Part shown: one piece after another, positions 1-64,000 of the stretch | Numbering within the stretch: position 1 is the first letter of the stretch | Layout: each line of letters opens with the position of its first letter | Made by a program: the position numbers and the translations under genes | Virus record (IMG/VR): IMGVR_UViG_3300044630_003053 | Span: 1 to 64,000 of that record | Direction: 5' to 3' (one strand) | Origin: a virus | DNA length: 64,000 nt | Notes under the pieces: model-generated | Told to the model about the DNA's origin: nothing | Databases searched by the model: none | The model's input: the letters and a program-made list of their open reading frames with translations, nothing else

Positions 1-21
1 TGGTTAATTTTACATCATTTT

Positions 22-339
22 TCATTTATTAAACATTTTATTTATTTTTAGATATGGGTCGAAAATAATTTTATCTCCTATGTTATGTTCTTTTAAAATG
101 TAATCATTTTTTCTAACATTTAAAAGTTTATGACCCTCACTTATGTGTTTATTTATCGATTCATCTTCCCTGTCTATGAATTTATCTATTATTTCCATAA
201 AGAATTTTACATTTATAAATTTGCCTACACACCTATGACCATAAAATCTTTTCTGTGGATCATTAGTTTTACCAACATAGAAAATATCATTTGTTTCTTC
301 CCTTATTAGTTTATATAGATATGTATAGTTTATATTCAT
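22..339 (-). CDS. GIY-YIG family endonuclease (small, freestanding)
   Basis: N-terminal YLYKLI...IFYVGKT..KRF.GH matches the GIY-YIG motif; complete ORF. Confidence 0.65.
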   Translation of the reverse strand: MNINYTYLYKLIREETNDIFYVGKTNDPQKRFYGHRCVGKFINVKFFMEIIDKFIDREDESINKHISEGHKLLNVRKNDYILKEHNIGDKIIFDPYLKINKMFNK

Positions 340-420
340 ATATAATAAATATATACAAAACGATTAAAAAAATATCGTCAATTAAGACGATACTTCATTT
401 AATCGTTAGTATAAACGATA

Positions 421-585
421 TTATTGATTATTTAAACGGTCGATAATTGCATCAACCCCCGTTTGATTTGTTGTCGGTGCAGGTGCTGGTTGTGTGACAA
501 CAGGTGTTCCCGTTTCGGTTAATGTTATGTTCGTCGGTTGAACAGGTTGTGAGTTAGAATTGTTTTTTTTGCATCCGCAGCCCAT
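421..585 (-). CDS. small hypothetical protein (54 aa, MGCGCKK N-terminus)
   Basis: hand-translated ORF in the 340-674 gap; not in the ORF track (under 60 aa). Confidence 0.25.
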   Translation of the reverse strand: MGCGCKKNNSNSQPVQPTNITLTETGTPVVTQPAPAPTTNQTGVDAIIDRLNNQ

Positions 586-674
586 GGTATTTCTTTTTTT
601 TATAAATATTTTGGTTTATTGTTTTTTATTTCCTATATTTTACTAAAGTATACAAAAAAAATATCAAAAAACAA

Positions 675-1388
675 ATGGAAAAAGACTTTAAACCTGTAAA
701 AAGTGTTTACAACAGTAACTACGACGCAATTAAAAACATTATGTTTCTCTATAATATCGAAAGATTCGATTTAGATTGTACATATTCAAAAGGTAATTTT
801 TGGAAAGATTTACCATCACCGATTAATAAATCCGACATTTATCCTGTTAATGATACGGTTGTGGAATGTAGTTCAGAGAATTTGTCGTTTGCAGACGGAA
901 CGATGAAAAGTATTATGTTTGACCCACCTTTTGTTATTGCTGGTAAGTCTTATCGTGATAATAAAGAGGGTAGTTCGATTATAGCAAAGAGATTTGAGGG
1001 TTATGAGTCATATAACCACCTAAAAAACCACTATTTTAACACATTGAAGGAATTGTACCGAGTTTGTGAGAAAGGTGGTTACGTAGTCTTTAAATGTCAA
1101 GACACGGTATCCGGAGGCAAGAATCATTTTTCTCACGTTATGGTTATGAATATGGCACAGGAATTAGGATTCTATCCGAGAGACTTATTCATCCTCACAT
1201 CAAACGTCCGTATTAATAGCTTTGGTACCAAGTGGACTAAACAAGAACACGCTCGAAAATATCACAGTTATTTTTGGGTGTTTGAAAAGGTTAAACCAAG
1301 AGTGAAATACGATAGTCCTATCGAACAGGATTCTGAGGAGAACCAAGATACATTGCAACACGATCACCCACTTTCCAACCATCAGTAG
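675..1388 (+). CDS. putative DNA methyltransferase (DPPF motif); 3' end uncertain
   Basis: MFDPPFVIAGKSY resembles motif IV (DPPY/F) of N6-adenine/N4-cytosine MTases; the last 70 nt overlap a convergent DUF192 ORF. Confidence 0.4.
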   Translation: MEKDFKPVKSVYNSNYDAIKNIMFLYNIERFDLDCTYSKGNFWKDLPSPINKSDIYPVNDTVVECSSENLSFADGTMKSIMFDPPFVIAGKSYRDNKEGSSIIAKRFEGYESYNHLKNHYFNTLKELYRVCEKGGYVVFKCQDTVSGGKNHFSHVMVMNMAQELGFYPRDLFILTSNVRINSFGTKWTKQEHARKYHSYFWVFEKVKPRVKYDSPIEQDSEENQDTLQHDHPLSNHQ

Positions 1389-1683
1389 TTCCTGCAGGAA
1401 ATTCTATTACGTGGTCACCAATACCGGTGTAACGAGGTAGAGTCATCCTATGTGAATCTTCAACAGGACAATTGGAATGAATACGATTGATACGGTTGTT
1501 AAGTACAAAGACAATATCAAGTGGGATTAGACAATTCTTCATCCAAAATGAATGATGACCTTTTCCCATCTTAAAAACCATACAACCGTCTAACGACTTT
1601 CTACCCATCATACCACGACTTATGTCCTCTGGTTGGGATAGATATTCGGCATTAAAGGTTTTGTTGTTGATGTGAACTGACAT
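1318..1683 (-). CDS. DUF192 (COG1430)-like protein
   Basis: MKNCLIPLDIVFV matches the DUF192 M.NT.IPLD.IF signature. Confidence 0.5.
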   Translation of the reverse strand: MSVHINNKTFNAEYLSQPEDISRGMMGRKSLDGCMVFKMGKGHHSFWMKNCLIPLDIVFVLNNRINRIHSNCPVEDSHRMTLPRYTGIGDHVIEFPAGTTDGWKVGDRVAMYLGSPQNPVR

Positions 1684-1723
1684 AACTATAATTATTTGGT
1701 TTTTTTAAAATAATTTATTATAT

Positions 1724-1996
1724 TTGAGCATGGAAAGAATTTTTGGTGGTTTAATAGAATTCGAAGATACGGAAGAATTTGACCGATTCGTACTGAATAT
1801 TGATGAGGAATCCGCATTAACGATAATTGAAAAGGCTTTGGAGTTCTGTAATCAAAATAGAATGTTTAACTTAATGGAAGCCAATACGTTATATAAATGT
1901 TTAACTAAATTAAAAGAAAATGAAAATCAGATTAAAAGAAATCATCTACATAATGATGATAGTGACGGGGATATTAGTTCAGAAATACGGTCTTAA
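1724..1996 (+). CDS. hypothetical protein
   Basis: complete ORF, acidic. Confidence 0.4.
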   Translation: MSMERIFGGLIEFEDTEEFDRFVLNIDEESALTIIEKALEFCNQNRMFNLMEANTLYKCLTKLKENENQIKRNHLHNDDSDGDISSEIRS

Positions 1997-2100
1997 AGGT
2001 ACCGACCCTGAATTAGTAAAATATTTTGGATGGGGAGTGATATCACTTGGTTCATTTAACTTAGTGTTAGATTATTTTAGAAAACCTAAAAAGAAATAAT

Positions 2101-2679
2101 ATGCCAAAACGTACTAAAAAATGGGAGAAAGACTTTGAGAAAAGATACTCCAACGCAATTAAAGAATTGCAATCATTAGAGAAAGAATACAAACAAATGA
2201 GAGAAGAAAATACCGATGGTTATTGGTTAGGTCTTTATCCGGGTGAATCGTTTGTAGACTTTGGGGATTGTGACAATTATAGTGTTAGTTATGTAAAGGA
2301 AAATCAATATAAAGAAAGTGATTCCGAACACGTATCAATTACTCTTAATTCAGATTTAGGAAGTTTTAGTTTTGATTTCAATTCCTTAAAACAACTTAAA
2401 TCATTTAGAAACGATATCATTGAAGAATGTGATAAAATGAGTAGAGAGGATGTATCGGTAAGTATTGATACTGAGGAGTGTGAGGAAGAAGAAGGTTGGG
2501 AAGATAATGAAGAACAAGAGTACACAATCCAATGTTCAAGAACTGCAGTTCAAACTTGGACCCATACCGTAATGGCAAGAAGTACCTGTGAAGCATATAG
2601 AAAAGCTCAAGATGGCGAAGGTCACGATGAAAATGATGACTTTGATCAATATGGTGATATCGATTGGGAAGAAATTTAA
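2101..2679 (+). CDS. hypothetical acidic protein
   Basis: 192-aa ORF, strongly acidic C-terminus; antisense ORFs 2304-2525 and 2417-2689 discounted. Confidence 0.5.
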   Translation: MPKRTKKWEKDFEKRYSNAIKELQSLEKEYKQMREENTDGYWLGLYPGESFVDFGDCDNYSVSYVKENQYKESDSEHVSITLNSDLGSFSFDFNSLKQLKSFRNDIIEECDKMSREDVSVSIDTEECEEEEGWEDNEEQEYTIQCSRTAVQTWTHTVMARSTCEAYRKAQDGEGHDENDDFDQYGDIDWEEI

Positions 2680-2894
2680 ACAAATACAATATGCCAAAAT
2701 TTATTATTATTGCTGAACGTTATGTGGAAGAGGCTTGGACCCTTCACGTTGAGGCTGAAACTGCAGAAGAAGCATTACAAAAAGTTGAAGATTGTCCTTG
2801 GGACGAATGTGATGATGTAGACCACCAACAAGATGTTACATCATATAGAGATGAGGTCGAGTACCGTTTTGATGGAGAAATTGAAGAAGAATAA
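2664..2894 (+). CDS. hypothetical acidic protein
   Basis: ORF. Confidence 0.4.
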   Translation: MGRNLNKYNMPKFIIIAERYVEEAWTLHVEAETAEEALQKVEDCPWDECDDVDHQQDVTSYRDEVEYRFDGEIEEE

Positions 2895-2987
2895 TGTACA
2901 TTAAACAAACAATATTATATGTTTTCATTATAATGATATGTTCAATATGGATAACATATGATATTATAAAAAATAAAAAGAAATAGT

Positions 2988-3278
2988 ATGGACTTAACCG
3001 CAGAAATGGAAAATTACAACAAAGTTAAAGACATTGTACTAAGCAAATTAGTAAGTGAGGGACTATTAGACGAATCTGATTCAGAAGAATTTTCTGAAAG
3101 ATGTCAAGTTTTAGCTTACAAAGGTAAATGGTTTAGTAAATGGTTTGACAAGAATGTGAAATCAGAAAATTCTAAATCAGATCCTAACGGTTATTACATT
3201 CGTATAATTGAAATGAAGGAGAGGGAAGATGATGTTGATAAATTATTAAGAAGAACGACCGGCAACTACGATGAGTAA
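2988..3278 (+). CDS. hypothetical protein
   Basis: ORF. Confidence 0.4.
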   Translation: MDLTAEMENYNKVKDIVLSKLVSEGLLDESDSEEFSERCQVLAYKGKWFSKWFDKNVKSENSKSDPNGYYIRIIEMKEREDDVDKLLRRTTGNYDE

Positions 3279-3573
3279 TTATTTATTGATTTTAGTATTT
3301 CAAATTATGTTTAATATCTTCAAAGTTATGGAGATAAAATTTACATATGAGAATAACATTAAAAGTTTATTGGTTAATAGTTTTTGGATAAGTCTTGTCT
3401 CATTGGGTGCAACATACTACTCATTAGATGGATTATTCAAAGGAGATTACTTAGGGGTTGTATTTTATATTGCCGGAAGTATTATTGGGAAATGGTTCGC
3501 AATGGTTCATTACGAAAAAATAAAAGATAAATTTAAACCATTCTTTAAAAAAAATGAAAAAGAAATATTATAA
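3271..3573 (+). CDS. hypothetical membrane protein
   Basis: hydrophobic segments. Confidence 0.4.
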   Translation: MSNYLLILVFQIMFNIFKVMEIKFTYENNIKSLLVNSFWISLVSLGATYYSLDGLFKGDYLGVVFYIAGSIIGKWFAMVHYEKIKDKFKPFFKKNEKEIL

Positions 3574-3713
3574 AGATTTTTTTATCTATAAAAAGAGACA
3601 TCATTGGTTCTTAATACCAACAATTGTTTTTTTTTACAATAAAACCGAGTTCCTTGAAACTGGTGTCCACACACCATCTTGGGGATTAACTGTTAGATGG
3701 TTACAATATATGG

Positions 3714-4112
3714 TTGGGGTTCAGATACAAAAAATTTATTAATATGAAAAATAAAGATACAAGTCTATTAGCATTCGGGGCGATTGTTTCCCTATTTGGG
3801 GTATTTGTTTCATTAATGTATTTTAATGATAAACCCACACCAGTTGTGACAACAACAATCTGTAAGGAAGATTCATTACAAAACGTAATTAATGAATTAC
3901 AAATGGATTTGAAAATGCAATCAGATGGTTTTGATTTCAAAGAAAGAAGATATTCTGAAATTTTATTTGAATATGAATATGGGGTTGACCATTTAAAAAA
4001 TTATCAACCACAAGCATATAGAGAGTTTCATAGAATTTTATCCCATAAGGAAAATTTTAGCAGACAAGACGAACAAGATAATATTAAAAGATTAGAAACA
4101 CCAAAATGGTAA
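3714..4112 (+). CDS. hypothetical protein with N-terminal TM segment
   Basis: ORF; overlapping ORFs 3554-3742 and 3701-3940 less likely. Confidence 0.4.
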   Translation: MGFRYKKFINMKNKDTSLLAFGAIVSLFGVFVSLMYFNDKPTPVVTTTICKEDSLQNVINELQMDLKMQSDGFDFKERRYSEILFEYEYGVDHLKNYQPQAYREFHRILSHKENFSRQDEQDNIKRLETPKW

Positions 4113-5257
4113 ACATGAATAGATTAGATAAAAGATATCAAGATTTATTACAAGATATTTTAGATAATGGAGTCGTAAAAACGGACAGAACTGGTACAGG
4201 TACAATATCGGTATTTGGTAGACAAATTAAACATAAGATGTCACAAGGGTTTCCATTACTTACCACAAAGAAAATTGCGTGGAAAACAATGGTAACCGAG
4301 TTGTTATGGTTTCTACGAGGGGATACCAATATCAAATACCTTGTCGATAATGGTTGTAACATTTGGAATGGTGATGCATTTAAGAACTACACTAAAAAAA
4401 TTAATGATGTTATTGATGGATATAAGTGTGGTGACATAATGGGGATGCAACCACACATGGAAGTGTGGTTTAGTGATTCTGATAAATTAACACCATTAAC
4501 TCAAGAAGAGTTTATTGACAAAATAAAAACGAATGATGAGTTTGCTGAACGATGGGGTGAGTTAGGACCAATATATGGTAAACAATGGAGAAGTTGGTTA
4601 AAAGTGGGTGAAGAGGTTGATCAAATTCAAAACCTAATTGATGAACTTAAAACAAATCCAGATAGTAGAAGACTAATGGTGTCCGCATGGAATGTCGGTG
4701 AGTTAAACCATATGATTCTTCCCCCTTGTCATTACGGGTTTCAAGTTTATACCAGAGAATTAACCGGTGAAGAAAGATGGGACTTACTGAAGAAGAAGGT
4801 AGGTGAAGAAAGATTTCAATTAATGGTAGAAGATATTGTTCCATTTGGTGGTGGATTAAGTGAGGAGTTACAAGTATATAATATCCCTAAACGAGCAATA
4901 TCATTAATGTGGAATCAAAGATCTGTGGATACATTCTTAGGATTACCATTCAACATCGCATCATATGGTTTGTTATTGGAAATTTTTGCTAGAGAAGTGA
5001 ACATGATTCCAGAAGATTTGATTGGTAATTTGGGAGATGTACACTTATATAAAAATCACATCGAACAAGCTAAGGAACAAATTAATAGAGAACCATATAG
5101 GAATCTACCTAAATTGGGATTCAGTCCAATACCATTGGCACACTTTGAACATCATGTGGATAGTTTTAATGATTTTGTAAATCGTTTACAACCACACCAA
5201 TTCATTATTGACGAGTACGAAAGTCATCCACCAATAAAAGCCCCATTAAGTAATTAA
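4106..5257 (+). CDS. thyA: thymidylate synthase (ThyA family) with two large insertions
   Basis: DRTGTGT, LLWFL.GDTN, GPIYGKQWR, SAWNVGEL, PPCH, LGLPFNIASYGLL motifs; 383 aa versus about 264 canonical. Confidence 0.9.
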   Translation: MVNMNRLDKRYQDLLQDILDNGVVKTDRTGTGTISVFGRQIKHKMSQGFPLLTTKKIAWKTMVTELLWFLRGDTNIKYLVDNGCNIWNGDAFKNYTKKINDVIDGYKCGDIMGMQPHMEVWFSDSDKLTPLTQEEFIDKIKTNDEFAERWGELGPIYGKQWRSWLKVGEEVDQIQNLIDELKTNPDSRRLMVSAWNVGELNHMILPPCHYGFQVYTRELTGEERWDLLKKKVGEERFQLMVEDIVPFGGGLSEELQVYNIPKRAISLMWNQRSVDTFLGLPFNIASYGLLLEIFAREVNMIPEDLIGNLGDVHLYKNHIEQAKEQINREPYRNLPKLGFSPIPLAHFEHHVDSFNDFVNRLQPHQFIIDEYESHPPIKAPLSN

Positions 5258-5258
5258 T

Positions 5259-5507
5259 ATGTTTATCCATATTACACCAGACGAATTAGAAGAGGAATTT
5301 AGAGAGTCCTGGAAATTAGGACATATTATACACCCATCGATTGATTATGCTGATAATGCAATTTATGCCGTTTTTGAAGGTAAATTGGTAATAATATTCA
5401 GATTTAAGAAGTATGGGTGGATTAATGATAACCGACAGAATACTTACAATGTGAGCGCGGGGTCCGCGGGGATAACAATTAACATAATAAAAAATGAAAC
5501 AAATTAA
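5259..5507 (+). CDS. hypothetical protein
   Basis: ORF. Confidence 0.4.
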   Translation: MFIHITPDELEEEFRESWKLGHIIHPSIDYADNAIYAVFEGKLVIIFRFKKYGWINDNRQNTYNVSAGSAGITINIIKNETN

Positions 5508-5973
5508 AATTTTAATAATATTAATGTTCACATTGAATATTAATTCTATGGCACAAAATCAGTTTTCAGATTATGTGACTCATTTAAAGAACGACACCTT
5601 AAATTTAAAACGATTAGAATCATTTGTTATGGAGTGGTATGGAATCAAATATCAATTAGGTGGAAACACAAAAAACGGTATTGACTGTTCCCAATTTGCC
5701 AAAAAACTTTATTGGGAGGTATATGGTAAGAAACTAAATAACACTTGTGCGGAACAATGGAAACAAACAAATAGAATTAAAAAAGATAGTTTAATGGTTG
5801 GGGACATAGTCTTCTTTAGAAGTACTCAAAGTCCAAGTGGATGGCATTGTGGGGTGTATTTGGGTAGGGATACCTTTGTACATGCGGCAAATAAGAAAGA
5901 AGGGGTCAAGATAAGCAGCTTATCCGAACCCCGTTATCTTAGTTCATATAAGGGTGCAGGACGTTTGAATTAA
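5494..5973 (+). CDS. secreted NlpC/P60 family peptidase
   Basis: signal peptide; GIDCSQF...H...GDIVFF fits the Cys-His NlpC/P60 core. Confidence 0.7.
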   Translation: MKQIKILIILMFTLNINSMAQNQFSDYVTHLKNDTLNLKRLESFVMEWYGIKYQLGGNTKNGIDCSQFAKKLYWEVYGKKLNNTCAEQWKQTNRIKKDSLMVGDIVFFRSTQSPSGWHCGVYLGRDTFVHAANKKEGVKISSLSEPRYLSSYKGAGRLN

Positions 5974-6168
5974 CGTCCCTGACCTTTGTATTTCTTTGGT
6001 TTTTGATCTTTAGGACCGTAAGATTTACGAGCTTTACCTGTTGTCTTTTTACCAAATGATACTTTCATTGCCGAAGAACTCCCTTTTGCCTTTGCCATAA
6101 TATATATTTTATATTAATAAGTATTTCTTAAATATTTTTTGTATATTTGTCTCGTAAACTATTGAACA

Positions 6169-8070
6169 ATGGAAGATATCATAACTCAAAAATTCACCTA
6201 TGCAACCATTACGGTTTTCAAGGATTATTGTAAAATAATTGATAAGAAAGAATCATTAAGTTCAATGGGGGTTGATTTGGACTCACTTGACGATGGGGAT
6301 GATGATATATTTGAAAGTGCCAAGAGTCTTATAAAATTCACAATCGATGATATGAGAAGACCGACCGTTGGCCGAACAACGGAATTTCCCGAAAAGGTAG
6401 GAAAAAGAAAAACAAAATTTTTCTATGGTGAACCTGGCATAAATGAACGTACCATAATAAATTACGCAATTAGAAATTTCGAGACCAGGGACGATAGACA
6501 CATTAAGAAATATTATGGTAGCCCGTTTAGTGAAATAACCGTTACCACAATTGAACGTTCTATTAGGAGACACGGAAATAAAATAACAATTAAACTATAT
6601 CGACACCATAGACACAGAGCGTTTAACAACATTTACTTTAAGAAATCAACTGGTGTTGAGTCAGTAACGTTTAATGTTAATAATGGTAATTTTACCACAC
6701 TTAGTATGAATAAAAGTGGTAGGAAAACAACTAAGACATTTAGAACCAACAACTTCAACTTTTTGGAGATGCAATTCAAAGATGGTGGAATTTTAAACAT
6801 GAGAAAGTGTTTAGATGACAACTCTGTTCTGTTGAAAGAGTATAATGAGACATTTAATAATACGGATTTTATTTTTGAAATAGATAAGGTATTCAATCTA
6901 AATCAGAATTTTAGTTTTAATGGTACATGGTTCTGTCAATTAATGTTAGAACGATTTGTTGAATTGAAAAAGATTAAAGTATCTAACGATTACGGTATAT
7001 GGATTAAAAAGTATTATCCCACTGAAAAGTTTTTAAAGAAAAACGACAGAAAATTAATTGCTTCGATTTTGGATATGTTTCAAATCAAATCTAAAATTAC
7101 AATTAAAATAATGCATGAAAATACTAAAATAGATATACATGCATTATCTCGTTTATGTTATTTTTTCGGTGATAATTTTTCAAAATATATTGGTAGTATC
7201 GATTTGGTACATTTTATGAATTCAACATACGAAGACACCGTTGATATTGGTTACCCTAAATTTAAATTTGCGGAAGAATTAAAAAAAGAAAAGTTCCTAA
7301 TAACAAATATCGAAAAGGAAAATATCGTTAAAATCATTAATAATTTAAACAACGAAATACGAGGATATCAAAGATTAACCAATAAGAAAGAGACATTGAT
7401 TAACCATAGATTTATCGGTGATTTAAATGATCATTTTAAGATGATTGATAAATTACGTAAATTCATACCTGATTTATATTTAAAATCTAAAAACATAGAT
7501 GATTTTGATAAAGAACATTTGGAATTATCTAAAATGATGAAATTCATTAAAAAGGGATATGTTATTGAATATCAATTTGTTGATAAGATGGTTAACGATG
7601 TAGAATCACCAATTAAAGTTAAGATTAATTTAAGTGATGATGAGTCAAATCCCGAATGGGTCACTCCCGAATTCTATCCTTATATCTTAAAACGAGAAGA
7701 GGATTATGATGAGGAAGGTAATTTCATGCACCATTGTGTGGCATCATATTCGGATAAAGAAAAATCGATTATTGTTTCGGTAAGAACTGAAGATAAAAAA
7801 GATAGGGTTACTTGTGAATTTGATTGTCAAACAGGTACTCTAATTCAAGCGAGACACTTTTGTAATAAACAACCTCCTGCTGACATTGATTTAGCCGTCA
7901 ATATCCTAAAAGAAAAAACTAAGCACTATGCTAGAATGGGTTTATTACATTCTTTAGATAAAAAAAAGGTACCGGTTAAAATTAATGGAATAGAAATTAT
8001 ACCTGAAATTAAAGAACCAACACGAATATCTGATGTGTTATTTGATATGAGGCGTGAACCTGCATTTTAA
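6169..8070 (+). CDS. hypothetical protein, paralog of 8101-9519
   Basis: 633 aa; shares LSRLCYFFGDNF, KKNDRKLI..ILD and C-terminal HHCVASYSD blocks with the next gene. Confidence 0.6.
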   Translation: MEDIITQKFTYATITVFKDYCKIIDKKESLSSMGVDLDSLDDGDDDIFESAKSLIKFTIDDMRRPTVGRTTEFPEKVGKRKTKFFYGEPGINERTIINYAIRNFETRDDRHIKKYYGSPFSEITVTTIERSIRRHGNKITIKLYRHHRHRAFNNIYFKKSTGVESVTFNVNNGNFTTLSMNKSGRKTTKTFRTNNFNFLEMQFKDGGILNMRKCLDDNSVLLKEYNETFNNTDFIFEIDKVFNLNQNFSFNGTWFCQLMLERFVELKKIKVSNDYGIWIKKYYPTEKFLKKNDRKLIASILDMFQIKSKITIKIMHENTKIDIHALSRLCYFFGDNFSKYIGSIDLVHFMNSTYEDTVDIGYPKFKFAEELKKEKFLITNIEKENIVKIINNLNNEIRGYQRLTNKKETLINHRFIGDLNDHFKMIDKLRKFIPDLYLKSKNIDDFDKEHLELSKMMKFIKKGYVIEYQFVDKMVNDVESPIKVKINLSDDESNPEWVTPEFYPYILKREEDYDEEGNFMHHCVASYSDKEKSIIVSVRTEDKKDRVTCEFDCQTGTLIQARHFCNKQPPADIDLAVNILKEKTKHYARMGLLHSLDKKKVPVKINGIEIIPEIKEPTRISDVLFDMRREPAF

Positions 8071-8100
8071 CTACACAATTCAAATAAATCCATATATATT

Positions 8101-9519
8101 TTGTATATGGATTTATTATTTATACACAACCAAGAGAAGAAAGACAAGAAAAGTAAATCATTATCAACGTGTGATTTAAAGTTATATAATGACGATGATG
8201 ATATTGTTTACAAATCTACATTTGATTTTGATTACCAAAGATATGGTAAAAATAAAAAAGTTCTTTTTGAACATGAACTGGTTTTAAATAAAAAAACCGG
8301 AGACATCTTTATAACGTATAAAATTGTTAATGATGGTTTAACAGACATGAAAATGTTTAGAACCACCACCAAACAAAAAAAGAATAACTTTAGTTTATTA
8401 TTAGATTTAACTGAGAATGGTTTTGAGAGGGGAGAAAAGAGAATTGGGTTTTGGGGAGTGAAGTATTCAAGAGCAACTAATAAAATAATAGAATTAATTT
8501 ATAATTTAATCAAAGATAATTTCAAATCAGAATTTATCATTCAAAAAATTAATAAGGGTGAGTGTGAAATAAACTTTCTTTATGATATGGTTGTTGATTT
8601 TCATTTAGAAATGAAGGGTATTAAAGGACACGACAGTGTTTATTATGATATACAACATGATTACCCCAAAAAGAAATGGTTAGAGAAAAACGATTATAAA
8701 TTTCTACCGTCGGTGTTAGACCACTATGGAATCAAATCAAAATATCTTATTGGTGAATTGAATAAACAGAATTCCCATAAGAGTATTAAGTTAGATTCTT
8801 TAAACTATATCTGTAAATTATTTGGTGACAATTACATAGATTATTTAAAGAAAATAAAATGGGAGAAACATTGTTTTGATTATACACCCAACAAAAAATT
8901 ACACGTATTAAAAAATGATACGGAAAAAAACTGTATGGTTAGTGTTATTAATAAGTGGGAGAGTGATTCTTTAAAAACAGATTCATTAGTTTATTTGGTC
9001 AATAAGTTATTATCAATTAGAGAGTTACTTGAAGCTAGAGGAGTTGAATTAAAATTTAAAGCTAAGAACGATAATGAATTTGATAATTTATTGGAGATGT
9101 GGTCAGGAATTAAATTTCATTTCGCTCGAGGTTATAAAGTTAGATATGATTTACCAAAAGAATTTATGGATGAGATTGAGGAAGATATTATAGTTGGTGG
9201 GGAATCATTTAAACCCAAAGTTTTGGTGACAGAAGAGGATTTTAGAATTGAAGGGTTTAATATGAAAAACTGTATGTCTAAACAATTTCCACACGGATCA
9301 ATATACATTTATGTTGGGTTACAATGTAAACGAAAAAGGATAAACCTACAATATCGTAAGGGAGGTTTGGTACAATCATATGGTAAAGCTAACACACCAA
9401 CATTGGAGATGTTCAACGATGCGATAACCATATTAACCCAAAGGTTTAAAAAATACACATATCTTGAATGGAAAAAGGAAAAATACGACTTCCTAACTAA
9501 CTCATTATCAATACTTTAA
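8101..9519 (+). CDS. hypothetical protein, paralog of 6169-8070
   Basis: 472 aa; LNYICKLFGDNY, KKWLEKNDYKFLPSVLD. Confidence 0.6.
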   Translation: MYMDLLFIHNQEKKDKKSKSLSTCDLKLYNDDDDIVYKSTFDFDYQRYGKNKKVLFEHELVLNKKTGDIFITYKIVNDGLTDMKMFRTTTKQKKNNFSLLLDLTENGFERGEKRIGFWGVKYSRATNKIIELIYNLIKDNFKSEFIIQKINKGECEINFLYDMVVDFHLEMKGIKGHDSVYYDIQHDYPKKKWLEKNDYKFLPSVLDHYGIKSKYLIGELNKQNSHKSIKLDSLNYICKLFGDNYIDYLKKIKWEKHCFDYTPNKKLHVLKNDTEKNCMVSVINKWESDSLKTDSLVYLVNKLLSIRELLEARGVELKFKAKNDNEFDNLLEMWSGIKFHFARGYKVRYDLPKEFMDEIEEDIIVGGESFKPKVLVTEEDFRIEGFNMKNCMSKQFPHGSIYIYVGLQCKRKRINLQYRKGGLVQSYGKANTPTLEMFNDAITILTQRFKKYTYLEWKKEKYDFLTNSLSIL

Positions 9520-9602
9520 GAATAATTTAAAAAATATTCTAAAATTTTTTTTGTATTTCATAAAATATACATAACTTTGTTTCATCATTAAACAAAACAG
9601 GT

Positions 9603-10577
9603 ATGAAATATTTCTCAGTATGTAGTGGAATCGAGGCCGCAACAGTGGCTTGGTCCCCATTGAATTGGAAATGTGAAGGGTTATGTGACTTCGCATCTTT
9701 CCCACAAAAAGTATTATCACATCACTATCCAACAACCCCATTATTTTCAGACTTAACAAAATTAAACGAACATGAAAGTTACAGAAACATCAGCTTCGAC
9801 CTATTGGTCGGAGGAACGCCTTGTCAATCTTTTTCCGATGCAGGACTCAACAAAGGAATGGATGATGTCCGTGGTCAACTCTCCCTTGAGTATGGAAGAA
9901 TTCTTAAAGAAAAACGACCAAGATGGTTCATTTGGGAAAATGTCGAAGGCGTTTTTAAAAGCAAACACAGAAAAGCGTTATGTGAAATCATCTCCTCTTT
10001 CACAGGTACTAACTTCAAAGCAGAAGACCTCGACAAACAAGGTGTTGTCCAAGGAGAAGAATACTCCATCGCTTATAGGGTTTTCGACAGCCAATACTTC
10101 GGAGTTCCCCAACGACGCAAAAGAATCTTCATTGTTGGATATCGTGGAAACAATTGGAAAGTCCCATTCTCCGTATTATTTGAAGAAGGATGTTTTGAAA
10201 GCGTTAAAGAGAAGAATCGAATCAAGAGGGATGAGTACGCCAGAAATGTTCTTGGAGAAATTAAACTCGCAGGTACAGTAACAAAATCACACGCATCTAC
10301 ATTGGTTGATGGGTTTGGTAAAGTATCTACGTCTAACTATTGGATTGATAACAATAGTATTAGAATCTTCACAGAAAGAGAATTAGAGAGACTCCAAGGG
10401 TTTCCCGATGGTTATCTTGATTTTGAAATTGGTGGTAAAAAACCAAGTTATTCAAATGTTAAAGGTGCAATAGGTAACTCTATGACTGTCAATGTAATGT
10501 ATTGGATTGGTCAACGAATTAATTTTATTGACAATTATATTCAATCTAAAAATATTTTGAAATCCGAGAAAATTTAA
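9603..10577 (+). CDS. C5-cytosine DNA methyltransferase
   Basis: GGTPCQSFSDAG (IV), ENVEG (VI), QRRKRIFIVG (VIII), GNSMTVNV (X). Confidence 0.85.
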   Translation: MKYFSVCSGIEAATVAWSPLNWKCEGLCDFASFPQKVLSHHYPTTPLFSDLTKLNEHESYRNISFDLLVGGTPCQSFSDAGLNKGMDDVRGQLSLEYGRILKEKRPRWFIWENVEGVFKSKHRKALCEIISSFTGTNFKAEDLDKQGVVQGEEYSIAYRVFDSQYFGVPQRRKRIFIVGYRGNNWKVPFSVLFEEGCFESVKEKNRIKRDEYARNVLGEIKLAGTVTKSHASTLVDGFGKVSTSNYWIDNNSIRIFTERELERLQGFPDGYLDFEIGGKKPSYSNVKGAIGNSMTVNVMYWIGQRINFIDNYIQSKNILKSEKI

Positions 10578-10799
10578 CTATATTAGAATATGCAAGAAAA
10601 AGAATCAAAAACAAACAGTCACTTCTGGATAAGTTTTATTAAATCCGTTATCAGATTTGTGGCTTGTTATTTCTTATTTAATGGTGATTTTAGAAGTTCG
10701 GCTTTGTTATTTGCATTAGCTGAAGGTTTGGGTATTGCCGAAGAAATATTTTAACTATGAATTTTTATTTAATACAATCATTCGTAAAAAAACTAAAAG

Positions 10800-11099
10800 A
10801 TGAACGAAACAAGAAGACCAACCAACAACTTAGACACGATAGTGTTCGAAGAATTGAACTTTCAACCACATCCGGCGGGAATGGGACAACAGTGCATAGT
10901 TCAATTCTCAAACGGATACGGGGCTAGTATAGTTCAAGGACCACACACCTACGGAGGTAAAGATGGTTTATATGAAATTGCCGTCTTTGGTAAAGATGGT
11001 GAAATATCCTACTCCACTCCAATTACGGACGATGTACTTGGTTATCTATCGGAAGAAGAGGTAGAAAAAACATTAACTGATATTAAAAATTTAGATTAA
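10800..11099 (+). CDS. hypothetical protein
   Basis: ORF. Confidence 0.45.
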   Translation: MNETRRPTNNLDTIVFEELNFQPHPAGMGQQCIVQFSNGYGASIVQGPHTYGGKDGLYEIAVFGKDGEISYSTPITDDVLGYLSEEEVEKTLTDIKNLD

Positions 11100-11392
11100 T
11101 GACAACTGAAACTAAATTTAGAGCAGGAATTGCAACTTCTTTATTAGGGTTGGTGATGATGACATTTGCCTATCTTGAAAAAGATAGGAAGTACAATGAA
11201 ACCTATGATAAATTAACCCATACACGGGATAGTTTATCTACTCAAAAAACATTGTCAGATAGTTTACACGATGAATTATTCATTTCAAAGGTTGAAAATG
11301 GTAGACACGAGTTTACCAGAGAATACTTCTTTGGTAAACACCCAAAACTACAATTAGAATACGAAAATTATTTACATCACGAAACGGAATAA
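11099..11392 (+). CDS. hypothetical membrane protein
   Basis: ORF, one TM. Confidence 0.45.
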   Translation: MTTETKFRAGIATSLLGLVMMTFAYLEKDRKYNETYDKLTHTRDSLSTQKTLSDSLHDELFISKVENGRHEFTREYFFGKHPKLQLEYENYLHHETE

Positions 11393-11395
11393 AAC

Positions 11396-11719
11396 ATGTC
11401 AGATGAAGAATTTAGAAAACATATTAGTGGTGACCTAAATTTAGGTGGAACAAAATACTTAAACATAAAGGCCAGTACTATTATTAGTATGAACGAACAA
11501 TTTACAGTTTATACAGAAGATGGACCAAAGTATTTAAATGTTAATATAAGTGCGGATTTTGATGAAATACCAAAAAAATATCATGAGGTATTTTTAAATG
11601 TATTGACTTCAAAATATTCAAACTCGGTTTCATTTGGGAATAATCCATTTTCGGAATGTAAACCAGTTCAAAAAAAGAAGTGGTGGCAGTTTTGGAAAAC
11701 AGAATATTTCACAATTTAA
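11396..11719 (+). CDS. hypothetical protein
   Basis: ORF. Confidence 0.45.
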   Translation: MSDEEFRKHISGDLNLGGTKYLNIKASTIISMNEQFTVYTEDGPKYLNVNISADFDEIPKKYHEVFLNVLTSKYSNSVSFGNNPFSECKPVQKKKWWQFWKTEYFTI

Positions 11720-11729
11720 AAATATACAC

Positions 11730-11882
11730 ATGAAGTACGCAGCATTATTGATGTTTGTTACGGGTTTATGGATTGCTTATGAGATTTGGAGAGCACCATT
11801 ACTTGAAGAAACTGAAAATGGTAATTATAAAACTAAGAGACCAACTAAAAAACTAAGTGACTTATGGCGAAAGCGAAACTAG
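11730..11882 (+). CDS. small membrane protein
   Basis: internal ATG of ORF 11634-11882 chosen to avoid overlap with the previous gene. Confidence 0.3.
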   Translation: MKYAALLMFVTGLWIAYEIWRAPLLEETENGNYKTKRPTKKLSDLWRKRN

Positions 11883-12109
11883 TATACGATTTAAACGAAC
11901 CAGATGATGTAATGGCACATAAAAGAGCCGTTAAATCATTGGATTTAGCATTAGCACTATGGACCATAACTCATAACACTAAGAAAGGGTTGGAGTGGTC
12001 TATGGAGGGAAAAGAGATAGACAAATACGACGCTCTTGAGTTGGTGTTTGAAAAGATACATGAAATCATATCCGAACATAATATCGATTTAGACGATCTA
12101 ATTTTATGA
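11864..12109 (+). CDS. hypothetical protein
   Basis: ORF. Confidence 0.4.
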   Translation: MAKAKLVYDLNEPDDVMAHKRAVKSLDLALALWTITHNTKKGLEWSMEGKEIDKYDALELVFEKIHEIISEHNIDLDDLIL

Positions 12110-12132
12110 TATTTATCATATAAACAAATACT

Positions 12133-12543
12133 ATGGCATACTCAGATAAGGTCTTAGACCACTACTCAAACCCTAAAAACGTGGGGACATTGGACAAATC
12201 TAAATCAAATGTCGGTACTGGATTAGTCGGTGCTCCTGAATGTGGTGACGTAATGAGATTACAAATAGAGGTGGTTAACGATATCATTGTTGACGCTAAA
12301 TTTAAAACTTTTGGATGTGGTTCAGCTATCGCATCTTCTTCAGTTGCAACCGAATGGTTGAAAGGTAAGAGTTTAGATGAGGCGGTGACAATTGATAATA
12401 TGGATTTGGTAGAGGAGTTAAATCTTCCTCCAGTTAAAATACATTGTTCAGTATTGGCGGAAGATGCTATCAAATCAGCAATAAACGATTATAGAAAAAA
12501 ACAAGGATTAGAGGAAATAATCTTTGAGGAAACTCACATTTAA
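12133..12543 (+). CDS. iscU: Fe-S cluster assembly scaffold IscU/NifU-like
   Basis: LDHYSNPKNVG, GAPECGDVMRL, FKTFGCGSAIASSS, IHCSVLAEDAI: the three conserved Cys plus Asp of IscU. Confidence 0.85.
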   Translation: MAYSDKVLDHYSNPKNVGTLDKSKSNVGTGLVGAPECGDVMRLQIEVVNDIIVDAKFKTFGCGSAIASSSVATEWLKGKSLDEAVTIDNMDLVEELNLPPVKIHCSVLAEDAIKSAINDYRKKQGLEEIIFEETHI

Positions 12544-12866
12544 TGGTAACAGTATCAGAAAAAGCAGCAATTAAATTAAATTCACTTATTGAAGAAAGTG
12601 GGTTTCAAACTCCCTTTGTTAGAGTGGCTGTTAAAGGTGGTGGGTGCAGTGGATTATCATATGACCTTTCATTTGATACCGAGCAACAACCTGCCGATAC
12701 TCTTGCAGAAAACAATGGAGTAAAAATTTTAATAGACAACAAATCATTACTATATCTTTTTGGAACCGAATTAGATTTCTCTGATGGACTTAACGGTAAG
12801 GGATTTCAATTTATTAACCCAAATGCATCTCGTACTTGTGGATGTGGGGAAAGTTTCGCTCTTTAA
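12543..12866 (+). CDS. Fe-S cluster insertion protein IscA/HesB/ErpA family
   Basis: GGGCSGLSY...CGCGESF C-terminal motif; start ATGA-overlaps iscU. Confidence 0.8.
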   Translation: MVTVSEKAAIKLNSLIEESGFQTPFVRVAVKGGGCSGLSYDLSFDTEQQPADTLAENNGVKILIDNKSLLYLFGTELDFSDGLNGKGFQFINPNASRTCGCGESFAL

Positions 12867-12915
12867 TTTTTTTATGTGAATAATTTTTTGTATATTTTAT
12901 ATATAAATTTTATTC

Positions 12916-13452
12916 ATGGTTACAGAAGAAGAAATTATCGAACATGTAAAAAGTTTATCTTATCAAGATAAAATAAAACTAATCAATAAAATTACCCCAT
13001 TAAAAGATTTCAATAATCAAAAATATAGGGATAAGATTATGAGAGAGATGTTTGATATTCCAGAAACAAAGGGGTATTATGGTCCTGATTCAGAAACCAC
13101 ATCCCTTAAATCCGTTTCAATAACCCCAACCAAAAATAAAACATATAATATTACTAAAGGAAAAACTTTAGGTATATTGGGTAGAATTGATAAGGTCAGT
13201 ACACATGACAATTCAGACACCATATTTGGTTTATTTAGTGAGGAAGGGGAAATTAAATTTGTTGTATTAGTTCATAGTGATGAGAATCTAGATAATCTTT
13301 TTAAAATGGAAAGAGAAATTAAACAAAAGAAGATGGAAAACGCTAAGAACAAATATGACGGGGTTACAATTAATTTCAAAGTCATTTTAAAATATAATTT
13401 ATCATATAAAATTTTATATAAAAGTGACGATATTATATTAAAACACATTTAA
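12916..13452 (+). CDS. hypothetical protein
   Basis: ORF. Confidence 0.45.
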   Translation: MVTEEEIIEHVKSLSYQDKIKLINKITPLKDFNNQKYRDKIMREMFDIPETKGYYGPDSETTSLKSVSITPTKNKTYNITKGKTLGILGRIDKVSTHDNSDTIFGLFSEEGEIKFVVLVHSDENLDNLFKMEREIKQKKMENAKNKYDGVTINFKVILKYNLSYKILYKSDDIILKHI

Positions 13453-13462
13453 ATTTAAAACT

Positions 13463-13744
13463 ATGCCAGAATTTACATCAGAAGTAGACATCGACCCAAG
13501 TGAATTTATTGAGTCTTGTAGTAAGAAAGAAAAAGACAGATTAGTTGAAATCCTTATTGAGGATGGATACATTCAATCAGACCAAGAAACTAAGAGTACT
13601 AACAATGGTGTCCGTAGACCGAACATTAATGACCAAACATTTTGGGAAAGTTTAGAACGTCTTGCAAAGTGTAGGCATTTATTATCCATCGAAGAAGAGA
13701 ACTTCATCAATAACCTATCTAACAAGTTCAAATACATACGTTAA
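13463..13744 (+). CDS. hypothetical protein
   Basis: ORF. Confidence 0.4.
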   Translation: MPEFTSEVDIDPSEFIESCSKKEKDRLVEILIEDGYIQSDQETKSTNNGVRRPNINDQTFWESLERLAKCRHLLSIEEENFINNLSNKFKYIR

Positions 13745-14358
13745 TGAAAGTACTTGAGTTATTTGCGGGTAGTCGTTCAGTAGGAAAGATTGCAGAAGAA
13801 TTAGGAATGGAAGTATTTTCATCTGATTTAATTGAATTTGAGGGTATTCATTACCCAATTAGTATATTAGATTTTGATGTATCTAAAGTTCCGTTTCAAC
13901 CCGATGTAATTTGGGCATCTCCACCATGTACTGGTTTCAGTGTTGCAGCAATCGGTCACCACTGGTCAGGAGGTAAAGGTGCTTATATACCTAAAACAGA
14001 AACCGCAAAGTTGGGTATTGAATTAGTTAGAAAGACATTAGAAATTATTAATCACTTCCAACCAACATATTGGTTTATGGAAAACCCACGAGGTGTTCTT
14101 CGTAAGTTAGATGTTGTTAAAGGATTGAAAAAGAATTCTGTAACTTATTGCCAATATGGTGACGAGAGAATGAAACCAACTGACATATGGACTAACAGTG
14201 ATGTGTGGACTCCAAAACCAATGTGTAAGAATGGTGACCCATGTCACGTTGCCGCACCAAGAGGTAGTAGAACAGGAACACAAGGTCGAGCCAACGCTTA
14301 CGAAAGAAGTAAGATACCGGCAGATTTATGTTTAGAAATATTAAAAAGTTGTTTATGA
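13744..14358 (+). CDS. short C5-methyltransferase-like protein (204 aa)
   Basis: LELFAGSRSVG (motif I-like), PPCTGFS (PC motif), ENPRG (ENV-like); lacks TRD and motifs IX/X, so DNA-MTase activity is uncertain. Confidence 0.5.
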   Translation: MKVLELFAGSRSVGKIAEELGMEVFSSDLIEFEGIHYPISILDFDVSKVPFQPDVIWASPPCTGFSVAAIGHHWSGGKGAYIPKTETAKLGIELVRKTLEIINHFQPTYWFMENPRGVLRKLDVVKGLKKNSVTYCQYGDERMKPTDIWTNSDVWTPKPMCKNGDPCHVAAPRGSRTGTQGRANAYERSKIPADLCLEILKSCL

Positions 14359-14585
14359 TAGATTTAGTAGGGTGGGCGGCATCCTTTGTTGTTTTAGTGT
14401 CTATGACATTTAAAACAATGTGGAAATTAAGATTGGTGAACTTAGTTGCGTGTGTTATGTGGATAGTGTATGGATATCTTATATCAAATAACCCAACCAT
14501 ATTTGTAAATTTTGCAATATTGGTTACGCACATAATTTGGTTTATTAAAAACAAAGTACATGAAAATCAAACACCCGTTAGTTAA
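14328..14585 (+). CDS. small membrane protein
   Basis: two to three TM helices. Confidence 0.35.
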   Translation: MFRNIKKLFMIDLVGWAASFVVLVSMTFKTMWKLRLVNLVACVMWIVYGYLISNNPTIFVNFAILVTHIIWFIKNKVHENQTPVS

Positions 14586-15237
14586 AGGTGTGGTTAAAGA
14601 AGTGGCACCTCGAATATATTGTGTAACTATTGATGATGATTATGATAGAGCAATGTTATTCTGCCGATACCAAGAATTTTACGAGTCTCCATATAAAAAG
14701 TTCAGAGGTAAACCATTCACTTGGATGGAGTACATGAGACATTATAAAACCGTTTGGAAGAAAGGAGTATTCACTTATCCCGAAGATTGGTCAGGTTATA
14801 ATATTCCATGTAACATGATACAACAAGCACATCATATATTTTGTGGTGAAACTGAGTACGATAATATAATGAATGACATTTATTGGCATTGTGAAAAGGA
14901 TTCAATGGAAAAAAATGACGGTAGACAAACTGATTGGTATTTGATTGGTGCAAGTAGTAAAGACTTAAAGACAATGGACCACGAGATTGCACATGGTTTA
15001 TATTTCACCAATAATGAATACAAAAAATTAGTTAGTAAACTCATAAAACAAATCAAACCAACTCATTATGAGAAGTTAAAAAAGAAACTAATCAAGATGG
15101 GATATGTGGACGATAAAAAGATTATTGATGATGAGATTCAAGCATTTATGTCGACCGGATTATATAATGGTTTAGACACGAAGGAGTTAAAAAAGTACGA
15201 AAAAGATTTTGAAAAGAACTTTAAGAAATTCATATAA
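14560..15237 (+). CDS. putative zinc metallopeptidase (HExxH)
   Basis: MDHEIAHGLYF zincin motif. Confidence 0.45.
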   Translation: MKIKHPLVKGVVKEVAPRIYCVTIDDDYDRAMLFCRYQEFYESPYKKFRGKPFTWMEYMRHYKTVWKKGVFTYPEDWSGYNIPCNMIQQAHHIFCGETEYDNIMNDIYWHCEKDSMEKNDGRQTDWYLIGASSKDLKTMDHEIAHGLYFTNNEYKKLVSKLIKQIKPTHYEKLKKKLIKMGYVDDKKIIDDEIQAFMSTGLYNGLDTKELKKYEKDFEKNFKKFI

Positions 15238-15279
15238 AATACCATTTTAAAGATATATATGTAATGTAAAAAAACATAT

Positions 15280-15705
15280 ATGATTGAAAAATTTGATCCA
15301 TATCATCAACACCTTTTAATGAAAATTTGGATTAACCACCCACCAAAAGAGGTTGAGACTTTAAATAAATGGTTTGTTGATTTAGTTCACAAAGTAAAAA
15401 TGGAAGTAGTCGGTGGTCCAACGAGTGTTTATGTGGACTATCCAGGTAATGAGGGTTTAACGGGGACAGTTACTCTTGCGACCTCACACTCATCAATACA
15501 CATATGGGACCAAGACCAACCGGCGATGGCTCAATTTGACATTTATAGTTGTAAATGTTTCTCATTGTCAGATGTGTTAGAACAATTTGAACCTTGGGGT
15601 ATTGTTAATGCGGAGTGGGTAATGATTGATAGAAATAGTAAACCAACGGTAATATCCGAAGGTACTTGGTCTCCACAAATTGAATATATTAACGAAAACT
15701 CTTAA
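15280..15705 (+). CDS. S-adenosylmethionine decarboxylase proenzyme (SpeH/SpeD class 1 like)
   Basis: TSHSSIHIWDQD...FDIYSCK parallels the ESHISIHTWPE...VFTCG self-processing region. Confidence 0.65.
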   Translation: MIEKFDPYHQHLLMKIWINHPPKEVETLNKWFVDLVHKVKMEVVGGPTSVYVDYPGNEGLTGTVTLATSHSSIHIWDQDQPAMAQFDIYSCKCFSLSDVLEQFEPWGIVNAEWVMIDRNSKPTVISEGTWSPQIEYINENS

Positions 15706-15751
15706 TATAATTAAAAATATTTCATATATTTGTATAGGTTAATAACATTAT

Positions 15752-16342
15752 ATGAAAGTAATATTTTTAGATCACGACGGAGTGATTTGTCTATCAACGG
15801 AATGGGGTGGTAGACACAAAAAACAAAAAAAATTAGGACGTAAGTTAAGTCAATCGGTAGAATCTTTACCGGTTGACGCGCGCTTTGACAATTTTAATAA
15901 GAAAGCAATTGGAATACTAAATGAAATATTGGAAGAAACTGATGCTGAAATCGTTGTCTCATCTGATTGGAAAAGATGGGCCACTGTTGAGGAGATGGGT
16001 GAATATTATGAGTTACAGGGAATCAAAAAGAAACCCATAGCATTCACAAAGAAACTAATTGATAGTGACGTACCTCAAAATTTTGTATGGTCACCAAGAT
16101 GGGAATTAGAACAAGAACGTTCAATCGAGATTAACCAATACCTACAAGACCACCCTGAGATTACTCATTGGGTTGCGGTAGACGACCTGAATATGGGTAT
16201 ACCTCAAACACATAATAGTTGGGGTGACATGGTAATGGAGTGGGGATTGACTAACTTTGTTTTAACACCAAAGAGTATTGAGGGTATTAAACAAACAGGA
16301 ATTAAAGAGAAAATTTTAAAATACTTAACTGATGATTTATAG
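15752..16342 (+). CDS. HAD-superfamily hydrolase-like protein
   Basis: FLDHDGVI (DxDGV motif I). Confidence 0.4.
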   Translation: MKVIFLDHDGVICLSTEWGGRHKKQKKLGRKLSQSVESLPVDARFDNFNKKAIGILNEILEETDAEIVVSSDWKRWATVEEMGEYYELQGIKKKPIAFTKKLIDSDVPQNFVWSPRWELEQERSIEINQYLQDHPEITHWVAVDDLNMGIPQTHNSWGDMVMEWGLTNFVLTPKSIEGIKQTGIKEKILKYLTDDL

Positions 16343-16694
16343 GACTAGAAAGTTGATTAAACCAGGTGACTTAAACCCAAGAGGAACTTTATTTGGTGGT
16401 CAATTATTAAAATGGATTGATGAGGAGGCGGCAATCTTTGCCATTTGTCAGTTAGGTAGTCCTAATATCGTAACTAAAGCAATGTCTGAGATTGATTTTG
16501 TAACTACCGCAAAGCTCGGAGATGTTATTGAATTTGGTATGGACTTAGTTAAATTTGGAACAACATCGGTTACGTTATGTTGTGATGTTAGAAACAAAAA
16601 CACTAAACAATCAATCATTAAAATAGATAAAATCATTTTCGTTCTATTAGATGAAAATGGTAAACCTAAAGCACACAATAAAAAGAATAAATAA
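16332..16694 (+). CDS. acyl-CoA thioesterase (hotdog fold, YciA-like)
   Basis: GTLFGGQLLKWIDEEAAI motif. Confidence 0.65.
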   Translation: MIYRTRKLIKPGDLNPRGTLFGGQLLKWIDEEAAIFAICQLGSPNIVTKAMSEIDFVTTAKLGDVIEFGMDLVKFGTTSVTLCCDVRNKNTKQSIIKIDKIIFVLLDENGKPKAHNKKNK

Positions 16695-16695
16695 T

Positions 16696-16866
16696 ATGGA
16701 ATACTTAATTTTATTTTTGGTCATATTCATTGTTATTGGATTTATTTCATGGAGGTGGGTTGTTGGTATTGATTACATGCAAAAAAATCATCCCGATTAC
16801 AAAGGTGATGATTTTCTTAATTGGGGTGATGAAGACAACCAAGATGATAAAAATCAAATCATGTAA
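16696..16866 (+). CDS. small membrane protein
   Basis: internal ATG (MEYLILFLV...) of ORF 16651-16866. Confidence 0.3.
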   Translation: MEYLILFLVIFIVIGFISWRWVVGIDYMQKNHPDYKGDDFLNWGDEDNQDDKNQIM

Positions 16867-17261
16867 TGGCAAAAAAGAAACCTGATTTAGTTGTATGGGA
16901 CGAAGAAAAAGGATATTATCAAAGGGAATTAACTTATGGTAGTAATCAGGGTGCGCCTGCGATTAAATTGGAGGATGTTGGTGGTTGGAAACAAATGCAA
17001 GCGGGAATTGCCAACAAACAATTTAAATCAAGATACGATGAGTTAAAGGAAGAGTTTCAAAAGTTAATTGATGAAGTTAATTGGAATGAATTAGTTTATC
17101 AATCATCTTACTCATTCATACCGGTTATGGGTGAAACTTATCACTTATATGTTAGGGAAGATGAGTCAACATTTCTATCCTTAATTCACCCCACACAATG
17201 GAATAAAAAATATGTCGGGTCCTTCAAACTAGACTCAACACAAAAATGGATAAAAGTATAG
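16866..17261 (+). CDS. hypothetical protein
   Basis: ORF. Confidence 0.45.
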   Translation: MAKKKPDLVVWDEEKGYYQRELTYGSNQGAPAIKLEDVGGWKQMQAGIANKQFKSRYDELKEEFQKLIDEVNWNELVYQSSYSFIPVMGETYHLYVREDESTFLSLIHPTQWNKKYVGSFKLDSTQKWIKV

Positions 17262-17282
17262 GTTTGTTATATTTATATTGAT

Positions 17283-18638
17283 ATGAAGAAGAATTTAATC
17301 GAACAGCTGGAAAGAATCCACAGACTTAACTATGGTAAAGAAGCCATCAAAGAAGGGTTTTTAGATAATATCCTTAAGGCTGTCGGTGTTAAAAAGACTG
17401 ACAATCCTAAGAAAGCTGATTTAGTCTCTGACGACGTTGAGTCATTTTATAGTACGTTAGAAGATGCCGCTAATTCTGGTGGTTTGTCACAACAACAAAA
17501 GGGTTCGATGAATTTCCAAAAGAATGTTGAATCGATGCAAATTGGTTTAAAACTATTGGGTTATGAATTACCAAGATATGGTGTTGATGGTCTTTTTGGA
17601 CCTGAAACTGCATCCGCGGTTGGTAAGTTTACAAGTGAAAAAGTAAGTGGTGATACTAAAACCGCAATTAATGAGGCGTTTGTTCGATTGGGTGATACGA
17701 GTTATTCTAACGTAAAATTTGACGGTGATGGGACTCAAAATGACCAAATAAATCAACCACTATTGGATGATTTACAGACGGCAGCATCTAATGCGGGTGT
17801 GACTGTTACAATAACAACTGCAAAATCTGGACACGGAAATTTAACAATAAATGGAAGACCGAGTAGACACGCCACAAATACTGCTGTTGATATTGCAATA
17901 TTAGATGGTATTGGTGCGGGTGGAGCATCAAACAAATCCAATGGTAACCCAAAATTTAGAGAATTAGGTAATAGAGTAAAGAACGAGTTAATTAATATAG
18001 GTTATTCATTAAACGCCGAGGGTGGTAATCAAAAAGCGGTATTATGGCAAACAGACATCGGAGGCAATCACTATAATCATTTACACGTATCTAATAAAGA
18101 AGGAGTTTCAGGTTCTGCACCATCAGAAACGATGGCTAAAGCAACACCCGAAATGCTTAAAAAATTAATTGAATTATTAAAAGAAAAAGGAGTTACTTCT
18201 GAAGATTTAAAAAAGAATATTGACACAATAAATGTTGATGATTTGGCAGATAAGAACTTCTACGCTAAGTTACTAGAAAACTTAGGAGCACCGATTAGTG
18301 ATGAAAATATGAAATTCATGTACGCTTGGAGACAAGCTGAAGGTAGAGGAGGTACATACAATCCATTCAACACAACGTGGAATCTACCAAATTCAACCAC
18401 GATGAATAGTGCAGGTGTTAGAAATTACACATCGTTAGAAGATGGAATGGTTGCAACTGTTAAAACCCTAAAAAATGGTAGATACGATTGTATTGTTAAC
18501 GGACTAAAGAATGATATCGGAGCATCCAACATTGCAAGATGTGAATCCCTTAAAACTTGGGGTACGGGTGATTTAGTTGCCAAAGTTGTTAATAGTTATA
18601 ACAACGGAGCAAATCCCAAAATATCCGGTTTAGCGTAA
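17283..18638 (+). CDS. peptidoglycan-binding domain protein, putative cell-wall hydrolase
   Basis: LGYELPRYGVDGLFGPETASAVGKF = PG_binding_1 motif; large C-terminal domain. Confidence 0.5.
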   Translation: MKKNLIEQLERIHRLNYGKEAIKEGFLDNILKAVGVKKTDNPKKADLVSDDVESFYSTLEDAANSGGLSQQQKGSMNFQKNVESMQIGLKLLGYELPRYGVDGLFGPETASAVGKFTSEKVSGDTKTAINEAFVRLGDTSYSNVKFDGDGTQNDQINQPLLDDLQTAASNAGVTVTITTAKSGHGNLTINGRPSRHATNTAVDIAILDGIGAGGASNKSNGNPKFRELGNRVKNELINIGYSLNAEGGNQKAVLWQTDIGGNHYNHLHVSNKEGVSGSAPSETMAKATPEMLKKLIELLKEKGVTSEDLKKNIDTINVDDLADKNFYAKLLENLGAPISDENMKFMYAWRQAEGRGGTYNPFNTTWNLPNSTTMNSAGVRNYTSLEDGMVATVKTLKNGRYDCIVNGLKNDIGASNIARCESLKTWGTGDLVAKVVNSYNNGANPKISGLA

Positions 18639-18713
18639 ATTTATATAATTTTATTAGTATTTTCTTGGATTTATCAAATATAATCGGTATTTTAGTATTC
18701 TAAAACCTATTAT

Positions 18714-18953
18714 ATGCCAAAAGAAACATGTATCTTGTGTGGTAAAGAAACACACGAAGAAATAACAACACACGTGGATTTCAGAACTGGTTATGTCGAT
18801 GGAGCGGGACAATTATGTATTGAATGTTATCGAAAAGGTAACTCATCAAGTAGAAATCACATAATGATACCAGAGGATTATATAAGCGATTACCCTAACG
18901 ATATGGAGTTAGGTTCAAAAGTTAGAGAATTTTATCACAACTCATATAAGTAA
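18714..18953 (+). CDS. small Cys-rich protein
   Basis: CILCGK...CIECY. Confidence 0.35.
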   Translation: MPKETCILCGKETHEEITTHVDFRTGYVDGAGQLCIECYRKGNSSSRNHIMIPEDYISDYPNDMELGSKVREFYHNSYK

Positions 18954-18954
18954 C

Positions 18955-19422
18955 ATGAACATTTTCTTTTTAGATTGGAACCCAAAAAAATGTGCAGAAT
19001 ACCATAACGATAAACACGTCGTCAAAATGATATTAGAAACTGCCCAATTACTTTGTGGTGCACATTGGGCAACCGGTGGAGAGGCTCCTTATAAGTTATC
19101 CCACAAGAATCATCCTTGTTCTGTGTGGGTTAGAGAGGATTTACAGAATTATATTTGGTTAGTTGACTTAGGGTTCAACCTATGTCAAGAATATACATAT
19201 CGATACGGAAAACGTCATAAAACACAGGATATTATTGAGTGGTGTGCTTATCACAGACCAAAAATTAAGGATTTAGAATTCACGCCACCAGCACTTGCAA
19301 TGCCCGATAATTATAAAGTGTACGATGACACCATCCAATCTTATAGAAATTATTATCTTGGAGATAAAAAGGAATTTTGTAAATGGAAAGGTAGAGAAAC
19401 TCCAGAATGGTTCCAATTGTAA
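18955..19422 (+). CDS. hypothetical protein
   Basis: ORF. Confidence 0.45.
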   Translation: MNIFFLDWNPKKCAEYHNDKHVVKMILETAQLLCGAHWATGGEAPYKLSHKNHPCSVWVREDLQNYIWLVDLGFNLCQEYTYRYGKRHKTQDIIEWCAYHRPKIKDLEFTPPALAMPDNYKVYDDTIQSYRNYYLGDKKEFCKWKGRETPEWFQL

Positions 19423-19463
19423 TAATCCGAGTATTTATATAGATATAAGAAATCTACAACCAA

Positions 19464-20798
19464 ATGAAAGAAATATTAAAAAAAGATTTACTAGCTAAAT
19501 TGAACGAATCATCCCTTGAAATGGATGAAATGTCAAAATATAATCCAGGTAGAGAAGAAAAGAATCCATGGGATGAAACTCCTGAAGAAAGAGAAGAAAG
19601 ACAAAGATTTGAGAAAAGATCTGTAACAAAGTCTTATCGTTTTCAGAAACCTCCGATTGGTACAAGACCAGAAGATATGCCACCGGTTGATATTTGGATT
19701 TATAATCCAACAAAAGACCCACAAGGTGAGAAAACTGCAGTTATACCAACAGGTTTAGAACCAATTACTGAAGAGCAATTAAAGGCGGCAAACCCTAAGT
19801 TTTTTGAATGGGCTCAAAAAGAAATGGGAGATAGAATTCATATCATTCGAATGAAAAAAGTTCATCATGACCCTCTTGAGCCAGGTAAAGCTAAACCCTC
19901 ACCTAAAGCACTTGGTCTTAGACAAAAAACTAATTTAAGTTTTGAAACTAAAGATTCTGGCCCAACGAGTGAAAGAGAAAAAATATTAAGAAGTTTTAAC
20001 CCAATTGTTAGTAGAGTATTAATTAATCAAGAAGTAAACGATAAGTTAATCGAATCTGGATTCCCTCCGTTAAAAATGCCTGACCAAATGTTTAAAGGTC
20101 AAAAGGCGGCAATTGATAGACATAGTACAATTGGTAATAGTGAAATTAATTTTGGCGGACACAACTATGATTTCTATTTAAACATTGCGGATTTTGCACA
20201 AGCGAATGAAGATAGATTATATGGAGATGCTCCAAGTGTTGATATTTTAACCACTCACATGCCTCGTCAATACAATCCAGGTGCTAACTGGGATGCATTA
20301 AGACCTACCGAGAATATGGATTTAAATTATAAAAATGATCCATTAACTCCATTGTTAAAATTAGCGAAGAGAGGATATCGTCCTGAAGATAGAGATGTTG
20401 CCGTTTCAAGTAGTATCTCAATTAGAGGTATTGAAAGAATACAAAATGATGGTAATTCAATATTTGAATGGACCGTTGATTTCAGTACATTAATTGGTAA
20501 GAAATTAAAAGACCAAATGAGAATTGCTGGTAATAATAGACAAAAAGATAAAAACTTTACATGTACGGAATCATCTGTACCATTTTTATGTGCGGGTAAT
20601 CCATTACAATATAGTGAATGTGTTGAGGCTTTAGTTAAATGTTTAAATAAAGTTAAGGGTGACATCTTATCAATGGATGTTACTGCGGAATTAGAATCAA
20701 GAAGTGTTGTTGATAGAAGTGATATCACACAAAGAATGAATGAAGATACCATATCTAAGTTAGTATCGAACATTATGAAACAAATAAAAAGAAATTAA
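19464..20798 (+). CDS. hypothetical protein (444 aa)
   Basis: ORF followed by terminator. Confidence 0.5.
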   Translation: MKEILKKDLLAKLNESSLEMDEMSKYNPGREEKNPWDETPEEREERQRFEKRSVTKSYRFQKPPIGTRPEDMPPVDIWIYNPTKDPQGEKTAVIPTGLEPITEEQLKAANPKFFEWAQKEMGDRIHIIRMKKVHHDPLEPGKAKPSPKALGLRQKTNLSFETKDSGPTSEREKILRSFNPIVSRVLINQEVNDKLIESGFPPLKMPDQMFKGQKAAIDRHSTIGNSEINFGGHNYDFYLNIADFAQANEDRLYGDAPSVDILTTHMPRQYNPGANWDALRPTENMDLNYKNDPLTPLLKLAKRGYRPEDRDVAVSSSISIRGIERIQNDGNSIFEWTVDFSTLIGKKLKDQMRIAGNNRQKDKNFTCTESSVPFLCAGNPLQYSECVEALVKCLNKVKGDILSMDVTAELESRSVVDRSDITQRMNEDTISKLVSNIMKQIKRN

Positions 20799-20848
20799 CC
20801 TCTCCTTGGTAATTTCCAAGGACTGACCTACGTAGGGTTTCAGTTAGT

Positions 20849-20876
20849 CCCCCAAAGAAATTTGGGGGATTTTTTT
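20849..20876 (+). terminator. rho-independent terminator
   Basis: CCCCCAAAGAAATTTGGGGG hairpin plus TTTTTTT. Confidence 0.6.
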
Positions 20877-20933
20877 GCAATATTTTGGAATATCAATAAT
20901 AATATTTATTTTTGTGTTATAAACTAACTCACA

Positions 20934-21434
20934 ATGAGCACAAACTACTACAGAATACCAACACACGAAGAGATGTTGAAAAGACAACAAACTCTAATTC
21001 AACAAGTTACAACAATGGACATGTCAATAGAAAACCTCGAAAGGGGAATGAAGTATATCTCACCAACAAAAGATTGGGAATGGTTTTCACCTTGGGAAAT
21101 GTTTATCGATGGAACAAACATTCATTTAGGTAAACGAAGTGTGGGTTGGAAATTCTGTTGGAATTTCCATAAGGACAAATACTACGACAGTAAAGAAAGT
21201 CTATTAGATTTTATTCGTTCGGGTAGAGTTGTTAATGAATATGGTGAAGAACAAGATATTGAGGAGTTCATCATAATGGCACTCGAATGGGGTGAACCTG
21301 ACGGTTGGGTTGTAAATGCGGAGTATCGAAAAGAACAACGTCAGAAAGGTGTGGGTTCTTTCTTTGATAAATCAGAATATGATGATAAGATTGTAGACGG
21401 ATTAAGAGTTTCATCAGCGACAGATTTTTGTTAA
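20934..21434 (+). CDS. hypothetical protein
   Basis: ORF. Confidence 0.45.
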   Translation: MSTNYYRIPTHEEMLKRQQTLIQQVTTMDMSIENLERGMKYISPTKDWEWFSPWEMFIDGTNIHLGKRSVGWKFCWNFHKDKYYDSKESLLDFIRSGRVVNEYGEEQDIEEFIIMALEWGEPDGWVVNAEYRKEQRQKGVGSFFDKSEYDDKIVDGLRVSSATDFC

Positions 21435-21435
21435 T

Positions 21436-22089
21436 ATGATTAAGATAGAAAATAATAGAAAGGTTTGGATAACATCCGATACACATTATAACCACACAAA
21501 CATATGTCGTGGTGTAACTAAATGGAGAATGTTAGATGGTTCTGTACCTGAAGCACAAACTAGGGATTTCATGAATTTAGATAAAATGAATTCGGCAATT
21601 GTAAATAACATAAATGAGTTTGTTGGTCAAGACGATGTGCTGATTCATTTGGGTGATTGGTCGTTTGGTGGGTTTGAACAAATAGAAGAGTTTCGTAATA
21701 GAATTATCTGTAAAGAGATTCATTTAACTTTTGGTAATCATGACCACCATATTGAAAGGAACCGTGAGGATTGCCAAAGACATTTTGCATCATCACAATG
21801 GTTCCTACAATTAAATTATTTGGGTGAGACGCTTGAGTTGATGCACTATCCAATTGCTTCGTGGAATGGACTGAATAAGGGACGTATTCATCTTCATGGA
21901 CATTGTCACCTACCTAACAATAAAAAGTTCGGTAATGGTCGTAGAATGGACGTTGGTATGGATGGGAATCTTGACTTTGCACCATATAATTTAAGAGACA
22001 TAGTTAACTCAATGAAGAATAGACCAGTTGGTTCTGAACTTGGGGTTGATGATCATCACATTGATGAATTAAAAAATGTTGACCGATAA
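21436..22089 (+). CDS. calcineurin-like metallophosphoesterase
   Basis: ITSDTHYNH, GDWSFGG, GNHDHH, HGHCH motifs. Confidence 0.75.
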   Translation: MIKIENNRKVWITSDTHYNHTNICRGVTKWRMLDGSVPEAQTRDFMNLDKMNSAIVNNINEFVGQDDVLIHLGDWSFGGFEQIEEFRNRIICKEIHLTFGNHDHHIERNREDCQRHFASSQWFLQLNYLGETLELMHYPIASWNGLNKGRIHLHGHCHLPNNKKFGNGRRMDVGMDGNLDFAPYNLRDIVNSMKNRPVGSELGVDDHHIDELKNVDR

Positions 22090-22139
22090 TTTTTTTATTC
22101 CGAAAATAATTCATATATTTTTATAAACACAAACCACAC

Positions 22140-22547
22140 ATGAAAGAAACATTAAAAAAAGTATTTGACAAGCGCATTTTGGCTCTTGTTGGATTAATAT
22201 TTGGTATCGGTCTAACTTTTCAATTTATCGTATTTCCAGGTTTAACCACCGCGGATACCGTTTTAAACATCCTATCGATATTTGTGGGGATGTTCTCACT
22301 TTTATTTGCGTTCTATTTTATACAATCGAAAGATTTATTTAATTTTTCATCAGATAAAGATGAAATTATCCTACCAGGAGAAACAGAATACGATTACATC
22401 CCAAAGGACAAGATTGTTAAAAAGAAAAGAAATCCAAAACAATTTACTGAAGTTAAAAGTGAAGAACCTTTCGTGAAAACCAGAAAGAAAAACAAACCTG
22501 AGTTCCCAATGAAACCTCACCACACAACAATTAATAAAACAAAATAA
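22140..22547 (+). CDS. membrane protein
   Basis: two TM segments. Confidence 0.4.
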   Translation: MKETLKKVFDKRILALVGLIFGIGLTFQFIVFPGLTTADTVLNILSIFVGMFSLLFAFYFIQSKDLFNFSSDKDEIILPGETEYDYIPKDKIVKKKRNPKQFTEVKSEEPFVKTRKKNKPEFPMKPHHTTINKTK

Positions 22548-22548
22548 T

Positions 22549-22815
22549 ATGGCAAAATTTAGAAAAAAACCCGTAGTAATAACCGCGGTACAATACGATG
22601 GTAATTTTAGATGTTTAGACTGCTTCTCAATTAGTGAAGTGTCACATTTTATTGTTTCAAAAGATTCGGAGGGTAATCAATGTATTAAGATACCAACCTT
22701 AGAAGGTGAAATGATTGCATCAATTGGGGATTATATCATTAGAGGAGTACAAGGTGAGTACTATCCGTGCAAACCTGATATTTTTGAAATGACTTATGAA
22801 ATGGTAGAAAATTAA
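22549..22815 (+). CDS. hypothetical protein
   Basis: ORF. Confidence 0.4.
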   Translation: MAKFRKKPVVITAVQYDGNFRCLDCFSISEVSHFIVSKDSEGNQCIKIPTLEGEMIASIGDYIIRGVQGEYYPCKPDIFEMTYEMVEN

Positions 22816-22827
22816 TAACAAAATAAT

Positions 22828-23784
22828 ATGGCAAAATTTAGTAGATACGACTATCGTTATGATAATCATGGTAATCGTAGGTCAGAGGAAGAACTTGACC
22901 GTTTAGAAACACAATTTAATAATGAACAACAATTAAAACTAAAAAAAATGATTAAGGCAATCGGAGCAAGCGTTATAGGATTTTTCCTATTAGTGGTATT
23001 ATTCAATTCGTGTGAGAGAATTGATGCAGGTTATGTGGGTGTTAAAGTAAACCAATATGGTGATAACAAAGGTGTGGACGATGTAGTAGCAGTTACCGGT
23101 ATGGTATTCTATAACCCACTTACTACAAAAGTATATGAGTTCCCTACGTTCATTCAACACAAAGAATATAAAAAAACAGAGGATGCTGATAATTCATTCA
23201 TTGTAAATTCAAAGGATGGTTCGGAATTTTCCGTTTCACCAATCATGAACTATTCAGTTCAAAGAGATAAAGTACCTGCAATTTTTAGTAAGTATCGTAG
23301 ACCTTTGGAAGATATTGAGGAGGGATTCTTGAAGACATCAGTATACGATGCGTTCAGATTAGCAACTAACAAATATACGGCTGATGAATTAATTAGTAAT
23401 AGAGCAGTATTTGAGGTTGAAGTTCGTAGATTATTAGACGCTCAGTTATTAAAAGAGGGATTCGTTATCAATCAATTCACATCAAATTTAATTTATCCTG
23501 AAACATTTAAGAAGTCTATTGAGGCTAAGAACAACGCAGTTCAGGCGGCATTGAGAGCGGAGAATGAAGTTAAAACTGCAGAAGCTCAGGCGAAGATTAA
23601 AGTAGCAACTGCGGAAGGTAATGCTCAAGCGATGTTAACATCAGCTAAGGCGGAATCCGAGGCAAATAGAATGAAACAACAAACTCTTACACCGTTATTA
23701 TTACAATTAGAGTATATCAACAAATGGGATGGTAAGTTACCAGTATATGGAACAGTTCCACAGATGTTCAAAAATATTCAATAA
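22828..23784 (+). CDS. SPFH/band-7 (prohibitin-like) membrane protein
   Basis: N-terminal TM, SPFH-like core, Ala/Glu-rich coiled C-terminus (AEAQAKIKVATAEGNAQA). Confidence 0.5.
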   Translation: MAKFSRYDYRYDNHGNRRSEEELDRLETQFNNEQQLKLKKMIKAIGASVIGFFLLVVLFNSCERIDAGYVGVKVNQYGDNKGVDDVVAVTGMVFYNPLTTKVYEFPTFIQHKEYKKTEDADNSFIVNSKDGSEFSVSPIMNYSVQRDKVPAIFSKYRRPLEDIEEGFLKTSVYDAFRLATNKYTADELISNRAVFEVEVRRLLDAQLLKEGFVINQFTSNLIYPETFKKSIEAKNNAVQAALRAENEVKTAEAQAKIKVATAEGNAQAMLTSAKAESEANRMKQQTLTPLLLQLEYINKWDGKLPVYGTVPQMFKNIQ

Positions 23785-24323
23785 TGAAATTTACCGAAAC
23801 AGAAATAGAAGGTTGTTACATAATAACCTACGATACGTTTCATGACGAACGTGGTTACTTCGCCGTACCATATAATAAAGATATATTCAATAATAATGTG
23901 GGGTATGAAGTGGAGTTCATTCAGGATAATATGTCATATTCTCATTTAGGGACCATTAGAGGACTTCATTTCCAAACAGGTGAGTACGAACAGGCCAAAC
24001 TTGTTACGTGTATCACCGGACGAGTATTGGATGTTATCGTTGATATTAGAAAGGAATCCCCAAGTTATGGTAAGGTTGTTGAGGTTGAACTTGGTTGGAA
24101 AAAAAACAAACAAGTGTTCATACCAAGAGGATGTGCTCACGGATTCTCGGCGTTAAGTGATAATACAATATTTCAATATAAAGTTGATAACCCATACAAC
24201 AAAGAAAGTGAAGGTGGGATTATATACAACGACCCAACTTTGAATATCAATTGGAGAGTGAGTGGTTACTTAGAAAGAATATCTGAAAAGGATTTAGAAC
24301 TACCAACTTTCTTATCTTTATAG
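23784..24323 (+). CDS. rmlC: dTDP-4-dehydrorhamnose 3,5-epimerase (RmlC-like cupin)
   Basis: DERGYF, RGLHFQ, FIPRGCAHGF motifs. Confidence 0.8.
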   Translation: MKFTETEIEGCYIITYDTFHDERGYFAVPYNKDIFNNNVGYEVEFIQDNMSYSHLGTIRGLHFQTGEYEQAKLVTCITGRVLDVIVDIRKESPSYGKVVEVELGWKKNKQVFIPRGCAHGFSALSDNTIFQYKVDNPYNKESEGGIIYNDPTLNINWRVSGYLERISEKDLELPTFLSL

Positions 24324-24376
24324 TGTATTTATAAGAATAAAACCTAATAACAAGTATTTATATATAAAATAGAATT

Positions 24377-24601
24377 ATGTCAAAAGTTATTAAATTAAAA
24401 CAATCTGATATTGAAAGAATTGTTTCAAATATAGTTAACGAGCAAGAAATGGGGGATGTAAATCCTGATAGTATTGCTCACGAAGAAGAAATAGATGAGG
24501 AAATGGGTGGTGGAGACATCGACGTTTATCCCGCTAAAGATGCAAAAGGTAACTTGTTTTTAGTCAACGCAAGGACTGGCCAAATTGTGGCTAAGGACTA
24601 A
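24377..24601 (+). CDS. hypothetical small acidic protein
   Basis: ORF followed by terminator. Confidence 0.4.
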   Translation: MSKVIKLKQSDIERIVSNIVNEQEMGDVNPDSIAHEEEIDEEMGGGDIDVYPAKDAKGNLFLVNARTGQIVAKD

Positions 24602-24611
24602 TATATTCTAA

Positions 24612-24638
24612 CCCTCACAGAAAATGTGAGGGTTTTTT
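24612..24638 (+). terminator. rho-independent terminator
   Basis: CCCTCACAGAAAATGTGAGGG plus T-run. Confidence 0.6.
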
Positions 24639-24644
24639 ATGCTA

Positions 24645-24680
24645 TTTTTTGGAATATTCAAAAATTTTATTTATCTTTGT
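24645..24680 (+). promoter_or_regulatory. Bacteroidetes-type promoter (TTTTGG...TAtcTTTG)
   Basis: -33-like TTTTGG and -7-like TATCTTTG a few nt upstream of ATG 24684; same architecture recurs genome-wide. Confidence 0.5.
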
Positions 24681-24683
24681 TAT

Positions 24684-25160
24684 ATGAAAAACACAGAGTA
24701 CAAGATATATTGTGACATGGACGGAGTCTTGGTTGACTTTGATAAAGGTTACAAAGAATTAACCGGTGAGGATTTAACCCCTGGTGTGCATAGAAATGAC
24801 ACAGACTTTTGGGACCCGATTAATAAAGCCGGTTATGATTTCTGGATTAAATTGGGTTGGATGAAAGATGGTAAAAGATTATGGAATTATATTGAAAAAT
24901 ATAAACCAGAAATATTATCTGCACCATCTAGACAAAACGATTCAAGAGTTGCAAAACATGATTGGGTTGAAAGAGAACTACCCGACACACATTTAATTCT
25001 TAGAAGTGCAAAACATAAGAAAGATTTTGCAACACCAACATCAATTCTAATTGACGACAGGTTGGATAATATTCAAGGATGGAGAGATGCCGGTGGTATT
25101 GGTATTCATCATGTTAATACTAAACATACCATTGACCAATTAAAAGTTTTAGGATTATAA
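24684..25160 (+). CDS. 5'(3')-deoxyribonucleotidase-like HAD phosphatase
   Basis: IYCDMDGVLVDF (DxDGV); start moved to the internal ATG because ATG 24639 lies inside the promoter. Confidence 0.55.
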   Translation: MKNTEYKIYCDMDGVLVDFDKGYKELTGEDLTPGVHRNDTDFWDPINKAGYDFWIKLGWMKDGKRLWNYIEKYKPEILSAPSRQNDSRVAKHDWVERELPDTHLILRSAKHKKDFATPTSILIDDRLDNIQGWRDAGGIGIHHVNTKHTIDQLKVLGL

Positions 25161-25170
25161 AATATAATTT

Positions 25171-25413
25171 ATGCTATTCAAATATACTATTAGTTTGGAA
25201 GTTGAGGTTGAATTCGAGGCACCATTGTTAGGTGCCGACAACACCAAACACAAAAGAAAGTATGCTGGGTCAATTGCAAAAAAAACACTTCAAGAGATGG
25301 TAAGTCTTAATAGTACTTCATTGATTGTTGATAGAAATATTGAAGAGGACAACTTTAATGGAACAATTAAAGGTCGTGCACATTTAGGTAAATCACTAAA
25401 AAACAAATATTAA
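25171..25413 (+). CDS. hypothetical protein
   Basis: ORF. Confidence 0.35.
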   Translation: MLFKYTISLEVEVEFEAPLLGADNTKHKRKYAGSIAKKTLQEMVSLNSTSLIVDRNIEEDNFNGTIKGRAHLGKSLKNKY

Positions 25414-25414
25414 A

Positions 25415-25699
25415 ATGAAAAAGTTAATTATATTAATAATGTTGTTGGGAGTGACAACATTAGAGGCGAAGCCGAAATATCGTATTGAAACTTGGTTTCA
25501 AGACGAGTACCAATATTTTTTACCACAAAAAAAAGTATGGTATAAAACAAATTATTTTCCGTTGCCGTTTAAAGTATGGATATCTGGAGATTATCCATTT
25601 CAAAATAAAGACCAAGCGGAAGAAATAATTAAAAATTGGAATCAATCGGATATTGATAGAAAAAAATATAAAAAATCAGAATTTATTTATATAAAATAA
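25415..25699 (+). CDS. small secreted protein
   Basis: signal peptide. Confidence 0.4.
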   Translation: MKKLIILIMLLGVTTLEAKPKYRIETWFQDEYQYFLPQKKVWYKTNYFPLPFKVWISGDYPFQNKDQAEEIIKNWNQSDIDRKKYKKSEFIYIK

Positions 25700-25715
25700 A
25701 ATAAAATACAAAATA

Positions 25716-26837
25716 ATGTCAAAAATTAAAGAATTAAAAACCAATCCTGATAACAGTTTAAATTTGGTTACTGTACTTGAATTATTTAGTCCCGAGGGAA
25801 AATCTAAGTACACGGATTTGTTACTTAAATTAATGAAAGGCACGCCAAATTTAAAAGAACATACTAAAGAAATTAAAGAGACACTAACTAATGAATTTAC
25901 ATTTATCAGTATAGAAAAGTTGAATGGATTTAGTGAGATTCAATTAATGTTGTTGTATAAATTTGTTGATAGTTTTTTTAACGTTCAAGATTTGGTAAAT
26001 TTTAAAAAATTCTGTGATTACAATGAGAGATGTCTTATTGACCAAAACGATTTAAGTAGATACAAAAAGTTTGAGGACATTGTTAATGCGGTTAGTATAG
26101 CCGACATGAAGGTAGAGACTAAGGATATGGAAAACCAAATCATTAAAGTTTACGAAGATGATGAGTGGTTATTACTTAGACCATTAACATACTTAGCATC
26201 CAAAAAATATGGTTCTAACACAAAATGGTGTACAACCCAATCAAACAATTCCGAATATTTTATTAAGTATAGTTCTAAAGGTGTTTTAATTTATTGTATT
26301 AATAAAAAGACAGGGTATAAAGTTGCCAGTTTTTATTCATTAGATAAAAATGACCAAGAGTTTTCATTTTGGAATCAAAAAGATACTCGTGTTGATTCAT
26401 TACAAACTGAATTAAACGATGAGTTAAGAAAAATAATTAGTGAGACATCTATGGCTAAAAATGCCAAAACAAATAGATACCTATTAGATGATGACCAAAG
26501 AACTAAAGAAGATATTCTTTTAAAACATAATGGGTTATTTAAGAGTGGAGCACTTTATGAACCAACGGAACAACCCGAAAGACGATTGAGTGACAGGATT
26601 GGTGCCGCTATCAGAAGAGAAAACGAACCAACAGAAGAAATGTTAGAAGAAAGATCTGAAGAAGCGGAATATGAGGATAGTGAAAATGCTCAGGAACCAC
26701 AAGAAGATTCGATATTGACTAGAATGATGTGGAATTCCACTGGAGAAACTAACTCAATCCCCGAAACTATTGAACATAACAGAGAAAGTTATTATATTAG
26801 AAATGGAGGACCAAGTACAGAAACACCAAGAGGGTAA
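25716..26837 (+). CDS. hypothetical protein (373 aa, acidic C-terminus)
   Basis: ORF. Confidence 0.5.
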   Translation: MSKIKELKTNPDNSLNLVTVLELFSPEGKSKYTDLLLKLMKGTPNLKEHTKEIKETLTNEFTFISIEKLNGFSEIQLMLLYKFVDSFFNVQDLVNFKKFCDYNERCLIDQNDLSRYKKFEDIVNAVSIADMKVETKDMENQIIKVYEDDEWLLLRPLTYLASKKYGSNTKWCTTQSNNSEYFIKYSSKGVLIYCINKKTGYKVASFYSLDKNDQEFSFWNQKDTRVDSLQTELNDELRKIISETSMAKNAKTNRYLLDDDQRTKEDILLKHNGLFKSGALYEPTEQPERRLSDRIGAAIRRENEPTEEMLEERSEEAEYEDSENAQEPQEDSILTRMMWNSTGETNSIPETIEHNRESYYIRNGGPSTETPRG

Positions 26838-26848
26838 TATTTATAAGT

Positions 26849-27085
26849 ATGAAAGTAATTGTAACAGAATCCCAATATCAAAGAGTTGTTTCAGAAGGGT
26901 TTTATGAATCTGAAAAACTATACCCAAGAGACTATATCGTTGGTAGATTAAACAGAGCTCCAAAATATATGAGAGAATATATTAAAAATTTACCTCATAT
27001 CGAATGTACTGACAATCAAGGTATACAATCTATTTGTACCAAAATCCCCGAAGTGGTTTACCAATTTTTATTTGGGAATTTCTAA
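26849..27085 (+). CDS. hypothetical protein
   Basis: ORF. Confidence 0.4.
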   Translation: MKVIVTESQYQRVVSEGFYESEKLYPRDYIVGRLNRAPKYMREYIKNLPHIECTDNQGIQSICTKIPEVVYQFLFGNF

Positions 27086-27142
27086 AATATTTTTGGAATA
27101 TTCTAAAAATTAGAATATATTTGTAATCTAAAACAATAAAAC

Positions 27143-27520
27143 ATGTTAGAGAACATCAGTCCCTACGTTTATCCCGGTATTAAAAATAACGAGGAGTATA
27201 AAAAATTAAGAAGGTTTAAAAGGGATAGAATTACAAAAGAGGAAATACTTGATATAGTTGCTAAGAATTGCTGCGTCACTGCCTCCCAAATACTATCAAG
27301 AGTTAGAGATAGAGAAGTAATCGACGCCAGATTTATTTTTGTTGCGGTTATGAAAAGAGAGTTTGGTCACACCTTAAAACACATCGGTAAAATTTTAAAC
27401 AGAGACCACACAACTATCATTCATTCATTGGAAACATTTGCCGATAGATACAAACAGTATGATGAATATAGAGAAGTTGCAGATGGGGTATTCGAAGAAA
27501 TCAAATCAAAAATAGAGTAA
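27143..27520 (+). CDS. DnaA C-terminal (domain IV) HTH-like protein
   Basis: EVIDARFIFVAVMKREFGHTLKHIGKILNRDHTTIIHSLE parallels the DnaA domain IV region (...RDHTTV.HA). Confidence 0.5.
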   Translation: MLENISPYVYPGIKNNEEYKKLRRFKRDRITKEEILDIVAKNCCVTASQILSRVRDREVIDARFIFVAVMKREFGHTLKHIGKILNRDHTTIIHSLETFADRYKQYDEYREVADGVFEEIKSKIE

Positions 27521-28077
27521 TGAAAACTTTAATAGTACATCCGGCCGATGAGTCCACTACGTTTCTTGACATAGTTTATAGGGACATCCCAAATAAAACT
27601 GTTGTTAAAGGTGGTTGTAGTAAGATGGACGTTATGAATCTTATAAAAGAACATGACCGAGTTATGATGATGGGACACGGCAGTCCTGGAGGTTTATTTT
27701 CAATAGGTCAATTTGATAACTGTGGTGCAAAATACGGTGGTTATATTATTGACCAATCAACGGTATCACTTTTAAAAGAAAAGGACAACAGTGTCTTTAT
27801 TTGGTGTAATGCCGATAAGTTTGTTAATGTGTTCGGATTGAAGGGATTCTATTCTGGAATGTTCATCAGCGAAGTTGGTGAAGCGTTATATTGTGGATTA
27901 CCCGGTACACAACAAGATGAAGTTGATGAATCAAACTATGGTTTTGTAAACATCATTGGTAAGTACATTAATGAAGATAAGAACGTCATATATGAAAATG
28001 TGATGAAAGAATATGGAATTATTGCGGAGGAAAACCCTGTTGCATTATACAATCACAATAGACTTTATAAATCATGA
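27520..28077 (+). CDS. hypothetical protein
   Basis: ORF. Confidence 0.45.
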   Translation: MKTLIVHPADESTTFLDIVYRDIPNKTVVKGGCSKMDVMNLIKEHDRVMMMGHGSPGGLFSIGQFDNCGAKYGGYIIDQSTVSLLKEKDNSVFIWCNADKFVNVFGLKGFYSGMFISEVGEALYCGLPGTQQDEVDESNYGFVNIIGKYINEDKNVIYENVMKEYGIIAEENPVALYNHNRLYKS

Positions 28078-28586
28078 TAACAAACAAACAATACAAAGTA
28101 GAACTCTTAGATGGTAGAATACCCGATAAGATATTCGAAACAAGACAAGAGGCGGTTAGAGAATACCGTGGTAACATTAGTAAATTAATCGAGTATCTCC
28201 CAAGAGAAATTAAAAAGACAGTCGACACATCTGGTGACCAACTTGCAATATTAATTAGTGCAAGAAGTAACGAAGATTTAGACATATCTTTAGATTGTAG
28301 TTATGCAGTAATGTATAATTGTCCTAAAAGAGATAAGATATATCCTGGTATGAAATACTTGGAGGTGTCGGATGAATATGTTTTGGAGGCGGTAATCGAT
28401 AAGTTAGAAAAATATGAGAAAGGTGCACATCCACATTGGAAAGGACCGGGTTATAAACCCACCAAAGAATGGAAATGGGCTATCTATCACAAGAATGGTA
28501 AGTTAATTAGAAGGGACAACGCAGAACAAAAATATAGCAACTCCTTGAAGGGAACTCAAGGAGGAATTAGTTACATCAAAATTTAA
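28074..28586 (+). CDS. hypothetical protein
   Basis: ORF. Confidence 0.45.
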   Translation: MITNKQYKVELLDGRIPDKIFETRQEAVREYRGNISKLIEYLPREIKKTVDTSGDQLAILISARSNEDLDISLDCSYAVMYNCPKRDKIYPGMKYLEVSDEYVLEAVIDKLEKYEKGAHPHWKGPGYKPTKEWKWAIYHKNGKLIRRDNAEQKYSNSLKGTQGGISYIKI

Positions 28587-28589
28587 ATC

Positions 28590-29075
28590 ATGTCTAAAAA
28601 ACCAACACAATACCCATTGGTGATTAGAGAATTAAGAGACTATATGAACGCCGAAGATTTGATTATTACATTATCATTTGGTAGAAAATGCTTAAGTGAA
28701 ACACTTTATGTAAGTGGTGAATGGGAGGGTAAAGATTATTCACTTACCGCAGACATCAATTGGAGAAGTGGGGAACTTAAAACAACCGAAATGGACGTTT
28801 TTCAATTGGTTAAACTATTGAAAACCAAGAACATTTCGGAGATGAATCATAAAGATTTTAATGGTTTGGAATTAATTGAAACAAGAGACGGAGATACAAG
28901 TTTTTATGATTTGGAATGGAGTGAACCTTTAACTGAAGAAGAGGAAGAAGTGGCACCAAGTGAATGGGATATGTACAATGACGGAGACATAAACGATGCT
29001 TGGTACGAATTCGATGGAGGTATCGATAAATTAGAAATAAGAGTTGGTGATTACGCAACCGAAATAACAGAATAA
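28590..29075 (+). CDS. hypothetical acidic protein
   Basis: ORF. Confidence 0.45.
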   Translation: MSKKPTQYPLVIRELRDYMNAEDLIITLSFGRKCLSETLYVSGEWEGKDYSLTADINWRSGELKTTEMDVFQLVKLLKTKNISEMNHKDFNGLELIETRDGDTSFYDLEWSEPLTEEEEEVAPSEWDMYNDGDINDAWYEFDGGIDKLEIRVGDYATEITE

Positions 29076-29251
29076 TATGGATAGATTTCCCAAAGGATTT
29101 GCAAGATTTTTAAGTTTAATGTCAGCCCTTATTTTAGGATCTTACATTACCCAACAGTTTAAATTTAATCAACCTGTTGAATTTTATAGATATTTTTTAA
29201 CCTTTATGTTTGGTTTGATATTCTATATTCACGGAAATTCAAAAGATTAAT

Positions 29252-29473
29252 ATGAAAAGATATAATTGTTTTTTAATTATCGGTAGTGAATTAAGAGAAG
29301 TAACGGTTCTTGCTGATACGGTACACCCCGATTCCACATGTGCGACTAGATTTCATAAGAAAGTAAATGTAATTGGGGAGTATGGATCACGAGAAACTCA
29401 TTTTGAACTTGTGGCTCAGTACCCATCTGATAGATTGGTTATAGAATCGATTGAAGATTTAACCATTGAGTAG
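29252..29473 (+). CDS. hypothetical protein
   Basis: ORF. Confidence 0.35.
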   Translation: MKRYNCFLIIGSELREVTVLADTVHPDSTCATRFHKKVNVIGEYGSRETHFELVAQYPSDRLVIESIEDLTIE

Positions 29474-29484
29474 TATTTATTAAT

Positions 29485-30003
29485 ATGAAAAAGGTTATTT
29501 TAACAGAAGCACAGTTTAGTAAATTGGTTGAACAAACCGTATTTTATGATTTGAGTGAACTACCATCTCATATTGAGTCTATAACGAAAGATGTTATCGA
29601 GGGTAAGAAATCTATGAGTAAACTAATTGGTTTTTTAAAAACAATCAATATTGGTAATATTCTTGAAGAACCTGCAAAGTATTCTAAAATCGTTCAAGAT
29701 TGTTCTAAACTACATGAAGTTTATAGAGCAAAAAATAACAAATATTGGGATATTAGAGATTCGTTCGACGAACAGGAATATGAGAATGGTGGACGTTATA
29801 GTGACGAATTTTACAAATTTGACCACTTAGTAAATGATATAGATAATTTACAAACAGATTTAGATAACTTACATGACATGTATAATGATATTATTGAACC
29901 ATTTGTTGAATATGGTAAAGTGTCTGAAAGAATGTCATATTTTGAAAAAGAATATCCACCTGAAACAATTAATATTAAACCAATAGATAACAACCCTGAA
30001 TAA
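29485..30003 (+). CDS. hypothetical protein
   Basis: ORF; stop codon lies inside the terminator hairpin. Confidence 0.45.
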   Translation: MKKVILTEAQFSKLVEQTVFYDLSELPSHIESITKDVIEGKKSMSKLIGFLKTINIGNILEEPAKYSKIVQDCSKLHEVYRAKNNKYWDIRDSFDEQEYENGGRYSDEFYKFDHLVNDIDNLQTDLDNLHDMYNDIIEPFVEYGKVSERMSYFEKEYPPETINIKPIDNNPE

Positions 30004-30021
30004 ATTTCAGGGTTTTTTTTT
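29995..30021 (+). terminator. rho-independent terminator
   Basis: CCCTGAAATAAATTTCAGGG plus T9. Confidence 0.6.
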
Positions 30022-30071
30022 GGAATATACAAAATATTATTGTATATTTGCATGTAAACAAAATATAAAAG

Positions 30072-30545
30072 ATGAACAAACATTTTGAATTTAGTGAAGA
30101 AGATTTTAATGACCCTAAAAAGTTTATGAAAAAATTTAGGGCTATGTTAAAAGATATGAGGGAGGGGTTAAGTGATGATAGAAGAAAAGAATTGGATGAT
30201 TTTATGAAGAAAAGTAGAGTTAAAACTGATATGTTTGAAGTTCGTAATGTTAGAGGTGTGAGGTCGTTTGGTTTATTTGAAGAGGTTATGAATATTACTG
30301 AGTTCATGATAACAAACGGAATCGAGAGTTTCTTTTCTATTCCAAGAAGACCAGGTAAAACTTATGACGAACACATTGACGCCGTTTATGAACATTACGT
30401 TAATGTTGAGCAGTTAGAATTTGACGAAACATTTATTAGTAACGTTAATTACCTTCTTGAATATTATGTTGAGGATGAACAATACGAAAAATGTGTTTAT
30501 CTCCAATGGTTGAAGGAACAATACACAGAGTACATTTCAAAGTAA
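30072..30545 (+). CDS. hypothetical protein
   Basis: ORF. Confidence 0.45.
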   Translation: MNKHFEFSEEDFNDPKKFMKKFRAMLKDMREGLSDDRRKELDDFMKKSRVKTDMFEVRNVRGVRSFGLFEEVMNITEFMITNGIESFFSIPRRPGKTYDEHIDAVYEHYVNVEQLEFDETFISNVNYLLEYYVEDEQYEKCVYLQWLKEQYTEYISK

Positions 30546-30551
30546 TTTAAA

Positions 30552-30776
30552 ATGGAACAATGTCAAAAAATAAAATTTGGAAAAAAGGAAGTTAAGACGG
30601 TCTTAAACTACATTCGTTTTAAACAAAGTAAACGATGGAGAAAAGAAGTACGATACTACCATTGTTCAGATTGTAACCATTGGCATTTAACATCTTGGGA
30701 CAATTATGATGAAGAACCAATAGACATCCAAATAGATTATTCTAAATGGGAAAAATTATTAAAACAAGAATTATAA
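30552..30776 (+). CDS. small Cys/His protein
   Basis: CSDCNHWH. Confidence 0.35.
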   Translation: MEQCQKIKFGKKEVKTVLNYIRFKQSKRWRKEVRYYHCSDCNHWHLTSWDNYDEEPIDIQIDYSKWEKLLKQEL

Positions 30777-30779
30777 AAC

Positions 30780-30962
30780 ATGGAAATTAAAATTAAAATT
30801 AAATATCATATCGAAGTTGGTGAAGAAATTATTGAGTGTGAAACTTTAGAACAAGCCGAAAAAAAGATGAAGAATTTAAGATCTTCTGAATCTGAATTTT
30901 ATCTTTATCGCACAGAATTAAAAGGTAAATCAATTAAAGAAATCTATTTAATCGGTAATTAA
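30780..30962 (+). CDS. hypothetical small protein
   Basis: ORF. Confidence 0.3.
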   Translation: MEIKIKIKYHIEVGEEIIECETLEQAEKKMKNLRSSESEFYLYRTELKGKSIKEIYLIGN

Positions 30963-30967
30963 TTCAT

Positions 30968-31303
30968 ATGGTTAAATCGTTTAAATTTTTTGTTGGTAAT
31001 GAAGAGGACGAAGATTATCCAATCGAAGATATGGATATCGAAACCTTAGATGATGATAGTCCTTCTTGGTCATGGACATGTATGTTACCATTAGATGGTT
31101 ACACATACGATATTGTCGAAACCCAAAGCAATGGGATACATGAATTCTTAAGTAGATTCCCAAACAGATTTTGTGTTCCTGTGTTATCGATAACCGGACC
31201 AAACGGAAGATTTCATGATACTAACACACAATATGATGATGGTTGGGGATTTGATATCACATCCGATTTACTTACAATAAGATTTTTAAGATTTGAATCT
31301 TAG
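30968..31303 (+). CDS. FKFF-motif family protein
   Basis: N-terminal MVKSFKFFVGN, shared with 32500, 32862, 33293 and 33514. Confidence 0.45.
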   Translation: MVKSFKFFVGNEEDEDYPIEDMDIETLDDDSPSWSWTCMLPLDGYTYDIVETQSNGIHEFLSRFPNRFCVPVLSITGPNGRFHDTNTQYDDGWGFDITSDLLTIRFLRFES

Positions 31304-31325
31304 TTTCTTAAAAATAATAGTAATA

Positions 31326-31359
31326 TTTTTGGATATTCAAAATATAATTCGTATATTTG
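31326..31359 (+). promoter_or_regulatory. Bacteroidetes-type promoter
   Basis: TTTTTGGATATTC ... TATATTTG ending 4 nt before ATG 31364 (leaderless-like). Confidence 0.5.
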
Positions 31360-31363
31360 TGGT

Positions 31364-31789
31364 ATGAATACATCAATATTGACCTTTTTATTATCAATGT
31401 CACCATTGGTTATAAAAACTGCAGAAGCTCCAAGTAGATTTAATTATCCGATAAAGATAACTAAATCAATTAGTTATGAGACAGTTACCCTTACAACCTA
31501 TTCTGCAAGCGTAGGAGAAACTGACTCAACTCCTCACATAACAGCATCGGGATTTAAGATTGATACTGCTAATCCAAAAAAACACAGAATCATTGCGGTT
31601 TCAAGGGATTTAAAAAAGAAATGGCCGTTTGGTACTAAGGTTAGAATTAAAAGTGCGGGAAAATATAACGGAGTTTATACCGTTAAAGATGTAATGAACA
31701 AAAGGTATAAGAATAGAGTAGATATATTAATTGGTGAGGATGATAGACAAACCACCATGAACAACGTAAGAATTACTAAAATTAAATAA
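31364..31789 (+). CDS. 3D-domain (MltA/YocH-like) secreted protein
   Basis: signal peptide; TAYS..GETDSTPHITASG...D motifs. Confidence 0.55.
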   Translation: MNTSILTFLLSMSPLVIKTAEAPSRFNYPIKITKSISYETVTLTTYSASVGETDSTPHITASGFKIDTANPKKHRIIAVSRDLKKKWPFGTKVRIKSAGKYNGVYTVKDVMNKRYKNRVDILIGEDDRQTTMNNVRITKIK

Positions 31790-31790
31790 A

Positions 31791-32237
31791 ATGACTCCTG
31801 ATTTCACAGTTAGACCATCCCAATTAATAAACATTCTTTGGGTATTTATTGGTGGATTTGCAGTATCTGCCGCAGTATCAACAGAATTTTATTGGATTGC
31901 ACTTGTTGCACTAATACCAATCTATAAGATTTTAGATTATGCATGTTGGACCTACGATATCTATGACGACCGTATTGTAGAAAGTCGTGGTGTATTTTCT
32001 GTTACCACAAGAGAAGTGTATTTCCATAGAATTAAATCTGTAATGATGGAAAGACCTTTTTGGATGAGAATTCTTGGTGTTGGTAGTGTTATGGTTAGAA
32101 GTTCTGACCAATTCACCAGTTACTTTGTAATCTATGGTATCGATGACGTTGAGGAATTTGAAGAAGATTTTCAAGATGTTATTCAAGATAAAAGAAAGGA
32201 AAATGGAATGAAAGAACATGAAATATTTCAAATGTAA
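31791..32237 (+). CDS. membrane protein with bacterial PH (bPH_2/YdbT-like) domain
   Basis: two TM helices then YDIYDDRIV...FHRIKSV pattern. Confidence 0.45.
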   Translation: MTPDFTVRPSQLINILWVFIGGFAVSAAVSTEFYWIALVALIPIYKILDYACWTYDIYDDRIVESRGVFSVTTREVYFHRIKSVMMERPFWMRILGVGSVMVRSSDQFTSYFVIYGIDDVEEFEEDFQDVIQDKRKENGMKEHEIFQM

Positions 32238-32499
32238 AATATAAAACAATTAATATGACATCAAAATTTTTTGGTTCACCAAAACCAAACCAAGTGAAGA
32301 AAGGAGATAAAAAAACTCCAACCACACAACCTAAACCAGTGAAGACCACTCAGATTAAAAAAAATAATAGAGGTAAATAATATGAACAAGTTAATAATTA
32401 AATTTAAAAAAATCCTACAAGAAATCTTGTTGGGGTTTAAAATTGCTGAAGAGAATAAACATAAATCCCAATGGGGTAAGTTTTAAATTAAAAAAATGT

Positions 32500-32862
32500 A
32501 TGAGAGAATTCAAATTTTTCAGAGGGTACGTTGATAACCAATCGATAGGAATTAATTGGGATGAAATCAATAGAATAAATGAAATAAATAGATTACCAAC
32601 TTGGAGTGGTACTAACTACCAACCAACATGGATTACTAATCCGGGTTATATTGTTCCACAACCATATACTATAACAACAACACCGGGTACTGGCACATAT
32701 ACGATTCCATTCAGTGGAACAATTAGTGGTTCATCAACGGGTTTTAGTTTAACAACATCAAATCCAAACGGAATAACTTATACTACGGGTGGTATGGGTG
32801 GAACTTTTACAACGACAGGTACAGTATCTACAAATACATTTTATACTTCAAATATTAAGTAA
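32500..32862 (+). CDS. FKFF-motif family protein with Thr/Gly-rich C-terminus
   Basis: ATG 32500 gives MREFKFFRGYV; the ORF-track start 32443 is a TTG codon. Confidence 0.45.
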   Translation: MREFKFFRGYVDNQSIGINWDEINRINEINRLPTWSGTNYQPTWITNPGYIVPQPYTITTTPGTGTYTIPFSGTISGSSTGFSLTTSNPNGITYTTGGMGGTFTTTGTVSTNTFYTSNIK

Positions 32863-33299
32863 TGACTAAGTTCGTTTTTTTCAGGGGTTATGTTGGAACA
32901 TTAAATGTAATGGATGGAGAAACTTATGCCACCGCATCACTCAATGACGATACTCCCGAAGGTCATATGAATAGAAGAATGTTATATCACACAAATCATA
33001 ATCTTCTTGATAATGTTAGAAGGGAAATACCAAGAGGTCGGTTTGGCACGCCCGAGAGACACCAAGATATCCTAAGAAGACTACAAATGACTAACGATTT
33101 AAGAGATCTAAATGATAACCCTATAAGATTATTCCAAACAACATCAGTAACAACAGTTAACCCGAAGTGGTGGATGAAGATAAAGATGTTTTTTCAAGAG
33201 GCTAATTTTAATGGTGAAATCTTAGGTATTATTTTTATTGCTGGTTCATTAACTATTGGTGTAATTCTCGGAATTGCTAAATTATTAAATGCATGGTAA
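32862..33299 (+). CDS. FKFF-motif family protein with C-terminal TM
   Basis: MTKFVFFRGYV. Confidence 0.45.
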   Translation: MTKFVFFRGYVGTLNVMDGETYATASLNDDTPEGHMNRRMLYHTNHNLLDNVRREIPRGRFGTPERHQDILRRLQMTNDLRDLNDNPIRLFQTTSVTTVNPKWWMKIKMFFQEANFNGEILGIIFIAGSLTIGVILGIAKLLNAW

Positions 33300-33517
33300 G
33301 CGAGTTTAAGTTCTTTCAAAAGAACAAATATAAAGATAGATGTCGATTACAGATTGGTTCCTCATTTATTTTACGTGGATATTATTGTACCGTAACAAGA
33401 ATGTTTGCAAACCATTTTGAATATTGGGTACAAGAAACGGAATTTACCATTGCTATGAGTTATAAAGATTATCTAGCCACACCATCGGCTGCAGGTAGAC
33501 AATTAAATAGTATATGA
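33293..33517 (+). CDS. FKFF-motif family small protein
   Basis: MVSEFKFFQKN. Confidence 0.4.
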   Translation: MVSEFKFFQKNKYKDRCRLQIGSSFILRGYYCTVTRMFANHFEYWVQETEFTIAMSYKDYLATPSAAGRQLNSI

Positions 33518-34008
33518 TAAAACCTTTTAAACTACTTAAAGGATACACATACAGTGATGAGTATACATTACCAACACAACAAAATCCACCATTCAATTTA
33601 TCACATCGTCATTGGAATTTGTTACCTCAAGATTTGAGAGGTGCGACATTACAAGAAATGGAATGTTATATTCGTGGATGGGAAGATGCTCGTAGTAATG
33701 TTACGGTAAATCCATATATTGATAGAATAAGACGTAGTTTGTGGAATAGGGGGTTTCTAAGGTGGAGGGGTAGAGTAGGAATGAATTATCGTAATGTAAA
33801 TCCTAACCTACCAATAGACGAAAGTTACCCTGAATATTATAACACAGATGATTTTGTTTTCTCTGATGTGTCCTCAATTATGTTTGACCCAATTAGTTCT
33901 CAACCATACAAACATATGATGTTTAGACATATTGAGGATGGAGATACGGTAGAAGGTAATAGAATATTTCCCGACCACCCAATGTGGAACTTCCTTGATA
34001 TAATATAA
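33514..34008 (+). CDS. FKFF-like family protein
   Basis: MIKPFKLLKGYTY. Confidence 0.4.
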   Translation: MIKPFKLLKGYTYSDEYTLPTQQNPPFNLSHRHWNLLPQDLRGATLQEMECYIRGWEDARSNVTVNPYIDRIRRSLWNRGFLRWRGRVGMNYRNVNPNLPIDESYPEYYNTDDFVFSDVSSIMFDPISSQPYKHMMFRHIEDGDTVEGNRIFPDHPMWNFLDII

Positions 34009-34066
34009 ATGACAAAGTCGGAAGTAAAAACGTGACAATCTCGGAAGTAAAAACGTGACAATCTCG
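34003..34066. repeat. 23-nt tandem direct repeat, about 2.8 copies (CGTGACAATCTCGGAAGTAAAAA)
   Basis: read directly; upstream of the envelope-modification cluster. Confidence 0.8.
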
Positions 34067-34089
34067 GAAGTTAAGGATAATTATTATTT

Positions 34090-34278
34090 ATGAGAGAAAG
34101 AATTATAGGACCTTATTTGGTTCAACAACAAATTGTATTAGATCCAGAGGGAGAAGTCATTTTTTATAAAATTGACTCACCATTATTTAATGGGGTAAAA
34201 TTAACGGTTATGTCTGAAAGTGATTTAACTGAGGAAGTAATTGAACAACACTTACGGGTTCTGAATATAATGGTTTGA
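34090..34278 (+). CDS. hypothetical small protein
   Basis: ORF. Confidence 0.3.
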   Translation: MRERIIGPYLVQQQIVLDPEGEVIFYKIDSPLFNGVKLTVMSESDLTEEVIEQHLRVLNIMV

Positions 34279-34309
34279 TAATCAAAGTTATGGTTCTAAA
34301 GAACTATTT

Positions 34310-34999
34310 ATGAGGATGAAAATACAAGCATTATTTATCTCAGATGTTCATCTGGGTTCAAAAGGTTCCAACGCAAATGAGGTCCTAAACATTCTCAAAC
34401 AATACCAACCCGAATATCTATTCTTAGTTGGGGATATAATTGACGGATGGTTACTGAAAAGGAAGTTCCGTTGGCCCCAATCACATACCAATGTGTTAAG
34501 AAAGATATTATCACATTCAAAGAATGGGACAAAGGTAATATACATACCGGGGAATCATGATGAATTTCTAAGGGAATATGGTGAATTCTCTTTTGGAAAC
34601 GTGGAGATTCATAATGAGTATGTATGGAAGAATACCTTTATTACTCATGGTGATTTATATGATGGTGTGGTTAAATTGAAATGGTTGGGTATTCTTGGGT
34701 CGGTTGGATATGACGCAGCAATATCCATTGATAGATTTTTAAAGAAGTTGGGGATGAAGAGATCACTATCCAAGTTTTTAAAGAATAAGGTTAAGGAGGC
34801 GGTAAAGTTTATCACACAATATGAGGTGGAGTTAACCAGACAAGCCAAGAAACATCGATGCACAACCGTGATATCTGGACACATTCACCATCCTGAGGAT
34901 AGAATGATTGATGGTATAAGATACATGAACTGCGGGGATTGGATTGAAAACAATAGTTATATAATATACAACAACGATGAATATACGGTCATTAAGTAA
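34310..34999 (+). CDS. LpxH-like metallophosphoesterase
   Basis: FISDVHLG, LVGDIIDGW, GNHDEF, GHIHH motifs (UDP-2,3-diacylglucosamine hydrolase family architecture). Confidence 0.65.
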   Translation: MRMKIQALFISDVHLGSKGSNANEVLNILKQYQPEYLFLVGDIIDGWLLKRKFRWPQSHTNVLRKILSHSKNGTKVIYIPGNHDEFLREYGEFSFGNVEIHNEYVWKNTFITHGDLYDGVVKLKWLGILGSVGYDAAISIDRFLKKLGMKRSLSKFLKNKVKEAVKFITQYEVELTRQAKKHRCTTVISGHIHHPEDRMIDGIRYMNCGDWIENNSYIIYNNDEYTVIK

Positions 35000-35693
35000 G
35001 AGGTTAACAATAGTCATTCCATCCAAGAATGAGGGGATAGTATTATATAACTGCATTCAATACATATCAAGACAGAACCATATCGATGGGGTAAGAGTAA
35101 TCATTGCAGATGTATCGGATGATAATGACTCCATAATATGGATTAAGAAAGCACAATTAGAGTTCAAACACTTATTAAAGATTACGGTAATCAAGGGAGG
35201 ATATCCGGCAGAAGGAAGATTAAATGGAAGTATGTTGGTAACGACTCCGTATATGTTATTCTTGGATGCGGACATCTTATTAACCAATCCAAAGATTATT
35301 GAGGAGTGTTTATCTCATAAGAAGGATTTGGTAACGGTACTGTTCCATACGGACAAACCCTACAGATGGGTATTCAGGGTATTTGATATGTTTCAATCTC
35401 TATCTACTTTAATCGGTTCACCATTCGCCGTGGGAGGATTCCAACTATGGAAGACGGAATCCTATTGGGAAGTTGGGGGATATAACCCACAAGAACTATT
35501 CGCCGAGGATTATTCAATATCACAGAAGGTAAAATCAAAAAACTTTAAGGTGGTAAACATAGAAGGAACATATACGTCATCCAGAAGATTTAAATCTAAA
35601 GGGGTATTATGGATGTTCAAGATAATGATTAAGAGTTACATAAACAGAAAGAACCCAGAGTTCTTCAGACATCATCACAACTACTGGAATTAA
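34977..35693 (+). CDS. family-2 glycosyltransferase
   Basis: TIVIPSKNEG ... FLDAD (DxD) GT-A features. Confidence 0.6.
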   Translation: MNIRSLSKRLTIVIPSKNEGIVLYNCIQYISRQNHIDGVRVIIADVSDDNDSIIWIKKAQLEFKHLLKITVIKGGYPAEGRLNGSMLVTTPYMLFLDADILLTNPKIIEECLSHKKDLVTVLFHTDKPYRWVFRVFDMFQSLSTLIGSPFAVGGFQLWKTESYWEVGGYNPQELFAEDYSISQKVKSKNFKVVNIEGTYTSSRRFKSKGVLWMFKIMIKSYINRKNPEFFRHHHNYWN

Positions 35694-35799
35694 TATGGGA
35701 ACAATATTTCCTGTCATGATATCATTTACAATTGTAATAGGATTGACTATTATTGTAATGATAATCGACCACATCACAAAAAAGAGATAAAAAAATTAT

Positions 35800-36486
35800 A
35801 TGAAAATTCTAATAATTGCAAAGGGGAGATGTGGTTCACATTCATTAATAGATTGGTTAGGTGAGGAATTTAACTTAAAAACCATTTACGAAAATGAAAA
35901 TAAGGACACTTCGGTGGTCGATGACTATATTATTAAAAGACACCCATCATCTATTAAAGGAGATTTATCATCAGATTTTATCACCGATGGATACGATTAC
36001 GTAATAAGGTTAATTAGGGAAAATACAATACTAACCGCTGAGAGTAATGTGTGGGCAGAAGAAAAACAAAAATATCACCCGAAGGGTAAGGAAAAATATA
36101 TTATAGATGAAGCCTTTTTGAGAAAACACCATAGAGAAATTTGGAGTAAAAAAATAGGTTATGATGAATCCAACGACGTAATAAGGAATATAGGTGTTGG
36201 TATATTAGTTACATATGAAGAATTATTTTTATATGGGACAGGTCAGGAAAAGATAGAGAAGTATATGGGTTTTAAATCTACTTCAAAATTAAATACTGAC
36301 CTCAAGAAAAGTAGATTTCACATAATGGATAAAACAGTATATACCACATATGATTTAGCATATAATAAAACCACTATCTTAGAAGAAATTATTAAACAAA
36401 AAGATTTAGTTATCGATAATTTAAACGAAAAGATTAAAAATTTAAACGAAACAATTGTAGATTTGGTATCATCAAAAAATAGATAA
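35800..36486 (+). CDS. sulfotransferase-like protein
   Basis: N-terminal IIAKGRCGSHSL resembles a PAPS-binding P-loop. Confidence 0.35.
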   Translation: MKILIIAKGRCGSHSLIDWLGEEFNLKTIYENENKDTSVVDDYIIKRHPSSIKGDLSSDFITDGYDYVIRLIRENTILTAESNVWAEEKQKYHPKGKEKYIIDEAFLRKHHREIWSKKIGYDESNDVIRNIGVGILVTYEELFLYGTGQEKIEKYMGFKSTSKLNTDLKKSRFHIMDKTVYTTYDLAYNKTTILEEIIKQKDLVIDNLNEKIKNLNETIVDLVSSKNR

Positions 36487-36809
36487 TGATTAAAAGAAAG
36501 AAACCCTTTGCAAAGATTGTAAAGGAATGGAATGAGGCATCCACCATGGAAGTATGGGAAGGAGTAAGGGATAACTTTATATTTGGATTCCTTGGTGCAA
36601 CCATTGTGGTATTCATCGCAACTAGAGCCGACCTCATGGTATTATTTGGATATCTGATATACTATTTCTTCATGGGGAGGATTGTCAATAGACCAAAATA
36701 CGTCACGGACTTAGGTAAACTCATAGTGTTCCCCATCCCATCAGCACTTGGTGCATTCGCAGGATATAAGTTCTCGTACATTCTACAAGAGTTAACCCAA
36801 CGTATATGA
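36486..36809 (+). CDS. membrane protein
   Basis: 3 TM helices. Confidence 0.4.
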   Translation: MIKRKKPFAKIVKEWNEASTMEVWEGVRDNFIFGFLGATIVVFIATRADLMVLFGYLIYYFFMGRIVNRPKYVTDLGKLIVFPIPSALGAFAGYKFSYILQELTQRI

Positions 36810-37387
36810 AGATATGTATAATATCATCCATAGGTAGATCTGGAACAACCTCACTATTTGATATGATGAGTTTATGTCTACCAAGATACTACACATGTTT
36901 AAATGAACCATTCGGTCGATTTCAAAGAGGGCATGAGATGAATCTTATTGAAAACGCCCCCAATGTTCTTGTAAAGGAGTTATTAAATAATACGGTTAAC
37001 CATAAGGTTTTCCCATATGATTGGGTGTATCAGACCTTTGATAAGGTTATTGTGATGGATAGAAGAAATAAGTGGGAACAGGCGGAGAGTCACGCAGCAC
37101 ATTCATATAAAGGGGATAACTTTAAAAGTTGGCACAATAGAAGGGAATACGACTTAACAAACATACCCACGGAGTATATTAAGGCATTAGCAGACCAATC
37201 GGAGGATTTAATGCAATATCATAGGGGTAAGATTTACTATTACGAGGATGTGTTTATGGAACATAACTTGGATTTGTTAATGGAGATTATGAATTCTGTG
37301 GGGATAACAGAAATACCCAATCAAATACTAAAGGATTATTTCTATAGTCCCAAGAAGAAGGTAAGAATAGTAAAGACCCTAATTTAA
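36806..37387 (+). CDS. sulfotransferase-family protein
   Basis: IISSIGRSGTTSL (5'-PSB motif-like). Confidence 0.45.
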   Translation: MKICIISSIGRSGTTSLFDMMSLCLPRYYTCLNEPFGRFQRGHEMNLIENAPNVLVKELLNNTVNHKVFPYDWVYQTFDKVIVMDRRNKWEQAESHAAHSYKGDNFKSWHNRREYDLTNIPTEYIKALADQSEDLMQYHRGKIYYYEDVFMEHNLDLLMEIMNSVGITEIPNQILKDYFYSPKKKVRIVKTLI

Positions 37388-37483
37388 GAGTGTCCAATTT
37401 AAAATATAACTGCGAACGGGGATTCCGGAGGTCTAATTTAAAATATATTTGGAATATACTAGAATATAACATATATTTGTGGT

Positions 37484-37744
37484 ATGAGAAGAAAGAAACC
37501 ATTCATGGATGATATCCATAAGACCACACCTGTAACCATCACCTATAAGTTCTATAATGACACGGTGATTATGAAGAGAGACGTATATGATTTAACAATT
37601 AGGGACCTAATGGAGTTAAATCGGTCCATGGTGGTGAATGTCTTTGATGAACAACTCTATCAGGAGTATATTATTCAATTAGCAGGGGAGTTAACAAAGA
37701 AAAAGAATCCAATTAAGAACTTTATTGAAAGAATATTAAGATAA
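37484..37744 (+). CDS. hypothetical protein
   Basis: ORF preceded by promoter at 37445-37480. Confidence 0.4.
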   Translation: MRRKKPFMDDIHKTTPVTITYKFYNDTVIMKRDVYDLTIRDLMELNRSMVVNVFDEQLYQEYIIQLAGELTKKKNPIKNFIERILR

Positions 37745-37985
37745 GTTTGGAATTGTAATAAAGATATCTTATCTTTGTAAAAGAAATTAGTTCATTGACA
37801 TTATTGGAAATATTATTTCATCTTCTTAATAGAAGATGGTGCCAGTTGTTTGGCACATAGTGAATTCTGAATAAACAGAATGTGGATTTATCCGTGGAGA
37901 TTAATTTCTCACTCACTCAATACCTTTTATTTTTTAAAAATATTGTTCACAACTCATTGTAACATAGAAGGTTGTATATGGATAG

Positions 37986-38270
37986 GTTGTGAATACCATT
38001 ACTTTGAAAGGTTTATACAACAGAGTGACTGTCTAAATGACTACGACCCGGTTGTGAATACCCCTACTTTAAAAGGTATATACAACCGGTATAGCTCTCA
38101 TGTCATTAATGATTTGGTTGTGAATACCATTACTTTGAAAGGTTTATACAACAAACGATTGAAAGGTATATACAACCACCACATAAATGAAGATATATAC
38201 AACATCCCATTCCATACTTTACATATTAAGGTATAAACAACGAATTGGTTATTAAAAGGTAATATACAAC
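37986..38270 (+). CRISPR. mini CRISPR-like array: 3 full 36-nt repeats (37986-38021, 38051-38086, 38117-38152), spacers of 29 and 30 nt, then 4 degenerate repeat 3'-fragments
   Basis: GTTGTGAATACCATTACTTTGAAAGGTTTATACAAC (x2) and GTTGTGAATACCCCTACTTTAAAAGGTATATACAAC; repeat termini GTTGT/ACAAC are inverted; decaying copies all end in TATACAAC/TAAACAAC. Confidence 0.7.
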
Positions 38271-38324
38271 ACGAAGTCTCACGACTTAAAGATTATTATT
38301 TCCAATAATATAAACAAAATAACC

Positions 38325-39692
38325 ATGTCCATTAAAACAAGGAAGATTAAATTGATTGCGGTTGGTGAAACTGCAAAGGATAGAACAAAGGTCTACAACT
38401 ACATTAAGAAGGTTGCAGATGATTTGACCCAAGTGGGAAATGAGGTTATAAGACTTCATGTGTGCAATCAATATGAAATTGACAGGTTAAAGGGTACAAA
38501 TAATATTTCCAAGGGTGATGCAATTAAGATACTACAAGATTCACTTGGTACATCCATAAGGAATTCGGGGTATCAACTACTAACAAAATTCCCATATATA
38601 TCTTCTCAAGTAAGGACATGTTTCAATTCTGTTATATATAAGACCATAAGTGATAACTTCTATGATATCCTTAAAGGGAAAGTATCCATTCCATCATTTA
38701 GAAAATCTAATCTATCCATTCCATTTTCAGCCAATAATGATAAAGAAACTGGTATAACGAACGCAATATACGCCGAGGGAGATAGATACTACATACAATT
38801 CCCATTATCGGGGGAAGAAAGAAAGATACATAAAAAAGTTGAATTATCCTTATTCTTCGGAAAAGATAGAAGTAATAATAGAATTATTGTAGATAGAATA
38901 CTCAATAGTGAATATAAACTATGTGATAGTAACTTCAAAATAGAAGATAATGATTTATATCTATTGATTACCTATAAACAACCAGATAGTATTAAACCCG
39001 AAATGGATGTTAATAAGGTAATGGGTATAGACTTAGGTATTAATAGACCCGTATCCATTTATATTTCCAATGAAAAACATCAACCACGACAGATTAATAT
39101 AGGATTAAAGATACAACATGAAAGGATGAAATTCTATAAACATAGAAAATCCCTACAGGAATCTTTAAAGTATTCTAAAGGTGGTCACGGTAGAAATAGA
39201 AAGTTGAAGTCTTTGGAAGATTTAAGAGATAAGGAAAAGAATTGGAGTCAATTAATAAATCATACTATCTCTCGAGAAGTTATCAGGATTGCTAACGAGT
39301 ATAATGTTGGTGTTATCCATATGGAAGATTTAACAGGAATAACAACTAACTCTAAGGATTACTTCATGAAGAGTTGGGCATACTACCAACTACAAACTTA
39401 TATAGTATATAAAGCAAAAGAACTTGGGATAACCATATTATGGGTAGACCCTAAGAATACTTCTAATACCTGTCCCACTTGTAAGGTTTCTGAACCATTG
39501 AATAGAAACGATAAAGATAAAACAAAATTCAGATGTATTAATTTGAATTGTAAGGACTTTGATATGGATAGAGATGCTGATATTGTAGGAGCATTTAATA
39601 TAACACATACCTTAGGATTAGATGTAAAGTCTAATAGTAAAGAAGGTAGAATGAAAAAAGGTAAGGAGAAAAAATTTATGGAACAAGTATAA
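38325..39692 (+). CDS. TnpB/Cas12f-like RNA-guided nuclease candidate (compact RuvC nuclease, 455 aa)
   Basis: RuvC-I MGIDLGINRPV, RuvC-II VIHMEDL, zinc finger CPTC...FRC..C, RuvC-III DMDRDADIVGAFNI; all catalytic acidic residues present. Confidence 0.8.
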   Translation: MSIKTRKIKLIAVGETAKDRTKVYNYIKKVADDLTQVGNEVIRLHVCNQYEIDRLKGTNNISKGDAIKILQDSLGTSIRNSGYQLLTKFPYISSQVRTCFNSVIYKTISDNFYDILKGKVSIPSFRKSNLSIPFSANNDKETGITNAIYAEGDRYYIQFPLSGEERKIHKKVELSLFFGKDRSNNRIIVDRILNSEYKLCDSNFKIEDNDLYLLITYKQPDSIKPEMDVNKVMGIDLGINRPVSIYISNEKHQPRQINIGLKIQHERMKFYKHRKSLQESLKYSKGGHGRNRKLKSLEDLRDKEKNWSQLINHTISREVIRIANEYNVGVIHMEDLTGITTNSKDYFMKSWAYYQLQTYIVYKAKELGITILWVDPKNTSNTCPTCKVSEPLNRNDKDKTKFRCINLNCKDFDMDRDADIVGAFNITHTLGLDVKSNSKEGRMKKGKEKKFMEQV

Positions 39693-39850
39693 TATGTTCA
39701 CTAATCTCTACCGTTCACGGAACGTGAACATAGGTATTTTGTGAACACTTTTACCCTGAAGGGAGGAGACGAGAGTCTCCGACCGTACAATTACCCCCTA
39801 TAAAATTACCCCTCAGAACCCCTCCATAGGGGTTTTATTTTACCCCGAAT
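39693..39850 (+). ncRNA. candidate structured 3' RNA (omegaRNA/tracrRNA-like scaffold)
   Basis: consecutive hairpins GTTCACGgaaCGTGAAC, GGAGACgagaGTCTCC, CCCCTccatAGGGG plus T-run directly after the nuclease stop; no coding capacity. Confidence 0.35.
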
Positions 39851-40560
39851 TTTTTCCTGTTTATACCACTAAAAACCCCACTTTTTCCTGTCTGTTTTAT
39901 CGTGATCAATTAATATATCTAAAACTATCTTTTTCTATCCCATATTTGGGTTCTAGTATAATTTATCCACAATTCCCCACTTTCTCCCACTTACTAGGAA
40001 TATACCCTGGGATTGACCCGTGAGCGAATCACAGACCATTTTATTTTTTCTACCAGAATATACCCCTAATATCATTATATTATTACGGTCGGACTCTTCG
40101 AGTCCTCCCTTCAGGATGTCATACAAGTGTCTTAGTATAACCCTTTATATATTATATTAATCTGTCATACATTAGGTTCCACGTGGAACCCTGAAGGGGG
40201 ACCGAAGGTCCCCCGTATAATGAAACATTCGTAATACGGGATGAAGGGGACCGAAGGTCCCCGAGTATACTTATAATACTTTTATACGGTCCTGATGTGA
40301 TACGTCTATAATCCCTGAACCGTAATACAAACATTACTGGGGTGAAGTAGAAAATGGTTTGCCAAACAACATTAACATTACTGGGGAGACCAATATTGTT
40401 TGGCAGATTATACGGGGACCTTCGGTCCCCTTCAGGAGAATCTTAGAATAATCCTATGGAAATTAAAAAAACCCTTAGGGATTTTCCGAAGGGTTCTTAG
40501 TATAGTACAATATATGTCTTACAAGGAAAGGATGAAGGGGGACCGAAGGTCCCCCGTAAG
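39744..40560. repeat. family of six CTGAAGGG-[GC-rich hairpin]-GTA elements, incl. four GGGGACCGAAGGTCCCC hairpins, two inverted
   Basis: copies at 39744, 40085 (inv), 40187, 40237, 40406 (inv), 40529. Confidence 0.75.
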
Positions 40561-40567
40561 TAATACT

Positions 40568-41452
40568 CTATGTCCATTTAAAAATAAAGTTGAACTTATC
40601 TAAGTTACTTGAAAAACGAACAGGAACTAAATCATTTGATTTAAGTATGTATTTTATTCTTTCTGTTAATAGTGTTTCTAATAGTTCTTTTTTAGGTACT
40701 GCATAATCTTCAGAAAGTTTTGGGTACTCTATATAGATTGGCATAAAATCGAAGTCTACTTCCCCAGTAATCTTGTTGTGGCTTCTTGCATCACATTTGA
40801 AATTAAGTTTAACATTTTTGGGGAATTTATAATATACCTTGATTTGTTTTAATTCACCATCATCTCCCATACTCGTATTGATTTCATCTGGTATTGTAAA
40901 GGTTCCCTCCTCGACGAAGTCAAGATGAACCTGAAGGTTATGTGGAGTATTCTTTTGGGATTGGAGTTGTCTCAGACCTCTATTAATTCTTTCCAAGGTG
41001 GTGTCGTCGAGTTCCATTACAGATCTAAATCCCACGGGGTCCTTAAGAAACGTCATCAGAGTCTTTACTTTACGAACTTCTTTTGTCCATTGAAGTATCT
41101 CCACGGGTAATACAGTGTCCATTGCACTGTTTAAGTTAAATCCAATGAATTCATTCATTCCCCCAGTAAATAATAGGTCACTGATCCTCACCGTGGTTTC
41201 ACCCATCTCATTACTATTCCCATCCATGTACTCGTCATACATGGGCTTGAACTTCTCCGCGATTTCGGTCATCAACTTGAATATTATATCTGGTTGGACC
41301 TGAGTCTCACGTATTACGATGTTCAAGTAAGCACCAAATGTACTGAAAGTTTCAGGTAATGTATAATAAATCTCACCGTTTATTGTGTTCAACGGACCCC
41401 TCAGAGACTTTACGAATCTCTCGAAATCTGATTTGTCTAATATTTTTCCCAT
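40568..41452 (-). CDS. hypothetical protein (294 aa)
   Basis: ORF. Confidence 0.5.
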   Translation of the reverse strand: MGKILDKSDFERFVKSLRGPLNTINGEIYYTLPETFSTFGAYLNIVIRETQVQPDIIFKLMTEIAEKFKPMYDEYMDGNSNEMGETTVRISDLLFTGGMNEFIGFNLNSAMDTVLPVEILQWTKEVRKVKTLMTFLKDPVGFRSVMELDDTTLERINRGLRQLQSQKNTPHNLQVHLDFVEEGTFTIPDEINTSMGDDGELKQIKVYYKFPKNVKLNFKCDARSHNKITGEVDFDFMPIYIEYPKLSEDYAVPKKELLETLLTERIKYILKSNDLVPVRFSSNLDKFNFIFKWT

Positions 41453-41518
41453 AGATATAAATATAAAAAAAAAGGTTCCATGGTGGTGGAACCTCTTAGT
41501 AATACATGTGTAATAAGA

Positions 41519-41698
41519 CTATCGTCCCATTAACTCGTTACGGAACTGTACGGCCTTTCTCTTACTAGAGAAATTCTTAGAGTACTTAGTACCATTAACA
41601 CTTACACGTACACGGTAAGATGAACCATCATGATAGATGTTGTCGGCGACAGGAACATACGTAGTTACTGTGGTGCGACGGGATGTTGTTTTTTTCAT
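41519..41698 (-). CDS. small AP2-like DNA-binding domain protein (59 aa)
   Basis: hand-translated: ...GSSYRVRVSVNGTKYSKNFSSKRKAVQFRNE fits the AP2/integrase-type pattern; terminator at 41470-41500. Confidence 0.35.
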   Translation of the reverse strand: MKKTTSRRTTVTTYVPVADNIYHDGSSYRVRVSVNGTKYSKNFSSKRKAVQFRNELMGR

Positions 41699-41968
41699 TT
41701 GTGACTATTTTAAGTTTATATATAAAATATAACAAATAATATCCAAATAAAAAAATCCTGTCAAAAAAATATTTTATCCCAGTAATGTTCCGAGTCCCTG
41801 ATCAGGTCCCACTGTTGAGATATCTATCTCCCCACTTCTTGGTCATATAGGCATCATACCTATGTACCTTGTTCGGGTTGAACAGGAATATCACGAAGTA
41901 GTAATCCCACTTCCACTCTAAATCTTTTAAAAACTTCTTCATATGATGTTGTTTATTCCCCAGTAATG

Positions 41969-42235
41969 TTATCCCATCTTCTCCTTCCTGAGGATGTCGG
42001 TCAGAAGATTTTTGTGATTTTGGAGGATTACACCGTGCTGTTTCTTAAGAGCTTCGTCCAAAGACATTCTTTTGTGTGTAATCCTCCAATTGATTCTGTC
42101 GGTCGACTCCCATCGTTCCCAATGTTTACCACTAGGTGATAATTGAATTCTACTGTGAATCTTTTTCATTTGCTTTTTATTTGATAATTCCGCAAAGGTA
42201 CGGTGTTTAAGGGTTAATAACAAACCCTTAAACAA
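41969..42235 (-). CDS. hypothetical protein
   Basis: ORF; start may be internal. Confidence 0.35.
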   Translation of the reverse strand: MFKGLLLTLKHRTFAELSNKKQMKKIHSRIQLSPSGKHWERWESTDRINWRITHKRMSLDEALKKQHGVILQNHKNLLTDILRKEKMG

Positions 42236-42794
42236 ATTCTTCAGTTTTAATCATATTGAAGTCAATTGACTTCAGTTTGAATATTAAGTAATCGATAGCT
42301 ATTCCCACTATCTTTCCATTGTGCTTAGCCACAAGAAGTCGGTAGGAACCATCTCCATAACCTGAAGACGATACTACCCCAGTATTATATGAACCCCACT
42401 GTTGGCTTGACAAGGTTAATCTGCACATCTTCTCATACCACTTATCTCCCTCACCCTCACACGGTAACATAAAGTCCATCTTAGGTGCTGTTATCTCATC
42501 AGCAATGGAATCATTCCTATAGGACTCCATATCAAATATCCCACACTGACCTGAGTCAACACCGATATCTGCTGCGGTAACTGTTCTCCAAGACAAATCG
42601 TCCTCCACATAATCCTTGTGGACAGCAACAAGTGCTGCACATCTTGTACCCCAACCACCGGTCTCATCCGATTTGAATGCTGTGGAGGAATACTCACCAG
42701 GTAATACATCTGTCAACTTATGCTGACACCAGGTAGGGACAGTGTAACAAGGGTCCGATACCATAACTTCCGAGCCTAAATAAATTTTTTCCAT
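42228..42794 (-). CDS. hypothetical protein
   Basis: ORF. Confidence 0.5.
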   Translation of the reverse strand: MEKIYLGSEVMVSDPCYTVPTWCQHKLTDVLPGEYSSTAFKSDETGGWGTRCAALVAVHKDYVEDDLSWRTVTAADIGVDSGQCGIFDMESYRNDSIADEITAPKMDFMLPCEGEGDKWYEKMCRLTLSSQQWGSYNTGVVSSSGYGDGSYRLLVAKHNGKIVGIAIDYLIFKLKSIDFNMIKTEEFV

Positions 42795-42795
42795 T

Positions 42796-43119
42796 TTAAA
42801 TTACATTTATTGTGAATGATTCTGTTTCGATTTGTCTGTGTAAATAAACTAAGTGTTCCATTGTAAGGTCGTTATAACCTAAGTCGTGGTAACCATCTCC
42901 TGTAATACCTTTGGTGATTAACTCACCTGTGGTTCCACATATTCCAATAACAACTACTTTAACTTGGTAGTCGTCGTCGAAGTTTTGGGTAAACCACACT
43001 GAGAATGGGCTGGTTAATTCTAATTCAAAATCATCCCCTCCGTTAAGTTTAACGGTTCTGTGGACGATATCTCGGTGAATACTATCACGGAGTTTTAATA
43101 ATTCTTGACCATAGTTCAT
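42796..43119 (-). CDS. hypothetical protein
   Basis: ORF. Confidence 0.45.
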   Translation of the reverse strand: MNYGQELLKLRDSIHRDIVHRTVKLNGGDDFELELTSPFSVWFTQNFDDDYQVKVVVIGICGTTGELITKGITGDGYHDLGYNDLTMEHLVYLHRQIETESFTINVI

Positions 43120-43175
43120 ATGATTAATAGTTTTAGTGTAATACGAAATTAGATATTATTTTCGAATATTCCAAA

Positions 43176-43658
43176 TTATCCTAGAATATTTTTTAGAACT
43201 TTAACATTCTCGTTAATCTCAAGGTCCATCACTTTAAGTAACTTCTCCTTAGCTAACTCCATAAACTCTACACTGTTACCCAGTAAATCAATGTCCGTCC
43301 CGTGCACATCCGTCTTCCCGACGATGACCCTGATGTCCTTAGTGCCTTTACCCTCTCTATAGAATAGAGCTCGAGCGTAGATGTACTCACGAACCAAAGA
43401 CAGTTTGATTTCATCAGCAACCGATTCCTTAGAACGGAGTTGCATAATGATTTCTTCTAACTTGGCTAACATCTCGAAGTTGGTCTTCATCATACGGATG
43501 CTGTTCTTATACTGATTACAGTACTTCACCAGCTCATCAGTGTGAGGAATACTTAAATCGATGTCCACATTAAGGAACCGATCGTACGAACTAATTCTAT
43601 CTCGGGTACCCACTATCTCGGTGAATACTCCTCCCGTTAAACGATTTTCTCTACCCAT
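43176..43658 (-). CDS. hypothetical protein
   Basis: ORF. Confidence 0.45.
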   Translation of the reverse strand: MGRENRLTGGVFTEIVGTRDRISSYDRFLNVDIDLSIPHTDELVKYCNQYKNSIRMMKTNFEMLAKLEEIIMQLRSKESVADEIKLSLVREYIYARALFYREGKGTKDIRVIVGKTDVHGTDIDLLGNSVEFMELAKEKLLKVMDLEINENVKVLKNILG

Positions 43659-43882
43659 TTTATTTTTGTTTTTAATTTGTTTAAAATCCCAGTAAACTTG
43701 TCCCCATCCTGGCTCACCTCAGGTGCGAACTCATATCTCGTGTTCATTGTACTTCCCAAATAACCAGTAAAGTATTTGGTTGGTTCAACATATTGGCTTG
43801 ATACTCTATATCTTTCCACCCACTCATTAAATGATAATGGGGTTTGGAATGTGCTCATCTTACATTTCAGTTTCTTTTCCAT
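43637..43882 (-). CDS. hypothetical protein
   Basis: ORF. Confidence 0.4.
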   Translation of the reverse strand: MEKKLKCKMSTFQTPLSFNEWVERYRVSSQYVEPTKYFTGYLGSTMNTRYEFAPEVSQDGDKFTGILNKLKTKIKWVEKIV

Positions 43883-44519
43883 ATATCTCTTTTACTTCGT
43901 TAAAAATTTCTTCTAATGTTTTAAGGTCTTCCTCCCCAGTAATAAAATGGAACATTTCCTTCACCGACTCGAAGGTTACATCTTCATCACTCTCGAACAA
44001 ATAGTCAATGTCGCCGTCGATAGATTCAAAGAAGTTCTCCTTGTCGAAAAGATATCTACCCTCATTGTATGAATAATCTTCTTCGGTTAATCCATTCTCA
44101 TTGTCAAAATAAGATTTACCACAGAAGTCACAACCTGGTTCTTCATAATATAACTCACACTTCACATTGAATAACCTACCCAAGTGTTGAATGAAGTTTA
44201 TTGGTGGTGACCAAGCTGAATCGAACGACATTGTTATTGATTCGTCATCATAAGTGATATTAGCTTCGTTGTATGACACATCCCACTTACAACCCCAGTA
44301 ATTAATGTTGGCATCGTACCATCCTCCGTGTTCGTATTCATTTAACTCAATAGATTTGTCACGACCAACAAGAGCCATAAAAATGCCAGGGGATGTGTTA
44401 TCCTTACTCTCGATATCTTCGAGATAAAATTTAATTCTGTCCAAGTTTTCGTTATCACCTGTAATAGTAAGGTGATTGTTGCACCAATTTGGCATAGTTG
44501 TATGATTTATGTTTAACAA
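43860..44519 (-). CDS. hypothetical acidic protein
   Basis: ORF. Confidence 0.45.
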   Translation of the reverse strand: MLNINHTTMPNWCNNHLTITGDNENLDRIKFYLEDIESKDNTSPGIFMALVGRDKSIELNEYEHGGWYDANINYWGCKWDVSYNEANITYDDESITMSFDSAWSPPINFIQHLGRLFNVKCELYYEEPGCDFCGKSYFDNENGLTEEDYSYNEGRYLFDKENFFESIDGDIDYLFESDEDVTFESVKEMFHFITGEEDLKTLEEIFNEVKEIYGKETEM

Positions 44520-44569
44520 AGATATAACAGGGATATCATTATTCCAAATAATATCCCCGTTATTTTATT

Positions 44570-45052
44570 TTACCAAGAAGCTCTGTATTCAAAGTCACCA
44601 GAGTACAATCCGTGTTCTTTGGATTGTTCGTGTTCTTCTAATAACTCCTCAATGATTTTGATAGTTGAGTTTACATCTTCTTTGTAATACTCATCAATTT
44701 CATCACCACCGAAAAAGAAACCCTGTACTGGTGGAAGAAGTTCTTTAGCCTTATCAAAGTTGGAACTAACTTCTTTTAGTGTTTCAAATAACTCTTTCAG
44801 CTTGTCCTCATCAACATTGATGTTTTGACATTCATCAATACCACCACCACAATTCTCAACGAACCATCCGTGAAGTGCATTGAACTTTCTCCAATACGCC
44901 ACCTGTTCGGTGATGTAACAAATACGATTTGGTTTAATGTCGTTACGAACTACACCATTCTTTTTAACTTCGATTTGGTGTTGTTGTTCAGGTGGGTTGT
45001 GTTCCCAATTTTGTACATAAGTTCTTTTGTACAGATACATGTCTAGTCCCAT
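44570..45052 (-). CDS. hypothetical protein
   Basis: ORF. Confidence 0.45.
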   Translation of the reverse strand: MGLDMYLYKRTYVQNWEHNPPEQQHQIEVKKNGVVRNDIKPNRICYITEQVAYWRKFNALHGWFVENCGGGIDECQNINVDEDKLKELFETLKEVSSNFDKAKELLPPVQGFFFGGDEIDEYYKEDVNSTIKIIEELLEEHEQSKEHGLYSGDFEYRASW

Positions 45053-45115
45053 GATTTTTTAGTTTAAGTGTTAATTAATAATGTAAAGGTATTACAATAA
45101 TTTTATTATACCAAA

Positions 45116-45439
45116 TTATTTTATGAAAAGTTTACTATCGATTGTAAATAATTCTTTGTACTCACTTCCGTCAGCATTCTGTCCGTTTAAATTCCAGAAT
45201 GGCAATACTCTTGGATTGTATTTTAAATGTGCGGTAGTTTCAGGAACAAAATCTTCTGTAAGGATTTCTATTTCTTTACAAAGAACATATGCACAAACGA
45301 CTTTGGTGGTTTCCCCAGTAAATATTTTCTGCGCTGCTGTCCTGTTGTTTTTCAGAACGCAATCAGTTAGTATTAACTGAACTTCAGCTGGGTGATAATA
45401 TTTCACCCAGCCGTTGTTATATTCAATTTTCCATTTCAT
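45116..45439 (-). CDS. hypothetical protein (start trimmed to MKWKIEY)
   Basis: ORF-track start 45679 would overlap the neighbouring gene by 200 nt. Confidence 0.4.
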   Translation of the reverse strand: MKWKIEYNNGWVKYYHPAEVQLILTDCVLKNNRTAAQKIFTGETTKVVCAYVLCKEIEILTEDFVPETTAHLKYNPRVLPFWNLNGQNADGSEYKELFTIDSKLFIK

Positions 45440-45473
45440 ATAGTTCTCTCCCTTTCCGAGATTAAACCTAACT

Positions 45474-45926
45474 TTATGCTTTTTCAACTTCTTCCTTTTT
45501 ATATTTTTTAACAAATTGGGATGGAGTACCACGAAACAATTCAGTTTTATTTCCGTCGTTCTCATAACAAACAAACTCAATGGAGTAATCTTCTTTAACG
45601 ATAACATCATAAAGATAATCTTCCCAAGAATTTCCACGACTTGACAAAGATTGTACATAGGTGTTTCCTGTTTCGCCACCTTTTAATTTCCAAATGAGTT
45701 GAGCGGCTAAACAACCAGCTCCGTTGAATACTAATTTCTTTTCGTTGGCACCATACCCATTAACGACTTTTCCTGTTGATAACCATTCAGCGGTTTCAAG
45801 TGGATGACCTGTTGGGTATCCATCATACTGACGATAGATTAAACAGATTTCATTCTGTTTTACTTTTTTTACTTTTTTACCTGTTGAGTATTCCTCAATG
45901 ATGCGGTAAGTTGAACGAGTTCCCAT
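45474..45926 (-). CDS. hypothetical protein (start trimmed to MGTRSTY)
   Basis: TTTGG...TATCTTTGT promoter lies inside the extended ORF. Confidence 0.4.
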   Translation of the reverse strand: MGTRSTYRIIEEYSTGKKVKKVKQNEICLIYRQYDGYPTGHPLETAEWLSTGKVVNGYGANEKKLVFNGAGCLAAQLIWKLKGGETGNTYVQSLSSRGNSWEDYLYDVIVKEDYSIEFVCYENDGNKTELFRGTPSQFVKKYKKEEVEKA

Positions 45927-46102
45927 AATAGATTTTTTTTTGTGATTAATATTATAGTACAAAGATAATACTTTTTTATTACCTGCCAAATTTATTTTCA
46001 ACTTTTTTAAAAAAATATTTGCCGGCGTCATGCATAATCCTAAACATTACTGGGGTGTAATACGGATCTGATCGGCGCACGATCTGCAAAACTGGCTAAA
46101 CA

Positions 46103-46124
46103 TTACTGGGATTTACCCCAGTAA
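46103..46124. repeat. representative TTACTGGG...CCCAGTAA inverted-repeat hairpin, one of about 60 copies across 40.3-58.0 kb
   Basis: ATTACTGGGATTTACCCCAGTAA. Confidence 0.8.
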
Positions 46125-46196
46125 ACTTTCGCCTCAGGCCTGTGCAGGTACAGTGCACAGCAAAAAAAATCCCCACCTTTCGGTGAGGACATTAAA

Positions 46197-46997
46197 TTAA
46201 AGTTGTATGACAAACTTATTCTTTGTTAACTTATTTCGAACTCGTTTATATTTTAGTCCGACAATTACATTCTTTTTATCTTTATACCTCATATCGTATA
46301 AATCCCCATCGATTACTTTCCTATCCCAAAATGTTTTAGGTACTTTATTAAAAACAACCGCCACCCTTACATTCTTATTTAACATTGAGTGACACTCATT
46401 TAAATTGTGACCGCTATAAGAGAAAGTTAAATCGTAGTTCTTATATTTTTTAAGTAGTTCGATTCTTTTAGGAACCTTTGTATAATCGTAGAATTGGATG
46501 TGTTGAAAGTATTGTAAAATATTAACGGGTTTATCATTTACATGAATATAAAATGATTCGGGCGTTATATCTGATGTGTTATTCAAACGAACCGAAAATT
46601 TATAACCTAACTTCTTAGCTTTTAATTCTGTGGACTTAATTTCATCAAACATCCAATTAACAAAAAATTCCCTGTGTTCAAAAAACAATTTAGTTTTTGC
46701 AATTCGTGAACGATTAATTTTATCGTCCTCCATGTTCATCGTGTTCATCCCTGATTCATTCAAACATAACTTTGTACATTCTTTTGTTCTCATAGGGCAA
46801 ACCTCGTAACCGCTCATTTTTGCAGGAGCTAAGTACAAACTATATGTTAATTCATCGTACTTGAATGCCTTCTGATGTTTCGTCGTCATATTAACGGAAC
46901 CTAAATAAGATATCCCTGTTAATCTTTTTGCTTGAGCCTTAGTAGTGTAAATCATTTGTTTATTTTTTAGTGTAGTGAGTAATTGTTGTTTCTTCAT
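46197..46997 (-). CDS. hypothetical protein with Cys cluster (VCPMRTKECTKLC)
   Basis: ORF. Confidence 0.5.
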   Translation of the reverse strand: MKKQQLLTTLKNKQMIYTTKAQAKRLTGISYLGSVNMTTKHQKAFKYDELTYSLYLAPAKMSGYEVCPMRTKECTKLCLNESGMNTMNMEDDKINRSRIAKTKLFFEHREFFVNWMFDEIKSTELKAKKLGYKFSVRLNNTSDITPESFYIHVNDKPVNILQYFQHIQFYDYTKVPKRIELLKKYKNYDLTFSYSGHNLNECHSMLNKNVRVAVVFNKVPKTFWDRKVIDGDLYDMRYKDKKNVIVGLKYKRVRNKLTKNKFVIQL

Positions 46998-47145
46998 CCA
47001 CCGACTCTGTCACCAAATCAAAATTGTTTTTTTTACACAATTTTTCCAATGCAGGTAGGCACGCATCGTAGGTTTCTTCATCGTCGAAGATTGCTACCAG
47101 TTCAGCATATTTGCCATTATCCAATTCGAAATAAACTTTTACCAT
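46960..47145 (-). CDS. hypothetical small acidic protein
   Basis: ORF. Confidence 0.35.
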   Translation of the reverse strand: MVKVYFELDNGKYAELVAIFDDEETYDACLPALEKLCKKNNFDLVTESVDEETTITHYTKK

Positions 47146-47420
47146 AGTGTTGTTTTTTTAGTGTACACAAATATACAACTAATACTTTTATAATCCAAAT
47201 TTATTTTTAAATATTTTTTTGAGTTAGCGCATGCGCGCAGCACTGGTCTAACTTTACTGGGGTAATACAACAGCAGATTACGCTGCAGATCATAGCTCCA
47301 ATAATTACTGGGATTCCCCAGTAAACTTCAGCGCTGGTCCGGGCTGTGTTTGCGCTGAAAGTAATACGCAAAAAAAAGGGTGAACATTTCTGTCCACCCA
47401 ATCGTTCACACTAATAAACA

Positions 47421-47735
47421 CTAATCACTAATTCGTTTTTCTGTTCTAATACACTCAGCTTCCCACTGCTCACATAGAAGTAATACATCTTCCAACACAT
47501 TCTCATTCAACTCCCAATAACTTTCTTCGTAGGTGTCGATAGCGTCAGAACTACTTGAACGAGGTTCGTACACATTTACTTCGATATAATCTTCTGTGAA
47601 ATATTCACCAAGCCCAACATAGTTACCTAATGTTCCGATAAGAATACTATTCTCACCTTCTAATTCTCCAATACTAAAACATCCGTTGACTTTTAGTATG
47701 TCTGTAATACGATTAATGATTTCTGAATTTTCCAT
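47421..47735 (-). CDS. hypothetical acidic protein
   Basis: ORF. Confidence 0.45.
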   Translation of the reverse strand: MENSEIINRITDILKVNGCFSIGELEGENSILIGTLGNYVGLGEYFTEDYIEVNVYEPRSSSSDAIDTYEESYWELNENVLEDVLLLCEQWEAECIRTEKRISD

Positions 47736-47737
47736 TT

Positions 47738-48049
47738 TTAAATTGATTTAGTATTATCCCAAATTATATTACCTTCCTCGTCATACAACTCCTCCGTAGG
47801 TTCTCCACCATTTTCTTCGGGTATTAAACCTTCAAGAGTTTCGTCAATATGTTCCCACGGCAATTCCGTGTTATCTCCTCTTTCACGGAACTCGATTGCC
47901 AATTTCTTAGCCTCCTCCAATGAGTTAGCCTCTATTTCAAATTCTGTACGATACCAAGTCGTAACCTTTGTGTCTAAATGAAAATTAAATGTTGTTAGGG
48001 TCTGTTCCATTTTCCATTGATTTTTTAATTGATATAATAAGTAATACAA
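47738..48049 (-). CDS. hypothetical protein
   Basis: ORF. Confidence 0.45.
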   Translation of the reverse strand: MYYLLYQLKNQWKMEQTLTTFNFHLDTKVTTWYRTEFEIEANSLEEAKKLAIEFRERGDNTELPWEHIDETLEGLIPEENGGEPTEELYDEEGNIIWDNTKSI

Positions 48050-48121
48050 CCATTACCGAAAACAATACAATAACTCCGAATCCTAAAAGTAGGCAATATA
48101 AGACATTCATAGTTTTAATTT

Positions 48122-48319
48122 TTAAAGTTCACGAATATACATATAATCTTCTAATTCTTCCAAAGGAATTCTTCCGTTGTTTGAGGAATAATATCCTTGT
48201 CTTCGATATCGTTCTTTCCACTTGTCAAATGCCTCAAATGCTTTTTCCTTTGAGGTGTAGTAAGGTCTATCGAATTCAATCGTAAACCCGTCGGGTGATA
48301 ATACTTCGTACCTTGTCAT
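48122..48319 (-). CDS. hypothetical protein
   Basis: ORF. Confidence 0.4.
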   Translation of the reverse strand: MTRYEVLSPDGFTIEFDRPYYTSKEKAFEAFDKWKERYRRQGYYSSNNGRIPLEELEDYMYIREL

Positions 48320-48320
48320 A

Positions 48321-48518
48321 TTAATCTTGTTTAATTAAAGTTTGAGAATACTCTTGTGTAATAAGTGTGTCCATGTGTTGTGAACCACTATAACGATTTA
48401 CTTCTCGTTGGGTTACAACTTGATGAGAACCGACGGGAATAAACCCTTCGTTAATGTACTTGTTTACTTTTTCGGTTAATCCTTCGGGGGATGAACTTGT
48501 TAATACTTTGTACTCCAT
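48321..48518 (-). CDS. DUF1737-like small protein
   Basis: MEYKVLTSSSPEGLTEKVNKYINEGFIPVG pattern; start trimmed because the promoter lies inside the longer ORF. Confidence 0.45.
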   Translation of the reverse strand: MEYKVLTSSSPEGLTEKVNKYINEGFIPVGSHQVVTQREVNRYSGSQHMDTLITQEYSQTLIKQD

Positions 48519-48844
48519 ATCTTTTTGTTTTAGTGTAAGACAAAGATAAAACAATAATATTATTTTACCAAATTTATTTTGAAGAATTTTCTCCAGCCCG
48601 ATCATCCCTAAACATTACTGGGTTGAATTGTTAGCCAGCGCAAATTTCCTGATCAGCGCGCGCAAATCTGGCTAATGTTTACTGGGGTAATACAAATAAC
48701 TCATGGACCAGGCATTGTGCGCAGGTGAAAATTACTGGGATGTCCCCAGTAAAATTCAGCGCTGTTTCTATGCAGCTACAGTGCACAGGTAATACACCCA
48801 GTAAACTTGTGACCCATCGCACAGTGTGACGGGGTTCCCCAAAC

Positions 48845-48873
48845 AAAAAACCCCCGAACTAAAAGTCCGAGGG
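48845..48873 (-). terminator. rho-independent terminator (module copy 1 of 3)
   Basis: minus-strand CCCUCGGACU uuuuag AGUUCGGGGG plus U6 with G-U pairs; identical 35-bp module also at 52545 and 56478. Confidence 0.6.
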
Positions 48874-48902
48874 TTTCACCAATATAATCTTTAACCTATG
48901 TC

Positions 48903-49763
48903 TTACACTAAATGTACAAGTTCCTTAAAGATTTGTCTTTCACGATTTCCGTAAGTTCCAAACATCTTATTTTCAGAATTGTCACCTTTACCCATACTAT
49001 GAGTTGTGTATTTTGTTACACCACTAAATAAACCCCAAATGTTATCACCCTTTTCGTTAATCTCACCATTAAGGTCAACATAGAATCTACTTAATTTATT
49101 TTGTGTCACGGTAGATAATGAATCAACATCCTTAATATCAACATTCTTTTCGATATTGAATAACGATTTGATTACTCTATCCTTGATAATATCATCGAAA
49201 CGAGTTTCACTCATTTTAACGATAGAACCGAACACATTCTTTTCTTCTTGTACTACACCCTCAATTTGTCGACAGATATCTTCTATCTTTAATTCCATAT
49301 TCTTTGTATGACGTACCTTTGAATCTAAATCCTTGTACACACCAAAGAACGTGTTTTGACAACTGATAGTTTTAGAACTAGGTCCGAACGATAATGAAGT
49401 CGAACCATCAAAAGAATTAATCCCAGTAACATAACCCTCGATTCTATCCGTCCCCAAAGTTAAGTCGTTTGATTTTAATTGAACGAATACTTTTCGTCCA
49501 CCACCGAACAAACCACCTCTATGAACATCAAGTCCAGTTTGTTGGGATACTTTGAATAATAGTTCCATCATTTGGTCATTCTGATATGGCACATAACCAT
49601 TCGAGTGAATACCCAAGATTGTACTATCATCCTCACGAACGATACCAATTTTATCAGGGATAATAATTCCTGACGAAGTTTGAAGTCCTTCGGTACGGAC
49701 TTTCCAATTTAAACCAGTTCTATCCAAGAACTGATTAACCCGATTGTTTTCTACGATTTCCAT
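48903..49763 (-). CDS. DUF932-like phage/plasmid protein
   Basis: N-terminal LDRTGLNWKV...GIVREDDSTILGIHSNGYVPYQN pattern. Confidence 0.45.
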   Translation of the reverse strand: MEIVENNRVNQFLDRTGLNWKVRTEGLQTSSGIIIPDKIGIVREDDSTILGIHSNGYVPYQNDQMMELLFKVSQQTGLDVHRGGLFGGGRKVFVQLKSNDLTLGTDRIEGYVTGINSFDGSTSLSFGPSSKTISCQNTFFGVYKDLDSKVRHTKNMELKIEDICRQIEGVVQEEKNVFGSIVKMSETRFDDIIKDRVIKSLFNIEKNVDIKDVDSLSTVTQNKLSRFYVDLNGEINEKGDNIWGLFSGVTKYTTHSMGKGDNSENKMFGTYGNRERQIFKELVHLV

Positions 49764-50017
49764 CTGTTTAATTTTTATGGTTTAATAAATGATTGTATGA
49801 CAAAGATAAATTAATCTGGGATATAATCCAAATTTATTTTTAAGAAATATTAATTATTTTTTTCCTCCTAATCCACCTGTGATCAGAGCTCCCAATATTA
49901 CTGGGTAATACTTGACGATACCCCAGTAATTTTACGGGACGATCAGGTCGAGAAAAATTCTTGGACATAAAAAAACCCCCGACAGAATCGGAGGTCTTAT
50001 TAAAGTAGGTGGTTTTA

Positions 50018-50338
50018 TTACACCAACAAATCTTGTACTGAATGTTCGGAAGTTTTTTCATCCCACACATCATCATTCCAATCTTCACCGACTTGGGTAC
50101 AAGTCTTGTAGAAAATTTCAACAACACCATTCTCGATGGTGACAACTCCTTCGGTTCTCTCGTTGATAGGAATCAAATCCTTTTCAACAAGAAACAAAAG
50201 TACGAGTTCGTACTCCAAAAATTGGTCGGTGTTCTCCGACTCAATGTATTCAACTTGTCCTTGGAAATCCAAGGAGAACTCAAACTCCACATTAGAGTTT
50301 AGAGTTTTTTCGATTTGGGAAGTGAACAAAGTGTCCAT
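50018..50338 (-). CDS. hypothetical acidic protein
   Basis: ORF. Confidence 0.4.
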   Translation of the reverse strand: MDTLFTSQIEKTLNSNVEFEFSLDFQGQVEYIESENTDQFLEYELVLLFLVEKDLIPINERTEGVVTIENGVVEIFYKTCTQVGEDWNDDVWDEKTSEHSVQDLLV

Positions 50339-50754
50339 AGTGTGTAGGTCTATTGGTTAGTAGACAATACAAATATAAAAAAGAAATTCCGTTTTACAAT
50401 ACATTTATGAAAAATTATTTTACTTTTTTTCTGACCCTGGTAATCCAAATATATTACTGGGTAATACAAGAATTCCAGTTCGGGGACCTACTGGAAATTA
50501 TTACTGGGATGTCAAGTTTTCAAATCAATAAACTTGACACATGTTGTAATAAAGTAAGTCAAAAACTTCACTTTTTGACACCTATTATACCCCAGTAAAG
50601 TAATACGTCCGAACCGTCGCGTCGGAAATTCTAACACACACTATAAACTCCCCAGTAAAGTAATACACCTAACCGGTCGAGGACCTGAGGTATGAACAAA
50701 AAAAAAAGGATAGTCTTTCGACTACCCTTCTTCACCTTTCCAACCTATGTATTT

Positions 50755-51315
50755 CTACACAACTACTCCTTCTAAATGTTGTAATACGGACTTACCTTCA
50801 TCCCAACAATCATTCTCACTATAATAACTTCCACAACATTCAACTAATGTTTTGTGTTCGTGACCTTTATTACAAGTTTCAATTTCATAAACTTTGTATT
50901 GATAAACTTCACCCGTTAAGTATTCATCATAAATTCTAACTTCACTATTCATAATCAAACTTAAATGTTCTTCACCCCTTTCAAATTCTTTACCACACAT
51001 TAAGTTCAATTGTTTTTCACTTATGAAAACCCAACCAACTTGTCCACTATCCCATTGACAACTGAACGGACTTGTGGATATAGTTATACCACTATGGTCG
51101 TACATATACAAAGGTTTAATCAAAAGGACTTTATGGTCACTTTCAATTTGTGACTTCAATTCATCCCAACTATCAAAGTCAACACTTTTGTAGTCAGTTT
51201 TGTCACCAATATCGTACCTTTTGTGAAAACAAATCATTGTAGTAATGTTATCCCACTCGGTACGAGGATTCATTGGGTCGTTATCGTGTTCGACAACTAA
51301 TTCATACTTTCTCAT
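50755..51315 (-). CDS. hypothetical Cys-rich protein (start at MRKYELV)
   Basis: ATG 51339 lies inside the TATATTTGTGTACAC promoter element. Confidence 0.45.
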   Translation of the reverse strand: MRKYELVVEHDNDPMNPRTEWDNITTMICFHKRYDIGDKTDYKSVDFDSWDELKSQIESDHKVLLIKPLYMYDHSGITISTSPFSCQWDSGQVGWVFISEKQLNLMCGKEFERGEEHLSLIMNSEVRIYDEYLTGEVYQYKVYEIETCNKGHEHKTLVECCGSYYSENDCWDEGKSVLQHLEGVVV

Positions 51316-51597
51316 TTTAATGTTTTTTAGTGTACACAAATATACAACTAATTCGGTTATATCAAAAATAAATTTGTTAAAATATTGTCAAAGAATTTTG
51401 GATACCCGTGAAGGTAAAATAATTTACTGGGATGTATGACAAGGATACCCCAGTAATAAACCTGCTTCCGTCTTCTGGAGATGGTCGTTCTTGTAATACC
51501 CCAGTAATAAAAACAGATGGACGGAGATGGAGAAATTTTTGAACAAAAAAAATCCACCCCTTTCGGAGTGGACTTCGGTTAGTAGGGGAACTAACCT

Positions 51598-52128
51598 TTA
51601 AATGAACTCGTAAATGTTTCCGTTGTATGACACTTCTTTAACATTATCCAAACTTACCGATAAGGTTTGTACCTTTCTTTCACTCGGTTGATTTTTGTAA
51701 TTGTTTGACTTCACTAACCAACTTTCAAACAAAGTTTGGTCAATAGGGTTTCCCTCAAACTCAAATTCAACTTGTGGTTTCACTTCCATAAACCACTCGT
51801 ATTGAAGATAATACTTTTTTGTATTTTCGTTGTAAAGGATAACATTGTTGATGTGGTTACCAACTTTGTTTTCACTTACTTTGAAATTACCTTCACCACC
51901 CCCCTTAATTTCATTTCCGATTACTCGTTGTTCGTACTCACCACCGATTAAAACTCTAACCGATTTTTTCTTCACAACTTTTCCATAATACTTGTTCAAA
52001 CCTTCCCTACCCCCTTTGTTCATTTTTGGGATAGTGTGTGTAACTAAATTCATAAATGTAGGATTTTTAACCTCGTTCATCATTTTGATAAACTCACCTT
52101 GTAGGATTTTGAAACGATTTTTTTTCAT
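51598..52128 (-). CDS. hypothetical protein
   Basis: ORF. Confidence 0.45.
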   Translation of the reverse strand: MKKNRFKILQGEFIKMMNEVKNPTFMNLVTHTIPKMNKGGREGLNKYYGKVVKKKSVRVLIGGEYEQRVIGNEIKGGGEGNFKVSENKVGNHINNVILYNENTKKYYLQYEWFMEVKPQVEFEFEGNPIDQTLFESWLVKSNNYKNQPSERKVQTLSVSLDNVKEVSYNGNIYEFI

Positions 52129-52544
52129 AACATTATTTTGTTTATTTTTTCAATACTCTAAATTACAACTTTTATCCAATATAACAAAATATATTTAATA
52201 TTTTTTTATCCACATTCTTAATTTTTTTTTGTGGACAAATTGTGGATAACTTTTTTCCCCTTGATCCAGAAAATAAATTACTGGGGACTCTCTGACAAAA
52301 AATCTGTCCCGTTCAGGAAAACAATACTGGGGAAAACGAAAAAACATGTATCGATGTGTTGATGCAGGAAAACAATACTGGGGACGTAAAGAAAAAAAAT
52401 CTGTAGATCTACCTGTTCGATATTACTGGGGTGTAATACGTTTTACCCCAGGAAACTTTTCCTGGACGATCAGATCCAAGGTTCATTGTTGTGTAATACC
52501 CCAGTAATTTTTCCCTGGAGACTCAGGTGAAGATTCAGTAGAAA

Positions 52545-52574
52545 CAAAAAACCCCCGAACTAAAAGTCCGAGGG
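52545..52574 (-). terminator. rho-independent terminator (module copy 2)
   Basis: identical to the 48845 module. Confidence 0.6.
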
Positions 52575-52597
52575 TTTCAAAAATAATCGTGTTGAGT

Positions 52598-52810
52598 CTA
52601 ATACATTATTTCAAACTTATCTTCATCGGGAATTACGGATAAACTTCTTCCGTTATCCCAATTAACACCATAGTAACCCATATCATCAACGAATACAATC
52701 GTACCCATTGTGTTAGGTTGAATAGGGTTTGTCTTTGGGTCATCATCCATTAGAATCAATCTAATTCTTTTACCAACTAATTCTTTTCTAATTTTTAATA
52801 GTTCAAACAT
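52598..52810 (-). CDS. DUF4314-like protein
   Basis: GTIVFVDDMGYYGVNWDNGRSLSVIPDEDKF. Confidence 0.45.
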   Translation of the reverse strand: MFELLKIRKELVGKRIRLILMDDDPKTNPIQPNTMGTIVFVDDMGYYGVNWDNGRSLSVIPDEDKFEIMY

Positions 52811-52821
52811 TGTTATAGGTT

Positions 52822-53022
52822 TTATTCGTGAGAAAATAACATTTCCAATAAACCTAAAACGATAGGATGTACCTCATTATTGTTTGAGTTCCCCCATTGT
52901 TTGACTTCCCCATTTTCTTGGATGTGAAAGTTTGTCTTTGTACCATCGGTCAGTTTGAACCAACCCTTAACCTCATTGTTCCCAATGAAATTCATTTTTT
53001 GTGTTGTGATTTGTGTTTCCAT
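52822..53022 (-). CDS. hypothetical small protein
   Basis: ORF. Confidence 0.35.
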   Translation of the reverse strand: METQITTQKMNFIGNNEVKGWFKLTDGTKTNFHIQENGEVKQWGNSNNNEVHPIVLGLLEMLFSHE

Positions 53023-53343
53023 TTGTTTATGTGTTTAGTACCCAAATATACAACTATTATTTTTATATACAAACATTATTTGTTAAAATTTTGTAAAAGA
53101 ATTTTCCCGTGTTGTAACATGAAATTTATTACTGGGGTAATACGAAGATGAGGTTTTTTCCAAGCAGACGACACGACATTACTGGGTGATGTCATACGTT
53201 CATCCCAGTAAAATTGTCCCATCTGCATGTGCGCAACGGCAGTTGCGTTTGCGCTGATTCGGTAATACACCTAAAAAGAGAAACCCCCACCATTTCTGAT
53301 GAGGGCTCACTTACTAACCACACTATTAAACAAAACTATTGTC

Positions 53344-53490
53344 TTACATATCGTACGCAAATGTAGGGATAAAAAACCAAAACATAAAGTAAAATGTTCC
53401 AATTATTAATATCAAACTAAAAATTGCATCCCAAAATTCCCTTTTGTCTTCCTTGTAGACCTCAATAATCGTCTTTATCATATCTTTCAT
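53344..53490 (-). CDS. small membrane protein
   Basis: internal start chosen to avoid a 146-nt overlap. Confidence 0.25.
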   Translation of the reverse strand: MKDMIKTIIEVYKEDKREFWDAIFSLILIIGTFYFMFWFFIPTFAYDM

Positions 53491-53491
53491 C

Positions 53492-53851
53492 TTAATATGT
53501 GTTTTGATTATAGGTATCATACGTGTTATAATTTCTTTGTCGATTGTTTTCTCGATACTCATTACGAGGAACACGTTGAGGGTATCTTGGTCGTTGTATG
53601 AAGGAGTTTTCCATTTGTTCATCAATCGGTTGAACATTCCAATCTAAATCCATTTGTTTAGAATTTGCCCAATGAATGTTATAAATTGTTTCAAGTCGTT
53701 CAGTTACAATGATATAACTATTCTCGTTGAAGTGAACTTTGGTCACAGGCTCACCAGTGTTCTTGTCAATGATTTCATACATTGAATGTACATTTTGTGG
53801 ATTCATTACCACCGGTCTTTTTGAATTTGAATTTGTCAGTTTGATTAACAT
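53492..53851 (-). CDS. hypothetical protein
   Basis: ORF. Confidence 0.45.
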   Translation of the reverse strand: MLIKLTNSNSKRPVVMNPQNVHSMYEIIDKNTGEPVTKVHFNENSYIIVTERLETIYNIHWANSKQMDLDWNVQPIDEQMENSFIQRPRYPQRVPRNEYRENNRQRNYNTYDTYNQNTY

Positions 53852-54237
53852 AACATTTAAATTTAAGAGTGAATAAATAATTTATAACATTTGAAATGTG
53901 AAATATGTCAAAAGAATTACCCAACAGATTGCACCAATAGTTAATGCTCGTTTTTCGTTATTTGGTATTTTCATTTTCTTGAATATGATTTATTGTTGAT
54001 ACAAAGATATAACAATTATATTAAACTTCCAAATTTATTTTAAGAAATCTTTTTTCGGGGGACAATCTATTACTGGGTTAAGCCCTGATGAAGTGGTAAT
54101 GTAGGTATTGGTACCGTCACACCCAAAATGGTTACTGGGTAATACATCCCAGTAAGTTATCCTGATGGGAAGATGATGTGGAAATTCTTGAGCATAAAAA
54201 ACCCCGTAGATACGGAGGTCTTCATTTAAAATCTTTA

Positions 54238-54906
54238 CTACTTTATCCGTCTTACAACGACCAAGACCATTGCCGCCCCCTTTTTAGCTCCGTCATTGTT
54301 GTCGAGATACTCGAAAATGTTTTCAATGTCATACTTGTAACCACCCTCACGATTAATAAAAGTTTTGATAACCCTCATAGTTTTACCATTGTCTTGACCT
54401 TTCGGTATTTGATAAGTGTTTAACTTATCGATAGTATTACAAAAAATTGTAGAAGGTCCTGGTGTAATTCGTTTGTTGAATGTTAGGGATATAGTACCAT
54501 CCACCTCGATAATATCGTTTCTAAAAATGTATTGGAGTTCCTGGTGAAATGTACCAATTTGACCACAATAGTCTAGTATCAAATGGCTATACTCCCCTTT
54601 GTTTGCATTGTATATAATATCCCCGATTGAACCAAAATAAAGTGAAGGAGTTTTCCCAACGAAATACTTCATTTTTTGTTTCTTGATATTTCGTTTTAAC
54701 TTGTCGAAGGTTATCTCATCTCGTTCGCACATAACATAGCGATACTTTCGAGAAACATCCTGGTAGATTGTTTTCTCAATTTCGAAATGTTCTGCAGGTA
54801 AAGAAAGGATTTTGTAGTTTTTCGTGTCCGAGTTGTGAATAGCGTGCACCATTATATTTCGTGCCGTGTTCTTGTTCGTTCCTTTGTGATTGGTGAAGGT
54901 GTTCAT
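54238..54906 (-). CDS. hypothetical protein
   Basis: ORF. Confidence 0.45.
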   Translation of the reverse strand: MNTFTNHKGTNKNTARNIMVHAIHNSDTKNYKILSLPAEHFEIEKTIYQDVSRKYRYVMCERDEITFDKLKRNIKKQKMKYFVGKTPSLYFGSIGDIIYNANKGEYSHLILDYCGQIGTFHQELQYIFRNDIIEVDGTISLTFNKRITPGPSTIFCNTIDKLNTYQIPKGQDNGKTMRVIKTFINREGGYKYDIENIFEYLDNNDGAKKGAAMVLVVVRRIK

Positions 54907-55239
54907 ATCATAACATTAAGGTTAAAGAATACACAAATATAAAACTAATTCCATTATATACAAAATAAAAATGTTAATCTTTTCTAAAAATTTATTTATC
55001 GGTCTGACGGGAAAGTTTATTACTGGGGAAATGAAGATGAAGATTTTCTGTAAGAGTAAAAAATCATTTACTGGGACACTCCACCCAGTAATTTAATACT
55101 GATGATCATCGGAGATTTCTTCAGACTTCACGGAGCGTAACCCAGTAAATTATCCGGATGGGAAGATGCAGGTAAAATTCTTGGACACAAAAAAGGGGTA
55201 CCATTTCTGATACCCCAATTTTCACTAACACCACAAATA

Positions 55240-55500
55240 CTAATCTTTATAAACGATTTTATTTGTAATGTCTTTTATTATCTCTCGTATTGTATTACCC
55301 TTAACCCCATTCTCAACCATACAACCATAAATGTTGGTTATCATTGTATAAACGTGTTTAAAGTCACGATACACTTCACGATTACCCCAACTATTACCTC
55401 TCTTAATTGTTAGTCTCGTGGATTCCCAACCTTTCTTATTGTTAACGTAAATTGTTATGTTGAAATTAGTATCGTAATACGTCTTTCTATATGTTTCCAT
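55240..55500 (-). CDS. hypothetical protein
   Basis: ORF. Confidence 0.4.
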   Translation of the reverse strand: METYRKTYYDTNFNITIYVNNKKGWESTRLTIKRGNSWGNREVYRDFKHVYTMITNIYGCMVENGVKGNTIREIIKDITNKIVYKD

Positions 55501-55501
55501 A

Positions 55502-56137
55502 TTACTTAGTTAAGATACCCAACTTATGTAGGTCGTTGTAATTAAATGTGTTATTCAACTTCTTACCGAATATGTTTTCGTAAATGATTTCCATATTAAC
55601 CTTATTCAACTTCGGTTTCTTAATTCCATACTTCTCACAAAGTTTAACAAAGTTTCGTGTATCACAAACGATTTCAACATTCCTACTTTCTTCGGTATTA
55701 AACCATTGATTACCCGACTTGGTACCAACCCCACTCACACCAATAGTACAGAATTTAAATCCACCACAATCTCCCCACCAATTATCTTTCATATCCATTT
55801 CATACACTTTGGTAATTAGAACAAAGATATTCTCATTGTTCCAATGTTTTCTAACCACGATTTGACCTTCAACGAATTTTTTAGTGTCCTTCTTAACAAT
55901 CTTTTTAGTTAATCTTTCCACTTCTTCCTCGTAGATTCTTCTCCTCATCATATAATCACTATACATACTATCTTTGATTTTGTCCACTCTACTATTGAAA
56001 GAGGTTTCAGTTTGATAATACTTGTTCTCCAACTCCTTGATTTTTTCTTTTGTCATTAAGATTTCATTCTCAAAATTTCTTAATGTGGTCGTTTCGTCTT
56101 TACGAGGTCGACCAACCTTTCTTTTTAATGTTTCCAT
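55502..56137 (-). CDS. hypothetical protein with N-terminal GRPRK AT-hook-like motif
   Basis: ORF. Confidence 0.45.
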   Translation of the reverse strand: METLKRKVGRPRKDETTTLRNFENEILMTKEKIKELENKYYQTETSFNSRVDKIKDSMYSDYMMRRRIYEEEVERLTKKIVKKDTKKFVEGQIVVRKHWNNENIFVLITKVYEMDMKDNWWGDCGGFKFCTIGVSGVGTKSGNQWFNTEESRNVEIVCDTRNFVKLCEKYGIKKPKLNKVNMEIIYENIFGKKLNNTFNYNDLHKLGILTK

Positions 56138-56477
56138 TTGTTTTGTGTTTTAGTGTTCACAAATATAAAACTAATTCCATTATATACAAAATAAAAATGT
56201 TAAAACTTTCTAAAAATTTATTAACCGGTAAACGGGGGATAATGTATTACTGGGGAAATGAAGATGAAGAATTCCTCAAGAGGTGAAAACGATTTTACTG
56301 GGATGTATTACCCAGTAATTGATTTACGTCCATGATGGTCCCACGACTCGTAGTTTTCTTCGCATATCCCAGTAATGTAATACCGGTGATCGTTATAAAT
56401 TTCTTCAGACTCTATCTTCAATATCCCAGTAATATGTCATACCTGTCCAACAGTGTGACGGAGATTCTTCCACAAAC

Positions 56478-56506
56478 AAAAATCCCCCGAACTAAAAGTC
56501 CGAGGG
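56478..56506 (-). terminator. rho-independent terminator (module copy 3)
   Basis: near-identical to the 48845 and 52545 modules. Confidence 0.55.
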
Positions 56507-56537
56507 ATTCAACCAAAAAACCTATGAAAACATAAAC

Positions 56538-56876
56538 CTAACTCTCAATCAACTTATCGATGACATCAACCAATTCGTCGAACATAATGTCGTGGTCAAT
56601 TGTTTCAACCACAACCATCATATTATTTATCAATCGAACTTCATAATAATCCAAACCATTAAGAGTAATCAATACAAAATGTTTCCACTTCATACCCGTT
56701 ACTTTTAATAAAAGACCTTTAACATAATCATCCTCAGTAAGACCAATTCGAATAACCTTTTCTACACCCCAACACATATAAGGTACACCCCCTTGTGTTT
56801 TGGTTAGTACATACATTGTTTCGTTTGGGTTGAACTCTCGTACACCCAACTCCATTAGTGTTTGTTCCGTTGTCAT
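56538..56876 (-). CDS. hypothetical protein
   Basis: ORF. Confidence 0.45.
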   Translation of the reverse strand: MTTEQTLMELGVREFNPNETMYVLTKTQGGVPYMCWGVEKVIRIGLTEDDYVKGLLLKVTGMKWKHFVLITLNGLDYYEVRLINNMMVVVETIDHDIMFDELVDVIDKLIES

Positions 56877-56949
56877 ATCATTTTGTTTTTAGTGTATACA
56901 AATATAACACTATTACCAGTTTATTCCAAAATAAATCTGTTAAACTTTT

Positions 56950-57640
56950 GTGAAGTTGAGGTCCCCCTGAAATATATTCCTGGGGTAACACCCCAGTAAG
57001 GTTTTTTGAAAAAACAAGAAAATTTTTTTTATACGGGTTTTTCATCCCAGTAATTTTATTTCAATTTTATAATTTTTTTCTCTGTATTTTTTTTACCCCA
57101 GTAAGGTTTTTTTGAAAACCAGGAAAAATTTTTTTTTTATTCGTAAAAATAATATTACTGGGGTGTTGAAATAAAAAAACTCAAAAAAAATTTGGATGTA
57201 CTGGAATTAGTAAAAAATCGGAGAAAAGTAAAACTATATTACTGGGGTGACGAAATGAATATTTTTTTTTTTAGAATATAAAGATAAAAATTTTTTTTGT
57301 TGTTTACAAACTTTTTTTATTACTGGGGTAACTTTTTTTAATGACCCAAAAATCCAGAAAACCCTGGAAATCCGAAAACATTACTAGGGTAACTTTTTCT
57401 GATCGTCGGAAAATTTTATTAATAACCTTACTGGGTTGTTTTCCAGTTGAGTCGTCTACCGGATGTCGTGAAAAACATTCCTGGGGTAACCACCCAGTAA
57501 CTAATTCATACAACCTTGTATTTTTTTTATACTCCTCGGCATTACCCCAGTAAACAAAAACAAGGATCAGGGAAAAAATCAGGTTTCCTTCCAAAACAAC
57601 CCAGTAAGGTTTCCTTCCAAAGTTACCGTGTCGTGGACGA
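56950..57640. repeat. dense field of about 12 TTACTGGGG(T)/ACCCCAGTAA repeats in A/T-rich spacer at the divergent strand-switch
   Basis: read directly. Confidence 0.8.
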
Positions 57641-57708
57641 GGAGTGGGAGAAATAAAAAACCCCCACCGAATTAACGATGAGGGTTTAGGGGGAACACAA
57701 CTAATATT

Positions 57709-57828
57709 TTATCTCCACAAGTTTACTTTACCAACAACACAATGAGGTGTCTTCGGTCTGTGATAACGATTCATTACACAAGACGAAAACAATACGATGA
57801 CCATAACTAAACTGAAAACCTTTTTCAT
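57709..57828 (-). CDS. small putative lipoprotein (39 aa)
   Basis: MKKVFSLVMVIVLFSSC lipobox-like; hand-translated. Confidence 0.3.
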   Translation of the reverse strand: MKKVFSLVMVIVLFSSCVMNRYHRPKTPHCVVGKVNLWR

Positions 57829-58084
57829 ATCATTTGATTTAGAAGACAAAGATATAACATTAGTTTCATTATACCTAATATAAAAGTTAATGTTTTCATA
57901 AGGTTCATGGACCCGGATGGAAACAGGGGACTTATTACTGGGTAGACCTCCCTATACCCATAGGTGGGGGGTCCCCCCTCCCCGTATCCCCCCTTATATA
58001 GGGGGTATTTTGACATCCTAATAGGGGGGTCAATGCCGTAACAGAAATTTTTCCGGAAATTTTTTGGGAAAATTAAGGTTTTCC

Positions 58085-58150
58085 ACTGCTCACATTTAAG
58101 ACTTTTTACTGCGCACATTTAAGACTTTTTACTGCGCACATTTAAGATTT
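58085..58150. repeat. 23-nt tandem repeat x3 (ACTGCGCACATTTAAGACTTTTT)
   Basis: read directly; iteron-like. Confidence 0.8.
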
Positions 58151-58213
58151 AAAAATAAAAATTTTTGGGATTTTTTTGAGAAATTCGACTTTTTTGAGTA
58201 TATTATATACCAT

Positions 58214-58720
58214 ATGAGAATCTGTATAGAATGTAATATTAATAAAGATTTAACTGAATATCGAGACAATCGAAGAAAATGTAAATCATGTTATAATAAA
58301 AGACGACACGTTCAAAAGAAGAGTAGGATACAAACGGATGAAGTGTATCGTGAAAAGGTTAAGGAATGGGACCGAAAAAAAATGAAACGTAGACGTTCTG
58401 AAACAGACACTTTATTTTATTATAAAGAAATGTGTAGAAATATTTGTAGAAATTCATTTAAACGAAAGAACTTTATTAAGACAAGTAAAACTGGTGAATT
58501 ATTAGGTTGTGATTGGTTAACATTTAAAGTATACATAGAATCCAAATGGCAAGATGGAATGACGTGGGATAACCATTCTTTAAAAGGTTGGCATATTGAT
58601 CATATCATACCTATCGATTTTGGGAAGACTCCTGAGGATGTTGCTAAACTATGTCACTATACAAACCTCCAACCATTGTGGGCAGAAGACAACTGGGAGA
58701 AGTCCAATAAAATTCTATAA
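58214..58720 (+). CDS. HNH homing-endonuclease-like protein
   Basis: N-terminal Cys pairs; GWHIDHIIPI...NLQPLWAEDNWEKSN His-Me finger. Confidence 0.7.
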   Translation: MRICIECNINKDLTEYRDNRRKCKSCYNKRRHVQKKSRIQTDEVYREKVKEWDRKKMKRRRSETDTLFYYKEMCRNICRNSFKRKNFIKTSKTGELLGCDWLTFKVYIESKWQDGMTWDNHSLKGWHIDHIIPIDFGKTPEDVAKLCHYTNLQPLWAEDNWEKSNKIL

Positions 58721-58865
58721 ATTAGAACTATATTTCTAATTCCTATAATATCCCTATACATTCGGGGGGTAAAAACCTGTAAATGGAAATATATTTCTAA
58801 AAAGTGAAAAAAAAATTTTCCAGAAATTTTCAGGAATATACTTATCTTTGTAAAAAATATATAAT

Positions 58866-58982
58866 ATGGCAACAACAGTAAGACCCCATAACTTCCAAAG
58901 GATTGTTAAAACAAAGAACGGTCCGGTGGTTAAGAACTGTATCCGCAAGGGACATACAAGAACCACAAAGAAAAGAGCCTAA
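58866..58982 (+). CDS. small basic protein (38 aa)
   Basis: own TATCTTTGT promoter (58835-58860) and own terminator; MATTVRPHNFQRIVKTKNGPVVKNCIRKGHTRTTKKRA. Confidence 0.4.
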   Translation: MATTVRPHNFQRIVKTKNGPVVKNCIRKGHTRTTKKRA

Positions 58983-58988
58983 CAGAAA

Positions 58989-59012
58989 CCCTCCAACACG
59001 GAGGGTTTTTTT
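58989..59012 (+). terminator. rho-independent terminator
   Basis: CCCTCCaacacGGAGGG plus T7. Confidence 0.6.
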
Positions 59013-59258
59013 ATGTATTTATACTATATGACATATCAAGTGGTAGATGTTCCCAAATCAATTAACTGTGAGAACTGTGTTCCATGTATGAGAATTAGAC
59101 TCATGGAGATGGGATTTATATCAGGACAAGACATTGAGGTTGGAGAGAGGAAGTTAGGTCTTCACGTAGTTCATATGGTATCAGAAAACGGACATATTGA
59201 ACAGACCTTTGCTCTGAGACCTGAAGAATTAGGTAGAATTTGTTTAAATCAGAAATAA
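59013..59258 (+). CDS. hypothetical protein
   Basis: ORF followed by terminator at 59260-59285. Confidence 0.35.
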   Translation: MYLYYMTYQVVDVPKSINCENCVPCMRIRLMEMGFISGQDIEVGERKLGLHVVHMVSENGHIEQTFALRPEELGRICLNQK

Positions 59259-59301
59259 TCCTCTCAACGTAGAGGTTTTTTTTTGTATATTTATATACAG
59301 T

Positions 59302-60240
59302 ATGAAAATAATATTAACCGAACAACAATTAGATACCCTTACCGATACTCTTAAACCAAAGAGAGAAGATTGGAATAAGGAGAGGTTGATGAATTTGGTT
59401 AAAGATAATCCTAAGTATCTCGATGTTGAAGGTAATCCGTATGACTATAGTTTGGTTCAATATGATGTAAACGATAGAATTAAAGTTCGTAATGAAATAC
59501 CTATCAAATGTCACGCAAAATACGATTACGGTGATAAAGAAGGTCAAGAACACGGAGTGTTCCGTAAGATATTAAGAACGTGGGTTAGTCAACCGACCGC
59601 AAGTTGTCCACAATGTTTAGCACAAAGATTACGTAATAACTTTATTAAGAAGTCACGTGAAAGTCATCTTGATCCTGATAAGTATGATTATACTATGGTG
59701 GATTTCACCGACCCACGTTATATTATACCAGGTCGAGAAAGAGACGGACATCGAAGATTTTCCATTTTTTGTAAAACACATAATGAATTTTTTACTCAAG
59801 ACGCTAATGTCCATAAAAGAGGTGGAGGTTGTCCTCCTTGTGCTGAATCTAAAGGTGAAGCTGCAGTTGCAAAATATTTGGACTCTAAAGGAATATATTA
59901 TGAGAGGTATAAAAGATTTGCCGGACTTAAAAACAAATACTCACTTGAATATGATTTCTTTCTTCCTGACTATAAGATGTTGATTGAGTTTGATGGTGAA
60001 TTACATTTTGCACCGTCCAATCACACTAACGGTGAAACCAAATTTAAAACACAACAAATCAATGACCGTATTAAAGATTCTTATGTTATGGATAATCCTG
60101 ACATTGTTAGACTGATTCGTGTGTTTGTTAAAACCGATACTGAGAAAATTAATAACATTCCTGGTATATTGAACAAATTAATCTATATGAAAACAAACGA
60201 TAAAATCGTTTATAATTCAGATTATCCTAAAACAAAATAA
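59302..60240 (+). CDS. putative endonuclease with N-terminal Cys/His repeats and a DUF559-like PD-(D/E)xK C-terminus
   Basis: repeated C..H...C..C modules; EYDFFLPDYKMLIEFDGELHF. Confidence 0.4.
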   Translation: MKIILTEQQLDTLTDTLKPKREDWNKERLMNLVKDNPKYLDVEGNPYDYSLVQYDVNDRIKVRNEIPIKCHAKYDYGDKEGQEHGVFRKILRTWVSQPTASCPQCLAQRLRNNFIKKSRESHLDPDKYDYTMVDFTDPRYIIPGRERDGHRRFSIFCKTHNEFFTQDANVHKRGGGCPPCAESKGEAAVAKYLDSKGIYYERYKRFAGLKNKYSLEYDFFLPDYKMLIEFDGELHFAPSNHTNGETKFKTQQINDRIKDSYVMDNPDIVRLIRVFVKTDTEKINNIPGILNKLIYMKTNDKIVYNSDYPKTK

Positions 60241-60271
60241 AGTTTGTATTTATATAAAAACAAGATACAAT

Positions 60272-61345
60272 ATGTTAAAAGAACAAATTCCTACAGGTTG
60301 GCAAGGTGGTTTTCCATCTGAAAACCAAAAACAAATGTTATATCCTACCGCAGATTTAACTTCATTACCTATGTTGGGTAATATGGATAACATTAATTTA
60401 CTACAAAGACAATGGGGAGTTAAATGGCCAATGTTTAGTTGGAATACCCTAAATGGAGAAAAAGACCCAAAACGTTGTTATGTACAATTTGCTCCTTATA
60501 TTTCAAGAATAGGGTATACCAATGAAGGTAGAATCTATTCCATAATCTGTCCACAACAAGGAATGTGGATTGGGGATGAGATTTGTATCAATGTGGAAGT
60601 AACAGTTACGGGACAAAGAGGATGGGTTAATGAAGACACAAAAGAAATTGCTGCAGATATGATGGTTGAGGGAAAAATTTGGTTGACACCGGGTGAAAAT
60701 CAAGGTGGTCTATTAAGAGCAATTTGGCCATTATTAAAATATAGTTCTCATAAGTATCCTATCAACAAAGAGAATGCTATTCGTGTTTCAACACATCTAC
60801 CAGGAAATCCTAAAGAACCTATATTCCAACTTGGAAAGGGTTTATCTCCAAGATTTAAGAATCCTGATTTTGCCATAAAGGAAGAAGCATATAGTACAGG
60901 ACATATCAATGTGGAAATAGGAGAAGTGGTTCTTACAAATGACCACAAATTAGATAAGTTTAATCAATACTTTTTAAATCTTTTTAACTTAGGTACCGGT
61001 AATATGTTACAAAAAGGTAATGTATTATCGTGGAATTTATTTTTTGATTCACCTGAATTGGTTTCAATTCCAGAATGGCAAAATCACGCTGACTATTGGC
61101 GTACCTCTATAGGTGCCCATCACGGTTCACCAGGTGGTGAAGGAACAAGTCCAAGATATTTTGATGGAACCTATTTTGATACCAAAAATTTCGCCATTAA
61201 AGAGGTTATTAAAGATATTTTAAATCACGTTGTAAAAAACTCCACATTAAGGAAGGGTTTAATATTACTTGTAGAATATTGTCCTAAAACAATATTTGAT
61301 ATATTCTTAAAGAAAGGTGATCAATCTAAAACAAAAACACAATAA
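60272..61345 (+). CDS. hypothetical protein (357 aa)
   Basis: ORF. Confidence 0.5.
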   Translation: MLKEQIPTGWQGGFPSENQKQMLYPTADLTSLPMLGNMDNINLLQRQWGVKWPMFSWNTLNGEKDPKRCYVQFAPYISRIGYTNEGRIYSIICPQQGMWIGDEICINVEVTVTGQRGWVNEDTKEIAADMMVEGKIWLTPGENQGGLLRAIWPLLKYSSHKYPINKENAIRVSTHLPGNPKEPIFQLGKGLSPRFKNPDFAIKEEAYSTGHINVEIGEVVLTNDHKLDKFNQYFLNLFNLGTGNMLQKGNVLSWNLFFDSPELVSIPEWQNHADYWRTSIGAHHGSPGGEGTSPRYFDGTYFDTKNFAIKEVIKDILNHVVKNSTLRKGLILLVEYCPKTIFDIFLKKGDQSKTKTQ

Positions 61346-61348
61346 ACT

Positions 61349-61585
61349 ATGGAAGAAGAATTAATTGGAGCAATTAAATTATTTGCAGGAGGATACGTTC
61401 CTCAAGGATATGTAGAATGCAACGGACAATTATTAAACATAAGGGAAAATGAGGCGTTATATGTATTACTGCAAGATAGATACGGAGCAACACCAAATTT
61501 ATTTGCAGTACCTAAAATGACACCACCTATGGATGGTATGAAATACATAATGGCCATTCGTGGTATATGGCCAGCAAGACAGTAA
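61349..61585 (+). CDS. phage tail-collar domain protein
   Basis: FAGGYVPQGYVECNGQLL...YGATPNLFAVPKM. Confidence 0.55.
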   Translation: MEEELIGAIKLFAGGYVPQGYVECNGQLLNIRENEALYVLLQDRYGATPNLFAVPKMTPPMDGMKYIMAIRGIWPARQ

Positions 61586-61609
61586 TATTATAACAAAAAC
61601 AAATACACA

Positions 61610-62341
61610 ATGACAAAAGACGAAGTAATCTATAACGTACAATTAAGTGACGTTGTATATAAAGACCAAAAAGATATTGACTTCAAATCACTTGGATTAA
61701 CTTCCGTTAAGTGGATTGATGATAAGAAATCAGATACCCAAGGATTTGTTGCCATGAAAGGGAAGTCACTCTATGTGGTCTTCAGAGGAACGTCATCCAA
61801 GAAGGATGCTCAGAATGATGTATCCATCGACAAGGTTCCCTTCATCAATGAGGGTGATAAAGTACATGTTGGATTTAAGTCCTCTTGGGATGCCGTTAAG
61901 AACACCATCCTCAAAGACATCACCAAGATGAGTGGGTATAATAAGATTGTTGTATGTGGTCATAGTCTTGGAGCTGCAGTTGCTACTCTATGTGCTTATA
62001 ATCTTTCCCACGTATTTGAGGATACCACCATTGAATGTTGTACCATAGGAAGTCCAAGGGTCGGTAATAAGACCTTTAAGAACAACTATGACAGTCGTAA
62101 GATTAAAACCCTCAGAATCGTCCATAATAACGACCTGGTGACACGTTCTCCCAACATAGGGTACTATCACGTCAATCACATGTTACGAATCGACCACGAG
62201 GGTAATATTAAGAAATTTATGATTGATTGGGAACGTGCTTGGAATTTCCTTAAATCTATGGTTACCGGAAAGAACATTAAGGACCATATGACCGCTGGTT
62301 ATATGAGTTCATTAAAGAAGTGGTACGATAAACAACCATAA
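61610..62341 (+). CDS. class-3 lipase family protein
   Basis: VVFRGTSS ... CGHSLGAAVATLCAY (GHSLG nucleophile elbow). Confidence 0.75.
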   Translation: MTKDEVIYNVQLSDVVYKDQKDIDFKSLGLTSVKWIDDKKSDTQGFVAMKGKSLYVVFRGTSSKKDAQNDVSIDKVPFINEGDKVHVGFKSSWDAVKNTILKDITKMSGYNKIVVCGHSLGAAVATLCAYNLSHVFEDTTIECCTIGSPRVGNKTFKNNYDSRKIKTLRIVHNNDLVTRSPNIGYYHVNHMLRIDHEGNIKKFMIDWERAWNFLKSMVTGKNIKDHMTAGYMSSLKKWYDKQP

Positions 62342-62342
62342 T

Positions 62343-63296
62343 ATGAAAGTCATTATATCGGAGTCTCAACTAAGGACAATTATTGAACAACAAATTTTTA
62401 AACTTACCACACCCGAGCAAACCCTATTGGGTTTCTTAAATCGTTTCCTTAAAGGAGAAGACGGTGAATTTGAGAAGACACCAGCTGGTCAGTTAAAAAA
62501 GACCATGTTGTTCAATTCTAAGACCATATACCCTATGGTACAGAAGTTAATTGAGAAGAAAACCACCGGTAAGAAAACCTACGACGATAAGACTTTTAAT
62601 TCCCTGTTTATGGCCATGGATAAATCCATCACAAAGGAACAAAGATATATGTTCTTTAAGGAAGGTGAATCCATTACCAATGTGAAATATAACTCGATTT
62701 ACGAGCAGATGAATGATCTGGCCTTCGATAGAAGATACGGGACGGTGGATGCCGCAGAGAAATCTAATAGAGCAAATCGTGAGTTAATTGATGCAATTGG
62801 TGGACCACATAGAGTATTGGAGTTGATGTCCATTGGGTCCATATTCATTCCCGTGGTTGGTCCATTAATATCGATGGGACTTGGGTTTGCCGATTCGGCA
62901 TTATACATGAAAGAAGGTAAGAAGAAGGAAGCTGCGGTTGCTGCAATCTTATCTATATTACCACAGGTTGGTGAGGTGGTTAGTTCCATCCCAGCAGTAA
63001 AACAACTTGGACAGAAGGGGATGCAAGCCCTTGCAAATAAACTTGCCTCTAATATGGAACTTGGGATGCTTGAAAAACGTGCCCTTGAGGATATCCTAAG
63101 AAAGAAATCTATGGTTTATAAAGCCGTTCAGGATTATACAAAGAAAGCGGTTTATAACGGTTCACAGAAACTTGCAAAACTTCCTCCCACTCAGCAGGTA
63201 ATATTAAAGACCGTGGCTGATGGTGGTATTGGACAATTGAAAACAACTGTTAGAACTGCGGCTGTTGGTGGGATTGCAAATACGGTAACAAAATAG
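62343..63296 (+). CDS. hypothetical protein with Gly/Ala-rich hydrophobic C-terminus
   Basis: ORF. Confidence 0.45.
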   Translation: MKVIISESQLRTIIEQQIFKLTTPEQTLLGFLNRFLKGEDGEFEKTPAGQLKKTMLFNSKTIYPMVQKLIEKKTTGKKTYDDKTFNSLFMAMDKSITKEQRYMFFKEGESITNVKYNSIYEQMNDLAFDRRYGTVDAAEKSNRANRELIDAIGGPHRVLELMSIGSIFIPVVGPLISMGLGFADSALYMKEGKKKEAAVAAILSILPQVGEVVSSIPAVKQLGQKGMQALANKLASNMELGMLEKRALEDILRKKSMVYKAVQDYTKKAVYNGSQKLAKLPPTQQVILKTVADGGIGQLKTTVRTAAVGGIANTVTK

Positions 63297-63404
63297 AACT
63301 CGTACAGTCCTTTTCACAGTTTTTGTACTCCGGTACCCCCGTTCGCGATTTGTGTCCCTTTAATTTTGTGTCCCTTACTTATTTTGGGATATTTATATGT
63401 GTAT

Positions 63405-64000
63405 ATGAAATTATTTGACATTATATTGGAAAATATTGACCTTGATGAAGGTGGGGTTCCACCAAAACCAATTGAAGATTGGTTAAAAGACTTTAAATCT
63501 AAGTTTCCTAATTGGGATTATAGTAAGGCGGAATTTTTTAAAGACGAAAAACAGTTGAAAATAAAGAATGTTTATTGTACAATACATAAACATTTTTTCC
63601 CTGAAAAAGGTAGAATAGATGGGATACGTTGTGCACATCATATAAATGGAACCGGTTGTAGTGATTGTAGAAGCGAATCACAATCTAAAAAAACAACTGA
63701 AAGATTAACAAAATCGGAAGATCAATGGAGACAAGATTTATCTAAAATTAAACATCTAAAAAATAAATGTGATTTTAGTAAAACAAAATTTTTATTTGTT
63801 GAACCATTGAAAAATGGTCCATTAGTTACAAATACTTACTGTAAAATACATAAGAAATATTTTAATGGAGGTGTTAATGACAGAGGAGTTAGAGCGGGTC
63901 AATTTGCACAACAAGAAAATACTTGTCCAGATTGTATGAAAGATGATCGTTTTGTTAGTTATACAACATCTTTTGAAGATTGGATTAAGATATTTAAATC
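63405..64000 (+). CDS. Cys/His-repeat protein, paralog of the 59302 N-terminus (3' truncated by window end)
   Basis: VYCTIHKHFF...RCAHH..GTGCSDC and TYCKIHKKYF...CPDC repeats. Confidence 0.4.
   Translation, partial: MKLFDIILENIDLDEGGVPPKPIEDWLKDFKSKFPNWDYSKAEFFKDEKQLKIKNVYCTIHKHFFPEKGRIDGIRCAHHINGTGCSDCRSESQSKKTTERLTKSEDQWRQDLSKIKHLKNKCDFSKTKFLFVEPLKNGPLVTNTYCKIHKKYFNGGVNDRGVRAGQFAQQENTCPDCMKDDRFVSYTTSFEDWIKIFK

Follow-up and report, generated by a model that had tools for sequence, protein, structure and literature searches.

Polar arrays of a lineage-specific 8-mer at phage gene-cassette boundaries: a candidate stoperator-like network at sites of cassette turnover

Results

An asymmetric 8-mer, TTACTGGG/CCCAGTAA, forms ordered arrays at the boundaries between ~12 small accessory-gene cassettes in the 64-kb window (the whole stretch of DNA analysed); it is preserved where its surroundings are not, its sequence switches in concert between sister lineages, and whole cassettes turn over at the arrays. 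We read the copies, with a confidence that falls somewhat short of even, as asymmetric sites of a lineage-specific candidate protein, which would make up a polar network of operators or roadblocks comparable to the stoperators of mycobacteriophages and would double as PeSL-like linkers for shuffling. The window comes from an uncultured freshwater phage of Bacteroidota.

All 61 exact copies of the core in the window fall within positions 40334-57942, where the initial annotation had placed about 60 repeats, against 2.2 copies expected by chance and a maximum of 7 in 100 shuffles. The core is unusually strict, because only 14 one-mismatch variants occur in the region. For the lineage of the window (W) it can be written TTACTGGG(G), that is, 8-9 bp, or ~16 bp counting the weaker flanks, and nearly half of the copies (28 of 61) are antisense. 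A second motif, GTATTAC/GTATGAC, is also region-specific (49 of 51 copies at 40.1-57.9 kb). The inverted pairs described earlier are present, with nine central spacers of 4, 5, 6, 8, 8, 8, 16, 17, and 17 nt, and fold as single-stranded DNA at about -6.8 kcal/mol. A hairpin as the functional form is not supported: single copies and sense-only lineages preserve the sequence and not the pairing, and variant partners occur without compensatory change.

Every plausible gene of the region is encoded on the minus strand, with Bacteroidetes-type promoters (TTTG-N18-20-TAnnTTTG) upstream of the genes. Terminator-like hairpins number 30 on both strands, compared with 11 expected, and 14 on the minus strand occupy gene- or operon-closing positions. 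The previous count of ~30 small genes, each with its own promoter and terminator, was overstated; we find ~14 transcription units, with multi-gene operons and only two terminators at 40-46 kb.

Read in the direction of the genes, 11 of 11 cassette junctions follow one scheme: terminator, one to three sense copies (S), a head-to-head pair, one to three antisense copies (A), and a Bacteroidetes-type promoter (Table 1). The S-then-A order is unbroken in all 11 junction arrays (P about 3e-8, or 10^-7.5), which corrects the picture of unordered mixtures, and antisense copies in these arrays are found only between the sense copies and the promoter. Each array holds two to five copies, or 10 in the case of 56992-57607, in place of the one to six reported before; this largest array resembles an "empty cassette" with a junction on each side, and its copy number differs among relatives. 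Ten isolated copies lie outside the arrays, all in sense orientation and the majority within genes or operons, at least six of them inside predicted ORFs in differing reading frames.

Like-oriented copies are 44-64 bp apart (~53 bp), with helical phasing that is not tight, and the spacing of the central pair ranges from 4 to 82 nt, so a rigid dimer is excluded. The gap between the antisense core and the -33 TTTG clusters at 54-58 nt both in W and in lineage L135, whose sequences there are unrelated, and the sense cores of L135 stand 8-9, 18-19, or 29 nt away from -33, with a period of 10 bp. The same order of sense copies, antisense copies, and promoter, together with sense-only isolated sites, is also seen in four other lineages. 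Because antisense copies are few in L135 and roughly as numerous as sense copies in W, their role is not uniform.

Table 1. Arrays, isolated copies, and transcription signals in the cassette block
Feature	Position	Strand	Details
Large gene-poor AT-rich array	56992..57607		SSS AAAA(+1 variant) SSS, 10 copies; spacer GC 0.26
Junction array SSSAA	56247..56432		between terminator 56510-56480 and promoter of gene 55502-56137
Junction array SSAA	55020..55148
Junction array SAA	54070..54155
Junction array SAA	53129..53211
Junction array S A(A A)A	52278..52507		two antisense copies are ATACTGGG variants
Junction array SSA	51424..51507
Junction array SSAA	50454..50658		82-nt non-coding insert, rich in hairpins, as central spacer
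Junction array SA	49898..49929
Junction array SSAAA	48615..48804
Junction array SAA	47254..47324
Junction array SAA	46047..46124
Nine isolated sense copies, multi-gene operon part	40763..45321	-	45314, 44294, 43935, 43688, 43279, 41959, 41778, 41162, 40763
Tenth isolated sense copy	49422		within DUF932 gene, outside 40763..45321
Two antisense copies	40334..40385	+	downstream end of minus-strand block, where it meets plus-strand block
Isolated antisense copy	57935..57942	+	upstream end of block
~12 transcription units	45900..57700	-	promoter and terminator scans; JGI gene calls on identical contig
-7 boxes	56906, 56167, 54941, 54009/54037, 53050, 51344/51370, 50377, 49808/49836, 48548/48576, 47175/47203, 45967/45994
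Intrinsic terminators	57687, 56510, 55216, 54217, 53308, 52578, 51576, 50733, 49998, 48877, 47399, 46190

More than 12 related metagenomic phages have the same array architecture. The core is 0.92-0.98 identical to its counterparts in these relatives, about the level of codon positions 1 and 2. The array spacers retain their length and not their sequence, with identities of 0.70-0.90, at or below codon position 3; judged by these values, the 8-mer is under strong purifying selection and its surroundings are not. Sister lineages combine this architecture with different cores: TTACTGGG in W, L140, and L132, TTGCTTGGC in L133, TTGTTTGGC in L135, TTG[TAC]TTGGC in L142, and TTTA[GT]TGGC (TTTAKTGGC) in L144; among these closely related phages, two carry two or three core variants within one genome. 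The orthologous codons ~125-127 of a 160-aa protein, from a conserved gene, read TTA CTG GGT (LLG) in W, TTG CTT GGC (LLG) in L133, and TTG TTT GGC (LFG) in L135, the differences between W and L133 being synonymous only, and the site immediately 5' of the ATG of the same gene is also orthologous between lineages. The copies at 43279 and 43688 have orthologs in L133 and L135 that bear each lineage's own motif. Since the core switches in concert between lineages, synonymous codon positions included, the sequences indicate that a sequence-specific trans factor reads it, and the proposal of an operator network gains support from both the purifying selection and the concerted switching.

Among relatives, whole cassettes, each with its own half-arrays, have been gained, lost, or reordered, and in the clearest cases the junction falls at the center of the head-to-head pair. 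These comparisons, with indels and permutations bounded by the arrays, lend support to the initial annotation in its suggestion of T4 PeSL-like shuffling with breakpoints in the repeats, and the cassette-shuffling logic of T4 PeSLs matches the turnover seen here (PMC2839356). The cassette with gene 54238-54906 (between arrays 54070-54155 and 55020-55148) is missing from contig 3300027710_000022; two relatives have an additional promoter-gene-terminator cassette exactly between the inverted copies of array 49898-49929, and a second additional cassette in relatives has a head-to-head pair on either side. Neither a match between the flanking spacers of the inserted cassette and the empty-site spacer nor a target duplication is seen. 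Relatives also have an additional ~750-bp cassette at array 48615-48804, a central spacer of 7 nt in place of the 82 nt at 50454-50658, and, in one of them, an array 56247-56432 that lacks exactly one 57-bp unit. Between lineages the cassette order is permuted without inversion, and cassette content is hypervariable between conserved anchors. Paralogy between adjacent arrays extends over longer stretches, with 83% identity across 165 bp for the 55-kb and 56-kb arrays, for example.

Pfam and PHROG scans of ~80 window proteins returned no repressor-like match, and no candidate DNA-binding protein for the core was found among the window proteins. Two binders named earlier gained no support: no AP2 domain was detected in the proteins scanned, and the DnaA-domain-IV protein (27143-27520) would be expected to target DnaA boxes and not TTACTGGG. 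A conserved 211-aa "head" protein offers no more than an AT-hook-like N terminus, and its mediocre model (pLDDT 67) gave no significant fold match.

Discussion

From these patterns we infer protein binding, a block to or regulation of transcription, and an operative polarity. The core would be the asymmetric recognition site of a dedicated putative protein, probably phage-encoded and probably binding as a monomer, and the network of sites would span the ~18-kb block of early or accessory genes. Because sense sites lie after terminators and inside operons, and antisense sites only in the untranscribed gap ~55 nt 5' of the next promoter, a polymerase coming from either side of a junction would meet both orientations, a trap-like layout. 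Which face blocks would decide whether the bound protein insulates each cassette against read-through and antisense transcription or, as it accumulates, turns the whole block off in the manner of a stoperator system. The arrays, as the sole sequences common to otherwise unrelated cassettes, would also serve as recombination linkers, so that a whole cassette would be acquired, dropped, or reordered with its promoter, gene, and terminator together. Confinement and strictness, polarity, the phylogenetic footprint, lineage-specific cores with orthologous switching, promoter geometry, the stoperator precedent, and the linker role all argue for such a polar network. For a specific repressor, 8 bp make a short core, and the helical phasing of like-oriented copies (44-64 bp) is loose; the fast-evolving spacers and pair-center junctions would fit an active recombination site, too.

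That the arrays primarily move cassettes, with the sites as the cassette ends on which a dedicated recombinase or transposase would act or with the head-to-head pair as an attC- or lox-like crossover site, we consider unlikely. In one form of this idea each cassette is mobile and has inverted 8-mers at its termini, 5'-CCCAGTAA...TTACTGGG-3', with subterminal copies sharing an orientation, as at the ends of Tn7 or Mu. It would account for the extra cassette exactly between inverted copies and the second one flanked by head-to-head pairs, the insert exactly in a central spacer, inversion-free permutation, hypervariable content between conserved anchors, the "empty cassette," a core as strict as an enzyme recognition site, six central spacers of 4-8 bp, as in tyrosine-recombinase core sites, and array spacers that turn over faster than synonymous sites. 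However, central spacers of 16-82 nt are unfit for a crossover site, the spacer mismatch and missing target duplication at the inserted cassette speak against it, and it leaves unexplained both the constant distance to the -33 element and the ten isolated sense-only copies, which have no cassette-end role and one of which is kept at an orthologous codon position across lineages; nor did either the 64 kb or the flanks annotated in three relatives yield an integrase, transposase, or HUH enzyme, apart from a variably present TnpB outside the block. Passive PeSL-like linkers for homologous recombination, in which the repeats are remnants of duplicated terminator-promoter modules and the 8-mer is read by nothing, would explain the indels by crossovers in the long paralogous stretches between adjacent arrays, and the PeSLs of T4-like phages behave in this way. 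This highly improbable reading is largely refuted, because passive repeats would not be expected to show an invariant core amid surroundings decayed to or below the synonymous rate, in-gene copies kept by synonymous changes that fit each lineage's motif, or strict orientation rules.

We think it quite unlikely that the core is the promoter, or an indispensable piece of one, at which a phage-encoded RNA polymerase or sigma-like factor would act, possibly starting transcripts at the GGG. The motif is strict, polar, and lineage-specific, as polymerase-promoter co-evolution would make it (compare T7/T3/SP6 or jumbo-phage early promoters), and sense copies lie 5' of genes, some of them 17-28 nt ahead of an ATG and still inside the gene before; moreover, a 340-kb contig among the relatives suggests that this may be a jumbo phage, and in jumbo phages that have a polymerase of their own, early promoters carry conserved ~10-nt motifs specific to each phage (PMC7598289). 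Against this, the 28 antisense W copies face away from all genes, toward the terminator of the upstream cassette, a canonical host-type promoter already precedes every cassette, tandem copies at ~53 bp in obligatory S-then-A order have no promoter logic, a search of the window gave no RNA polymerase or sigma gene, and a host -33 element at fixed or periodic distance hints at interplay with the host enzyme more than at a promoter in its own right. It is very unlikely, in our view, that the polarity of the sites is read by a machine translocating along DNA and not in transcription, whether as Ter-like barriers to replication forks or helicases or as Chi-like signals that attenuate a host nuclease of the RecBCD/AddAB type and stimulate recombination beside cassettes. 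Opposed groups of asymmetric sites do have fork-trap geometry, the sense orientation is strict along a co-oriented gene block, the 8-mer is strict with a G-rich 3' end, recombination-like turnover is concentrated near the arrays, and the AT-rich array 56992-57607 could be an origin. But Chi-like signals require no fixed positions or constant promoter distance and should follow the host, whereas the core varies among close phages, even within two single genomes; a dozen fork traps in 12 kb would have no obvious purpose, and no Tus/RTP-like or nuclease-related gene was identified.

Early promoters of the virion RNA polymerases of jumbo phages (phiKZ, AR9) are likewise ~10 nt, highly conserved, phage-specific, and placed before early operons (PMC7598289), but those motifs are AT-rich, centered near -10, and all in gene direction, whereas here nearly half of the copies oppose the genes and host-type promoters are present. 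T4-like PeSLs (promoter-early stem-loops) are composites of a terminator and a host-type promoter between small ORFans of a hyperplastic region, they bound indels and replacements between close relatives, and their cassettes are transcriptionally autonomous (PMC2839356, PMC4122927). Conservation there concerns the promoter and stem-loop themselves, without invariant oriented 8-mer arrays between terminator and promoter, lineage-specific switching, or in-gene copies. Integron arrays (attC, IntI) share co-oriented small cassettes, imperfect inverted repeats whose short ends are conserved and whose center varies, and content and order that differ among relatives; here, by contrast, neither an integrase nor attI nor a common promoter turned up, the cassettes bring their own promoter and terminator, and the conserved ends are perfect 8-mers, with further like-oriented copies ~53 bp off and single in-gene copies. 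Ter sites at the termini in E. coli and B. subtilis are ~20 bp long and number about ten per chromosome, forming one trap, in which a translocating enzyme passes the first group of sites and meets the second in opposite orientation. Tus-Ter and RTP-Ter thus resemble our arrays in having asymmetric sites in two opposed groups and differ from the eleven small traps, one per gene cassette, of this phage. The stoperators of cluster A mycobacteriophages (L5, Bxb1), bound by a monomeric immunity repressor, differ in having a 13-bp site, compared with a core of 8-9 bp here, and a genome-wide distribution in a host outside Bacteroidota, the host phylum here; in our phage the sites are limited to one 18-kb block, about half of them stand in ordered S-then-A arrays with ~53-bp spacing at cassette boundaries, and no repressor gene was found among the window proteins, nor any sign of lysogeny. 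They are alike in comprising dozens of short asymmetric sites (20-30 repressor sites in cluster A), between and within genes, strongly biased toward the direction of transcription and at syntenic positions, with a lineage-specific consensus that shifts gradually among related phages and, in cluster A, co-varies with the repressor (PMC6550527).

The 8-mer is confined to one minus-strand gene block

The 8-mer TTACTGGG (the core) and its complement occur 61 times in the window, every copy within a single minus-strand block of accessory genes (the cassette block, ~40-58 kb) that has plus-strand blocks on either side; the chance level in dinucleotide-preserving shuffles is 2.2 copies (maximum 7). 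The ~60 repeats that the initial annotation had placed at 40338-57960 are thus borne out by the exact count, and window-wide mapping shows a distribution that is far from uniform. The core is strict, with only 14 one-mismatch variants in the region, about seven of them at array positions (ATACTGGG and TTCCTGGG three times each, TTACTAGG once), and its flanks are weak (wider consensus roughly aWAnA-TTACTGGG-GTAW). It is also asymmetric and not itself palindromic, and often occurs singly. A family of uncultured phages conserves this feature, which is real and strongly non-random. Another polar motif specific to the region, GTATTAC/GTATGAC, has 37 of its 51 window copies on the sense (minus) strand, many of them within genes and distant from the 8-mer; unlike the 8-mer, it is identical in all lineages. 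It often adjoins the core, and at such places GTATTAC-TGGG-GTAATAC makes up a palindrome with 7-bp arms.

About 12 transcription units occupy the block between 46 and 57.7 kb, and each runs from a Bacteroidetes-type promoter (TTTG-N18-20-TAnnTTTG) to an intrinsic terminator. Terminator and promoter at each junction are 150-300 bp apart, with an ordered set of core copies, the junction array, in between. The 40-46 kb part is organized in operons with two terminators only, so that the earlier picture, in which ~30 genes each have a promoter and terminator to themselves, is an overcount. Independent JGI gene calls for these genes are present on a contig 99.99% identical to the window. A scan for sigma-70-type promoters was uninformative (78 sites vs. 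72 expected). Pfam matches in the cassette genes comprise DUF932, DUF4314 and DUF1737, as annotated initially, together with GP88 and an Api92-like domain; a scan of the whole window against Rfam returned no family, and the window has no tRNAs.

Coordinates of the features are collected in the table. DnaA boxes are not enriched across the window; three of them cluster just upstream of one cassette-block gene, and it is to these that the protein consisting of DnaA domain IV more plausibly relates. The TnpB-containing segment, swapped out in the relative L018, appears to be a recent IS-type insertion beside the block, unrelated to the arrays.

Features in and around the cassette block (positions in the window)
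Feature	Position	Details
Plus-strand block, rich in auxiliary genes	1-40000	thyA (thymidylate synthase), NifU, Fe-S assembly, dTDP-sugar epimerase, SAM decarboxylase; glycosyltransferase, SPFH protein, PcfJ-like protein; DNA methylases (one N6/N4, two C5)
DnaA-domain-IV protein	27143-27520	125 aa; DnaA DNA-binding domain IV alone (Pfam Bac_DnaA_C, E = 3.6e-15)
TnpB-containing segment	37753-39754	2 kb; replaced in L018 by 1.1 kb of different sequence
TnpB/Cas12f-like gene	38325-39692	OrfB_IS605 + TNB domain
GTATTAC/GTATGAC motif	40118-57900	49 of 51 window copies (40.1-57.9 kb)
Exact copies of the 8-mer	40334-57942	
Junction arrays	46047-56432	~4% of sequence; 14 of 44 GATC and 14 of 19 GCGC sites
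Array holding second extra cassette in relatives	48615-48804	
S/A pair split by extra cassette	49898-49929	Contig 3300044846_003114
Insert in central spacer of one array	50509-50590	82 nt, non-coding; 7 nt in relatives; absent from three relatives; two good hairpins (GTCAAAAA..TTTTTGAC and GTCAAGTTT..AAACTTGAC)
Gene next to DnaA boxes	51598-52128	
DnaA boxes	52206-52249	Two exact TTATCCACA, one TTGTCCACA
Cassette lacking in 3300027710_000022	54201-55141	
Unit lacking in 3300027710_000022	56319-56368	Exactly one 57-bp unit
Gene-poor AT-rich stretch	56992-57607	SSS-AAAA(+1 variant)-SSS
G-runs and C-runs at block head	57940-58045	Odd runs with short palindromes (ccccccttatataggggg and others); overlaps doubtful 97-aa ORF; no Rfam match
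Tandem repeat	58085-58147	23 bp, ACTGCGCACATTTAAGACTTTTT, 2.7 copies, 97% match; in divergent intergenic region between minus-strand block and HNH-motif gene
HNH-motif gene	58214-58720	

Order and polarity of the junction arrays

Copies with TTACTGGG on the coding (minus) strand are denoted S, and those on the opposite strand A. In all 11 junction arrays, one to three S copies are followed by one to three A copies, with a head-to-head pair at the center and no interleaving (P ~10^-7.5 for this order in all 11 if orientation were random). Of 24 pairs of neighbors in like orientation, 20 are spaced by 44-64 bp and four more widely, with variant copies in three of the wider gaps; the central spacers measure 4-17 nt (nine) or 57-82 nt (three). 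The 10 copies found outside arrays are all S, at least six of them within predicted ORFs and in differing reading frames; likewise, isolated sites, which lie mostly inside operons or genes, are all S in five lineages. A copies (28 of 61 in the window's own lineage) are restricted to the untranscribed gap between the S copies and the promoter, and at six promoters of this lineage the A core is located 54-57 nt from the -33 element. The corresponding distance in the relative L135 is 54-58 nt for A copies and 8-9, 18-19 or 29 nt for promoter-proximal S copies. The gene-poor AT-rich stretch (see table) looks like two junctions around an empty cassette.

The inverted pairs, described initially as hairpin-forming, do exist and can fold as single-stranded DNA, weakly (8-bp stems, about -6.8 kcal/mol). 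A hairpin or cruciform as the functional unit was rejected on several grounds: the stems are just 8 bp, the loops vary from 4 to 82 nt, single copies are equally conserved and variant partners (TTCCTGGG) are uncompensated. In sum, what the first description had recognized is a real feature with a more complex anatomy than it allowed for.

The arrays also differ from the remaining sequence in short palindromes. The window avoids GATC (30 observed vs. 163 expected outside arrays) and GCGC (5 vs. 39), and CGCG, CTAG and AGCT are likewise strongly avoided; the GATC and GCGC sites that do occur are concentrated in the arrays (table), a pattern that recurs in the relatives L140, L142 and L144, but in L135 it is CCGG and AGCT that cluster in the arrays. 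Many cores are preceded, ~8-9 nt upstream, by a recurrent box, cTGATCrtcc, whose GATC is conserved in relatives. Protection by a bound protein, methylation-sensitive sites and recombination-driven import are possible explanations.

Selection on the core and its switching between lineages

At one junction aligned across seven genomes, the cores are invariant; most of the 49-nt sequence separating two of them has changed, with its length kept. When 11.8 kb of the window was compared with five relatives, identity was 0.92-0.98 in the core, 0.86-0.98 at codon positions 1 and 2, 0.69-0.90 at codon position 3 and 0.70-0.90 in the array spacers; in the comparisons at ~90% identity, the spacers fall below codon position 3. 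That the cores are kept while the spacers fall to or below third positions indicates strong purifying selection on the 8-mer, with surroundings that change at or above the neutral rate.

The related metagenomic loci L140 and L132 have the core TTACTGGG, whereas distant relatives combine the same gene families and junction layout with a different one: TTGCTTGGC in L133, TTGTTTGGC in L135 (29 copies in 16.8 kb), TTG[T/A/C]TTGGC in L142 and TTTA[G/T]TGGC in L144. The order in all of these lineages is terminator, S, A, promoter, and their non-array sites are S only. A gene for a 160-aa protein has a site just upstream of its ATG in the window and in L135 alike, and the same codons inside this gene read TTA CTG GGT (Leu-Leu-Gly) in the window, TTG CTT GGC (Leu-Leu-Gly) in L133 and TTG TTT GGC (Leu-Phe-Gly) in L135 (i.e., the in-gene site is in each case the array motif of its own lineage, and the window and L133 differ only synonymously). 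This shows the cores TTACTGGGK, TTGCTTGGC and TTGTTTGGC to be homologous variants and provides direct evidence for a putative trans-acting reader whose specificity would differ between lineages. The graded cores (TTACTGGGG, TTGCTTGGC, TTGTTTGGC and TTTAKTGGC), together with the synonymous covariation, amount to a ready natural experiment by which the protein could be found and its specificity mapped.

Cassette turnover at the arrays

A gene-family map shows whole promoter-gene-terminator units, each with its own half-arrays, to be present or absent between close relatives; contigs 3300044846_003114, 3300042301_002383 and 3300027710_000022 carry added cassettes or lack some. The extra cassette of the first of these is placed exactly between the S and A copies of one pair, with homology to the window extending up to and through the 8-mer on both sides. 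Lineages differ in the order of their cassettes, which are permuted but not inverted (51315-52810-53851 in L135 vs. 53851-52810-51315 in the window), and vary greatly in what lies between two conserved anchors, the DUF932 gene and a gene that heads the block and encodes a 211-aa protein. Alignment of relatives therefore reveals cassette content and order that vary, with the changes bounded by arrays, rather than a strictly conserved order. Confinement of the motif to the block and turnover at the arrays thus leave the initial proposal of a modular or regulatory repeat system standing.

Relatives and probable host

Pattern scans and protein-anchored searches revealed more than 12 IMG/VR and ENA/JGI contigs that share the arrays and are 72-98% identical over the block; the contig of one close relative is 340 kb long, a length suggestive of a large or jumbo phage. 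No isolate phage relative was found among 50,697 genomes, either in a near-identity search with the 18-kb block or in a protein search with a 633-aa neighbor. In a genome-collection scan, the three-copy architecture turned up on just two short contigs, both from a Lake Erken Bacteroidetes MAG and probably mis-binned phage, apart from five single matches that are scattered over unrelated genomes and have the look of chance hits. The scan gave no evidence of a prophage or host-genome repeat family. Judging from the MAG contigs and the promoter type, the source is probably a large, uncultured freshwater Bacteroidota phage, and the auxiliary genes (thyA, NifU, Fe-S assembly, sugar epimerase and several methylases) fit such a phage. 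It should be noted that seven related contigs (L041, L042, L043, L057, L080, L100 and L018) start or stop within the block and that contigs carrying the 211-aa protein are mostly <5 kb, evidently because the repeats and strain-level cassette variation break assemblies.

The search for a trans-acting factor

Pfam and PHROGs searches of ~80 proteins detected no repressor, recombinase or polymerase; they did detect methylases, the DnaA-domain-IV protein, an HNH-type homing-endonuclease match, TnpB and many metabolic genes. Across the 64-kb window and the flanks of relatives, neither a repressor nor an integrase came to light, and no recombinase domain was detected in the scanned window proteins or the Pfam lists for L140, L142 and L144, which cover part of the genome. 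The 211-aa head protein has an AT-hook-like N-terminus (KVGRPRK), a long helix and a small beta-barrel in a model of middling confidence (pLDDT 67), with only insignificant matches to PWWP/SH3-like barrels in the PDB (E above 0.01).

Discussion

That a sequence-specific protein reads the sites is quite probable, and stands on firmer ground than any statement of what such a protein would do. The interpretation that we favor, tentatively and at a little less than an even chance, is that the cores are asymmetric protein-binding sites making up a polar operator/roadblock network, with the arrays doubling as shuffling linkers. A polar operator or roadblock is favored by the strict asymmetric core, by selection acting on sequence and not on pairing, by the concerted switching between lineages, in genes too, by the presence of S sites in transcribed DNA with A sites only between S and promoter, and by exchange at the arrays; cassette shuffling would then follow from the fact that the arrays and their promoter/terminator flanks are the sole homology between unrelated cassettes. 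Were the bound protein to block from the GGG side, S sites would be permissive to gene transcription, and the arrays would trap read-through and antisense transcription at each boundary; were it to block from the TTAC side, the whole block would be silenced while the protein is present. The function of the arrays is something we infer until the putative reader protein is found.

Of the other explanations, a dedicated recombination site (cassette ends or an attC/lox-like pair) would account for junctions centered on a pair, a strict core and fast spacer turnover, but is unlikely: the in-gene copies are sense-only, some central spacers are long, the geometry relative to promoters speaks against it, and no recombinase was detected in the proteins scanned. 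It is still less probable that the cores are promoters for a phage RNA polymerase: their strictness and co-evolution recall jumbo-phage early promoters (PMC7598289), yet such a set requires orientation with the genes, whereas 28 of the 61 copies are antisense, the copies form tandem arrays, host-type promoters are present, and neither an RNA polymerase nor a sigma factor was found in the window. Signals of the Ter or Chi type, read by replication or nuclease machinery, agree with the geometry but are very doubtful, since positions and distances to promoters are fixed and the variation is at the level of the phage; purely passive repeats are scarcely credible, being contradicted by selection on the core, lineage-matched in-gene sites and ordered orientation. 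CRISPR-like, iteron-only and attC readings were rejected because of the orientation and length of the repeats and because the genes that go with such systems are absent. Mobile repeats of the REP/REPIN or MITE type were rejected as well, at least six copies lying inside predicted ORFs at positions shared with relatives and the core not being palindromic; no RAYT or TnpA was found, and TnpB, the sole transposon-related gene, lies outside the block and is missing from a relative.

The polar-network interpretation has a speculative and rather improbable extension, in which the arrays and a putative monomeric DNA-binding protein would form a virus-borne "cassette platform". The protein would insulate each accessory gene, transcriptionally or topologically, by means of a polar trap at its boundary; bound sites would also set exchange points for module swaps between co-infecting relatives; and core switching would act as a compatibility code, deciding which phages regulate or trade cassettes with each other. 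If true, this would be a functionally integron-like system without an integrase.

The system joins two questions that tend to be pursued separately, namely how phages stop dozens of strongly expressed accessory genes from interfering with each other and how these are exchanged as intact modules. In practice, the motif is a sharp marker for the hyperplastic accessory, and possibly anti-defense, region in an abundant freshwater phage family.

Searching the literature for the 8-mer returned primers and 16S matches only, and the paper on the crAss-like phage phi14:2 reports no common motif upstream of early transcripts, which leaves nothing there to set beside the 8-mer. Integrons differ in having an IntI tyrosine recombinase with attI and Pc, not found here in the part of the genome covered, and promoterless cassettes that end in attC (R''/L''-L'/R'), whereas the present cassettes have their own promoters and terminators, and their repeat pairs two perfect 8-mers, to which further copies in like orientation are added. 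The analogy with T4 PeSL elements and their shuffling logic (PMC2839356), drawn in the initial annotation, holds in part: here too, a host-type promoter and an intrinsic terminator stand at each junction, albeit 150-300 bp apart with an array between them, and indels and replacements among close relatives are bounded by junction modules, yet what is conserved most is not the promoter and stem-loop, as in PeSLs, but an oriented 8-mer that stands apart from them and is under selection. Recombination between PeSL modules also releases excised mini-circles during infection. In its many copies of one short asymmetric site, the block resembles cluster A mycobacteriophages, whose stoperators are asymmetric, numerous, oriented with transcription, syntenic and lineage-specific and silence when the protein is present, as blocking from the TTAC side would (PMC6550527). 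Those phages are temperate; an immunity repressor binds their stoperators and blocks elongation, and the consensus co-varies with this repressor. We have not found an architecture described that, as this one appears to, combines the properties of a stoperator network with those of PeSL cassettes. If the sites are what they appear to be, they would constitute a second, independent dispersed network of asymmetric operators or roadblocks co-evolving with its factor, in another phage group and host phylum than the mycobacteriophage stoperators and with a new architecture, in which ordered, opposed half-arrays box in each cassette.

Follow-up and report, generated by a model that had tools for sequence, protein, structure and literature searches.

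Arrays of a short conserved motif before accessory-gene promoters of a large uncultivated phage are most likely docking sites for a putative regulatory protein

Cluster A mycobacteriophages (L5 repressor gp71) carry an asymmetric 13-mer in >20 copies per genome, which is located at promoters and also within and between genes (PMC9283540). The orientation of these sites, called stoperators, correlates with the direction of transcription (PMC9283540). The repeat described herein is likewise short (∼12 nt), asymmetric, and present in ∼65 copies, and its singletons are co-oriented in 10 of 10 cases. Unlike stoperators, however, these sites are restricted to a single 18-kb block, and most of them reside in convergent arrays of two orientations, 60–260 bp upstream of promoters and without overlap. 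Moreover, no repressor was found among ∼40 scanned ORFs of this phage, and there is no sign of a temperate lifestyle.

A second parallel is provided by the PeSL cassettes of T4-like phages, which are terminator/promoter modules between small ORFs of a hyperplastic region and are points of indels and gene exchange (PMC4122927). Composite terminator–promoter modules are also found here between small ORFs (four units, 54.2k–57.7k), and indel breakpoints fall at the cassettes in the related contigs L018, L019, L020, and L022. In contrast, PeSLs are small and comprise only a stem-loop and a sigma-70 early promoter, whereas each array in our phage adds 2–9 copies of a conserved 12-nt site, and the promoters are of the Bacteroidota −33/−7 type.

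Phage T5 has untranslated repeat regions and an injection stop signal with an inserted HNH gene nearby (10.1101/866236). The stretch examined here similarly edges a block whose genes are small, poorly conserved, and served by host polymerase, and an HNH gene is inserted alongside. The T5 regions are unique, however, and lie within a terminal repeat with eight paired DnaA boxes. Our stretch has no DnaA box (56–59k), it includes a small gene, and the main repeat recurs before nearly every promoter of 45.9k–57.9k.

In iteron-type origins (lambda ori, P1 oriR, and plasmid oriV), clustered short direct repeats adjoin an A/T-rich stretch. Such iterons are confined to origin or incompatibility loci, beside or inside the initiator gene. 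An A/T-rich stretch adjoins repeats here as well (57002–57301), but the repeats span 18 kb, are tied to promoters, and have no adjacent initiator gene. Finally, the operators of P1 C1 and RK2 KorB are instances of one binding word placed at many promoters, sometimes as inverted pairs or far upstream, with one or two sites per promoter and known binding proteins. One word is also reused at many promoters of our phage, and coordinated control is the analogy, although the arrays reach nine sites.

Architecture of the flagged region

The window analyzed comprises 64,000 nt of IMGVR_UViG_3300044630_003053 (positions 1–64,000), and all coordinates refer to it. Its source is a large uncultivated phage, with related contigs of up to 131 kb (IMGVR_UViG_3300044846_003114). 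A megablast search against phage records returned no match, a tblastn search with a 633-aa protein was likewise without any match, and searches for tRNA and tmRNA genes found none. Five viral contigs (L018 to L022) were compared as relatives, and six genomes were aligned at the G/C-rich element described below. Viral contigs of 217–335 kb, found via a 357-aa protein, were dropped from the comparison because they have only a two-gene module in common with the window. Promoters of the window match the Bacteroidota sigma-A type consensus, −33 TTTG and −7 TAnnTTTG (PMC2483708).

The initial annotation had flagged positions 56880–58210 as a candidate origin or regulatory hub. Among the control regions of a leftward block of small genes, this one is the largest and lies farthest out (Table 1). 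It combines a double array, which feeds the promoter of gene 56538–56876, with one further small cassette, that of a lipoprotein-like gene. It contains two leftward promoters of the sigma-A type, motif arrays upstream of them, a terminator, and the start of a rightward gene block. The designation as a regulatory hub is thus supported, and the region indeed sits at a switch of coding strand. The proposed lack of coding capacity over 1.3 kb is contradicted by a 39-aa ORF that has its own promoter and terminator and is conserved in two relatives. This ORF is kept in L018 (one synonymous and one nonsynonymous change) and in the more distant L019 (six synonymous and three nonsynonymous changes), and L021 has another membrane-protein gene in its place.

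Table 1. Positions of sequence features in the window
Feature	Position	Strand	Details
DnaA boxes in or near the block	52206–52249; 39963		Conserved trio; single box
TTACTGGG(G) motif domain	40334–57942		∼65 copies (61 exact 8-mers); coincides with minus-strand gene block
Bacteroidota sigma-A type promoter of first transcription unit (gene 56538–56876)	56899–56930	−	−7 box TATATTTG 56899–56906; −33 TTTG 56927–56930; spacer 20
Array 1	56977–57104		Central inverted pair TTCCTGGGGTAACACCCCAGTAA 56977–56999; two more copies (57046, 57097) oriented along transcription
A/T-tract-rich spacers of arrays 1 and 2	57002–57340		11 homopolymer runs ≥7 nt
Array 2	57155–57607		Five same-way copies (57155, 57239, 57320, 57381, 57428); central inverted pair 57478–57500; two opposite-way copies (57546, 57600)
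Intrinsic terminator of small lipoprotein-like gene	57658–57687	−	12-pair stem, 6 GC pairs, T tail
39-aa lipoprotein-like ORF	57709–57828	−	MKKVFSLVMVIVLFSSCVMNRYHRPKTPHCVVGKVNLWR; lipoprotein-type signal ending in Cys
−7 box of small gene's promoter	57847–57854	−	TATCTTTG; match to TAnnTTTG
Solitary TTACTGGG copy	57935–57942	+	81 bp upstream of 57854 −7 box; outermost of domain
Invariant G/C-rich element, ∼125 bp	57945–58065		In order CCCTATACCCATAGG, GGGGGGTCCCCCC, TCCCCGTATCCCCCC, TTATATAGGGGG, TAGGGGGGTCAATGCC, AAATTTTTCCGGAAATTTTTT
23-nt tandem repeat	58085–58147	+	ACTGCGCACATTTAAGACTTTTT; period 23, 2.7 copies, 97% matches
Inserted cassette with HNH/endonuclease VII-like gene	58145–58722	+	ORF 58214–58720; PHROG 1035
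Second CCCTATAC...GGGGGGT...TTTTCCAGAAATTTT module	58751–58850	+	Followed by −7 box TATCTTTG 58843–58850
38-aa basic-protein gene	58867–58983	+	Downstream of −7 box 58843–58850

Repeats of TTACTGGGG are abundant in the region, as first reported: There are 14 matches in 56977–57943, formed by a double array with 13 copies and the solitary copy. They are not specific to it, however, as is detailed below. Array 1 is kept in L018 to L021, with one unit missing from L018, and the number of units in array 2 differs in L018 and L019. The A/T-rich spacers are present in L018 to L021 and absent from L022. Within them, 57002–57301 has the lowest GC content of any 300 nt of the window (21.3%), in agreement with the AT-rich stretch originally noted. 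Likewise, 12 A/T runs of ≥7 nt occur in 57000–57999, and other 1-kb bins have five or fewer. The solitary copy is invariant in all six genomes.

A motif confined to one gene block

When one mismatch is permitted, TTACTGGGG has 75 matches in the window, compared with 11.9 expected; shuffled sequences gave 21 at most. Of these 75 matches, 71 are spread over 40334–57943. The exact 8-mer TTACTGGG(G) is present in 61 copies between 40.3k and 57.9k and in none of the remaining 46 kb. The motif is limited to the corresponding block of related contigs as well. Its information content spans ∼12–14 nt and is asymmetric, and the site reads A-TTACTGGG-GTA. GATC sites are concentrated in the arrays. A literature search on the TTACTGGG motif yielded nothing relevant.

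The motif-bearing block (18 kb) consists of accessory genes, most of whose ORFs have no assigned function, and these are probably early genes. One end is formed by the invariant G/C-rich element and the other by a hairpin-rich noncoding stretch. The block also carries a strand-polar heptamer, GTAATAC, which occurs there 30 times on the plus strand versus six times on the minus strand and only once elsewhere. Two secondary motifs, CCRGRAAAW and TTTCCRGAWW, show no enrichment.

Several simple origins of the motif were considered and set aside. A peptide-level origin was ruled out because the motif and GTAATAC occur in every reading frame. The pentamer CTGGG is possibly depleted outside the block (seven observed versus 18–22 expected), and ACTGGG is the BfiI/BmrI restriction site. 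A restriction-site explanation could fit such depletion, but not 61 copies inside the block. The motif starts with TTAC, a known IS608-type target. RNA-guided targeting by a nearby TnpB-like protein (38325–39692) was rejected because its slot carries different genes in relatives and its conserved flank (CCGTTCACGG...) bears no relation to the motif.

Rightward from 45.9k, the block has 12 convergent arrays (13 if the double array of the flagged region is counted as two), each part of a cassette with a common order: intrinsic terminator, motif array, Bacteroidota-type promoter, and genes. Promoters were mapped for all units from 45.9k and have the form TTTG-N18–20-TAnnTTTG. Terminators were mapped for the four units of 54–58k, at 57687–57658, 56510–56480, 55216–55195, and 54217–54202, and after each come first an array, then a promoter. 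Of 14 −7 boxes catalogued in the block, 12 have a motif copy 61–90 bp upstream, and in eight of those 12 the distance is 77–81 bp. A second copy is located near −128, followed by copies in the opposite orientation. Arrays are missing at the remaining two promoters (42200 and 44524). Each array reiterates the 12-nt site 2–9 times, with both orientations in similar numbers, such that about half of the copies oppose transcription and face the upstream terminators. Every cassette is flanked by inverted copies that face inward. An integron attC cassette array does not match this organization, as each cassette from 45.9k owns a promoter and no integrase was found in the scanned ORFs.

Single motif copies follow a different rule. 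The 10 exact-core singletons between 40.7k and 49.4k (40763–45314 and 49422) are all co-oriented with transcription, some of them lie 16–60 nt upstream of start codons, and all six for which a relative of ∼89% identity provides coverage are intact. This polarity, together with the G run in which the motif terminates, raises the prospect that an RNA polymerase or sigma factor specific to the phage reads TTACTGGGG as a promoter or as another polar signal of transcription. Some single-subunit polymerase promoters end in a G run. We regard this explanation as very improbable, since about half of the array copies face away from downstream genes, the arrays already adjoin strong host-type promoters, conservation is limited to ∼12 nt, and the scanned ORFs contain no phage RNA polymerase. 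A bipartite promoter was rejected because a search within ±40 nt of the motif found no second conserved box.

Comparison of the five relatives reveals that motif cores are more conserved than their surroundings. Identity is 94.6%–98.6% in the cores, 69%–89% in array spacers, and 83%–95% in the rest of the block. At the same time, relatives differ at the arrays by the presence or absence of entire cassettes. L020 lacks 54202–55140, and L018 has gained or lost single array units. L022 lacks 57006–57934 (930 bp), including the whole A/T-rich part, and both breakpoints lie at motif copies. L019 has an extra 750-nt cassette between near-identical central pairs, bounded by 35-nt near-identical direct repeats. 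The centers of inverted pairs are insertion hot spots, as is seen at 50509–50589 of the window and in L019 and L020, where a pair of 23-nt repeats sits inside the central pair of array 2.

These patterns could mean that the arrays are primarily joints for recombination or mobility, either PeSL-like or recognized as cassette ends by a recombinase or nuclease, with the motif kept for cassette exchange rather than to control transcription. The inward-facing inverted copies around every cassette, the indels, which comprise entire cassettes or units and break within arrays, the direct repeats bounding the extra L019 cassette, the insertions at pair centers, and the fact that contigs of relatives end inside the block, at repeats, are all consistent with this possibility. 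Nevertheless, we consider it unlikely as the primary role. A core of 8–12 nt is too short for homologous recombination, and the spacers, which would supply the homology, evolve fastest. In addition, no recombinase or integrase was seen among the ∼40 scanned ORFs, and neither the fixed distance to the −7 box nor the co-oriented singletons within genes would be expected.

The origin question and the G/C-rich boundary

The initial annotation had raised the possibility of a replication origin, in which TTACTGGGG and the 23-nt repeats would be initiator iterons and the A/T tract at 57.0–57.3k would be the unwinding element. Some features agree with such a layout. No other 300 nt of the window are as AT-rich as 57002–57301 in this tract, A/T runs are densest there, many direct and inverted repeats are present at a divergent strand switch, and cumulative GC skew has a local minimum at 57–58k. 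However, this minimum coincides with the strand switch and therefore has no independent word on replication.

Other evidence makes an origin improbable. The presumed iterons are not confined to this site but precede 12 promoters, with 61 exact copies over 40.3k–57.9k. No DnaA box is present in 56–59k even when one mismatch is allowed, and a conserved three-box cluster is found instead at 52.2k, beside the most AT-rich 100 nt of the block. The flanking ORFs have no replication-protein match, and there is no initiator-like gene nearby. The presumed iterons are, in effect, half absent from relatives: The TTACTGGG copies are conserved, whereas the 23-nt repeat is missing at this position in three of six genomes, and L022 has no A/T-rich part at all. 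The flagged stretch, the largest of about a dozen arrays, is most probably where a putative regulatory protein docks rather than a replication origin.

The odd G/C block noted at first is real, with GGTGGGGGGTCCCCCCTCCCCGTATCCCCCC found at 57963–57993. It belongs to an element that is present once per related contig and in which almost all columns are invariant in six genomes, although the flanks are only 70%–90% identical. A structured RNA was considered and rejected. Folding of the G/C block gave no signal relative to shuffled controls (z-scores of −0.64 and +0.62), none of 27 predicted pairs showed covariation, and no Rfam match reached threshold. An 18-mer from the block also occurs in unrelated high-GC viral contigs, which fits chance for G/C-only words, and no copy of the block was detected in a prophage or host among 185,579 species genomes. 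The string GGGGGGT has no window-wide enrichment.

Both palindromes of the earlier description exist, although their positions, ∼58047–58061 for TTTTCCGGAAA and ∼58813–58827 for TTTTCCAGAAA, differ by 5–11 nt from those first given. The 10-mer class to which they belong is not overrepresented (three found versus 3.2 expected), and TTTTCCGGAAA is invariant in relatives. The 23-nt tandem repeat was confirmed as described, and it has TTACTG in common with the array motif. At this site there are two copies in L021, ∼1.6 in L018, and none in L019, L020, and L022; in L019 and L020 the repeat is present instead at other array sites upstream of promoters. The entire HNH segment is missing from L018, with the junction located within the 23-nt repeat. 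The second CCCTATAC...TTTTCCAGAAATTTT module region is kept in L018, L019, and L021.

The HNH gene inserted between repeat regions, along with an anatomy that resembles the T5 description (10.1101/866236) and the DnaA boxes listed for the block in Table 1, would accord with a T5-like arrangement. The block would then be a terminal pre-early region that enters first, with the repeat stretch at its inner edge serving as an injection stop signal or as repeat regions. We judge this very improbable, as the flagged region lacks paired DnaA boxes, L022 is without most of that region, and the arrays stand before nearly every promoter of 45.9k–57.9k rather than being specific to a boundary.

Proposed operator-like docking sites and their possible significance

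Array anatomy, a fixed promoter distance, motif conservation, confinement to one block, and indels bounded by arrays are all evident from the comparisons described above. We give about an even chance to the explanation that the TTACTGGG arrays are operator-like sites for a putative phage DNA-binding protein and, in addition, recombination joints. Both the binding of a protein to the motif and the direction of regulation are inferred. Under the operator model, the TTACTGGG sites would dock a sequence-specific DNA-binding protein that is encoded by the phage or carried in the virion. A dimer would occupy the central inverted pair, and flanking sites at ∼50-bp spacing would permit cooperative higher-order binding. 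Simple occlusion is not possible because the sites lie 60–260 bp upstream of the core promoters, with no overlap. Rather, the promoters of 45.9k–57.9k might be placed under common control, for example by shut-off or insulation of the block, and co-oriented single sites in operons may act on elongating polymerase in the manner of stoperators. As a by-product, the arrays would be joints for recombinational gain, loss, and duplication of cassettes. The G/C-rich element would form the boundary, beyond which lie the variable 23-bp repeat and, where the rightward block starts, the HNH insertion.

Several observations are not easily reconciled with the operator model. No recognizable helix-turn-helix or repressor domain, and hence no candidate binding protein, was seen among the ∼40 scanned ORFs. 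Up to 13 sites in one region exceed the needs of an ordinary operator, and half of the array copies oppose transcription, unlike true stoperators. Also, the −80 spacing could stem in part from common descent of duplicated promoter cassettes. The strand-polar GTAATAC heptamer and the invariant G/C element are left unaccounted for.

A more speculative proposal is that the 18-kb block may bear a domain-wide "address label" composed of two words, TTACTGGGG (in arrays and singletons) and GTAATAC, that are read by a dedicated phage factor. We offer this only tentatively. If true, the factor would treat the DNA of the block apart from the rest, perhaps by silencing or insulation after the early phase, by protection, or by staged entry. 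This would constitute genome-domain control of a type not described for Bacteroidota phages.

The results carry a warning for annotation, in that an origin should not be assumed wherever repeats and an A/T-rich stretch meet at a strand switch. The arrays also illustrate how a phage genome takes up new genes as complete modules, each with its own promoter and terminator. Regulation in large Bacteroidota phages is almost unexplored, and this genome presents a clean, testable regulon in which a 12-nt word stands at a fixed distance before about a dozen host-type promoters and is conserved while its surroundings drift. Knowing the binder would show how the accessory block, which possibly includes host-takeover or anti-defense genes, is switched on and off.

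A repeated word confined to one gene block

With up to one mismatch allowed, TTACTGGGG matches the window 75 times, compared with 11.9 ± 3.3 times in shuffled sequences. The initial annotation described this motif in the strand-switch region at 56880–58210, but it is not local: 71 of the 75 matches are spread over 40334–57943. The exact 8-mer of the motif is present in 61 copies within that interval and in none of the remaining 46 kb. The conserved word is ∼12–14 nt long and asymmetric (A.A.TTACTGGG.G.T.A), and an information-content check revealed no second conserved box within 40 nt of it.

Genes lie on the plus strand from 1 to 39.7k, on the minus strand from 40.5k to 56.9k, and on the plus strand again from 58.2k. 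The minus block encodes small proteins, most without a known function; among them are DUF932, DUF4314 and DUF1737 proteins, one GP88-like protein and one with an Api92-like domain. One 211-aa protein begins with a canonical AT-hook (KVGRPRKD), and its gene is two genes downstream of arrays rich in A/T tracts.

No close relative was found in phage records. Related IMG/VR contigs of 39–131 kb (L018–L025, L097, L104, L139, L147–L150) were identified, and in relatives as well the motif is restricted to the homologous block. Contigs of 217–335 kb that matched through a 357-aa protein were rejected as relatives, since only a two-gene module is common. This module encodes a class-3 lipase and a 357-aa protein of unknown function. 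It occurs in the otherwise unrelated contigs L001–L017 at 77–94% nucleotide identity over the 357-aa gene, with a drop to ∼67–72% in the lipase portion of some loci, which suggests horizontal transfer.

Between 45.9k and 57.9k the motif forms 12 arrays (13 if the double array of the flagged region is counted as two) of up to nine copies each, with adjacent copies mostly 44–64 bp apart. Along the window, each array runs from plus-strand copies through a central inverted pair, TTACTGGG-N4-22-CCCAGTAA (gap of 82 nt in one case), to minus-strand copies. Ten single copies in all (in 40.7k–45.3k and at 49.4k), many of them within ORFs, are without exception co-oriented with transcription.

Promoters of the block match the Bacteroidota consensus, −33 TTTG and −7 TAnnTTTG (PMC2483708), and terminators were mapped for four units (54.2k–57.7k). 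Read with transcription, the cassette order is terminator, array, promoter, genes. The block has 14 listed −7 boxes, and for 12 of them a motif copy is located 61–90 bp upstream (−80, −79, −67, −90, −77, −80, −79, −61, −79, −80, −71 and −81). A further copy lies near −128, and copies in the opposite orientation begin near −143. No array accompanies the promoters at 42200 and 44524. On the most economical reading, a DNA-binding protein with sequence specificity would dock at TTACTGGG(G) and jointly control the promoters across 45.9–57.9k. The flagged region would then be the largest such control region, placed where the block and the rightward genes diverge.

Across five related genomes, motif cores are 94.6–98.6% identical, versus 69–89% for array spacers and 83–95% for the remaining block. 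Because the cores are conserved above the spacers, selection acts on the word and not on whole arrays. All six single copies covered by a relative of ∼89% identity are intact. What differs between genomes is entire units or entire cassettes, and the breakpoints fall inside arrays. Two 61–64-nt units of the flagged region are missing from L018, the cassette 54202–55140 is missing from L020, and L022 lacks 57006–57934, with motif copies at both breakpoints. An additional cassette of 750 nt, made up of terminator, gene and promoter, is present in L019 between two near-identical central pairs.

The strand-switch region and the origin question

The initial observation was largely real. All of the elements it listed, including the G/C block, were found in 56400–59200, but the motif is not local and the 1.3 kb are not entirely non-coding. 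A 39-aa ORF in this stretch has its own −7 box and intrinsic terminator and is conserved in two relatives, the more distant of which differs mostly by synonymous changes; the promoter of this ORF has the solitary motif copy at 57935 as its −81 site. Two TTTTCCNGAAA palindromes are present, displaced by 5–11 nt from where they had been placed, and such palindromes are not over-represented as a 10-mer class. The lowest-GC 300 nt of the window are 57002–57301, and A/T homopolymer runs are by far most numerous, window-wide, in 57000–57999.

The 23-nt tandem repeat described as iterons also exists. At this site there are three copies in the window, two in L021 and ∼1.6 in L018, and none in L019, L020 or L022. 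L019 and L020 instead have two inverted copies within the central pair of array 2, one of the insertions seen at inverted-pair centers (another is 50509–50589 in the window), and another two precede the 48.5k promoter in L019. The unit starts with TTACTG and appears to be a variant from the motif's repeat family rather than an origin iteron. A second, unrelated 23-nt repeat, TGACAATCTCGGAAGTAAAAACG, is also present in the window. To the right, the HNH/endonuclease VII-like gene is a ∼580-nt insertion missing from L018, and its left junction falls inside the 23-nt repeat. Two HNH-type genes are variably present among close relatives, and just right of the junction the plus-strand genes form a mosaic that differs from genome to genome.

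That the flagged region is a replication origin is not supported, whereas its reading as a regulatory hub is. Only two features favor an origin, the density of repeats and the stretch rich in A/T. Several count against it: the supposed iterons are found throughout the block, conservation of the 23-nt repeat does not hold at this site, the A/T-rich part is missing from L022, and neither DnaA boxes in 56–59k nor an initiator-like gene in the vicinity could be found. GC skew changes sign exactly at the strand switches and for this reason offers no independent information on replication. If the window holds a DnaA-dependent site, 52127–52260 is the better candidate. Three DnaA boxes there adjoin the block's 100 nt of highest AT content (14% GC). 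The boxes are unchanged in seven related loci, and they occupy the promoter position of other cassettes. The trio is a candidate origin-like site or DnaA-regulated promoter.

Coordinates of features in and around the motif block
Feature	Position	Strand	Remark
66-nt tandem repeat	37985–38153		2.6 copies
Second 23-nt tandem repeat	34010–34071		2.7 copies, 94% matches
TnpB-like ORF	38325–39692		455 aa
Perfect DnaA box	39963		left edge
Hairpins GGGGACC-GAAG-GGTCCCC	40197, 40246, 40414, 40538		perfect
DnaA box TTATCCACA	52206	+	
DnaA box TTGTCCACA	52230	−	
DnaA box TTATCCACA	52241	−	
AT-hook protein	55502–56137	−	211 aa
Terminator of 39-aa ORF	57687–57658	−	intrinsic
39-aa ORF	57709–57828	−	lipoprotein-type signal
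−7 box of 39-aa ORF	57847–57854	−	
G/C-rich element	57945–58065		
23-nt tandem repeat	58085–58147		2.7 copies, 97% identity
HNH/endonuclease VII-like gene	58214–58720	+	
Second HNH-type gene	59302–60240		
Two-gene module	60245–62348		

Edges and further sequence features of the block

GTAATAC occurs 36 times in the block (40231–56377) and once in the remaining 46 kb. Its block copies favor the plus strand (30/36) regardless of the orientation of adjacent TTACTGGG, fall in all reading frames, and are moderately conserved (93–94% versus ∼90% overall). GATC is ∼fourfold under-represented in the window (50 found, 196 expected), and 16 of the 20 block sites lie inside the fast-evolving spacers of the arrays at 46.0–57.6k; GCGC follows the same pattern. 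Exactly two copies of the 11-mer TACCCCCTATA exist in the 64 kb, at 39792 (+) and 57997 (−); they are inverted relative to each other and lie one at each edge of the motif domain. In L019 and L022 the right-hand one differs. Together, these sequence patterns suggest that the block carries marks that set it apart as a domain.

The left, convergent edge (39700–40560) comprises ∼800 nt of non-coding DNA with four perfect hairpins, two more of related type that show covariation in relatives, one perfect DnaA box and two TTACTGGGG copies. Nearby, a tandem repeat precedes a TnpB-like ORF with Cas12f1-like TNB and OrfB_IS605 domains, and the slot 37779–39711 holds three different unrelated genes in the related contigs L147, L148 and L149.

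The outer edge is marked by the G/C-rich element, which is almost invariant across six genomes and present once per related contig. No copy was found in 185,579 species genomes, and it showed no significant fold, covariation or Rfam match. Its portion CCCTATAC...GGGGGGT...TTTTCCAGAAA is repeated at 58751–58827, before the next plus-strand gene. The small palindrome CCTATACCCATAGG (57951–57964) corresponds to CCTATGGGTATAGG in L022 (∼8915–8928), where the loop is exactly reverse-complemented and the arms are unchanged. The 18-mer GGGGGGTCCCCCCTCCCC occurs once in each of four unrelated high-GC viral contigs (L026, L027, L031, L035), probably by chance since the word is almost all G and C.

Relation to known phage systems

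The closest known systems are the operator/stoperator network of Cluster A mycobacteriophages, whose asymmetric 13-mers occur in >20 copies with an orientation that follows transcription (PMC9283540), and the PeSL terminator/promoter cassettes, which mediate modular shuffling in T4-like phages (PMC4122927). Unlike in either, the sites here do not extend beyond one block, number up to nine per array, and form convergent arrays far upstream of promoters. In its anatomy the flagged region also recalls the untranslated repeat regions of T5 (10.1101/866236); the paired DnaA boxes that define the T5 regions are absent from it.
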